A stretch of 36,511 bases of DNA from an uncultured Candidatus Saccharibacteria bacterium (GTDB lineage Bacteria; Patescibacteriota; Minisyncoccia; Phycocordibacterales; JAACPR01): positions 5,124-41,634 of the forward strand of contig CAZRAX010000002.1 of NCBI GenBank assembly GCA_964598245.1. The letters run 5' to 3'. The notes under the pieces are model-generated. The model was not told the origin of the DNA. It did not search any database and saw only the letters and a program-made list of their open reading frames with translations. Positions within the stretch are counted from its first letter, which is position 1. Every line of letters starts with the position of its first letter. Shown here one piece after another: positions 1-36,511 of this stretch. The translations under genes were made by a program, and so were the position numbers.

Positions 1-1
1 C

Positions 2-700
2 CTAAAGATAATAGTTATCCATTGCATAGTTTCCCTTTCCTACAATTTGCACAAACATTGCTTCATCCATATCGTCACGCTTGTCTAAATAATTATTAAT
101 TGCTAATTTTGCTTCATTTGATAAAAAAACTACTCTAATTTTTTCACCCTTACCGCGAATAGGGAATTCATCTTTGCTCAAATCAAGATCACGATTTAAA
201 GAACAAAGCTCTGAAACACGAAGTCCGGTTGAAAAAAGTAGTTCGAAAATAGCCCGATCACGTAGCCCTTTGGTTGTTGCTAAGTCTGGACCACTAATAA
301 TTCTATTTAATTCATCCATAGAAATTAAGTCAATTGAACGATCTGAAACTTTTGCTAATTCAATTTGATCAGGGGCAAGAGATTTATAGCCCTGTTTTAC
401 AAGATATTTTAGAAAAGTTCTAAGCGCGATTAAATAATAATTTTGGGTATTTTTCTTTAAAGTTCCATTTTTTTGACTAGTTCCTAAGGTTTTATTAGAT
501 TCCTGACGATTCAGCCAAAGACGAAACTGTTTAATACTACGATTTGTAATATCAGAAAGTTTTTTAATTTCTTGTTGTTTAAAAAAACGAGCAAGATAAC
601 GATCATAATTTTCAACTGTTTTAATACTACGACCTCTCTCAATTTCAATATATTCAAGAAAATCTTGTTTAAGTTCTTGGATTTCATTTTTATTTGTCAT
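2..700 (-). CDS. tyrosine recombinase, XerC/XerD-like (3' end runs off the window, so the C-terminal catalytic half is incomplete)
   Basis: The protein begins MTNKNEIQELKQDFLEYIEIERGRSIKTVENYDRYL, a phage-integrase SAM-like core-binding domain. It contains the first catalytic Arg box FSTGLRVSELCSL. There is no stop codon before position 2, so the HxxR and Tyr motifs lie outside the window. Confidence 0.8.
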   Translation of the reverse strand: MTNKNEIQELKQDFLEYIEIERGRSIKTVENYDRYLARFFKQQEIKKLSDITNRSIKQFRLWLNRQESNKTLGTSQKNGTLKKNTQNYYLIALRTFLKYLVKQGYKSLAPDQIELAKVSDRSIDLISMDELNRIISGPDLATTKGLRDRAIFELLFSTGLRVSELCSLNRDLDLSKDEFPIRGKGEKIRVVFLSNEAKLAINNYLDKRDDMDEAMFVQIVGKGNYAMDNYYL

Positions 701-708
701 TTACAATT

Positions 709-717
709 ATTATATCA
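709..717 (-). promoter_or_regulatory. extended -10 promoter element (TGaTATAAT on the minus strand), 8 nt upstream of the recombinase ATG
   Basis: The reverse complement of 701-720 reads atcTGaTATAATaattgtaa, followed directly by the ATG (complement of 698-700). Confidence 0.5.
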
Positions 718-740
718 GATATTGTGCGACACAATAATGT

Positions 741-770
741 TTGACAACACACTATGTTTATGATTATATT
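741..770 (+). promoter_or_regulatory. sigma70-like promoter candidate TTGACA-N18-TATATT for the 838-1332 gene
   Basis: ttgaca lies at 741-746 and tatatt at 765-770, separated by an 18-nt spacer. The element points toward the ORF that starts at 838. Confidence 0.4.
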
Positions 771-837
771 GCAAACAGAGTAATTCTGCTCATTTTCATT
801 CCAAATCAACAACACAAGGCTTGGGAGAGCCCGAATT

Positions 838-1332
838 ATGAATAGACAGAAGAGCACAATAAGTGAGCCTAGACTCAATATCTCAGTTCCATGGCGATCA
901 ATATGGTCTACCCTAGGATTAATTACACTATTCCTGTTTGGGTGGTTCCAGGCAGTGGGGTATTTGGTTCCTGGTTTCAAGGAAATATCCAGTTTTCAAG
1001 ATGAAACCGCAACAATCAACGATGCTGGTTTGATGTGGGTTCCTGTAATTAGCTACCTATTAATATCCACTGTCGTCTGTGTTGCAGTTAACATCTTCAA
1101 ACCACTGAAGAAGTTTGGGGATAAGGGCCTCATTGAAGGTCTAGTCAGAGGTCTCGCTGTGGGTTTTTCTGTGGGTTTTGCTGTGGGGTTTTTTGCGATT
1201 ATTGATGAAGGTCTCATCGAAGGTCTAGTCAGAGGTCTCGCTGTGGGTTTTTCTGTGGGTTTTTCTGTGAGTATCCTTTTTTATCTTATCGAGGGTCTCG
1301 CTAGAGAATTCATGAAAGAGAAGGGGGACTAA
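838..1332 (+). CDS. hypothetical small membrane protein with an internal 28-aa tandem repeat (Gly-zipper-like GLIEGLVRGLAVGFSVGF x2)
   Basis: The 164-aa ORF has hydrophobic segments (LGLITLFLFGWFQAVGYLV, VPVISYLLISTVVCVAVNIF). Its C-terminal half repeats GLIEGLVRGLAVGFSVGF exactly, followed by a third degenerate LIEGLAREF. It is visibly GC-richer than its neighbours and is followed by a strong terminator. Confidence 0.6.
   Translation: MNRQKSTISEPRLNISVPWRSIWSTLGLITLFLFGWFQAVGYLVPGFKEISSFQDETATINDAGLMWVPVISYLLISTVVCVAVNIFKPLKKFGDKGLIEGLVRGLAVGFSVGFAVGFFAIIDEGLIEGLVRGLAVGFSVGFSVSILFYLIEGLAREFMKEKGD
1126..1302 (+). repeat. 84-bp-period tandem duplication inside the 838-1332 CDS
   Basis: The 45-nt stretch gaaggtctagtcagaggtctcgctgtgggtttttctgtgggtttt at 1135-1179 is identical to 1219-1263. 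The unit starts (ggcctcattg / ggtctcatcg) are at 1126 and 1210. A third partial copy (gagggtctcgct) begins near 1291. Confidence 0.9.
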
Positions 1333-1340
1333 ATTCTTCC

Positions 1341-1379
1341 AAACCGCGCGTCACGCACAGTGATAGCGCGGTTTTTTTC
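1341..1379 (+). terminator. rho-independent terminator (possibly bidirectional: A-tract, GC stem, T-tract)
   Basis: aaaccgcgc (1341-1349) pairs with gcgcggttt (1366-1374) to give a 9-bp stem. The loop is 16 nt and is followed by a T-run through 1378. Confidence 0.8.
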
Positions 1380-1425
1380 TTACCTTTTCCTATTTTCTTG
1401 TTTGACTTGCAATTCTAAGAAAACA

Positions 1426-1434
1426 TGTTATATT
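1426..1434 (+). promoter_or_regulatory. extended -10 element TGtTATATT, 10 nt upstream of the rpsO ATG
   Basis: The sequence reads acaTGtTATATTagctctcatcATG. Confidence 0.45.
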
Positions 1435-1444
1435 AGCTCTCATC

Positions 1445-1708
1445 ATGTTAACAACAAGAAAAAAACAAACAGCCATCAAAAAGGCCCAAATACACAAAGA
1501 AGACACTGGATCAGCCGATGTGCAGATTTCTATTATTTCAAAACAAATTGATGAATTAGCTAAACATCTCAAAAAACACCCCAAAGATAACCATTCTAGG
1601 AGGGGATTACTGAAAATGGTTGCAGATCGACAAACTTTATTAAAATACTTGCTTAAAAAAGACCCCAAAAGACACAAATCATTAATCAAAAAACTACAAC
1701 TAAAATAA
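1445..1708 (+). CDS. rpsO: 30S ribosomal protein S15
   Basis: The 87-aa protein carries S15 hallmarks: HKEDTGSADVQISIISKQIDELAKHLKKHPKDNHSRRGLLKMVADRQTLLKYL. Confidence 0.95.
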   Translation: MLTTRKKQTAIKKAQIHKEDTGSADVQISIISKQIDELAKHLKKHPKDNHSRRGLLKMVADRQTLLKYLLKKDPKRHKSLIKKLQLK

Positions 1709-1715
1709 CAAACCT

Positions 1716-1738
1716 CCGAGCAATTAACTCGGTTTTTT
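1716..1738 (+). terminator. weak rho-independent terminator after rpsO
   Basis: ccgag (1716-1720) pairs with ctcgg (1728-1732) across a 7-nt loop, followed by TTTTTT (1733-1738). Confidence 0.55.
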
Positions 1739-1819
1739 GTTACAATTATCAGGTGCGTGAGTTTTTTAATAAGATAAAAATGGATTCTCGCTTACATTTA
1801 TTAATTTTAATACTTAAAT

Positions 1820-2350
1820 ATGTCAGTTATTAAACAAAAAGAACAAAGAGTTGCTATTTTTATAGATGCTCAAAATTTATATCACAGTGCAAAAAATCTT
1901 TATCAAAAAAAAGTTAATTTTGATTCTGTTCTAAAAGAAGGTTTAGCCGGGAGAAAGCTTATTAGAGCGATTGCTTATGTAATCACTTCTGAATCGGGAG
2001 AAGAAAAAAACTTTTTTGATGCTTTAGAAAAATTAGGAATCGAAACAAAAACCAAAGACTTGCAAGTTTTTTCTGGTGGTGCAAAAAAAGCAGACTGGGA
2101 TGTTGGATTAGCGATTGATGCCATTAAATCATCAAATAAAGTTGATGCTATTGTTATTGCCTCTGGTGATGGTGACTTTGTACCGCTGGTTGAATATCTT
2201 GAAAATACAGGATGCCAAGTTGAAGTTATTTCTTTTGGACGATCTTCATCTTCCAAACTAATTGAGGCAACCGATGACTTTACCGATATGGATGACGACA
2301 CATCAAAGTTTTTAATTGGTGTTTCTAAAATTTGGAGAAGAAAAAAATAA
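1820..2350 (+). CDS. NYN-domain protein (LabA/DUF88-like putative RNase)
   Basis: VAIFIDAQNLYHSAKNLY near the N-terminus and IVIASGDGDFVPLVEYL later match the acidic-residue pattern of NYN/LabA-like domains. Confidence 0.7.
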   Translation: MSVIKQKEQRVAIFIDAQNLYHSAKNLYQKKVNFDSVLKEGLAGRKLIRAIAYVITSESGEEKNFFDALEKLGIETKTKDLQVFSGGAKKADWDVGLAIDAIKSSNKVDAIVIASGDGDFVPLVEYLENTGCQVEVISFGRSSSSKLIEATDDFTDMDDDTSKFLIGVSKIWRRKK

Positions 2351-2354
2351 TTAG

Positions 2355-2360
2355 TAAAAT
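2355..2360 (+). promoter_or_regulatory. -10 hexamer TAAAAT, 7 nt upstream of the 2368 ATG (no TG extension)
   Basis: The sequence reads ttagTAAAATaaagtagATG. Confidence 0.3.
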
Positions 2361-2367
2361 AAAGTAG

Positions 2368-3372
2368 ATGGAAGAAGAAAATCCAAAAAAGAAACCATTG
2401 GTTAGACCAATTAGAACATACAAAGATGATGTTGCTAATTTAGTTAAAAATCAAAAGGTTTCTACCGCAAAAATTGTTTTAGCAGAACAACAAAAAAGAC
2501 AAGCCAGCGGAGAATACCAAGATTCAGAAGAAGAAAAAGAAAAAAGTCCTGTACCAAAAATAATTATTTCTTTTTTATTAATTATTCTAGGTTTTGGTGC
2601 ATTATTTTTTGCTTTTCAATATAATCTATTACCAGAAAAAGTTTCTGAGAGGATTAAAAAAATGGTTAACCAAAATGAAGAAACTAAATTGTTAAGGGAA
2701 GAATCAACTACAAAAATTTATATAGGAATTAAAAATGCTTCTGAAATAAGAAATGAATTGATAGAAACCATAAAAAAAACTGATACTTCAAAATTAAATG
2801 GAATAACAAAAATAGAAATTTTGAAAAGAGAAAAAATGGAAGACGGGCAGGAAGTTGAAACTGAAATAGAAACTCAAAATTTCTTTAATATTCTAAGCTC
2901 GAGAACACCAAATCGTTTAATTCGATCTTTAAACAGTCAATTCTTTTTAGGAGTTTACCATGATTCTAATCCTTCTCCATTTTTGATTTTCCAAACTGAT
3001 GAATTAGACTTAACATTTTCTCAAACATTTACTTGGGAAGAAACAATGTATTTTGATTTACAAGAAGTCTTGGATCTCCGAAAAAATCAACAAGAAATAT
3101 TTATAGAAACAAGCACCTCTACTGAAGATATTATTAGTTCAACTTCTTCAACTTCAACCCCAGATATTACTGAGGTAACACCATCTTTTGAGACAAATAA
3201 CTTTGTTGATTTGGTTATTTTAAATAAAGATGTTAGAGCAATTGTTGATGACCAAGGAGAAATTGTTTTGATGTACAGTTTTATTGATAATAAAAATCTT
3301 TTAATTGTTAAAAATAAAAAAATCTTCTCTGAAATAATTAATAGAATATCTAATCAAACACTTCTAAGGTAA
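2368..3372 (+). CDS. hypothetical single-pass membrane protein
   Basis: The 334-aa ORF has a charged N-terminus and one hydrophobic helix (IIISFLLIILGFGALFFAF). The extracytoplasmic region includes an S/T-rich patch (TSTSTEDIISSTSSTSTPD). I recognise no family. Confidence 0.6.
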   Translation: MEEENPKKKPLVRPIRTYKDDVANLVKNQKVSTAKIVLAEQQKRQASGEYQDSEEEKEKSPVPKIIISFLLIILGFGALFFAFQYNLLPEKVSERIKKMVNQNEETKLLREESTTKIYIGIKNASEIRNELIETIKKTDTSKLNGITKIEILKREKMEDGQEVETEIETQNFFNILSSRTPNRLIRSLNSQFFLGVYHDSNPSPFLIFQTDELDLTFSQTFTWEETMYFDLQEVLDLRKNQQEIFIETSTSTEDIISSTSSTSTPDITEVTPSFETNNFVDLVILNKDVRAIVDDQGEIVLMYSFIDNKNLLIVKNKKIFSEIINRISNQTLLR

Positions 3373-3380
3373 GGAAATTA

Positions 3381-3389
3381 TGATAAAAT
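3381..3389 (+). promoter_or_regulatory. extended -10 element TGaTAAAAT, 6 nt upstream of the 3396 ATG
   Basis: The sequence reads ttaTGaTAAAATactaatATG. Confidence 0.5.
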
Positions 3390-3395
3390 ACTAAT

Positions 3396-3764
3396 ATGAA
3401 AAATGAGAATATAGACATAAATTATTTTAAAGAAAAACTTGAAAAAGAAGAAGAAAGAGTGCTTTCCGAACTAAAAACTATCGGCAGAATTAACCCCGAC
3501 AACCCACAAGATTGGGAGGCAACTCCTGGCGAAAAAGATGACGGAACAGCAGATCCAAATGATTTTGCTGATAGTATTGAAGAGTACGAAGAAAACACAG
3601 CTATTTTAAAGCAACTAGAAATTGAATTAAATAATATCAAAAAAGCTCTAAAAAAAATTGAGGATGGGTCATATGGTATTTGTGAAGTTTCTGGTGAACC
3701 AATTGAAAAAGAGAGGCTAGAGGCTAATCCTTCTGCAAAAACTTGTTTAAAATATACCCAATAA
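3396..3764 (+). CDS. DksA/TraR-family (YteA-like) protein with a degenerate C4 zinc finger
   Basis: A coiled-coil N-terminal part is followed by ALKKIEDGSYGICEVSGEPIEKERLEANPSAKTCLKY. This is the family signature, but with CxxS...xxxC in place of CxxC...CxxC. Confidence 0.7.
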   Translation: MKNENIDINYFKEKLEKEEERVLSELKTIGRINPDNPQDWEATPGEKDDGTADPNDFADSIEEYEENTAILKQLEIELNNIKKALKKIEDGSYGICEVSGEPIEKERLEANPSAKTCLKYTQ

Positions 3765-3792
3765 ATTTAAAAAACTTTATTAAAAATTTAGG

Positions 3793-3823
3793 TCACTCTG
3801 TTATAAAAACAGGGTGATTTTTT
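3793..3823 (+). terminator. rho-independent terminator after the DksA-like gene; its 3' arm contains the comM GTG start
   Basis: tcactctgtt (3793-3802) pairs with aacagggtga (3808-3817) to give 10 bp including one G-U. The loop is 5 nt (ataaa) and is followed by TTTTTT (3818-3823). Confidence 0.7.
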
Positions 3824-5313
3824 CTAAAATTTACAGTGCCCAAGCAAATTTATTAAAAGCTGAAAAAATAGATGTGGAGGTTGATATCTCAAATGGTCTC
3901 CATGCTTTTTCAATTATTGGCTTGCCTGATAAATCTATTGAGGAATCAAAGGATCGAGTATCTTCTTCAATCAAAAATTCAGGTTTTATTTCACCAAAAC
4001 AAAAAAACCAAAAGATTATTATTGCTCTTTCTCCTGCACATATTAAAAAAACGGGGAGTGTTTTTGATCTAGCTATGGCATTAGCTTATTTAAAATCATC
4101 TCAACAAATAAAATTTAATTCTGAAAATAAAATGTTCGTTGGTGAATTATCATTAGACGGAAAAATCAAGCCAATTCGTGGAATTATCCAAATTGTATTA
4201 TTGGCAAGAAAAATTGGAATTAAAGAAATTTATATTCCAAACCAAAATTGTAGAGAAGCCCAAATTGTTAACAAAATAAAAATTTATGGAGTTAAAAATT
4301 TAAAAGAAATTATTGAGCATCTAACCCAAAAGAAAGGGGTGCCCGCAATTATCCCACAATTTCCGATTAAAAAAGAAAAGCCAAAAAATTTTATTTTTAA
4401 TAAAATAAGGGGGAATGAATCAGCAAAACAAAGCTTACTAATTGCAGCCTGTGGCGGTCATAATATTTGTCTTTATGGACCACCCGGAACTGGTAAAACA
4501 ATGTTATCAAAATCTTTTGCAGAAATTCTTCCACCTCTAAACTATCAACAAATCTTGGAAACCTCTTCTATACATTCAATTTACAATAATCAACAAAAAT
4601 TAATTACCAGACCACCATTTAGAAGTCCACACCATACGGCTTCTTATTCTGCTATTGTTGGTGGCGGGAAAACCATTAGGCCCGGGGAAATAACACTGGC
4701 ACATAATGGTGTGTTTTTTATGGATGAGTTCCCAGAATTTAATAGGAGAGTTATAGATTCCCTAAGACAACCAATCGAAGAAAGAGAAATTACCATTAGT
4801 CGAGCAGAGGGAGAATTTAAATATCCTTGTAATTTTATTTTGATTATTGCTCTTAATCCTTGTCCTTGTGGTTTTAAAAATAGCAAAATTAAAAAATGTC
4901 AGTGCTCTGTTAGGGAAATTGAAAACTATAAAAGAAAAATTAGTGGTCCAATCGCTGATAGAATTGATATTTTCACAGAAGTTTCTGAAATAAATTATGA
5001 AAAATTATTAAATAAATCTCCTGAAAAAGAGGAGGACTTGATGGAAAAAATTAAAAATATTAGAAAAAAACAAATTAGCCGACAAGGGAAATTAAATGTT
5101 TTTTTAGACAACAATGATTTAGAAAAAAATATTGATAAACTTGAAACAAAAACTGAATTTAATAAAATTGCTCAAAAACTAAACCTTTCCGTTCGGGTTT
5201 ACTATAAAATTCTAAAGGTTGCTAGAACAATCGCAGACATTTCTGGATCAGAAAAAATAAAAATACCTCACATTTTAGAGGCACTTCAACAAAGAAATAA
5301 ATTAGAATATTAA
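3814..5313 (+). CDS. comM: YifB/ComM-family Mg-chelatase-like AAA+ ATPase (competence-associated helicase family)
   Basis: The N-terminal Lon-like domain (KIDVEVDISNGLHAFSIIGLPDKSIEESKDRV) is followed by Walker A LYGPPGTGKTM and Walker B GVFFMDEF, then the Cys cluster NPCPCGF...KCQC. The only plausible start is GTG at 3814. Confidence 0.9.
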   Translation: MIFSKIYSAQANLLKAEKIDVEVDISNGLHAFSIIGLPDKSIEESKDRVSSSIKNSGFISPKQKNQKIIIALSPAHIKKTGSVFDLAMALAYLKSSQQIKFNSENKMFVGELSLDGKIKPIRGIIQIVLLARKIGIKEIYIPNQNCREAQIVNKIKIYGVKNLKEIIEHLTQKKGVPAIIPQFPIKKEKPKNFIFNKIRGNESAKQSLLIAACGGHNICLYGPPGTGKTMLSKSFAEILPPLNYQQILETSSIHSIYNNQQKLITRPPFRSPHHTASYSAIVGGGKTIRPGEITLAHNGVFFMDEFPEFNRRVIDSLRQPIEEREITISRAEGEFKYPCNFILIIALNPCPCGFKNSKIKKCQCSVREIENYKRKISGPIADRIDIFTEVSEINYEKLLNKSPEKEEDLMEKIKNIRKKQISRQGKLNVFLDNNDLEKNIDKLETKTEFNKIAQKLNLSVRVYYKILKVARTIADISGSEKIKIPHILEALQQRNKLEY

Positions 5314-5314
5314 A

Positions 5315-6382
5315 TTAATCTATATAACAACGACTACCAACTGAACAGGCTCCCAAAGGGTTTGTTGCTCCACGAACTTCAAAATGAAGATGATTACCTG
5401 TTGATCTACCAGTTGAACCAACATAACCAATTACCTCGCCCGCTTCAACAACTTGCCCAACATAAACATTATTACTACTTTGATGTGAGTAAAGAGTTTG
5501 TGTTCCATTTGCATGTGAAATAACAATATAAGAACCATACCCACCATTCCAACCACCCTGTTTGTTAGTAATGACTTTACCTGTTGCCGCTGCATAAATT
5601 GGGGTTCCATAAGGAGCACCAACATCAATAGCATTATAGCCATGATAACCCTGAGTAATAATGCCCCCAGGAATAGGGTTTTTATAATAACCTCCTGAAA
5701 CTGATGAAGATGGAGCTGAAGCATATTTTACCTCATCAAATTCTTGTTTGTGATCGTGATCTTTTTCAAAATTAGGATCAACATAGGGAACAATAATTTC
5801 ATCTCCTGGTTCTAATTGAACATCCTTGTCTAAACCATTGAATAGAGCAATTTCATTAACATCTGCATCATATATTTCAGCAACATCAGAAATTGAACCA
5901 CCATATTTAATAGTATGAGTAACTCCTGTGACAGGAAGAATAACTAATTTTTGACCTGGTTGAATAGCACCAGAAAAATCATTAGCCCACCGAATTGTAT
6001 TAACTGATACATTAAACATTTCTGCAATTTGAGATAATGTATCTCCTTCTCTTACTTCATAAACTGAAATTTTACCATTTGTTGGTTTTTTGATAACAAC
6101 ACCTTCACTTAAAATTGAATTAGTTGGAACTAAAACAGAATTCTCGGCAATTTCAATATTACCACCACCCAAAGCAATATCAGAAAAATCTGTTTTTTCT
6201 AAAATATCAACATTTTGAGAGTTAGTTGATGTTAAATTACTTTGATAAGTAACGGTTTTACCAGAAAAAGCCGACACAGCCCCTGCAAAAGCAACAATTG
6301 GGACAATAATGATATAAGAGAAAATAGCCATTTTTTGAAAAAAATGACTTTTAAAAAAATCTATTGTTTTATTCTCTCCCAA
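5315..6382 (-). CDS. LysM-domain M23 family peptidoglycan metalloendopeptidase
   Basis: There are two LysM repeats (YEVREGDTLSQIAEMFNVSVNTIRWAN and HTIKYGGSISDVAEIYDADVNEIALFN). The M23 motifs are HGYNAIDVGAPYGTPIYAAATGKV and GNHLHFEV. The start is uncertain: the track start is TTG at 6382, and an internal Met (MAIFSY...) is also possible. Confidence 0.9.
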   Translation of the reverse strand: MGENKTIDFFKSHFFQKMAIFSYIIIVPIVAFAGAVSAFSGKTVTYQSNLTSTNSQNVDILEKTDFSDIALGGGNIEIAENSVLVPTNSILSEGVVIKKPTNGKISVYEVREGDTLSQIAEMFNVSVNTIRWANDFSGAIQPGQKLVILPVTGVTHTIKYGGSISDVAEIYDADVNEIALFNGLDKDVQLEPGDEIIVPYVDPNFEKDHDHKQEFDEVKYASAPSSSVSGGYYKNPIPGGIITQGYHGYNAIDVGAPYGTPIYAAATGKVITNKQGGWNGGYGSYIVISHANGTQTLYSHQSSNNVYVGQVVEAGEVIGYVGSTGRSTGNHLHFEVRGATNPLGACSVGSRCYID

Positions 6383-6636
6383 GCCCTTTCCATTACTGGA
6401 GAGAGGATCTTTTTTATTTGAAAAAAGTATAATAAGCCTTTTTTATAGCGGTATTTCTGAATTCTGAATATGATCTTGTGGATCGCCCTCTTTAACTATT
6501 TCTTAGAGATATTAATAGTATAAACAGCCTGAAAACAAAAGCAAGGGGTTATGCACATAAGCAATTTTAAACATTTTTTGTCAAATTTATGAATTTTGGC
6601 CAATAAAAAACCAATGATATTTAATTAATCTAAATA

Positions 6637-6645
6637 TGATAAAAT
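6637..6645 (+). promoter_or_regulatory. extended -10 element TGaTAAAAT, 11 nt upstream of the helicase ATG
   Basis: The sequence reads ataTGaTAAAATaactattcaaaATG. Confidence 0.45.
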
Positions 6646-6656
6646 AACTATTCAAA

Positions 6657-8594
6657 ATGTCTTATTTAAATGAATTAAATCAATATCAAAAGAAAGCAGT
6701 CGAAGAAATCAGTGGCCCAGTCATCATCCTTGCCGGAGCTGGTTCAGGAAAAACAAGAACTATCACTTATAGAATTGCTCATTTAATTAACAAAGGAGTC
6801 CAACCAGAAAAAGTTTTAGCCGTTACCTTTACCAACAAAGCAGCTAACGAAATGAGAGAGAGGGTGAACCATCTACTGATTAATAATCAAAACTTTAATC
6901 AGCCAGTTGAAATTTCTAGTAGGCCAATGATTAAAACTTTTCATTCTTTGGGTGTTTATATTTTGAGACAATTTTATAGAGAAATTAATTTACCCAAAAA
7001 CTTTTCTATTTTAGATCGAGCTGATTCTAAAAAAATTATTAGAGATTGTCTAAAAAATGAGGGTTACGATCCAAAAGAGCATGATCCTACAAAAATTTTA
7101 GCGACAATTTCTAGAGCCAAAGGAGATATGTTTGGTCCAGAAGAATATTTAGAACAAGAATCAAACCCTTATCGAGCAGAAATGATTTCTCGGGTGTGGA
7201 AACTTTATGATAAAAAAGTTCGAGAAAATAAATCTTTAGATTTTGATGATCTTTTAGTTGAAACTGTTAAATTGCTTCAAAATAAAAAAAATATTCGGGA
7301 ATATCTTCAAAAAAAATGGCAATATATTCATATTGACGAATACCAAGACACTAATGAAGTTCAATATTTGATAACAAAAATTCTAGCAGAAAATCACCAA
7401 AATATTTGTGTCGTTGGTGATGTTGATCAAAATATTTATTCTTGGCGGGGTGCAACTATTAAAAATATTATGAATTTTGAAGCAGATTATCGGGATGTCA
7501 AAGAAATTATTTTAGAAGAAAATTATCGTTCAACCGCTAATATTTTAGATGCTGCAAATGATATCATTAAAAAAAATACTGTTAGAAAAGAAAAAAATCT
7601 TTTTACTAAAAATCCAGAGGGAGAAAAAATAACAATTTACCAAGCACTGGATGAATATGATGAAGCAACTTATGCAGTTAATAAAGCAAGAGAATTAATC
7701 AAGCAAGGAGTATCTTCAAAAGAAATCGCTTTTTTGTATAGAGCCAATTATCAATCACGAGTTCTCGAAGAAGTTGCTTTGCAAAATAAATTACCACACC
7801 AAGTTCTGGGGACTCGTTTTTTTGACCGAAAAGAAATTAAAGATGTAATCGGCTATATTAAAGTCGCACTAAATCAAGATGACTTTACTAGTCTTAATAG
7901 AATTATTAATACACCGACCAGAGGAATAGGGAAAGTTACTATTTTAAAAATCTTTGAAAAACGCGAGGGGGAATTAAACACCGGAACAAAAGCCAAGGTT
8001 GATAATTTTAGATTATTGCTCAATAAAATCAAAAACGAAATTATAAACCAAAAACCCAGTCAGGTTATTCAATTTATTGTTAAAGAAGCTGGTTTTGAGA
8101 AAAATTTACAAAACGAAGGGGAAGATGGCTTAGAAAGACTTCAAAACATGAAGGAGCTTGCTTCTTTGGCAAAAAAATATGACCAACTCGAAGAAGGAAT
8201 TGAAAAGTTTTTAGAGGACGTTGCTTTGGCATCTGATCAGGACGAATTAGAAAAAGATAACGGGGGAGTAAAATTAATGACGGTCCATGCCGCCAAAGGT
8301 TTAGAGTTTGATTATGTTTTTATTACAGGACTTGAACAAGGACTTTTCCCAATGCAAAGAGATAGTGTAGAAAAAGAAGATCAAGAAGAAGAACGCAGAT
8401 TATTTTATGTTGCAGTAACTCGAGCTAGAAAAAAATTATTTTTACTTTGGGCGAATTTTAGAACAATTTTTGGTTCAAAAGAAGTTAATATGGCATCAGA
8501 ATTTATTGATGATATTAATCCTGAAATTATTGATGAAGAAAATCTAGGAGGACCAAAAGATGGAAACAAAATTGAGTATTTGATTGATTTTTAA
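6657..8594 (+). CDS. pcrA: ATP-dependent DNA helicase, UvrD/PcrA family (SF1)
   Basis: SF1 motifs are present: LNELNQYQKKAV, Walker A AGAGSGKT, motif II IHIDEYQDTN, ENYRS, VKLMTVHAAKGLEFDYVF and RRLFYVAVTRARKKL. Confidence 0.9.
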   Translation: MSYLNELNQYQKKAVEEISGPVIILAGAGSGKTRTITYRIAHLINKGVQPEKVLAVTFTNKAANEMRERVNHLLINNQNFNQPVEISSRPMIKTFHSLGVYILRQFYREINLPKNFSILDRADSKKIIRDCLKNEGYDPKEHDPTKILATISRAKGDMFGPEEYLEQESNPYRAEMISRVWKLYDKKVRENKSLDFDDLLVETVKLLQNKKNIREYLQKKWQYIHIDEYQDTNEVQYLITKILAENHQNICVVGDVDQNIYSWRGATIKNIMNFEADYRDVKEIILEENYRSTANILDAANDIIKKNTVRKEKNLFTKNPEGEKITIYQALDEYDEATYAVNKARELIKQGVSSKEIAFLYRANYQSRVLEEVALQNKLPHQVLGTRFFDRKEIKDVIGYIKVALNQDDFTSLNRIINTPTRGIGKVTILKIFEKREGELNTGTKAKVDNFRLLLNKIKNEIINQKPSQVIQFIVKEAGFEKNLQNEGEDGLERLQNMKELASLAKKYDQLEEGIEKFLEDVALASDQDELEKDNGGVKLMTVHAAKGLEFDYVFITGLEQGLFPMQRDSVEKEDQEEERRLFYVAVTRARKKLFLLWANFRTIFGSKEVNMASEFIDDINPEIIDEENLGGPKDGNKIEYLIDF

Positions 8595-8634
8595 AAAATC
8601 GACTTTTATAAAAAAATAAGGCAAACTATTTTTA

Positions 8635-9417
8635 ATGCAAACAAAAATAAAAGCTAAAAAATCTCTAGGGCAAAACTTTTTAAAATCAAAGAGAATTTTA
8701 GAAGAAATTGTTCGAGTTGGCGAAATTTCTAATCAAGATTTTGTTATTGAAATTGGTCCAGGGAAAGGTTCCTTAACTAAAAAAATACTGGAGACTGGTG
8801 CAAAAGTTTGGGCATTTGAAAAAGATTCCAGACTGATTAATCTATTAGAAGAAAAATTTTTCAAAGAAATTAACAGTGGCCAATTAACGATTTTGGAAAA
8901 GGATATTTTAAATTTTGATTTAGAACAAATTAATAAAAAATATAAATTAATTGCAAATATTCCGTACTACATAACGGGTGAAATTTTAGAAAAGTTTTTA
9001 TCAAGCAATAAACAACCAACTTCTGCTGTTTTGATGGTTCAAAAAGAAGTTGCTGATAGAATTATTGCTCGCGACAACAAAGAAAGCTTACTTTCAATTT
9101 CAGTTAAAATTTATTGCCAACCAAAATACATTAAAAAGGTTCCAGCGAAATTATTTTCACCCCAACCAAAAGTAGATTCAGCAATAATTAAATTAAATAA
9201 AATTTCAAAAGAAAGATTTGAATTAAGTAAAATTTCAGAAAAAGAATTTTTTCAAATGGTTAAAACTGGATTTTCTCATAAAAGAAAATATCTAATTTCA
9301 AATTTAAAAAAAGTGTCACAAAATATCGAACAAAAATTTCAGAAATGCCAAATTAATAATAAAATAAGGGCAGAAAAATTATCTACTGAGGATTGGATTT
9401 GTTTACTAAAAAATTAA
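8635..9417 (+). CDS. rsmA: 16S rRNA (adenine1518/1519-N6)-dimethyltransferase
   Basis: KKSLGQNFL, the SAM-binding EIGPGKGSLT and the NIPYYIT motifs are typical of KsgA/RsmA. Confidence 0.95.
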   Translation: MQTKIKAKKSLGQNFLKSKRILEEIVRVGEISNQDFVIEIGPGKGSLTKKILETGAKVWAFEKDSRLINLLEEKFFKEINSGQLTILEKDILNFDLEQINKKYKLIANIPYYITGEILEKFLSSNKQPTSAVLMVQKEVADRIIARDNKESLLSISVKIYCQPKYIKKVPAKLFSPQPKVDSAIIKLNKISKERFELSKISEKEFFQMVKTGFSHKRKYLISNLKKVSQNIEQKFQKCQINNKIRAEKLSTEDWICLLKN

Positions 9418-9752
9418 GAAGTTCCAAAACCGGGATTGGGACCACCAATTATTCCATTATTTGAAATTGACTTACAGCTATCACCACTATAAATTAAACA
9501 AACACCAGCACCACCATAAGTCCCTAACTGATAAAGACCAGTAGGAGAACCGGAAAGCAATTTCGAGCCTGGACCATAAACTAAACGAAGAGACCCACCA
9601 GATGCATAATCTTGGATGAACAATAAAAGAGTCCCACTACAATTACAGAAAAAGGTTCCCGTTAACCTCCCCCCAAAATAAGCAGCTGAGGCACTATTGA
9701 ATGGTAAAAAAACTGTTGCTAAAAATATTAAACTAAAAATTATTTTTTTCAT
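9414..9752 (-). CDS. small secreted Gly/Cys-containing protein (hypothetical)
   Basis: The 112-aa protein has a signal peptide MKKIIFSLIFLATVFLPFNSASA|AY. The mature part is Gly-rich with 4 Cys. Its stop overlaps the rsmA stop by 4 nt (convergent). Confidence 0.55.
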   Translation of the reverse strand: MKKIIFSLIFLATVFLPFNSASAAYFGGRLTGTFFCNCSGTLLLFIQDYASGGSLRLVYGPGSKLLSGSPTGLYQLGTYGGAGVCLIYSGDSCKSISNNGIIGGPNPGFGTS

Positions 9753-9755
9753 ATT

Positions 9756-10790
9756 TTAATTATTAACAAAATCAATAAATTCTAAATTAGAATGTCCGTT
9801 AGAATTTTTGACTTGAATCATTCCTTCAAAAATTTCTCCCTTACTATTCAAAACTGGTTGACCTTCAACAATAAATTCTAATCTACCCCCTTTTGCTTCA
9901 ACCTCGTAACTACCCAACGCAGTCATAACAGTATTAATATTTTCAAAATTATCTCCCTTAATAATAATTTTATCCCCGTATCTGACTGGTTCTCCGTTTG
10001 GTAAAGCAACATTATCAATTTGTGGGGGGGTTAAATCATCAACAATTTTGACAACAACGGGGTCTGATAAAACATCTCCATTTTTAACATATAAATCATA
10101 TTCTCCTTTATCAAGATTTGGAGTGTCAAAATACATAAAATTAAATTGGCGATCAATATTATCAATAATTTTTTCTTTATTTTCATTTTTGAATAAAATT
10201 TCAGAATCATCGTCAATATTATCAGCAACAATTAACAAATCATCGCCCACCTCAACAACTTCAAAAGAAATAAACTGAATTTTTGACTTATTCTCTTTGA
10301 ATTCTTCTGAATTTGAAATTTCAATTGAAACAGGATCTAAAAGAGCAGGATCTGAATTTGATGATTCAATTAAATCAACAGGTGGGCTTGTCGGCTGAAT
10401 AGCAGGAGCAACCGGTGTTTCAATAACAACAGAGTTTTTAACCAAACCATTAATGAAATTTCTAGTGCTTGGACCAAAATAACCAGTACCACTAGTCAAG
10501 CCAACCGGTATCAAAACTTGCTGACGATATTTATTTTGAAATTTAGCAACCGCTTGTTTGGTTAACTCTCCATAATAGTTTGTTTCTTGACCAACTGAAC
10601 CTACCCCAGAAAGAGAAACCATTGTTGCTGGATCTTGATTCAAAAACTTTTGAAGCATCAGAACATCTTGGCCAGTACTTCCAACATTCAAACTTCTATA
10701 AAAATAAAAAGATTGTGCAGAAACAAAAACAGGAGAAGAAATTAAAATTGATAAAACGATAATAAAAAATAATTTTTGATAATTGTTCAT
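9756..10790 (-). CDS. secreted protein with an N-terminal peptidoglycan-binding (PG_binding_1-like) domain and a beta-rich C-terminal region
   Basis: The signal peptide (LSILISSPVFVSA|QS) is followed by GSTGQDVLMLQKFLN...YYGELTKQAVAKFQNKY, the classical PG-binding repeat. The C-terminus is rich in short beta-strand-like segments (possibly Ig-like). Confidence 0.7.
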   Translation of the reverse strand: MNNYQKLFFIIVLSILISSPVFVSAQSFYFYRSLNVGSTGQDVLMLQKFLNQDPATMVSLSGVGSVGQETNYYGELTKQAVAKFQNKYRQQVLIPVGLTSGTGYFGPSTRNFINGLVKNSVVIETPVAPAIQPTSPPVDLIESSNSDPALLDPVSIEISNSEEFKENKSKIQFISFEVVEVGDDLLIVADNIDDDSEILFKNENKEKIIDNIDRQFNFMYFDTPNLDKGEYDLYVKNGDVLSDPVVVKIVDDLTPPQIDNVALPNGEPVRYGDKIIIKGDNFENINTVMTALGSYEVEAKGGRLEFIVEGQPVLNSKGEIFEGMIQVKNSNGHSNLEFIDFVNN

Positions 10791-10816
10791 TACTTTATAA
10801 TCATATCATTTATTTT

Positions 10817-10825
10817 TGTTATAAT
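10817..10825 (+). promoter_or_regulatory. extended -10 element TGtTATAAT, 6 nt upstream of the first gene of the T4SS-like operon
   Basis: The sequence reads tttTGtTATAATaaaagcATG (ATG at 10832). Confidence 0.55.
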
Positions 10826-10831
10826 AAAAGC

Positions 10832-11767
10832 ATGAAATTACCAAGCCCTCGAGCGTCTCTTATTATTCTTTTGGTTGTCATTATTTCAACAGTAATTACT
10901 GTTGTATTTAGTCAACAAAAAAATAATAGCGACCCAATAATTTCAGCTCCAGATTTACTTGTTGAATCAAAAATCAGCCCTTCTTATTCAGAAAAAGATA
11001 CTGACAAAGATGGACTGTTTGATTGGGAAGAAGTTTTGTGGGGAACAGATCCAGAATTGGCAGATACAGATGGTGACGGGACAAACGATAAAGAAGAAAT
11101 TGACTCGGACAGAAATCCTTTGGTTGCAGGACCCGATGATAAAAATATTTCAGCAGAAGACAAAATTGTAAGTCAATTAGAAGAAAAAGGTTTTGATAAA
11201 GAAGGTCTAACTAGCCAAGTCTCTTCTAGTTTTGCTGAAAATTATTTCAAAACTAGAAATGGTCAAGATTTATCGGAATCACAAAAACAAATTTTAATTC
11301 AAAACATTAGCCAAGAAGCAATAGAAAAAATAAAAATTGAACCAATTTATTCAAATAATTCTTTAAAAACCTTCACTGATGACAAAAACAAACTTATTTT
11401 TTATGCTGACAAAACTTTTTCAATTCAAATTTTGATTCTGGCAGGAGCAATTGAAAATAGTCAAAATCCAAATCATATTAAAATGGGTGACTATATAATC
11501 TCTTTGTCAAACGAACTAATGAGACTAGAAGTTCCACAAGAAATTGTTAGCCAACACACACAACTGGCTAATAATTATTATCAATTAGGATCAATTATCA
11601 AAGATTTTGTAAAAGAAGATGAAGATCCGTTATATGTAATGCTACTTTTAAATATTTATCAAAATATAGAACAAGATATCAACATTTTAAGTAATGAAAT
11701 TAGTAATTTTTTGTCAGAAAATGGTATAATAATTGAAGAAAACCAAATAAAAATAAAGAATGAATAG
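10832..11767 (+). CDS. membrane-anchored protein with thrombospondin-type-3-like Ca-binding Asp repeats (hypothetical)
   Basis: The N-terminal anchor (LIILLVVIISTVITVVF) is followed by DTDKDGLFDWEE, DTDGDGTNDKEE and DSDRNP, which are DxDxDG-type repeats. The C-terminal part looks helical. Confidence 0.6.
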   Translation: MKLPSPRASLIILLVVIISTVITVVFSQQKNNSDPIISAPDLLVESKISPSYSEKDTDKDGLFDWEEVLWGTDPELADTDGDGTNDKEEIDSDRNPLVAGPDDKNISAEDKIVSQLEEKGFDKEGLTSQVSSSFAENYFKTRNGQDLSESQKQILIQNISQEAIEKIKIEPIYSNNSLKTFTDDKNKLIFYADKTFSIQILILAGAIENSQNPNHIKMGDYIISLSNELMRLEVPQEIVSQHTQLANNYYQLGSIIKDFVKEDEDPLYVMLLLNIYQNIEQDINILSNEISNFLSENGIIIEENQIKIKNE

Positions 11768-13037
11768 GTTAAAATTATCTAAAAAAATATTTGCTGTTGT
11801 ATCTCTTTTGGTGTCCCTTGGAATTATTTTTCCACATAGCTTAAATGCTCAAACCTTATCCAATCCCTTAAATGTTACTAGCGATAGTGTTTCAAGAGTT
11901 TCAGATATAAATAGTTTTGATTTAAACCAAAATGTTGAAAGTTGTATGCAAGAGCTGGTAACAGGAAACTTGATTACCTCACTTTCTAATAGTACATTTA
12001 GTGGTTTAACAGATGGTTTGATTAGTAATTTGGTCAGGGGTGTTGGTGGATCTATTAGTGATGTACTCGGTGGAATAGATTTATCTGGTGGTATCAGCAA
12101 CTTAAGAGAATTAAGCCTTGTTAACATTAATCAAGCAATCGGTGCAAACCTTCCAAGTTTTGAATCTGCTCTTGGAACATTAAATAGCACACTTGGTGGT
12201 ATTGGTGGTGGTGCAGGTGGGACATTAGGAAGTATTGGCGGTGTTTTAAGTGGTGGCGGCGAAGTTCCGGTTAACGATGGTGTTGTCCGAACAATCAATC
12301 AACAAATTAGTCAAACAAACCAAGGAATTCTACAAGACACAACAAACTTAACAAATAAAGAAACTGGTGTTGGTGGTATTTCTCTTGATGCTATTGCTGT
12401 ATGTTTGGCCAGCAAAACAATCGGTGGAATATTGGAAGGAACAATTGATTGGATTAATACTGGATTTGATGGTAACCCCGTTTTTGTTGATGACCCAGCC
12501 AAATTTTTTGGAGATATTGCTGATTACGAATTGGGCCTTTTTGTAGATGATTTAACTGGTGGAATTTTGTGTGACCACCTGAGTGTTAGTGTAACAACTG
12601 ATTTGGTCAATAATTATACAAATCAAAAATTCGGCAGACCATCTCGTTGTACGCTCTCTGATGTTTCTGAAAATGTAAGGGCCTTTGCTGACGGTGATTT
12701 TAGTGCTGGAGGTTGGGATGCGTTTTTGGAATACACACAAAATCCGTATAATAATTCTTACGGTGCAAGAATTACAGCACAAAGTGATTTAGATTCTAGA
12801 ATTTCTAGATCTCAGGCCTTGGCCGAATGGGAACTAGACAAGAATGATGGATATCTAAGTATTAGAAATCCTGAAACAGGTGAAATAACAACGCCAGGAA
12901 GTATTGTTAAGTCGCAAGTTGAGAATAGACTTAATGCACCAATCAATCGCCTGACTTTCGCTGATGAGTTTGATGAGATTATGAATTCAATGGTCAATCA
13001 ATTTATAAAAATTTCGATTGGTGAATTGTTTGAATAA
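11760..13037 (+). CDS. secreted Gly-rich protein (hypothetical; T4SS-like cluster component)
   Basis: The signal peptide is LVSLGIIFPHSLNA|QT. Gly-rich stretches (LGGIGGGAGGTLGSIGGVLSGGG) and 4 conserved-looking Cys follow. It overlaps the upstream gene by 8 nt. Confidence 0.6.
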   Translation: MNRLKLSKKIFAVVSLLVSLGIIFPHSLNAQTLSNPLNVTSDSVSRVSDINSFDLNQNVESCMQELVTGNLITSLSNSTFSGLTDGLISNLVRGVGGSISDVLGGIDLSGGISNLRELSLVNINQAIGANLPSFESALGTLNSTLGGIGGGAGGTLGSIGGVLSGGGEVPVNDGVVRTINQQISQTNQGILQDTTNLTNKETGVGGISLDAIAVCLASKTIGGILEGTIDWINTGFDGNPVFVDDPAKFFGDIADYELGLFVDDLTGGILCDHLSVSVTTDLVNNYTNQKFGRPSRCTLSDVSENVRAFADGDFSAGGWDAFLEYTQNPYNNSYGARITAQSDLDSRISRSQALAEWELDKNDGYLSIRNPETGEITTPGSIVKSQVENRLNAPINRLTFADEFDEIMNSMVNQFIKISIGELFE

Positions 13038-13053
13038 TATAAATAAATAAAAA

Positions 13054-15402
13054 ATGTTTTTGGGGGAAAATAAAAAAATAAATAAAAAAATCGGAATAGG
13101 AATTCTTCTTTTCTTTTTTATTTTCTCTGTTTTGGGTGATTTTAATTTTGTAGAAAGTGCAGAACCAGTAACAAGGAACAGAAACGTTGAGGGCGCGGGA
13201 GAATTTGAAAGAGGAGGTATTGTAAACGCACACCAAAAAAAGAGTTCTAATCAAGAAGTAAGTCAGGCAGAAATTGAAAAATTACTTGAAGAAAGAGATG
13301 CGGCACTTAATGAAATTAGAGAGGTGCGACAAGAATCTAATCGCTGTTATCCAGGAGGAAGCGGTACCAGAATCTCTGATGAGTCATGTGAGGAATTAAG
13401 CTACTACTTAACAAAAGTAGCTTCATTAAGAACCCAAGCCAACCAAAAAAATGATGAGGCAAGAAGAATTGCATCTAGAAATGAATCTCTTTGGGAGTGG
13501 TATGTTGGAGCTTTTAATGATTTTTACAACAACCCCAGTGAGGGGGGTTGTGGAGTGCTTGAAGTCGGTTGCTGGTTAGAAAAAGCCACTGAAAATTTCC
13601 TTGGTTTAATTGCAAACTTTTTCATTGGCGCCTCTGGTATGGTTTTATGGTTTTCGGGAATTGTTTTGAATGCCGCAGTCTTTTTTAGTATTGAACAAAT
13701 GTCCAATTTAATAAACGGTGAAGGAGGTGAGGGGATCAGGAATGCCTGGACAATGATCAGAGATTTAATAAATATATTATTTATTTTTGGACTTTTATAC
13801 ATTTCCATAGGAACAATTATTGGTCGTCTTAGTGGCAAGACTAAAAATATGTTGGTTGGAATTATTGCTGCGGCAATTTTGATTAACTTTAGTTTCTTAT
13901 TTACAACTGTTCTGATAGATGTTTCTAATTATTTAACAGTTGAGATGAAAAACCTGCTCGGAGAATGTTCACAAATCGGAGCAGGACCAGAAACCAGCCA
14001 GGGGGCAGGGGCTGGCACAACAGGAGGTTCAATCAAAGAGTCTCTTAATAAATCTAATTACAACAAGGGAATAAGTAATTGTTTTGTCGATTCAGTTAAA
14101 ATCCAAACAGCCTTTAATCCAGAAACAGAAGGGGGTATTGCAAATGTTGTCAACGCCTCTCAATCAACAACAGGAAAGGTTATAAAAATACTAATTGGAG
14201 GAATTATGGGATCGGTATTCCTAATCCTTACTGCTGTTGTTTTCTTGGCATTAGCAATATTGTTATTTATCAGATTTATTTTATTAATCTTCTTAATTAT
14301 TACTTCACCTGCGATGTTTTTGGGAATGATCTTACCTAATTTTACAGAAATTTCTAAAACATGGTTTAAAACCCTACAAAACCAATTAATCTGGGCGCCT
14401 CTGGCTTTCCTTTTCTTGTTTATCAGTCTTACAATTGCAAGGAGTATGAGCCTTGTTGGGTCAAGCGGAGACTTATCCGGTACAGTTGCGGGAGGAGCAG
14501 AAAACATATCTGTTATAATTAATTATCTTTTAGTTATTGGTTTTATGCTTGCTTCAATATTGATTGCCAAAAAAACTGGTGCAGCAGGAGCTGACTGGTC
14601 AACCCAAAAAGCAGGTAACGTAGTCTTTGGTGGACTTGGTAAGATCGGTAGAAACACAGTCGGTAGAGCCGCATCTAGGGCCGCAGAAAATATGAAGGGG
14701 ACAGGAATGGTGTCTCGGCTTAGCAAAGCAGGACTAAAAAATATTGGCAATAGCACATTTGATGCTAGAAACAGTACGGCTGTTTCTGCTGGATTTTCTG
14801 GTATTGGTAAAGCAACAGGAGTAAACATAGATACAGGAAAAGGTTCCAAGAGTGGCTTTACAAAACTAAACCAAGAAAAAGTTAAAAAATACAAAGAAGA
14901 GGCAAAGGAATTTGGTGAACTAAGTAGATCTGAAAAAATAAAGATTACCGAAAATAGAGGAAAAATAAATACAAAATATGAAAATGAACTAAGTGGAATC
15001 AAAAATGCCCAAGGCAGAGTTACAAATAGTGAAAATAGTCTAAAGTCTATTAAAAAACAGATGAAAAAAGCCAAAAAGACTGACAGAGCAGAATACGATC
15101 GATTATCTGTTGAAAAAGAAAGATTTGAAGAGGGAATAGATAGAGACAAGGAATTTATTAAGCAACAAAAGGCTGTAATAGAAAATGACGAACTTTCAAA
15201 AGAAATCAGGGACACTGAAAAGAAAGCCGAAAAACGACAAGAAGACTTTCTAAACAATGTTCTAAGTAAGGTTTATAGACCGGCCGGCAGAGACGCCAGA
15301 AGAGAAATATTAGAAGAAAAAGAGAAAAAAAAGAAACAGGGCTCTGTAGAAAAAATTACCCAGGAAGTTATAGCTGGTATAAAAAAAGATGATGATAAAT
15401 AA
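13054..15402 (+). CDS. VirB6/TrbL-like polytopic membrane protein with a long Lys/Glu-rich coiled-coil C-terminal tail
   Basis: The 782-aa protein has about 6-7 hydrophobic helices between residues ~180 and 500 (for example GLIANFFIGASGMVLWFSGIVLNAAVFF, VFLILTAVVFLALAILLFIRFILLIFLIITSPAMFLGMILP and LIWAPLAFLFLFISLTIA). A ~270-aa charged tail follows. The size, topology and position immediately upstream of VirB3/VirB4-like genes resemble PrgH/TcpH/ConG. Confidence 0.6.
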   Translation: MFLGENKKINKKIGIGILLFFFIFSVLGDFNFVESAEPVTRNRNVEGAGEFERGGIVNAHQKKSSNQEVSQAEIEKLLEERDAALNEIREVRQESNRCYPGGSGTRISDESCEELSYYLTKVASLRTQANQKNDEARRIASRNESLWEWYVGAFNDFYNNPSEGGCGVLEVGCWLEKATENFLGLIANFFIGASGMVLWFSGIVLNAAVFFSIEQMSNLINGEGGEGIRNAWTMIRDLINILFIFGLLYISIGTIIGRLSGKTKNMLVGIIAAAILINFSFLFTTVLIDVSNYLTVEMKNLLGECSQIGAGPETSQGAGAGTTGGSIKESLNKSNYNKGISNCFVDSVKIQTAFNPETEGGIANVVNASQSTTGKVIKILIGGIMGSVFLILTAVVFLALAILLFIRFILLIFLIITSPAMFLGMILPNFTEISKTWFKTLQNQLIWAPLAFLFLFISLTIARSMSLVGSSGDLSGTVAGGAENISVIINYLLVIGFMLASILIAKKTGAAGADWSTQKAGNVVFGGLGKIGRNTVGRAASRAAENMKGTGMVSRLSKAGLKNIGNSTFDARNSTAVSAGFSGIGKATGVNIDTGKGSKSGFTKLNQEKVKKYKEEAKEFGELSRSEKIKITENRGKINTKYENELSGIKNAQGRVTNSENSLKSIKKQMKKAKKTDRAEYDRLSVEKERFEEGIDRDKEFIKQQKAVIENDELSKEIRDTEKKAEKRQEDFLNNVLSKVYRPAGRDARREILEEKEKKKKQGSVEKITQEVIAGIKKDDDK

Positions 15403-15414
15403 AAAATAATTATT

Positions 15415-16440
15415 ATGGGAGAAACAAAATTACAAAAGTTAATAAATGAAAACTATCAAAAACTACCACCCATAGTTCAGAATTTCGTTACCGAATCAGA
15501 TTGGCTAAAAATTCTTGAGGAAATTTTACAAGATAATAGTTTTTCTTTAGAACAAAATGATTCTATAGAAATGGAAACATTGCTAATGTTAATTGGTGTT
15601 TCTAACCCCAAAGAATACGCTCTGAACATTAAAAAAGAAGCTAATCTAACAATAGATGAAGCAATTTCAGTTGCTGAAGAAGTAAATGATAAAATTTATC
15701 AAAAACTTATAAAAAAAATAATTACAGAGTCAGAAAAACAAGCCGGTTTACCTGAAAATCCTTTGAAAGAAATATTGGGGGAAGACGAAGAAATTTTGAC
15801 AATGTTTCCCCAAATAAATTTAGATTTAGAAGAGGACGAAGAAGACCAAAGAAAAGAATTGGTTGGAGAATTAAGCCAAGATATTCAAATCGACAGTAAC
15901 GAAGAGGTTGAGGATGAATTAATGATTATTGATCAAGAAACAAAAACCCCAGTGCTAGAAAACATTCCTACAAAACCACAACAACAAAGTGAATTACTCC
16001 CAGAAGAAAATAAAAAAGAACTTGACCAAAACAAAGTCCCACCAAACAAGGTACCTCTAAGAAAAGACCAGATCCCAAACCCAAGAATTATCCAAAGTTC
16101 TTTTACTAGAAAAGAAAATAGCTTGCCAGATTTACAACCACTCAGAACGCTAGAAAAAGATTCTGAAAGGTTTGGCCATCCAATTTCTGAAAAACTTTCA
16201 AAGGAAACCACCCAAAGAGCAAAGTCAGAAGAAGCATCAATAAAACAAGACGAGGCTACTCAAAAAACAGAGCCGTCGGCATCTATTGTTGAATCAGTAC
16301 CAAAATCACCTGCTTCAGAGAAACCGGCAGTGCCAGAACCAACCGCTCCAGAGAAACAATTTGTTGAATCAATGCCAGAGAAGCCCGCCCCAGAGCAAAC
16401 ACAAGCAGGAACAGACCCTTATAGAGAACCAATAGAATAA
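15415..16440 (+). CDS. acidic Pro/Glu-rich, largely low-complexity protein (hypothetical; no TM segment)
   Basis: In the 341-aa protein only the first ~110 aa look globular. The rest is E/D/P/K-rich (EEDEEDQRKE and PASEKPAVPEPTAPEKQFVESMPEKPAPEQ). Confidence 0.55.
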   Translation: MGETKLQKLINENYQKLPPIVQNFVTESDWLKILEEILQDNSFSLEQNDSIEMETLLMLIGVSNPKEYALNIKKEANLTIDEAISVAEEVNDKIYQKLIKKIITESEKQAGLPENPLKEILGEDEEILTMFPQINLDLEEDEEDQRKELVGELSQDIQIDSNEEVEDELMIIDQETKTPVLENIPTKPQQQSELLPEENKKELDQNKVPPNKVPLRKDQIPNPRIIQSSFTRKENSLPDLQPLRTLEKDSERFGHPISEKLSKETTQRAKSEEASIKQDEATQKTEPSASIVESVPKSPASEKPAVPEPTAPEKQFVESMPEKPAPEQTQAGTDPYREPIE

Positions 16441-16444
16441 AATC

Positions 16445-16864
16445 ATGAGATATCAAGTACCACAATTTATAGAAGTAGAAGATCGTCTTTTTGGGCCACT
16501 AACCCTAAAGCAATTTCTTTATGTTGCTGGCGGAGCAGCAGCTGGATTTATTATTTGGTCTATTATTCCTATTAAAATTATTGCTGTTATTATAGCTCTT
16601 CCTGTTGTTGCTTTTTTCCTGGCTTTAGCTTTTTACAAATATAATGGTCGTCCATTTGTTGTGACAGTTGAAAACTCTGTTAAATATTTCTTGGGTGACA
16701 AACTTTATATTTGGAAAAAAGAAGATAAAAAAATTGATCCCAATCAAACACCTGGAACAGATGTGTTTAGTACAGGCCTTGGGATTGGTGTTCCAAAACT
16801 TTCCGATAGTAATCTAAAAAAAATTTCCTTTGAATTAGATATTAATGAGAATTTAGAAGAATAA
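16445..16864 (+). CDS. PrgI-family (VirB3-like) small membrane protein
   Basis: MRYQVPQFIEVEDRLFGPLTLKQFLYVAGGAAAGFIIWSIIPIKIIAVIIALPVVAFFLALAF is the characteristic N-terminal motif plus two-TM hairpin of PrgI/TcpE-type VirB3 analogues. The gene lies directly upstream of VirB4. Confidence 0.7.
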   Translation: MRYQVPQFIEVEDRLFGPLTLKQFLYVAGGAAAGFIIWSIIPIKIIAVIIALPVVAFFLALAFYKYNGRPFVVTVENSVKYFLGDKLYIWKKEDKKIDPNQTPGTDVFSTGLGIGVPKLSDSNLKKISFELDINENLEE

Positions 16865-16866
16865 TT

Positions 16867-16875
16867 TGTTATAAT
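16867..16875 (+). promoter_or_regulatory. extended -10 element TGtTATAAT, 7 nt upstream of the 16883 ATG (internal operon promoter candidate)
   Basis: The sequence reads aatttTGtTATAATatttaaaATG. Confidence 0.5.
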
Positions 16876-16882
16876 ATTTAAA

Positions 16883-17503
16883 ATGTCAACAAAAGCAAGT
16901 CAAGAATTCATACCAATAAAAGAAGTCCGCGATGGAGTAATCATTTTGAAAGATGGTTCTATGCGAGCTATTGTTATGACCTCTTCCCTAAACTTTGATT
17001 TAAAATCAATAGACGAACAAGAATCAATTATTTTTGAATTCCAAAACTTCTTAAACTCTTTAGATTTTAGTGTTCAAATCAGCATTCAATCTAGAAGGCT
17101 AGACATTCGACCATATGTTTCAATGTTAGAAGATCGTCTAAAACAACAAACAAATGATCTAATGAAAGTTCAAATTAGAGAGTATATTCAATTTATTAGA
17201 ACTTTTACTGAAAACACTAATATTATGACAAAAAGTTTCTTTATTGTTGTTCCTTATTCACCAGCTAAAATTAATGTTGGTAAGGGCGGTATTTTTAGCA
17301 AAAAAAACAAAGATCTTGAAAAACAAAAGATAGAAAATTTTGAAGAAAACAAAAGCCAATTAGAACAAAGACTAGCAATTGTCGAGCAGGGAATTACTAG
17401 ATCAGGAATTAGAGCCGCCAGATTAGGAACAGAAGAATCAATTGAAATTTTTTATAAGCTATTTAATCCGGGAGATGTCGAAAGACCAATACCGCAACAA
17501 TAA
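16883..17503 (+). CDS. VirB4 N-terminal-domain-like protein (appears to be the detached N-terminus of a Gram-positive-type VirB4)
   Basis: SQEFIPIKEVRDGVIILKDGSMRAIVMTSSLNFDLKSIDEQESIIFEFQNFLNSLDFSVQISIQS matches, from my memory of the family, the extreme N-terminus of PrgJ/TrsE/Orf16-type VirB4 proteins. The ORF ends in TAA TAA, 8 nt before the next ORF, which is in a different frame. Confidence 0.5.
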   Translation: MSTKASQEFIPIKEVRDGVIILKDGSMRAIVMTSSLNFDLKSIDEQESIIFEFQNFLNSLDFSVQISIQSRRLDIRPYVSMLEDRLKQQTNDLMKVQIREYIQFIRTFTENTNIMTKSFFIVVPYSPAKINVGKGGIFSKKNKDLEKQKIENFEENKSQLEQRLAIVEQGITRSGIRAARLGTEESIEIFYKLFNPGDVERPIPQQ

Positions 17504-17511
17504 TAAACAAT

Positions 17512-19398
17512 ATGGGAATTTTTAATTTTTTAAAAAAAGAAGATAAGACACCAGATATTACATCTTTTATGCCTCAACAAATTTATGAGTCTGGTATTTT
17601 GGAATTAAAAGATGTTATTGCTCCTTCGGCTTTCAAGGTTTCTCCAAAAGAAATTAACCTTGGTGACAAGGTCGCCAGAAGTTTTTTTGTTATTTCTTAT
17701 CCAAGATACTTAACTGAAAACTGGTTTTCTCCAATTATTAATCTTGAAAGAGTTTTTGACATTTCAATTTTTGTTCACCCCATTGAAACCTCAACAATAA
17801 TGAGAAAATTCCAAAAAAAGGTTGCAGAAATTCAAAGTCAAATTTCCACCAGGGAAGAAAAAGGTCTTGTTCGCGACCCCAAACTTGATACAGCATACAG
17901 AGACCTTGAAACACTTAGAGACCAGCTTCAACAAGCACAAGAAAAAATCTTTGATGTTGGTATTTATATTACAATTTATGCTGACAACAGCGATGAATTA
18001 GATAAATTTGAATCAGAAATGAAATCTATTTTAGAGTCTAAGTTAGTTTATGTAAAACCAGCAATTTTTCAACAAGAAGAAGGCTTTAAATCGGTTATAC
18101 CACTAGCAACAGACTTATTAAATGTTCATTCAAAATTAAACTCTGAACCTCTTTCTTCTGTTTTTCCTTTTATTTCTTTTGAATTAACAGATGACAAGGG
18201 AATATTGTTTGGTATAAACAGGCACAATTCTGGATTAGTTTTGTTTGATAGGTTTAGTTTACCAAACTATAATTCAGTTGTTTTTGCAAAATCTGGTGCT
18301 GGTAAATCATACATGACAAAACTTGAAATTCTACGATCTCTAATGTTTGACGTTGATGTTATTGTTATTGACCCAGAAAGAGAATATGAACAAATGGCAG
18401 AAGTAACAGGTGGAAGATTTTTTAATATTTCTTTAACTTCAGAACACCATATTAATCCTTTTGATTTACCAAAAATTGGTGAAGATGAAGAGCCAGCAGA
18501 TGTTTTACGATCAAATATCATAACACTAGTTGGACTATTTAGGGTTATGCTTGGTGGTCTTACGCCAGAAGAAGATTCTATTATTGATCGAGCAATTACT
18601 GAAACATACGCCCTAAAAGACATTACTCCTGAATCAGATTTTTCTAACGTTCAAGCACCTTTGTTGTCTGATTTTGAACTTGTTTTAGGAGGAATTGAGG
18701 GCGCCGAAGGGTTGGTTCAAAAATTATCAAAATATACCAAAGGAACATGGTCTGGATTTATTAACAAACCAACCAATGTTGATATTAATAAAAAATTCGT
18801 TGTCTTTTCTCTTCGTGATATGGAAGACGAATTAAAACAAGTGGCGACATATATTATCACCAACTATATTTGGACAGCAATTAGAAAAGAAAGAAAAAAG
18901 AGAATCATGGTTGTTGACGAGGCATGGTGGATGATGAAGTCAGATGACACAGCATCATTTTTGTTTGGTTTAGCCAAAAGAGGTCGTAAATATTACCTAG
19001 GAATTACTACTATTACTCAAGATGTTGAAGACTTTTTAAGATCCCCTTATGGTGGTCCAATTATTACCAACTCTTCTATTCAAATGCTGATGAAACAGTC
19101 CCCATCATCAATTGGTTTAGTTCAAAAAACTTTTAATTTAACGGATTCTGAAAAGAATTTGTTACTTCAATCAGATGTCGGGGAAGGGATATTCTTTGCG
19201 GGGGCCAAGAGAGTTGCCTTAAAAGTTATTGCCTCATACACCGAAGATCAAATTATTACTTCTGACCCAGCCCAATTACTATCAATTAAAAAAGCAAAAC
19301 AAGAACTTCAACAAAAAAATCAATCTAACTCAAACGAAGAAGATTCTTATAACCAATCAAAACTTTCAGAGGCACAAAAAACTCTTAACGAGTTTTAG
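17512..19398 (+). CDS. virB4: VirB4-family type IV secretion ATPase
   Basis: The VirB4 middle region (IAPSAFKVSPKEINLGDKVARSFFVISYPRYLTENWFSPII) is followed by Walker A FAKSGAGKSY and Walker B RIMVVDEAWWMM. Further on come GRKYYLGITTITQDVEDF and EGIFFAG. Confidence 0.9.
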   Translation: MGIFNFLKKEDKTPDITSFMPQQIYESGILELKDVIAPSAFKVSPKEINLGDKVARSFFVISYPRYLTENWFSPIINLERVFDISIFVHPIETSTIMRKFQKKVAEIQSQISTREEKGLVRDPKLDTAYRDLETLRDQLQQAQEKIFDVGIYITIYADNSDELDKFESEMKSILESKLVYVKPAIFQQEEGFKSVIPLATDLLNVHSKLNSEPLSSVFPFISFELTDDKGILFGINRHNSGLVLFDRFSLPNYNSVVFAKSGAGKSYMTKLEILRSLMFDVDVIVIDPEREYEQMAEVTGGRFFNISLTSEHHINPFDLPKIGEDEEPADVLRSNIITLVGLFRVMLGGLTPEEDSIIDRAITETYALKDITPESDFSNVQAPLLSDFELVLGGIEGAEGLVQKLSKYTKGTWSGFINKPTNVDINKKFVVFSLRDMEDELKQVATYIITNYIWTAIRKERKKRIMVVDEAWWMMKSDDTASFLFGLAKRGRKYYLGITTITQDVEDFLRSPYGGPIITNSSIQMLMKQSPSSIGLVQKTFNLTDSEKNLLLQSDVGEGIFFAGAKRVALKVIASYTEDQIITSDPAQLLSIKKAKQELQQKNQSNSNEEDSYNQSKLSEAQKTLNEF

Positions 19399-19401
19399 AA
19401 A

Positions 19402-19782
19402 ATGGAAAATCAAAAAATAAATTATCGAATAGGAAAAATTACGGGGTGGTTAATGATTTCTTGCGCCATCCTTTACGATTTTTTAGAATTTAGCGTTGAT
19501 TGGATACCCGTTCTTGGACAAGGTATTTCTTTTTTCATAGATTTTATTGCTATTTTGCATTTTTCTTTTTGGTTTATTCTTTTGGGAGTTAATTTGATAA
19601 AACCACAAAATATTTTACGTTTTTGGACTCCACAAATAATAGAACTTTTACCAATTCCGCTAATAGATTTTTTCTTAACCACCCTTGCTGTTTTTCTTAC
19701 TATAAAAATGTCTAGGATCGAGGACCGGTTGGGAGTTGGCATTATTAAAAAACCAAAACCCAAATTAAGGCGCAGAAGTTAA
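19402..19782 (+). CDS. small 3-TM membrane protein with a basic C-terminus (hypothetical)
   Basis: The 126-aa protein has helices ITGWLMISCAILYDFLEF, ISFFIDFIAILHFSFWFILLGV and LPIPLIDFFLTTLAVFLTI. The tail is KKPKPKLRRRS. Confidence 0.55.
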   Translation: MENQKINYRIGKITGWLMISCAILYDFLEFSVDWIPVLGQGISFFIDFIAILHFSFWFILLGVNLIKPQNILRFWTPQIIELLPIPLIDFFLTTLAVFLTIKMSRIEDRLGVGIIKKPKPKLRRRS

Positions 19783-19783
19783 T

Positions 19784-20833
19784 ATGATTGATTACAAGAT
19801 GAATAATTTTGATATAATTAAAATAATGAAAAAATATTTATTTTTAATAATAATTTTTTTAATATTACCACTAATATTACCCCTGGGGGCGTCTTCTCAA
19901 ACCCAAATAGAAGAACAGCTTTCAATTACTTTTTCACCACAATATCCTGGGCCAAATGAATTTGTTGATATTGATATTAATAGCTATCAAACAGATTTAG
20001 ACAAATCTGAAATTAGTTTTTATGTTAATGGTACATTTAATAGTGGTGGGGTAGGCGTTAAAAGTTTTTCTTTTTTAACTGGTGAGGTTGGTGAGACATC
20101 AAACATTTTAATTAGAATTGATAAACCAAACGGATCAAGAACTGAAAAAAGATATTCGATAACACCAGGAGAAATAAATTTATACTACGAACCACAAACC
20201 TATACACCACCATTTTACAAAGGACGATCAGAATTTAGTAATCAATCTGATTTAAAAATTTTTGCTTTGGCTAATTTTGTCGACAACCAGGGGAACGCAA
20301 TACCCAAAAATGAAATCGTTTATACTTGGAAAATAAATGGTGAGATAAAGCAACGAGAATCTGGGGTTGGGAGAGATGTTTATTATTACAGATCTAATTT
20401 AATTCCAGAACCAGTTCAAATTATTTTAGAAGCCTCTCCTATAAATTCACAACAAATCTCTAGAGTTTTTGGGTCTATTACACCATCAGAACCGTTAATT
20501 TTAATCTATGAAAAAAATCCAATTTATGGGACAATTTTCAGTCAAGACATAAAAGAGGGTTCAATTTCTGGGAGAGAAGAAATAGAAGTAACTGCTATAC
20601 CTTACTTTTTTGATGAAGATATTTTATCGATAGGAGAATTTGAGTGGTTTTTAAATGGAAAGGTTTCAGATTTTTTTGATCTAAATAATATTATTTTTAG
20701 AAGGGTTGATAATAATCCAAGTAATAACAATGTATCAGTTGAAATAATTAACCCAAGCAAGATTATGCAATCAAAAAAATATTCTTTTGACTTAAATTTT
20801 GATCAAAACAATGATAAATCTTTTGAATTTTAA
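19784..20833 (+). CDS. secreted or membrane-anchored beta-rich protein (hypothetical; possible VirB8/PrgL-position component)
   Basis: The N-terminal hydrophobic segment is YLFLIIIFLILPLILPLGASSQ, and the remainder is beta-strand-like. The start is uncertain (Met1 at 19784 or MKKYLF at about 19826). Confidence 0.5.
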   Translation: MIDYKMNNFDIIKIMKKYLFLIIIFLILPLILPLGASSQTQIEEQLSITFSPQYPGPNEFVDIDINSYQTDLDKSEISFYVNGTFNSGGVGVKSFSFLTGEVGETSNILIRIDKPNGSRTEKRYSITPGEINLYYEPQTYTPPFYKGRSEFSNQSDLKIFALANFVDNQGNAIPKNEIVYTWKINGEIKQRESGVGRDVYYYRSNLIPEPVQIILEASPINSQQISRVFGSITPSEPLILIYEKNPIYGTIFSQDIKEGSISGREEIEVTAIPYFFDEDILSIGEFEWFLNGKVSDFFDLNNIIFRRVDNNPSNNNVSVEIINPSKIMQSKKYSFDLNFDQNNDKSFEF

Positions 20834-20835
20834 TT

Positions 20836-22518
20836 ATGGAAAAAAATACTAAAAAAACAATATTTTCTTTTTTCGTGATAGGACTCTTTCTTTTATTTAT
20901 TGCTGGTACATTTAATAATCAACCAGAAATAATTTCTGAATCTCAAAGAAGTTTATTGGTTGCACAATCATCATATCAACCCATCTCTGGTATCGAACTA
21001 AATGTTAATTCTGAAAAAACAGGTTTTGCTCAAATTTTAACAACAATTTTTGGTTGGGGAATTGCAATCGCAATTGTTTTGGCAATTTTAGTTATTGTTT
21101 GGGGTGGAATTCAATACATGACAACCGATGCTTTTAGTGAAAAGACTGACGGTAAGGAAAAAATCAAGGGGGCAGTTGGAGGATTAATTTTAGCTCTAGT
21201 CTCTTGGTTAATTTTAAATACAATAAATCCGAGAATTTTGGAAGATAATTTTTTAACAAAAACAAAAGAGGCAAATCAAAGTCAGTCTGGCACCCCCACA
21301 AACACCAGTGGCAGTGGTGCTACGGGGACACAAACCAGTCCAACCACAGGAACACCCGGACAAGATCTCCAAAACCCAACACAGGTTAAGCAGAATGCCT
21401 CTTCTGGTATTACTTTTGATCAAAACACCCAAGATTATATAGATAGCAATGGTTTAAAGACAAACACACTTAATACCATAAATCATCTGGGTGACAGTAT
21501 TGGTAGTTCTGAAAATCAAGTTGTTGTTTCTGCAGGAACAACAGATTCTTTTTCAATAAATTATTCTGATAATTCTGACAGGAGTGATTCTATAGATAAT
21601 TACTTTGTTGAAAGTTTTCAACAAGAATACGCAATTGATGGTGTAGAAGATATTCAAACAGAAACACCCTATGTTATAACAATTGATGGTGTAGAAAATG
21701 AGGTTATAAAAAATAGTTCTGGTTGGTTTATCCAAACAACAGACTTTAACACCACAGGACAGGTCGCACCGCAAGAAACGACAGAAGGGGCTGATGATGT
21801 CCAAACACCAGAAACACCACCAACAAACAGCAGTTTTACTCCAGAAAACACAAGTGAGGAGGATGGTGCACCAGAGACACCAACAAACAACAGCCCTGAA
21901 CCCGTCCAGAATCCAGAAGAAAACCAAGACCAAAGCCAGGGAGTCGATTCAGATAGTGACAAAGCAACACTTAGTGAAATAAAAAGTGAGAGTGATTTTA
22001 TTATTAGGCAAGAATTGGCCTCTGAAAATATTTTTGTGGAAAACCAAGAAGCAAACTTGGTTAATCTTTCTGGTGATTTAAAAAGTGTTTTAACTGAAAT
22101 TAGAAATTTTTGTTGTGGACTTGTAACACTCAGTACCGGAGAAATAACATACGGAACATCTTTTAATGTTACAACAATAGATTCAAGCCAAAATTCTTTT
22201 TTGATAGAAGGGGGGGTAGTTGATGAAAGAAATTATTCAAGCAGTAATTGGCGACCAATAACAGAAAATCTTTCTGAAAATTTATACCCAAACGAGTACT
22301 TAATTGGTTCTTCTAAAAAATGTTCTATTTTCAACCCCTTTTGTAATTTTTTTGGGAAAAATATAACAACAAATAAAAAGTATGAAAGCCTAGAAAAAAA
22401 GGGGGTCGATTACCGAGATCTAAAAAGCGGAGAAGTATACCGCGGTGAAATGTCCGGTGTTAATTTTGAAGCAACATATGGTGAAAACAGTTGGTTTATT
22501 CAAATAAAAAATGTTTAA
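20836..22518 (+). CDS. VirB2/TrbC-like T4SS pilin hairpin fused to a long T/S/P-rich linker and a C-terminal extracellular domain
   Basis: A signal/anchor segment (IFSFFVIGLFLLFIAGTF) precedes FAQILTTIFGWGIAIAIVLAILVIVWGGIQYMTTDAFSEKTDGKEKIKGAVGGLILALVSWLILNTINPRIL. That stretch is two TM helices joined by a short basic loop, as in T4SS pilins. Next come the linker QSGTPTNTSGSGATGTQTSPTTGTPGQ, an acidic/Pro stretch and a Cys-containing C-terminal domain. The motif WFIQ occurs twice (SGWFIQTTDF and NSWFIQIKNV). Confidence 0.55.
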   Translation: MEKNTKKTIFSFFVIGLFLLFIAGTFNNQPEIISESQRSLLVAQSSYQPISGIELNVNSEKTGFAQILTTIFGWGIAIAIVLAILVIVWGGIQYMTTDAFSEKTDGKEKIKGAVGGLILALVSWLILNTINPRILEDNFLTKTKEANQSQSGTPTNTSGSGATGTQTSPTTGTPGQDLQNPTQVKQNASSGITFDQNTQDYIDSNGLKTNTLNTINHLGDSIGSSENQVVVSAGTTDSFSINYSDNSDRSDSIDNYFVESFQQEYAIDGVEDIQTETPYVITIDGVENEVIKNSSGWFIQTTDFNTTGQVAPQETTEGADDVQTPETPPTNSSFTPENTSEEDGAPETPTNNSPEPVQNPEENQDQSQGVDSDSDKATLSEIKSESDFIIRQELASENIFVENQEANLVNLSGDLKSVLTEIRNFCCGLVTLSTGEITYGTSFNVTTIDSSQNSFLIEGGVVDERNYSSSNWRPITENLSENLYPNEYLIGSSKKCSIFNPFCNFFGKNITTNKKYESLEKKGVDYRDLKSGEVYRGEMSGVNFEATYGENSWFIQIKNV

Positions 22519-22520
22519 TT

Positions 22521-22529
22521 TGTTATAAT
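22521..22529 (+). promoter_or_regulatory. extended -10 element TGtTATAAT, 6 nt upstream of the 22536 ATG (internal promoter candidate)
   Basis: The sequence reads aatttTGtTATAATtaaaaaATG. Confidence 0.5.
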
Positions 22530-22535
22530 TAAAAA

Positions 22536-23804
22536 ATGGATAAAAATACAGCAAAAAAAATTTTAATACTCGTTATTGTTCTGGCCGTTGGTGTTGTTTC
22601 ATATTTTTTGTTTTTTCAAAACAATGAAAATGAGCCGGGGGGCGAGGTAACAATCCCAGATCAACCCAATAGTAACTTTTTCCCTGATTCAGAACCAATA
22701 TCAGATACCGAACAAGAACACCCGCAATTACAAGAAAAATTTAATATTCCAGCACTAAGACAAATTTCTGAGAATCCTGTTTCTGGCTTTATCATTTTTG
22801 ATAAAGAAACCGTCTTAGAAAAAAATAGTACCTCAACAGACGAAGAGTCGGTGGTATCAGAAACGGTTTATCGTTTTGTAAATAGGTCAAACGGTAACAT
22901 TTTAGAGACAACTTCTAGAAACAGTACCATTAAAAGATTAACTAACGACACAATTCCCAAAACACAAAGGGCATATTTTAGTAATTCTGGGGATCATGTT
23001 GTTTATCAATATTTAAACGAAAACGATGTGGTGGAAACCATCTTTATTAGTCTTATTACCAAAGATGCCCCAGCAACAACAAGTGATTCTTTTATTGAAA
23101 TAAATAAAAACAAACTTCCAAGAAATATAGAAGATATTATTATTTCTAAAGAAAATAATGTTTTATACACAAGAGAGTCAGGAGGTTTTTTATCTGGTTT
23201 TTATTTTAATGTAGATAATTTTGTTAATCAACAAAAAATATTTGATTTAGAAAAAAAAGAATTGGTTTTTTCTTGGCTAGACAACAACAATTTTTATGCT
23301 GGAACCAAACCATCTCTTAACCAGAAAAATTATTTATTTAAATTAAGTATTAATGATAATGATTTAAAAATGGTTTCTGATTTTAATTCTGGTTTTAGTT
23401 ATCTATTAAGCCCAGAAACAAATTCCATTTTGTATTCAGAAAACGAAGGTGGTTTAATTAATGTTTTCAAAAAAGATCTTTCAACAAACGAGGTTGTTGA
23501 TTTAAAAATTAGCACTATTGTTGATGAAAAGTGTGTTTGGTCAAAAAAAGAGGAGGACACTGCTTATTGCGCTGTGCCGCTCTTAACAATTGGTTTTGGT
23601 TATCCAAACATTTGGTATCAGGGTCAAGTTTCTTTTGTCGATTCTCTATACAAAATTGATACAAATTCTGGTGAAAAAACTGCCCTTACTGGTCTAAGCG
23701 GTGAATTTGATATAATTAATTTACAAGTTTCTGAAAATGATGAGTATCTTTCATTTATAAATAAAAAAGATTTAACTCTTTGGAGTCTAGATATTAAAAA
23801 ATAA
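22536..23804 (+). CDS. membrane-anchored beta-rich protein, possibly beta-propeller (PD40/TolB-like) (hypothetical)
   Basis: The N-terminal anchor is ILILVIVLAVGVVSYFLFF. Recurrent strand-like motifs (YFSNSGDHVVYQY, SPETNSILYSEN and SENDEYLSFINKKDLTLWSL) resemble propeller blades. The stop codon abuts the yidC stop with no gap. Confidence 0.45.
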   Translation: MDKNTAKKILILVIVLAVGVVSYFLFFQNNENEPGGEVTIPDQPNSNFFPDSEPISDTEQEHPQLQEKFNIPALRQISENPVSGFIIFDKETVLEKNSTSTDEESVVSETVYRFVNRSNGNILETTSRNSTIKRLTNDTIPKTQRAYFSNSGDHVVYQYLNENDVVETIFISLITKDAPATTSDSFIEINKNKLPRNIEDIIISKENNVLYTRESGGFLSGFYFNVDNFVNQQKIFDLEKKELVFSWLDNNNFYAGTKPSLNQKNYLFKLSINDNDLKMVSDFNSGFSYLLSPETNSILYSENEGGLINVFKKDLSTNEVVDLKISTIVDEKCVWSKKEEDTAYCAVPLLTIGFGYPNIWYQGQVSFVDSLYKIDTNSGEKTALTGLSGEFDIINLQVSENDEYLSFINKKDLTLWSLDIKK

Positions 23805-24554
23805 TTAATTGGGTTGTTTAACCACCTTTTTAATTGTCTTTTTTAAATAATACTCTTGGAAAATTGAAAAAACGTTGCTTGTTAATAAATAAAGAGCAAC
23901 AATGGCACCAAAAGTATAAGACACAAATAATATAATTACGGGTAAAACATAAACCATTTGAGTTTGAACTTTTTTCATAATATCTTCCATTGAACCCTCT
24001 TCGGGTTTCTCTTCTTTTTGAGATGAAGATAATAAAAGTTTTGTTTGTATGTACTGTGTCAGACCAACCAAAATAGCCAGCAGAACACTTTTGGATGTTA
24101 AATCAATGCCCAAGAAAAATGTGTTGACGGATTCTGGATATGGTATAAAAGAATAAATTAAATCAGGATTAATGTTTGGTAATCCTGCCTTAATAAACAT
24201 ATAGTAAAAACCAAAAAGTAGGGGAAGTTGTATAAACAACATTAAAATACCAGCAAAAGGTTTTATGTCATTTTCTCTGTATAACTTCATTGTTTGTTGA
24301 GCCATTTCCTGTGGGTTATCTTTGTATTTTTTTTTGAGCTCTTTCATTGGTCCTTGAATATCTTTCATTTTAATCTGGGTTTTAATCTGGCTTTTTGAAA
24401 GGGGGAAAATAACAAAACGAAAAAGAATAGTTAATATTATAATTGCCACACCAAGATTATTAGTTAAGAAGTCAACCAAAAAAATCAGGGAGTTATAGAA
24501 TGGCCGAACCACAATATTTATAAATAATGAAGTAATCATAAAATTATTTACCAA
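23805..24554 (-). CDS. yidC: membrane protein insertase YidC (short, monoderm type)
   Basis: LGVAIIILTILFRFVIFPLSKSQIKTQIKMKDIQGPMKELKKKYKDNPQEMAQQTMKLYRENDIKPFAG is the conserved Oxa1/YidC core. The gene sits in the canonical rpmH-rnpA-yidC context. Confidence 0.9.
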   Translation of the reverse strand: MVNNFMITSLFINIVVRPFYNSLIFLVDFLTNNLGVAIIILTILFRFVIFPLSKSQIKTQIKMKDIQGPMKELKKKYKDNPQEMAQQTMKLYRENDIKPFAGILMLFIQLPLLFGFYYMFIKAGLPNINPDLIYSFIPYPESVNTFFLGIDLTSKSVLLAILVGLTQYIQTKLLLSSSQKEEKPEEGSMEDIMKKVQTQMVYVLPVIILFVSYTFGAIVALYLLTSNVFSIFQEYYLKKTIKKVVKQPN

Positions 24555-24864
24555 TAATACACTTATTTAATAAATTATCAAAATTTTTGAAATCCTTCTC
24601 TTGGGGATTTTTTTTCAACAAAACAATAATATCCTTATTTTCAATTTTTTGTTTTTTAATTGCTTCTGTTATCCTTCTTTTTAAAAAATGTCTTTTAACA
24701 GCACTGGGGATTGTTTTTTTTGAAATAATAATAGAAAATTTTGCTGTTTTTTCTTTTTTGTTTAGGCCTTTTATTAAAAAATTTTGATCTTGAATCAAAA
24801 AATTGGGATTTTTTAGTATCTTTTCAATTTCTTTTCTTTCAATTCTTTGTTTTTTTGAAAACAT
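24544..24864 (-). CDS. rnpA: ribonuclease P protein component
   Basis: The 106-aa basic protein lies directly downstream of rpmH. It carries the RNR-like motif AVKRHFLKRRITEAIKK. Confidence 0.85.
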   Translation of the reverse strand: MFSKKQRIERKEIEKILKNPNFLIQDQNFLIKGLNKKEKTAKFSIIISKKTIPSAVKRHFLKRRITEAIKKQKIENKDIIVLLKKNPQEKDFKNFDNLLNKCIIGK

Positions 24865-24999
24865 TAGACACCAAGTCTTTTTCTACCCTTTTTCCTCCTT
24901 AGGTTCAAGATTTTTTTACCAGCGGATGTTTTTGATCTTGTTCTAAATCCATGAGTTTTTAATCTTTTTCTTTTTTTGGGTTGATAGGTTATTGACATA
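24865..24999 (-). CDS. rpmH: 50S ribosomal protein L34 (not in the supplied ORF track because it is under 60 aa)
   Basis: The reverse complement translates to [44 protein letters not shown] plus TAA. This is the L34 signature (YQP.KRKR..HGFR.R....G..vL..RR.KGRK.L). Its stop abuts the rnpA ATG. Confidence 0.95.
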
Positions 25000-25097
25000 T
25001 TTTTTATTAACAGTTTATTAACATGTTTTTAACATAATTTGATTTTTTAATCAAGTTTTTATTTTTTGTTTTAGGTATATAATGTTTATCACGTTTT

Positions 25098-26447
25098 ATG
25101 TCTTCAACAACCAGCCACAAAAATATTTGGGAAGATGCTCTAGAGGATATAGAGCAACAAATTTCCAAAGCAAATTTTAATACATGGTTTAAGGACACCT
25201 TTATAAACAAAATAAATGATGGTACCGCACAGGTCGGGGTGCCAAACAGTTTTGTTAGGGATTGGTTAAATAAAAAGTTCTATAAAACTATTCTAAAAAC
25301 ACTTCGTAATATCTCTGAAGACATAAGGTCTTTGGAAATTGTTGTTTCCAAAAAAGAAAAAACTGATGACATCCAACCAAAAGAGGTCCAAAATGTTGGG
25401 GAACTTCCTTTGGCAAATTATTACATAAACAAAGAAGATAATCTAAACCCAAGATACACATTTAATAATTTTGTTGTTGGTCCTTTTAATGAGCTTGCTC
25501 ATGCAGCCTCTCAAGCAATTATTAAACAACCAGGAATTGTTTATAACCCATTATTTGTTTATGGAAACACAGGACATGGTAAAACCCACCTAATTCAAGC
25601 TGTTGGAAATCAAATTAAAAAATGCTTTCAAGACAAAAAAATTTATTATGTAACATCAGAAAAGTTTACAATTGATTATGTAACCTCTGTTCAGAGTAAT
25701 AAAATTAATTCTTTTAAAGAAAAATATAGGAAATATGATATTTTAATTATGGATGATATTCAATTTCTTTCTGGGAAGGAAAAAACCCAAGAAGAGCTTT
25801 TTCATTTGTTTAATAGTTTTTATGACAACAACAAACAAATTCTTTTTTCTTCAGACCAACACCCTAATTTTATCCCAGGCCTGGAGGAGAGGCTAAAATC
25901 GCGCTTTAATCAGGGAATGATTGTAGATATCTCTAAACCAGATCATGAATCTCGGGTTGCTATTATAAAAACAAAAATGGAAAAAAATAATGTTTATTTG
26001 AAAAAAGATCTTTATGATTTTGTAGCAACCGCTGTTGAAGGAAACATTAGAGAGCTAGAGGGTGTTGTTAATTCTTTAATTTGTCAAACTAATCTAAAAA
26101 ATAGACAATTAAATCAAAACGAGATTCGTGACTTAATTAAAAACACCTCAAGACCAAAAAAAATTATTTCTGTTAATGATCTGCTTAAAATTATTTCTGA
26201 TTTTTATAATATAGAACCAGAAAATATAAAAAATAAAACAAGAAGAAAAGAGGTTGTTCGACCAAGACAAATAGCGATGTATATTTTAAGAGAAGATTTT
26301 AATATTTCTTTTCCAACAATTGGTGAGAAGCTTGGTGGTAGAGATCATACAACAGTTATTCACTCTTGTGAAAAAATTAAAAAAGATTTAAAAATTGACA
26401 ACACACTAACCCAACAAATAGGTCAAATCAGGTCGATGTTGGGTTAG
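25098..26447 (+). CDS. dnaA: chromosomal replication initiator protein DnaA
   Basis: Domain I is WEDALEDIEQQISKANFNTWFKD. Walker A is VYGNTGHGKTHL and Walker B is ILIMDDIQFL. NIRELEG and the domain IV DNA-binding helix (RPRQIAMYILRE...GGRDHTTVIHSCEKI) are also present. Confidence 0.97.
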   Translation: MSSTTSHKNIWEDALEDIEQQISKANFNTWFKDTFINKINDGTAQVGVPNSFVRDWLNKKFYKTILKTLRNISEDIRSLEIVVSKKEKTDDIQPKEVQNVGELPLANYYINKEDNLNPRYTFNNFVVGPFNELAHAASQAIIKQPGIVYNPLFVYGNTGHGKTHLIQAVGNQIKKCFQDKKIYYVTSEKFTIDYVTSVQSNKINSFKEKYRKYDILIMDDIQFLSGKEKTQEELFHLFNSFYDNNKQILFSSDQHPNFIPGLEERLKSRFNQGMIVDISKPDHESRVAIIKTKMEKNNVYLKKDLYDFVATAVEGNIRELEGVVNSLICQTNLKNRQLNQNEIRDLIKNTSRPKKIISVNDLLKIISDFYNIEPENIKNKTRRKEVVRPRQIAMYILREDFNISFPTIGEKLGGRDHTTVIHSCEKIKKDLKIDNTLTQQIGQIRSMLG

Positions 26448-26652
26448 TATGTTGTGGATTTTTTGTTAATAAGTTTTTATTTTTTTTGTTGGGATTGTTA
26501 ATAAATAATAAAAAAATTTTTTTACACACTTTTTACAATAAGTTTTCCACAGTTTAAAAATAAAAAAATAATGAATATAGCTTTTGTTTATAAATACAAA
26601 AAAACTTATCAACATATCCACAGGGAATATAATAATAAATAATTTAAATAAA
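26448..26652. promoter_or_regulatory. candidate oriC segment: DnaA-box cluster plus AT-rich tract in the dnaA-dnaN spacer
   Basis: Boxes compared with TTATCCACA: 26453-26461 (minus strand, AAATCCACA), 26543-26551 (TTTTCCACA), 26606-26614 (TTATCAACA) and 26614-26622 (ATATCCACA). A nearly pure A/T stretch lies at about 26461-26542. Confidence 0.55.
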
Positions 26653-27753
26653 ATGAAATTAGAAATAAATAAGAATAGATTAATAAGTGCTGTTAGTAAG
26701 GTTGAAAAAATTACAACAAAAAATACAACATTGCCAATTCTTTCTTGTATTTTATTAGAAGCAAAAAATAATAAACTAGAAGTCAAAGCAACAAACCTGG
26801 ATATAAGTATTATTATTCAAAATGAGGCAAAAATAAAAGAAGATGGGTCTGCGCTTGTTCCTTCGCAAATTTTCTTAAATTATCTAAACAACTTACCAGA
26901 ATCAAATACAACAATAAACTTAAGTAAAAAAGAACAAAACTTAAACATAACAACAAAAACAAATGAAACAACAATAAAAACCCAACCCAAAGATGATTAT
27001 CCAGAAATAAAACAAAAAACAAAAACAGATAAAACAGAAATAAAATCAAAAGACCTTGTTGATGGGTTAAAAAGCGTTTATTATAGTGCGTCAAACTCAA
27101 ATATTAAACCAGAACTATCAAGTGTTTATATCTATCAAGAAGAAAACAATTTTGTTTTTGTAGCAACAGATTCTTTTCGTTTGGCTGAAAAAAAAATAAG
27201 AAATAAAATTAAAAACAACTTCAAAGAAACACTTATTCCTTTCAAAAATGTTGTTGAAATAATAAAAGTTTTTGATCAAACAGAGGAAGTTTTAGATGTT
27301 TTTTTTGATGAAGATCAAATAATAATAAAATCAAATGAAACATTTCTTTCATCAAGAATTGTTGACGGAACCTTTCCTGATTACAAACAAATTATCCCAA
27401 CAACATCAAAAACCCAAGTTGTTGTTTTAAAAGAGGATTTAATTCAAAACCTAAGGGTGGCAAATATTTTTTCAGGAAAATTTAATCAGGTAATTTTCTC
27501 TATTTTTCCCAAAGACAATATTTTTGAAATAGAATCAACAGCACAAGATATTGGAGAAACAAAAAACATTGTTAAATCAAAAACAAAAGGAGAAAATATA
27601 AAAATAAAATTTAATAATAAGTATATAAATGATTGTTTTCAATCAATAAATTCAGAAACCCTAACACTAGATTTTGATGGCACAGACAAGCCAATGAGAA
27701 TAAGTGGACACGAAGGAGACTTCCTTTATCTTGTTATGCCAATGAACAAATAA
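26653..27753 (+). CDS. dnaN: DNA polymerase III beta sliding clamp
   Basis: MKLEINKNRLISAVSKVEKITTKNTTLPILSCILLEAKNNKLEVKATNLDISI is a typical DnaN N-terminus. The track start (TTG at 26584) would extend into the DnaA-box region, so the ATG at 26653 is preferred. The C-terminus is PMRISGHEGDFLYLVMPM. Confidence 0.9.
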   Translation: MKLEINKNRLISAVSKVEKITTKNTTLPILSCILLEAKNNKLEVKATNLDISIIIQNEAKIKEDGSALVPSQIFLNYLNNLPESNTTINLSKKEQNLNITTKTNETTIKTQPKDDYPEIKQKTKTDKTEIKSKDLVDGLKSVYYSASNSNIKPELSSVYIYQEENNFVFVATDSFRLAEKKIRNKIKNNFKETLIPFKNVVEIIKVFDQTEEVLDVFFDEDQIIIKSNETFLSSRIVDGTFPDYKQIIPTTSKTQVVVLKEDLIQNLRVANIFSGKFNQVIFSIFPKDNIFEIESTAQDIGETKNIVKSKTKGENIKIKFNNKYINDCFQSINSETLTLDFDGTDKPMRISGHEGDFLYLVMPMNK

Positions 27754-27754
27754 A

Positions 27755-28000
27755 ATGGAACAAATAAATCTATATCTAAAAAAGTTTAAGAATTTTAAAC
27801 CAAAAAACGAAGACTTAAAAAATACAATTATAAAAATAATAAAAAAAATAACAAAAATAGAAGTTAAAAAAGATGAAATAATTATTTTAAAAAGCGGAGA
27901 AGTAAAAATAAAAAAAACTGGTCCAGAAAAAACAGAAATATATTTAAACAAAAAGATAATAGAAAAAGAAATTGAAATAGAAAAAAAATTATTTAATTAA
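27755..28000 (+). CDS. small Lys-rich protein translationally coupled to dnaN (hypothetical; possibly DUF721/DciA-like)
   Basis: The 81-aa ORF has its ATG 1 nt after the dnaN stop. Its position and size recall the DUF721 genes that often follow dnaN, but I see no diagnostic motif. Confidence 0.4.
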   Translation: MEQINLYLKKFKNFKPKNEDLKNTIIKIIKKITKIEVKKDEIIILKSGEVKIKKTGPEKTEIYLNKKIIEKEIEIEKKLFN

Positions 28001-30451
28001 TAAATCAAACTTCTTAGTAAATTTATTTCCAACAGTATCAAAAACCTCAACAAACAAATCATTTTTATTTTTTATATCTTTTATATCTTTTGGAACAAAC
28101 AAAAAAGATCTCCCAATAATATCAATATCACCAATTTTTTTATTATTTATATAAACAGAACCACTACTAATTTGTCTTCCATCACTTATTTCTACAACAA
28201 CAACCATGTTTTCATCTTTTTTATATTTAACACCTTTTTCTAAAGATATAATTTCTAACCCAACCTCTTTTTCTTTTTCAATATTTGTTATTTCAAAATC
28301 ATCAGAAATATTTTGTTTTTTTAGCCAGTTTTGAACCGGTGCCTCCCACAACAAATACTGAGGATCGTTTCTTGGGTTTTTTGGTTGTGGCCCAAGCGGG
28401 TTATTTTTATCAACCCAGTGGAGTATTGAATGGATACCATCTGTTTTTCCAGAAACAACAACCCTGTTATTGCCATCGTCATCCTCAACAACCGATGTTT
28501 TTTCTCCTTTCCAAAAACCAGCAATAATTGGTTTAACTCCCAAATCTTTTTCTTCTGGTTTTTCAAAAAACTCCTTATCTCTTTTTTCTAGTGCAAAATT
28601 TAAAAACTCTTTCCACATCGGAGCAACAATAAAACCAGCAACCCTTTTTTCCATTGGACTACTGTCGTTGTTGCCAGCCCAGGCAACTGTTGTTAGGTTT
28701 GGCGTGTACCCAACAATCCACGCATCTTTGTAGTCGTTTGTTGTACCAGTCTTAACACCAACGTCTTGGTTGGGGAAATAAAGGGCTGAATTTGTCCCAA
28801 AAGCGGGCGCTCTTGCTATGTTGTCTGTTAAAACACTGTTTATATCTCTAACAACAGAATTATCCAAAACACGCTCGTTTTGTGTTTGTGAATTTTTTAT
28901 ATCAAACAAAATATTTCCTTCTGCATCCTCAATTTTTATTATTGGAACCCTCTCTTTTTTTATTCCGCCACTTGCAAAAACAGAATATGCTGTTGCCACA
29001 TCAATTGGCCGAACCTCTCCACCACCCAAAACCAAGGTTAAGCCGTATTGGCTTTTTTTTGTAAGGGTTTCTAGACCCATTTTTTTTGCTAAATTTAAAG
29101 AATCCTCTATTCCCGATAAATAAAGAGTTTTAACCGCCGGAACGTTTACTGATTGAGCAAGCGCACTTCTTAAGGTTATTGGCCCACGAAAAATATTGTC
29201 ATAGTTTTGGGGATGATAACAAAAATCCTCATTTAAATCACAATTGACCGAAAATTCTGTTTCAAGATCAAAAACAACTGTTTCTGGTCTGTAACCCTTA
29301 CTAAACGCTTGGGCATAAACAATTGGTTTAAAAACAGACCCCGGCTGTCTCTCTGATGTTGAAATATTAAAATTACCATCAATTTTTTCATCAAAATAAT
29401 CTCTTGATCCAACCATAACTAAGATTTCTCCATTTTTAGGATCAATAGAAATAATAGAAGCGTTTTCTGCATTAAATTTTTCTTCATTTTCTAGTGCGTA
29501 TTTTAAAACAGTTTCCTCTGCTTTTTGTTGGAGTTCCCAATCAAGAGAGGTTATAACTTTTAATCCGCCCTCTTCAACAATATCTCTTCCATATTCTTTT
29601 TCTAAAATTTCTCTAACATACATAACAAAGTGCGGGGCTCTGATACTAAATTCTTGTGGCTTGATGAATAAAACATCCTCCTTTTTAGCATTTTCAGCAT
29701 CTTCTTGTTTTATAAAGCCGGCTATAACCATTTGGTCTAAAACATGGTCTTTTCTTTTGTTTAATGATTCAAGGTTATTTCCATATGGTGAATAATAGGT
29801 TGGCGCCTGGGGAAGGGCGGCCAAGTATGCCGACTCTGGCAAACTTAAGTCTTTTGCTTCTTTGCCAAAAAAACGCAGAGCCGCCTCTTGGATTCCGTAA
29901 ACTGTTCCACCATATGGAACCTCATTCAAATAAACCTCTAAAATCTCGTCCTTTGTTAATTTTTTTTCTAGTCTTGGTGCCAAAACCCACTCTTTTAGTT
30001 TTCTTGAAACCTTCTTGTCTGTTGTTAGAAGGGCATTTTTGATAACTTGTTGAGTTATTGTCGATCCACCCTGACCCCCAAGAAGGTTTCCAGAGGTTGT
30101 GTTGTTAATAATGGCCCTTATAATGGCCATTATTTCAACACCACCATGTTCATAAAAATTTTTATCCTCAACCGCAATTGTTGCCTGTTTTACATAATCA
30201 GATATTTGATCCAGAGAAACAACAGTTCTTTTTATTTCATTATGAACATCAAATAAAATAACTTCTCCCGTTCTATCATAAATTTTAGTTGATTGAGCAA
30301 CCTTTCTTTCTTCAAAATTATCTAGATTTGGTAAATTAAATGTTGTTGTCCAAATTGCAAAAATTCCAAAAACAATGAAAAAAAGTAAAAACCCCCAAAA
30401 AAATATTTTTTTTATTTTTTTACATAATTTTTTTTGTTTTTTGCTTTTCAT
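27989..30451 (-). CDS. ponA: class A penicillin-binding protein (GT51 glycosyltransferase plus transpeptidase) with a C-terminal beta-rich extension
   Basis: GT51 motifs are AVEDKNFYEHGGV, GGSTITQQ and RKLKEW. Transpeptidase motifs are GSVFKP (SxxK), SVN and KTGTTND. About 130 extra C-terminal residues follow. Confidence 0.9.
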   Translation of the reverse strand: MKSKKQKKLCKKIKKIFFWGFLLFFIVFGIFAIWTTTFNLPNLDNFEERKVAQSTKIYDRTGEVILFDVHNEIKRTVVSLDQISDYVKQATIAVEDKNFYEHGGVEIMAIIRAIINNTTSGNLLGGQGGSTITQQVIKNALLTTDKKVSRKLKEWVLAPRLEKKLTKDEILEVYLNEVPYGGTVYGIQEAALRFFGKEAKDLSLPESAYLAALPQAPTYYSPYGNNLESLNKRKDHVLDQMVIAGFIKQEDAENAKKEDVLFIKPQEFSIRAPHFVMYVREILEKEYGRDIVEEGGLKVITSLDWELQQKAEETVLKYALENEEKFNAENASIISIDPKNGEILVMVGSRDYFDEKIDGNFNISTSERQPGSVFKPIVYAQAFSKGYRPETVVFDLETEFSVNCDLNEDFCYHPQNYDNIFRGPITLRSALAQSVNVPAVKTLYLSGIEDSLNLAKKMGLETLTKKSQYGLTLVLGGGEVRPIDVATAYSVFASGGIKKERVPIIKIEDAEGNILFDIKNSQTQNERVLDNSVVRDINSVLTDNIARAPAFGTNSALYFPNQDVGVKTGTTNDYKDAWIVGYTPNLTTVAWAGNNDSSPMEKRVAGFIVAPMWKEFLNFALEKRDKEFFEKPEEKDLGVKPIIAGFWKGEKTSVVEDDDGNNRVVVSGKTDGIHSILHWVDKNNPLGPQPKNPRNDPQYLLWEAPVQNWLKKQNISDDFEITNIEKEKEVGLEIISLEKGVKYKKDENMVVVVEISDGRQISSGSVYINNKKIGDIDIIGRSFLFVPKDIKDIKNKNDLFVEVFDTVGNKFTKKFDLLIK

Positions 30452-30512
30452 TGTTTTTTTGTAATTATACTATTTTTTGATTTTTTGTCTGTTTTGAGTT
30501 AATTTTTATTGG

Positions 30513-30521
30513 TGTTAAAAT
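30513..30521 (+). promoter_or_regulatory. extended -10 element TGtTAAAAT, 7 nt upstream of the tyrS ATG
   Basis: The sequence reads attggTGtTAAAATttatcatATG. Confidence 0.5.
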
Positions 30522-30528
30522 TTATCAT

Positions 30529-31758
30529 ATGTTTGGAAAAAAGAAAATAAATACTGATACAGAGAAAATAGATGAAATATTAGAAAGAAGTATTTCAAAA
30601 ATTTATCCATCAAAAGAATTTTTAAAAAAAGAACTATTATCAGGTAGAAGGTTGAAAATATATACTGGTGCTGATGCAACAGGGTCTCAGCTTCATCTTG
30701 GTCATTCAACAAATTTTATTCTATTAGAAAAACTAAGACAGCTTGGACATGAGGTAATTATTTTGTTTGGTGATTTTACGGCCATGATTGGTGATCCTTC
30801 GGACAAGGGTGCGGCTCGCCAAATGCTTAATAAAAAAGAAGTTGAAGAAAATTTAAAAAATTGGAAAAAACAAATATCAAAAATATTAAACTTTAATGAT
30901 TTTGGTAATCCACCAAAAATTATTAAAAATAGCGAATGGTTAGCAAAACTAAGCTTTGAAGAAATTATAAAATTGTCTGCAAACTTTACTGTGGGGCAAA
31001 TGATTGAAAGAGATATGTTTCAAAAAAGAATTAAAGAAGATAAACCAATTTATCTTCATGAGTTTTTCTACCCACTAATGCAGGGGTATGATAGCGTTGT
31101 TTTGAATGTTGATGTTGAGCTTGGTGGTAATGACCAAACATTTAATATGTTGGCCGGCAGAACTCTTTTGAAAAAAATTAAAAATAAGGAAAAGTCTGTT
31201 ATTGCAACAACCCTCTTGGAAGACCCAAATACTGGTAAAAAACTAATGAGCAAAAGTGAAGGAAATTATGTTGCTTTAAATGATTCACCAGAAGAGATGT
31301 TTGGAAAAATTCTTGCTTTACCAGATGAGGTTATTATTTCGTTGTTTATTGATACAACCCTTGTTTCTGATGATGAAATAGAAGAAGTTAAAAGAAAAAT
31401 AGAATCTGGAGAATTAAACCCCAAAGATGCCAAAATTAAATTAGCGAAAGAAATTATTAAAATTTATTACTCAGAAAAAGATGCAGAAAAAGCAGAACAA
31501 AATTTTCAAAAAACTTTCAAAGAGGGCGGTATTCCTGAGGATGTTTTAGAGATTGTTGTTAAGTCAGGAGAAAGACTAGATGACATTTTAATTAATCAAA
31601 AAATTATTTCATCAAAAAATGAATGGAGAAGGCTTATCGATCAAAAAGGAATTACTGAGGTTGAAGAAAACAAAAAGATAGATAATTTAAATTACTGCAT
31701 TTCAGAAACAAAAACATTTAGAATTGGTAAAAAAAGATTTATAAAAATTACAATTTAA
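30529..31758 (+). CDS. tyrS: tyrosine--tRNA ligase
   Basis: The HIGH motif is GSQLHLGH. FGDFTAMIGDPSDK and the KMSKS motif KLMSKS are present. The C-terminus is an S4-like domain (SKNEWRRLIDQKGI). Confidence 0.9.
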   Translation: MFGKKKINTDTEKIDEILERSISKIYPSKEFLKKELLSGRRLKIYTGADATGSQLHLGHSTNFILLEKLRQLGHEVIILFGDFTAMIGDPSDKGAARQMLNKKEVEENLKNWKKQISKILNFNDFGNPPKIIKNSEWLAKLSFEEIIKLSANFTVGQMIERDMFQKRIKEDKPIYLHEFFYPLMQGYDSVVLNVDVELGGNDQTFNMLAGRTLLKKIKNKEKSVIATTLLEDPNTGKKLMSKSEGNYVALNDSPEEMFGKILALPDEVIISLFIDTTLVSDDEIEEVKRKIESGELNPKDAKIKLAKEIIKIYYSEKDAEKAEQNFQKTFKEGGIPEDVLEIVVKSGERLDDILINQKIISSKNEWRRLIDQKGITEVEENKKIDNLNYCISETKTFRIGKKRFIKITI

Positions 31759-31765
31759 TTTTTTA

Positions 31766-31894
31766 TTAAAAGTCGTCAATGTCATCGAAAGAATCTTCGA
31801 TTACACCATCATCGTCTTCTTCATCAAAACCGATAACTCCTTGATTGGTTTCTTCTAATAAATCTTCTTCTATAAAATTTTCAAATCCTTCCAT
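31766..31894 (-). CDS. unannotated 42-aa hyper-acidic ORF (hypothetical)
   Basis: The reverse complement translates to MEGFENFIEEDLLEETNQGVIGFDEEDDDGVIEDSFDDIDDF plus TAA. It fills the otherwise empty tyrS-ruvC spacer. It has no strong promoter motif, so support is only the ORF and its non-random composition. Confidence 0.3.
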   Translation of the reverse strand: MEGFENFIEEDLLEETNQGVIGFDEEDDDGVIEDSFDDIDDF

Positions 31895-31963
31895 AAAAAT
31901 TAAAATTAACTAATACTTTTTATCAAAAAATTTTTTATTCGCCAATAGTTTTTTTGTCAAAGC

Positions 31964-31972
31964 TGTGGATAA
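31964..31972 (-). promoter_or_regulatory. perfect consensus DnaA box (TTATCCACA on the minus strand)
   Basis: tgtggataa at 31964-31972 is the exact reverse complement of TTATCCACA. It lies 70 nt upstream of the acidic mini-ORF start. Confidence 0.5.
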
Positions 31973-32042
31973 TCTTAAGTTAAGAAGATATAAAAATCTG
32001 ACCCAAAAAATCTTGAATAAAAGGAACTATCCGCAAAACATT

Positions 32043-32525
32043 CTAAGCGGGGATCTTTTTTGTTGCTAGATGACAAATACCTGCAGCGATAGCATCAAAC
32101 TCATCGTCAAATTTAATTTCCTTTTCTATCTTTATAAGGAGGGGGATCATTTTGATAACAGAGGTTTTGTCGCCTCCACCATCACCAGTCACAGAATTTT
32201 TAATCTGTTGTGGAGAATATTCAAAAATATCTAAATCATTATTTCTGGCTTCTGCAATAATGACGCCCCGCGCCTCAGCGACCATTAGTGCCGTTTTAAC
32301 ATTTTGATTAAAAAAAAGTGTTTCAATCGATAAATCATTTGGAGAATATTTTTCGATAACCTCCCTTATTCTTTTTTGAATTTTTGCTAAACGATCACAA
32401 TGTTCTTCTTTGGCCGAAGTTTTAAAACACTCAGAAAAAATTAAAACCTCTTTTTTGTCGGGGGTTTTTTCTAAAATAGCAATTCCAAGTCTTTCATATC
32501 CCGGGTCTATGGCAAGAACTTTCAT
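32043..32525 (-). CDS. ruvC: crossover junction endodeoxyribonuclease RuvC
   Basis: MKVLAIDPGYERLGIAILE carries the first catalytic Asp. The later DEFDAIAAGICH motif is also present. The protein is 160 aa. Confidence 0.9.
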   Translation of the reverse strand: MKVLAIDPGYERLGIAILEKTPDKKEVLIFSECFKTSAKEEHCDRLAKIQKRIREVIEKYSPNDLSIETLFFNQNVKTALMVAEARGVIIAEARNNDLDIFEYSPQQIKNSVTGDGGGDKTSVIKMIPLLIKIEKEIKFDDEFDAIAAGICHLATKKIPA

Positions 32526-32528
32526 AAA

Positions 32529-33059
32529 TTATTCAGCATTGGTGTAGACACCCTGAACATCTTCTAGTTCTTCTAGGACATCAATTAATTTCCCAAGTTT
32601 TTCTCCATCTGCTTCTGAAATTGGGGTGGTCGAATTTGCTTTCCATTCGCCCCCGTCTTTTTTAAAAGCCCAAGAAGCTGCTCCTTGTGCAGCTAATTCA
32701 TAACCTAATTTTGAAAGGGTGTGTCTAATTTCTGCAGCGGTACGATTTTTATTATCCGTTAGTCCATCAATAATTACTGCGATTCCTCCAGGCCCATAGG
32801 TTTCATAAACAACCGATTCCATGGCGACAGTACCAGACTCCGTTCCTTTTTTAACAGCTCTGTCAATTGTGTCTTTGGGCATGTTTTCCTTTTTGGCTAG
32901 ATCAATAGCAGCAGACAAAGATGGTGAACTGATATCTCCATTTACCTTTTTTGATTCAGAAATTATTAATTTTGAAACCTTAGAAAAAACTTTGCTTTTT
33001 CTAGCATCCTCAGCTCCTTTTTTGTGTTTAATTTTTGACCATTTATTATGTCCTGACAT
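32529..33059 (-). CDS. yebC: YebC/PmpR-family protein (shortened, 176 aa)
   Basis: MSGHNKWSKIKHKKGAEDARKSKVF, YETYGPGGIAVIIDGLTDNKNRTAAEIRH and EDVQGVYTN are family motifs. The protein is about 60-70 aa shorter than the E. coli-type protein, with an internal domain missing. Confidence 0.85.
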   Translation of the reverse strand: MSGHNKWSKIKHKKGAEDARKSKVFSKVSKLIISESKKVNGDISSPSLSAAIDLAKKENMPKDTIDRAVKKGTESGTVAMESVVYETYGPGGIAVIIDGLTDNKNRTAAEIRHTLSKLGYELAAQGAASWAFKKDGGEWKANSTTPISEADGEKLGKLIDVLEELEDVQGVYTNAE

Positions 33060-33066
33060 TTTGAAT

Positions 33067-33072
33067 ATTTTA
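33067..33072 (-). promoter_or_regulatory. -10 hexamer TAAAAT, 7 nt upstream of the yebC ATG (no TG extension)
   Basis: The reverse complement reads aatTAAAATattcaaaATG. Confidence 0.3.
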
Positions 33073-33087
33073 ATTTATTAAAAGATT

Positions 33088-34119
33088 TTAACTAATTAAT
33101 TTGTTTTGTAAATTGGTTGGTATTTTTTTACCAAGGTGTTTGTATCCAGTTTCTGTAACAACACGACCTCGTGGCGTTCTTTCGATTAAGCCCAGCTGGA
33201 TTAAATATGGCTCATTAAATTCTTCAACTGTTGCTGGTTCTTCTGAAATTGACATTGCCAAGGTGTGAAGACCAACTGGTCCACCACCAAATTTTTCAAT
33301 AATTGTTTCTAAAACTAATAAATCAGATTTTGTTAATCCAATCTCATCTATTTCTAACATTTCTAGTGTTTTAATAACATTGTCCTTGCTTAAATCAACC
33401 TCATGAACCTGACAATAATCACGACATCTTTTCAAAAGATAGTTGGCAGTTCTCGGGGTTTTTCGACTTCTTTTGGAGATTTCTTTTATGGCCTCTTCTT
33501 CTGTTTTAATTCCCAAAATTTTTGATGAACGAGAAATAATTTGGGAAATCTCATCATTAGTATAAAATTCTAATCTATGAATTCCGCCAGAAAAACGCGA
33601 CCTTAGGGGTGAAGAAAGCATCGAAATTCTTGTTGTAGCGGCGATTAGGGTAAAAGAGGGAAGATCTAGCTGAATTGTTCTGGCAGATGGTCCCTTACCA
33701 ATGATAATATCTAAAACACCAGACTCCATTGCTGGGTATAAAACCTCCTCAATTGATTTGTTTAGTCGGTGGATTTCGTCAATAAACAAAATATCACCAG
33801 GATTTAAGTTTGTTAAAACAGAAGCAAGATCACCAACTTTTTCGATTGCTGGTCCTGATGTTATTTTAATTTGAGAGTTTGTGTGTTGGGCAATTAAGTA
33901 GGCAAGGGTTGTTTTTCCCAATCCTGGGGGTCCATAAAACAGAATGTGTTCAGGTGAATGCTCTCTTTGTTTGGCTGCTTCAAGCAAAATGTGGAGATTT
34001 TTTTTGATAGATTCTTGACCAACATATTCATCCCAAGTCAAGGGACGAAGCTCTTGATCTAGAAAAGAATCTGGTCTATAATCTTTTTCCTTGTTATTTG
34101 GTGGTTTATTACTTGACAT
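33088..34119 (-). CDS. ruvB: Holliday junction branch migration helicase RuvB
   Basis: RPLTWDEYVGQE, Walker A GPPGLGKTTLA and Walker B LFIDEIHRL are present. The C-terminal winged helix contains PRGRVVT. Confidence 0.95.
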   Translation of the reverse strand: MSSNKPPNNKEKDYRPDSFLDQELRPLTWDEYVGQESIKKNLHILLEAAKQREHSPEHILFYGPPGLGKTTLAYLIAQHTNSQIKITSGPAIEKVGDLASVLTNLNPGDILFIDEIHRLNKSIEEVLYPAMESGVLDIIIGKGPSARTIQLDLPSFTLIAATTRISMLSSPLRSRFSGGIHRLEFYTNDEISQIISRSSKILGIKTEEEAIKEISKRSRKTPRTANYLLKRCRDYCQVHEVDLSKDNVIKTLEMLEIDEIGLTKSDLLVLETIIEKFGGGPVGLHTLAMSISEEPATVEEFNEPYLIQLGLIERTPRGRVVTETGYKHLGKKIPTNLQNKLIS

Positions 34120-34181
34120 ATAATTAATTTATGTTAGTATTGTTTTAGTTTAAAAGGCTGAATATTACATTTAAATATATT

Positions 34182-34352
34182 TTTTCGAAACTATAAATCT
34201 CTAAGCAAAGAAGGTTTTCCTATATGGTATTTTATCAAGGACTCTTTTGGTTTAATAGTGTTAACTATTTTTCTGATGTCATCCTCAGATATCTACCTAC
34301 CTTTGGGTCTCAGTATCTAAAGGTTTTGCTTAGAGATTTATTGTTTCGAAAA
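34182..34352. repeat. 171-bp element closed by a 28-bp near-perfect inverted repeat (candidate structured ncRNA or MITE-like element)
   Basis: ttttcgaaactataaatctctaagcaaa (34182-34209) matches the reverse complement of tttgcttagagatttattgtttcgaaaa (34325-34352) at 27 of 28 positions. The internal 115 nt contain further small hairpins, for example aatagt-gtta-actatt at 34254-34269. Confidence 0.8.
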
Positions 34353-34428
34353 TACAAACTTCTTTCTTCATATTATTAATATTTTTTTTAAAAACAACTA
34401 GTCAAAAAACAAAAAGTGTTTCCTACTA

Positions 34429-36132
34429 TTATTCTTCAGAGTTTTTATATCTTTCTTTTTCAATATCTAAATCAATAACACGAATAACCTCTTCTATTGT
34501 GGTAATTCCTTTTATTACTTTTGTAATGCCGTCTTGAGCCATAGACATAATGCCTTGTTTTTCTGAGGCCTTATTAATTTCCCTTTCACTTGGGTTATTT
34601 TGAACTGTTTTTTCAACCTCTGAATCTGATTGAATTGCTTCAAAAACACCAATTCTGCCACGATATCCTGTACCATGGCACTCTGTACAACCTCTTGATT
34701 TATAAATGTGCCCATCGAACTCGGGCTTGTTAGGATCTTTAATGTTTGAATAAATATTTTTAATTATTTCTAATTCTTTTCCTTCGGCTAAAACTTTCTC
34801 TCTACAATGCGGACAAACTTTTCTAACCAGCCTTTGGGCAACAGCAATAGAAACAGCAGAAGTAATAATTTTAGGATTAATACCTAGATCAATTAATCTG
34901 GTAAAAGCACCAGCTGCGTTGTTGGTGTGAAGAGTGGAAAAAACAAGGTGACCAGTTAGTGCAGCATGAATAGCGGTCTCGGCTGTTTCTTGGTCTCGAA
35001 TTTCTCCAACCATAATAATATCGGGGTCTTGTCTCAAAGAGCTACGAAGGCCCGAGGCAAAATCATAACCTTTCTTTTTGTCGACTTGGGTTTGAACAAT
35101 TCCTTCTAGGTGATATTCAATTGGATCTTCAATGGTAATAATTTTAATATTTGGATTTTTTCTTTTATTTAAAAAAGCATAGAGTGCTGTTGTTTTACCA
35201 GAACCAGTTGGACCAGTGTTTAAAATCATTCCATTTGGTTTAGAAATTTCTTCCAGCAAAATTTCTAAAAGTTTTTCTGGAACACCAAGATCAGTTATTG
35301 GTACAGACAGAGAGCTTGGGTCCAAAAGACGCATAACAATAGATTCTCCATTATTGCCTGGTAAAATAGAAGTTCTAATTTCAATTTCTTTTTTCCCAAT
35401 AACAATACTAAAGCGTCCGTCTTGGGCGGCATTCTGAATGTTTAATTTAAGTCTTGATAAAAGCTTGATTCTTGAAAGAAGAAGTCGATAGGTGTCTTTA
35501 TCAAAACTAGTAACATCTGACAAAACACCGTCTAATCTAAATCGTAATCCAACACTCTCATCTTCTGGCTCAACATGGATATCTGATGCTTTAGCGGAAA
35601 TGCCGGCGGCTAAAATAATTTCAACAATTTTAGAAATCCTAAAACTTTTATTCATTTGCATTACATCAGCAATTGCCTTTTTTGCTTCTTCTATGGAACG
35701 AAATTTTTCAATCAAGTTTTCAATTTCTTTATTGGCTATACTTAATGTTCCTGACTCTGTTTTGGTTGAAGAGGATAGATCTTTGTATCTTTCCCATGCT
35801 CGCTCTAGACCCCTTTTAGAGGTAATAAAAACTTCAATAGAATAATTTCTTTCTTTTAGTCTTTGAATTTGGGCCCGTGTTTCTTGCTTGTCTGGAGTCA
35901 AAATAGCGAGAGCAATTTTTTTATTTAAAATGTTAAAAGCAGCTACTGATGCGGCCCGTGATTCTTCTTCTGGGATTAAACGCAAAGCATCTGTACTAAT
36001 CGGAGATGTAGATAAATCTATATAGGGGAGATCGTTTTGATTAGCAATTATTTTTGCTAAATCTTCGTCTTCTCGGTCCCTAAATTTTTGAAGTCTTTGA
36101 TTTTGTTTTTCTTCGTCAAACTGAATTGGCAT
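34429..36132 (-). CDS. pilB: GspE/PilB-family type II secretion / type IV pilus assembly ATPase
   Basis: An N-terminal T2SSE_N-like region is followed by Walker A GPTGSGKTT, MVGEIRD and the His box LVFSTLHTN. The tetracysteine motif is CPHC...CTEC, followed by GYRGRIGVFE. Confidence 0.9.
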   Translation of the reverse strand: MPIQFDEEKQNQRLQKFRDREDEDLAKIIANQNDLPYIDLSTSPISTDALRLIPEEESRAASVAAFNILNKKIALAILTPDKQETRAQIQRLKERNYSIEVFITSKRGLERAWERYKDLSSSTKTESGTLSIANKEIENLIEKFRSIEEAKKAIADVMQMNKSFRISKIVEIILAAGISAKASDIHVEPEDESVGLRFRLDGVLSDVTSFDKDTYRLLLSRIKLLSRLKLNIQNAAQDGRFSIVIGKKEIEIRTSILPGNNGESIVMRLLDPSSLSVPITDLGVPEKLLEILLEEISKPNGMILNTGPTGSGKTTALYAFLNKRKNPNIKIITIEDPIEYHLEGIVQTQVDKKKGYDFASGLRSSLRQDPDIIMVGEIRDQETAETAIHAALTGHLVFSTLHTNNAAGAFTRLIDLGINPKIITSAVSIAVAQRLVRKVCPHCREKVLAEGKELEIIKNIYSNIKDPNKPEFDGHIYKSRGCTECHGTGYRGRIGVFEAIQSDSEVEKTVQNNPSEREINKASEKQGIMSMAQDGITKVIKGITTIEEVIRVIDLDIEKERYKNSEE

Positions 36133-36140
36133 TTGTGATA

Positions 36141-36149
36141 ATTATAACA
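36141..36149 (-). promoter_or_regulatory. extended -10 element TGtTATAAT, 8 nt upstream of the pilB ATG
   Basis: The reverse complement reads aaatttTGtTATAATtatcacaaATG. Confidence 0.5.
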
Positions 36150-36362
36150 AATTTTTTTGATAAGTCTTTGCTGGCGATGTTTGTGTATTGGATTAATTTA
36201 TTAAATCCATCATGTTTGTACACCAAGATAATTTACAATCAAAAGTGATTACATTTCACCGGGGAATTTACAACCTGGCCGACTTGACAAAATTATATTT
36301 TATGTTAGTTTTTAGTTAGATTTTTGTGACAATTCCGTCGCAAATAAAGAAAGAAAAGTACT

Positions 36363-36511
36363 ATGAAAATGAAAAAAATAATTGTAATTCTGTCCGCTCT
36401 TGTAGTGGCTACGGTTTCTCTTTTGGCTCTTGTTTTGACACCTGAGGAAATCGAAATGAGAGGACTTCGGGTTCTCGAGGCCGACGGTGGCAAGTCACAA
36501 CGCGCTCAACG
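36363..36511 (+). CDS. 5' fragment of a secreted or membrane protein gene (runs off the window)
   Basis: The ATG at 36363 opens MKMKKIIVILSALVVATVSLLALVLTPEEIEMRGLRVLEADGGKSQRAQ, a signal/anchor-like N-terminus. The region is GC-richer than the rest of the window. I prefer this to the antisense 62-aa track ORF. Confidence 0.4.
   Translation, partial: MKMKKIIVILSALVVATVSLLALVLTPEEIEMRGLRVLEADGGKSQRAQ

Follow-up and report, generated by a model that had tools for sequence, protein, structure and literature searches.

The window, the whole 36,511-nucleotide stretch of DNA analysed here, holds a real, vertically inherited and domesticated core type IV secretion system (T4SS) locus, of a type that the ultrasmall, parasitic Patescibacteria maintain near the replication origin, not an integrative and conjugative element (ICE). 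Taken as a whole, the locus is probably best explained as a monoderm-derived T4SS that has lost its conjugation module and serves an epibiotic or parasitic lifestyle. The novelty that an earlier, sequence-only reading of this DNA attached to the apparatus does not survive, as the T4SS was already published between 2023 and 2025 (PMC12102498, PMC10633639 and the 2025 review PMC12857230). Quinonero-Coronel et al. 2025 (PMC12102498) described the clade, TrsD, the VirB2 pilins and the absence of a relaxase, and Wang et al. 2023 (PMC10633639) found a homologous cluster in S. epibionticum (Saccharibacteria) to be essential for epibiotic growth. Any novelty left lies in five or six unnamed accessory proteins. 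Added here, with genes named by their start positions, are the 11760 family, the probable Ig-like repeats of 19784, the probable propeller of 22536, the three-transmembrane (TM) family of 19402 and the extension of the pilin.

Genomic context and inheritance

The block consists of 11 co-directional open reading frames (ORFs), all on the + strand, at positions 10832-23804, with starts at 10832, 11760, 13054, 15415, 16445, 16883, 17512, 19402, 19784, 20836 and 22536. Junctions are formed by an 8-nt overlap or by gaps of 1-18 nt, in agreement with the tight packing claimed in the sequence-only reading, which had also named the flanking core genes correctly. The left boundary gene is ksgA/rsmA (8635..9417, + strand), recognized by translation and synteny. 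On the right lies the core origin region yidC-rnpA-rpmH-dnaA (23805..26447, mixed strands), made up of yidC (23805-24554, - strand, 60KD_IMP), rnpA (24544-24864, - strand, Ribonuclease_P), rpmH (24864-24998, - strand, an L34 ORF) and dnaA (25098-26447, + strand, Bac_DnaA domains). Three DnaA-box-like sites were seen at 26543-26622, and an M23/LysM peptidase ORF is present nearby at 5315-6382.

The locus was compared with 80 Paceibacteria MAG loci selected by VirB4 similarity. A ksgA homologue, preceded by pcrA, occupies the same position in 45 of the 80, and the yidC-rnpA-rpmH-dnaA order recurs in related loci. Published descriptions give ksgA as typical virB4 context and dnaA/dnaN/rnpA/ksgA/rpmH as the surroundings of the T4SS in Paceibacteria (PMC12102498). 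Compared for synteny, as the sequence-only reading had proposed, ~40 Paceibacteria species-level genomes with full flanks display the order pcrA-ksgA-...-T4SS-...-yidC-dnaA-dnaN; because the block recurs in ~40 other species, its pattern is far beyond chance. VirB4 is 72-78% identical to its counterparts in the 80 loci, VirB4 identity being somewhat inflated by their selection on VirB4 similarity. Across 28 complete loci, median identity is 75% for VirB4, 61% for TrsD, 60% for DnaA and 45% for DnaN, and 27-30% for the exported accessory proteins. These comparisons indicate a strongly constrained cytoplasmic motor with fast-evolving surface parts, and the unassigned genes are conserved either in sequence or in position.

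A block that was an ICE or other mobile element, or a remnant of one, inserted near the origin could account for a VirB4 of the CD1110/CTn2 conjugative type, a gene order like prgH-prgI-prgJ of pCF10, and a tyrosine-recombinase ORF at the window edge (2-700, - strand). However, that recombinase has a truncated catalytic domain and is separated from the block by 10 kb that include comM, pcrA and ksgA. Pfam and NCBIfam domain searches detected no relaxase, coupling protein (T4CP), VirB11 or VirB7/9/10 in the window; nor does the window contain an excisionase or a tRNA that might have served as target, and no att-like flanking direct repeats were found. The GC content of the block resembles that of the rest of the window, as had been noted from composition. 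The same core-gene-flanked site is used in ~40 species with VirB4 conserved above DnaA, and 99.3% of clade VirB4s have their nearest relative in their own class (PMC12102498). We regard the ICE reading as extremely improbable and close to refuted, and the domesticated, non-conjugative apparatus proposed earlier is upheld by the missing relaxase, T4CP and att repeats together with the shared site and the VirB4 conservation. The claim that DNA-processing and mobility parts are absent stands for relaxase, T4CP, VirB11 and VirB7/9/10, but not for a recombinase, given the ORF at 2-700. The genome could still have a coupling-protein gene at another site; VirD4-like genes are distant from virB4 in many genomes (PMC12102498).

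Core T4SS subunits

Profile searches placed the PrgI/VirB3, VirB4 and pilin calls of the sequence-only reading above their cut-offs. The PrgI/VirB3-like protein (16445..16864, + strand) has two TM segments, matches PF12666 (PrgI; E 8.9e-11, 42.6 bits vs a cut-off of 27) and was found in 77 of the 80 loci at ~49% identity. In known systems, PrgI/VirB3-like proteins anchor VirB4 to the membrane. The VirB4 ATPase core, the energising subunit (17512..19398, + strand), matches the CD1110-family VirB4 profile NF045971 (E 1.1e-110, 371 bits vs a cut-off of 325) as well as P-loop_TraG, AAA_10 and DUF87, and its Walker motifs, A (GAGKS) and B (VVDEAW), are legible in the sequence. It aligns to pCF10 PrgJ aa 215-773 with 26% identity (E 6e-39); together with the pCF10 annotation, this agrees with the analogy to prgH-prgI-prgJ drawn earlier.

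The gene at 16883..17503 (+ strand) encodes a separate TrsD-type protein, the counterpart of the N-terminal domain of VirB4. It matches NF041427 (TrsD/TraD) over positions 20-200 of 201, which is full length, and also aligns to positions 6-175 of the VirB4_CagE profile and 2-122 of CD1110. In 78/78 related loci TrsD and VirB4 have a gene each and are never fused, and all three frame offsets occur. A VirB4 split by a frameshift was rejected in favour of a natural gene pair; the two ORFs that the earlier description gave to VirB4 are this TrsD and VirB4 pair.

The VirB6/TrbL-like call for 13054..15402 (+ strand) is supported indirectly. This polytopic membrane protein has ~7 TM segments (eight hydrophobic segments in a topology scan) and a long Lys/Glu-rich C-terminal tail, and gave no direct Pfam or NCBIfam match itself. 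TrbL (PF04610) is matched by 7 of 41 orthologues (best E 6e-5), and the closest homologue, P0001 (48% identical), covers TrbL positions 49-210 of 215 (E 5e-4). An AF2 model of the core (pLDDT 63, pTM 0.58) was searched against the PDB with Foldseek, where R388 stalk-complex entries (TrwJ/VirB5-TrwI/VirB6) took ranks 1-4, 7, 9 and 10, with probability 0.75-1.00 and TM 0.34-0.43 to the stalk-complex chains. These sub-threshold sequence matches and the medium-confidence model point to a VirB6-like protein, as first proposed.

The VirB2/TrbC-type pilin (20836..22518, + strand) carries a 430-aa non-conserved extension. Its pilin part (aa 1-130) comprises a signal peptide and a two-helix hairpin, with three hydrophobic segments, and matches PF18895 (T4SS_pilin) at aa 64-130 only (E 1e-7, 32.4 bits vs a cut-off of 26.6) and the Mbov_0395 pilin-like profile NF045849 (E 5e-5). 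In the extension, a Thr/Pro/Gln-rich linker leads into a C-terminal domain that contains Cys. The pilin domain occurs in 63/80 loci, but the alignments reach only ~16% of the query, and none of the HSPs begins past aa 140. Orthologues range from 130 to 555 aa, nearly all with an extension, and a VirB2 pilin bearing one of 430 aa may not fit canonical pilus packing.

Accessory and exported proteins

A signal or anchor is present in 9 of 13 products, and Pfam and NCBIfam searches agree with the earlier observation that the accessory genes lack a nameable family. Roles suggested below for 10832, 11760, 15415, 19402, 19784 and 22536 draw on topology, weak fold hints and co-occurrence. Two divergently placed genes precede the block. 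The first (9414..9752, - strand) encodes a small secreted Gly/Cys-rich protein of 112 aa with a hydrophobic N-terminal signal and 4 Cys; it has no Pfam or NCBIfam match, homologues in just 5/80 related loci and doubtful membership in the T4SS. The second (9756..10790, - strand) encodes a secreted peptidoglycan-binding protein with a signal/anchor at aa 4-22, a PG_binding_1 match at the cut-off (PF01471, E 9e-5) and a beta-rich C-terminal part. A homologue occupies the same place and strand in 11/80 loci, and the product may be a wall-associated accessory.

The first block gene (10832..11767, + strand) encodes an N-terminal anchor, thrombospondin-type-3 (calcium-binding) repeats (TSP3_bac, PF18884, E 6e-5, slightly under the cut-off, with weak CglD/MtsD TSP3 matches) and a C-terminal domain without known family. 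It has homologues at the same position in 25/80 loci (~28% identity, 95% coverage).

The secreted 11760 product (11760..13037, + strand) combines a variable Gly-rich N-terminal part with a conserved Cys-containing core of ~220 aa (aa 205-425). Sequence searches in Pfam, NCBIfam and the PDB gave no match, and homologues are present in 52/80 loci. When the core was run with phmmer against 1.84 billion representatives, it gave 4,203 matches at E<=1e-3, 2,707 of them at E<=1e-10; by this measure it defines a large family, at least 2,700 clusters strong, for which Pfam has no model. Orthologues carry discoidin F5/8-C (6/41), surface Ig-like (2/41) or GH5 cellulase modules (2 of 10 long members), and the single AF2 model of 11760 reached a pLDDT of only 40. 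The gene lies directly upstream of VirB6, and its product is a candidate adhesin of the surface or tip. Homology to VirB5 was not established, DUF4141 matches in 2/41 members not being reproduced on the conserved core.

The 15415 product (15415..16440, + strand) is a soluble acidic protein (21% Asp+Glu, no TM segment) whose N-terminal ~110 aa are structured and whose Pro/Glu-rich tail is disordered. Pfam and NCBIfam gave no family match and sequence homologues occur in only 8 of 80 loci. The gene slot itself is conserved: an acidic TM-less ORF of 160-600 aa fills the VirB6-PrgI interval in 52/55 loci. Between VirB4 and the Ig-repeat gene, 48/68 loci have a multi-TM ORF of 110-340 aa belonging to one family (alignment A8), represented here by the small three-TM protein at 19402..19782 (+ strand). 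This family has conserved motifs (D26, WF..GV and E-x-IP...LP-x-W) and no consistent Pfam family.

The 19784 product (19784..20833, + strand) is a membrane-anchored extracellular protein (anchor aa 9-27) with three tandem repeats of ~100 aa, each with a W-x-x-NG motif visible in the A2 alignment consensus. Homologues are found in 73/80 loci (~28% identity, 91% coverage). The window protein has no Pfam or NCBIfam match; a profile comparison gave weak matches to phage Hoc and decoration proteins, which are Ig-like (E 0.018-0.3), suggesting that the repeats are probably Ig-like. The last block gene (22536..23804, + strand) encodes a membrane-anchored extracellular protein (anchor aa 3-21) with a conserved Cys pair and homologues in 59/80 loci (~27% identity, 94-97% coverage). 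Its family profile matches 12 TolB chains (E 0.0014-0.01), DPPIV_N is found in three family members and PD40 in two, and the product is probably a TolB/PD40-like beta-propeller.

Proposed mechanism and alternative functions

The locus encodes a cytoplasmic-membrane engine (the VirB4 ATPase, separate TrsD, VirB3/PrgI anchor and VirB6-like protein) and a VirB2-type pilin. In the R388 model of pilus biogenesis, a VirB4/VirB3/VirB6 complex draws VirB2 out of the membrane and assembles it into a polymer on a VirB6 platform. The lineage probably goes back to monoderm (MPF_FATA) conjugation machinery and has lost the relaxase and coupling-protein module. We hypothesize that R388-like extraction and polymerisation of VirB2 would yield an extracellular filament or tube with the variable C-terminal pilin domain on its outer side. 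The exported 10832, 11760-family, 19784 and 22536 proteins and the three-TM 19402 protein may stand in for the missing VirB7-10 or VirB8, with the 11760 family contributing swappable carbohydrate-binding or GH5 modules. Such lineage-specific exported proteins could take the structure across the wall and fasten it to a host cell. In an obligate epibiotic/parasitic lifestyle, the apparatus would provide host contact and macromolecule transfer across the host envelope, a function that we infer for the window organism by analogy with Saccharimonadia. Host-reaching tubular structures are on record for a cultured phylum member (bioRxiv 10.64898/2026.06.21.733656).

An unlikely alternative is a dedicated nucleic-acid importer, comparable to Helicobacter ComB or Sulfolobales Ced, feeding a cell unable to make nucleotides. 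Domain searches confirmed the comM-type and PilB-type ATPases on which the earlier hint of DNA uptake was based, the former 5.5 kb upstream, but their proximity may merely mirror a small genome. The locus lacks an export-type coupling protein and its VirB4 weakly matches CedB (E 1.8e-9, well under the cut-off), yet no ComB-like VirB7/9/10 proteins accompany it. In ABY1 the T4SS is co-localised with comF, recG and radA (PMC12102498). In one cultured Patescibacteria parasite, host RNA enters the cell and the tubular structures seen may be T4SS pili, although the authors of that study leave the uptake route undecided. In S. epibionticum, however, competence needs ComEC and T4P, and comEC deletion mutants are no longer competent yet stay viable, while the T4SS is essential (PMC12857230), which weakens the uptake hint.

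Somewhat less likely again is a coupling-protein-independent exporter of effectors into or onto the host, as in Bordetella Ptl or Brucella VirB, with the pilin as a mere channel component. Protein-secreting T4SSs without a T4CP exist (PMC12102498, PMC12857230), and Wang et al. suggested protein export for the S. epibionticum system (PMC10633639). GH5 and lectin-type modules of the 11760 family could act on host envelopes, and Sec-type signals on most block products recall the two-step Ptl route. Against this, no effector, chaperone or secretion signal has come to light, and the candidate cargo consists of conserved, structural-looking operon members; the sequence level does not separate export from pilus assembly. 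The preferred reading is still a domesticated, pilus-building T4SS serving epibiosis or parasitism.

Relation to known systems

Bordetella Ptl, Brucella VirB, Helicobacter ComB and archaeal Ced are, like the window locus, chromosomal domesticated systems with neither relaxase nor locus-encoded coupling protein. They are known to export toxins, deliver effectors or take up DNA, and all except Ced are diderm systems with VirB7-10; VirB4 is the sole membership feature that the window locus shares. Relative to R388 VirB/Trw (MPF_T; 7O3V, 8RT9), its B2, B3, B4 and B6 correspond to the pilus-building subset on the VirB6/VirB5 stalk, and the secreted-protein gene 11760 directly upstream of VirB6 holds the position of virB5. 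It differs from MPF_T in lacking the VirB7/9/10 outer-membrane core, VirB8, VirB11 and VirD4, and in its 430-aa pilin extension.

The VirB6-VirB3-VirB4 order is that of the MPF_FATA systems pCF10 (prgH-prgI-prgJ) and pGO1/pSK41 (trsC-trsD-trsE); the window VirB4 belongs to the CD1110 family, 26% identical to PrgJ, and the pGO1 subclass also has a separate TrsD gene (PMC12102498). MPF_FATA systems are plasmid- or ICE-borne, whereas the window locus is chromosomal. It has none of their T4CP (PcfC), relaxase (PcfG), PrgK hydrolase, VirB8-like PrgL and LPXTG adhesins, and unlike them it has a VirB2 pilin. The block yielded neither a recognisable VirB8-like protein nor a VirB1-like one.

The closest known system is the Patescibacteria-clade T4SS (PMC12102498), with S. 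epibionticum SEML1_0006-0019 (PMC10633639) as experimental prototype. Both have VirB4 with separate TrsD, PrgI/VirB3, a VirB6-like protein and a VirB2-type pilin; the window locus and the S. epibionticum cluster are both chromosomal, beside dnaA/dnaN/rnpA/rpmH/ksgA, without a relaxase or T4CP at the locus. An exported Ig-like accessory adjoins each, SEML1_0005 being a PEGA/Ig-like protein. The Saccharimonadia cluster contains six short arrayed pilins and two large VirB6-type proteins, along with a lysozyme and an NTF2-like protein of VirB8 type. In the window block neither a lysozyme nor an NTF2-like protein was recognised; this locus differs further in its single long pilin-fusion gene and in an accessory set of its own, comprising the TSP3, 11760-family, three-TM, Ig-repeat and TolB-like propeller proteins.

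Gene content and chromosomal setting

The T4SS-like block lies among origin-region core genes in AT-rich DNA (window GC ~31%). Between ksgA (8635-9417) and yidC (23805-24554, minus strand) are two divergent genes, 9414 and 9756 (unassigned ORFs are named by their start), and then eleven co-directional ORFs on the plus strand (10832-23804), joined by one 8-nt overlap and otherwise separated by gaps of 1-18 nt, as the sequence-only reading had rightly laid out. Beyond yidC follow rnpA (24544-24864, minus strand), rpmH (24864-24998, minus strand), dnaA (25098-26447) and dnaN (26584-27753), with three DnaA-box-like sites at 26543-26622. The site is chromosomal, the end of the block being 1.3 kb from the start of dnaA. 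Rfam and tRNA scans of the window detected nothing, and a scan for promoter-like sites (78 vs 64 expected) and terminator-like sites (16 vs 8 expected) was uninformative in such AT-rich DNA. The block is an intact, strongly constrained set of VirB4/TrsD, PrgI, VirB6-like and VirB2 genes together with co-inherited exported proteins, and no DNA-processing genes lie nearby.

The VirB4 encoded at 17512-19398 matches the CD1110 family above the curated cut-off (E 1e-110; 371 bits vs 325) and also matches P-loop_TraG and AAA_10. Its Walker A (GAGKS) and Walker B (VVDEAW) motifs are legible in translation, so that the VirB4-family ATPase expected of any T4SS is present. PrgI/VirB3 at 16445-16864 was identified by PF12666 (E 9e-11; 42.6 bits vs a cut-off of 27) and occurs near virB4 in 77 of 80 related loci, as in Patescibacteria-clade systems. 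VirB4 aligns with PrgJ of the conjugative plasmid pCF10 over residues 215-773 only (26% identity) and so lacks the N-terminal domain. A TrsD/TraD protein, corresponding to that domain, is encoded by the preceding ORF (16883-17503), which matches NF041427 over positions 20-200 of 201 and the N-terminal ~170 positions of VirB4 models. The relation of TrsD to the VirB4 N-terminal domain is drawn from NCBIfam profiles only; BLASTP of TrsD against PrgJ gave no significant match. Local hhalign comparisons of family alignments with single pCF10 Prg proteins were dropped as too insensitive, the positive control (PrgI family against PrgI) reaching just 10% probability.

The two ORFs had been taken at first for a single split virB4. 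TrsD and VirB4 are separate ORFs in 78/78 related loci, with all three relative frames represented, and this indicates a natural two-gene arrangement. Since the same arrangement is also known from pGO1-type systems (PMC12102498), a frameshifted or pseudogenised VirB4 can be ruled out. A separate TrsD adjoining virB4 is a feature of the Patescibacteria-clade T4SS, of which TrsD is reportedly the most abundant component in Patescibacteria (PMC12102498). The VirB4 of the window shares 72-78% identity with 80 Paceibacteria/Parcubacteria MAG proteins vs 26% with PrgJ, values consistent with membership of the Patescibacteria VirB4 clade.

The VirB2-type pilin at 20836-22518 carries PF18895 at aa 64-130 (32.4 bits vs a cut-off of 26.6). 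A VirB2-like pilin is found in 63 of the 80 loci, near virB4 as in the Patescibacteria clade, and is usually single-copy (59 loci). Its orthologues span 130-555 aa, and in almost every one a non-conserved extension follows the second helix. Four of the 63 loci (L010, L013, L040 and L060, pilin region at ~13.9-15.9 kb) encode two or three pilin-domain genes rather than one, a small-scale version of the pilin arrays of Saccharimonadia and Microgenomatia.

Assignment of the polytopic protein at 13054-15402 to VirB6 was the weakest part of the sequence-only reading. The protein has no Pfam or NCBIfam match at E<=0.1, and PDB profile searches with its family returned solely low-complexity coiled-coil noise from the Lys/Glu tail. 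TrbL/VirB6 (PF04610) is nevertheless matched below cut-off by 7 of 41 orthologues (best E 6e-5) and by the closest database homologue, 48% identical (P0001; positions 49-210 of 215, E 5e-4, again below cut-off). The membrane core was modelled with AF2 (pLDDT 63, pTM 0.58), and Foldseek compared the model with 350,542 PDB chains. Ranks 1-4, 7, 9 and 10 are chains of the R388 stalk complex (TrwJ/VirB5-TrwI/VirB6), with probabilities up to 1.00, although TM-scores are only 0.34-0.43; apart from this complex no PDB target exceeds probability 0.5. Together, the orthologue matches and modelled fold suggest that 13054-15402 is probably a VirB6/TrbL-like polytopic protein, and the earlier call stands in that qualified form.

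Conservation across related loci

Scanning for VirB4 at one genome per species yielded the 80 loci, every one in an assembly of an uncultured genome (MAG). Where names are informative, they are of Paceibacteria/Parcubacteria type (Taylor-, Campbell-, Wolfe-, Zambryski- and Kaiserbacteria), and many others are labelled generically as "Saccharibacteria" or "bacterium". Gene order in the ~40 loci with full 10-kb flanks is pcrA-ksgA-(9756)-10832-11760-VirB6-(15415)-PrgI-TrsD-VirB4-(19402)-19784-pilin-22536-yidC(minus strand)-rnpA-dnaA-dnaN.

Median identities over the 28 loci holding all genes are 75% for VirB4, 61% for TrsD, 60% for DnaA, 52% for PcrA, 45% for DnaN, 40% for YidC and 27-30% for the exported accessory proteins. 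VirB4 (72-78%) exceeds DnaA (57-70%) in all 28 fully comparable loci, a ranking to be read with the selection of these loci by VirB4 similarity in mind. Within one operon, conservation thus follows a very steep gradient, from 72-78% for VirB4 to 27-30% for the extracellular products.

A domesticated system rather than a mobile element

No relaxase, type IV coupling protein (T4CP), VirB11 or VirB7/9/10 domain was detected among the main ORFs scanned across the 36.5-kb window, which bears out what had been read from the sequence. In contrast, pCF10 carries both a relaxase and a coupling protein, and neither a MOB nor a VirD4/TcpA domain, such as an ICE or conjugative plasmid would supply, was found in the same set of ORFs. 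Domains of the diderm VirB/D4-type (MPF_T) apparatus (the VirB7/VirB9/VirB10 core, VirB8 and VirB11) are likewise missing from the 13 proteins encoded by the block and the divergent pair. The Patescibacteria-clade T4SS likewise lies on the chromosome close to dnaA, with neither a relaxase nor a T4CP gene around virB4.

The window does contain a tyrosine recombinase ORF, contrary to the earlier statement that no integrase was present. The 232-aa product of this ORF (2-700, minus strand) has SAM-like N-terminal domains, but its match to the 172-position Phage_integrase catalytic domain covers no more than positions 5-99, ending at a stop codon at the edge of the window. The ORF could be a XerC/D-type gene that is truncated, or the result of a frameshift.

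An integrative and conjugative element would be expected to have an integrase at its border, flanking att repeats and variable presence among genomes. The only recombinase is truncated and sits 10 kb from the block, behind comM, the M23/LysM peptidase, pcrA and ksgA; no att-like repeats flank the block, there is no tRNA in the window, and the block occupies the same site in ~40 species. An ICE is therefore rejected, and the block is not a mobile element. The proposal of a domesticated T4SS thus proved correct.

That interpretation was already published in 2023-2025, and the window adds no new system. Quinonero-Coronel et al. (2025) analysed 3,035 Patescibacteria genomes and found that their VirB4 forms a monophyletic clade within MPF_FATA, that TrsD, PrgI/VirB3, VirB6 and VirB2 pilins are widespread near virB4, that relaxases are nearly absent and that, in Paceibacteria and Microgenomatia, virB4 lies beside dnaA, dnaN, rnpA, ksgA and rpmH (PMC12102498). 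By Tn-seq, Wang et al. (2023) found the S. epibionticum cluster SEML1_0006-0019 essential for epibiotic growth (PMC10633639); like the window block near dnaA, it lies at the chromosome start. Deletion of comEC abolishes competence but not viability (2025 review, PMC12857230), so the essential role of the T4SS is not ComEC-dependent DNA uptake.

Conserved accessory proteins

All block members lacking an assignment are conserved, by sequence or at least by position. The 11760 family is found in 52 of the 80 loci and has a conserved, Cys-containing core of ~220 aa that has no Pfam or PDB sequence match and returned nothing in PDB profile searches. Searched against 1.84 billion clusters, the core retrieves 4,203 representatives (E<=1e-3), of which 2,707 remain at E<=1e-10, giving a family of no fewer than 2,700 clusters (50% identity) that has no Pfam model. 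Matching proteins range from 194 to 1,170 aa and have the core at one end or the other, and some add discoidin, surface-Ig or GH5 cellulase modules. An AF2 model built on a 12-sequence alignment was unusable (pLDDT 40).

Two of 41 full-length 11760 orthologues match DUF4141 (E 1.3e-5), a domain linked to TraI of CTnDOT. TraI is reportedly homologous to VirB5 (PMC4027160). The DUF4141 match was not reproduced when only the conserved core was used (27 members scanned), and PDB profile searches were empty. The variety of modules and the position directly 5' of VirB6 do suggest a VirB5-like adhesin role for 11760.

Other members recur to differing degrees. The membrane-anchored 19784 (73/80 loci) has three W-x-x-NG repeats and weak Ig-like matches, and 22536, also anchored (59/80), has weak but consistent matches to TolB, PD40 and DPPIV_N propellers. 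A three-TM family without a Pfam match occupies the slot of 19402 in 48 of 68 loci, and in 52 of 55 loci the slot of 15415 is taken by an acidic ORF that lacks TM segments. The anchored 10832 carries TSP3 calcium-binding repeats (25/80). Of the divergent pair, 9756, with its PG_binding_1 domain, is present in 11 loci; 9414 recurs in five, and its membership of the system is doubtful.

An M23 peptidase with two LysM domains is encoded at 5315-6382 (minus strand), 4.4 kb 5' of the block. Patescibacteria VirB1-type candidates often have M23 and LysM domains (PMC12102498), and on that basis this peptidase could be the wall hydrolase absent from the block.

Proposed function and significance

In the R388 model, the subunits encoded here are the ones that extract VirB2 from the membrane and polymerise it on the VirB6 stalk, and this match makes a pilus- or tube-building machine the most economical reading. 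The fast-evolving surface parts (the pilin extension, 11760 modules, Ig repeats and propeller) may then serve passage through the wall and host binding. We are close to certain that the block is a Patescibacteria-type domesticated T4SS. We lean slightly towards a VirB2 filament for host contact as its primary output, and we rate the two statements, taken as one reading, as probable. Such a machine could serve either export of proteins or import of host macromolecules. For an RNA-feeding Patescibacteria parasite, a 2026 preprint describes tubular structures that extend into the host and may be T4SS pili; it leaves the mechanism open (bioRxiv 10.64898/2026.06.21.733656).

More speculatively, 10832, 11760, 19402, 19784 and 22536, and possibly 15415, might form an undescribed wall-spanning, host-binding module that lets a monoderm T4SS build and aim its VirB2 pilus. 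Here 11760 would do the work of VirB5 as an adhesin at the tip or stalk, with exchangeable lectin, Ig and GH5 modules that set host range, and the filament would be decorated by the pilin's long, variable extension. We consider this proposal rather unlikely.

Patescibacteria account for much of bacterial diversity, and every member brought into culture is an obligate epibiont or parasite. Their T4SS is the only one on which the growth of its bearer is known to depend, and a 2025 review ranks it as the superfamily's most exciting newcomer (PMC12857230). What the window contributes is a clear-cut case from Paceibacteria, together with a handful of conserved but unnamed partners of the VirB3/4/6/2 core that can be tested. 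Among them, 11760 is part of a family that comprises several thousand clusters and carries carbohydrate-binding and glycoside-hydrolase modules. These partners are obvious targets for work on how ultrasmall parasites breach or hold their hosts. The remaining interest lies in the unnamed accessory families, above all the large 11760 family.

Other features of the window

A DksA/TraR-type C4 zinc-finger protein (3396-3764, plus strand) is encoded directly 5' of the comM/YifB-type Mg-chelatase-like ATPase (3814-5313, plus strand), and a 334-aa ORF at 2368-3372 has zero family matches. The YebC/PmpR-family ORF at 32529-33059 (minus strand) is just 176 aa long, its best-scoring stretch covering positions 1-138 of a ~240-position model, and may be a shortened or split gene. 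The 17-nt TTAATTGGTGTTTCTAA recurs within unrelated genes at 2312-2328, 15589-15605 and 22300-22316, as two exact copies and a third that differs at two positions (88% identity); in DNA this AT-rich, the recurrence is probably due to chance. Inside the ORF at 838-1332 (plus strand) is a near-tandem DNA repeat (1120-1269) of four 66-nt copies, one pair of them 92% identical. In translation the repeat gives a hydrophobic, Gly-zipper-like motif that weakly matches Yae1_N and Romo1 GxxxG.
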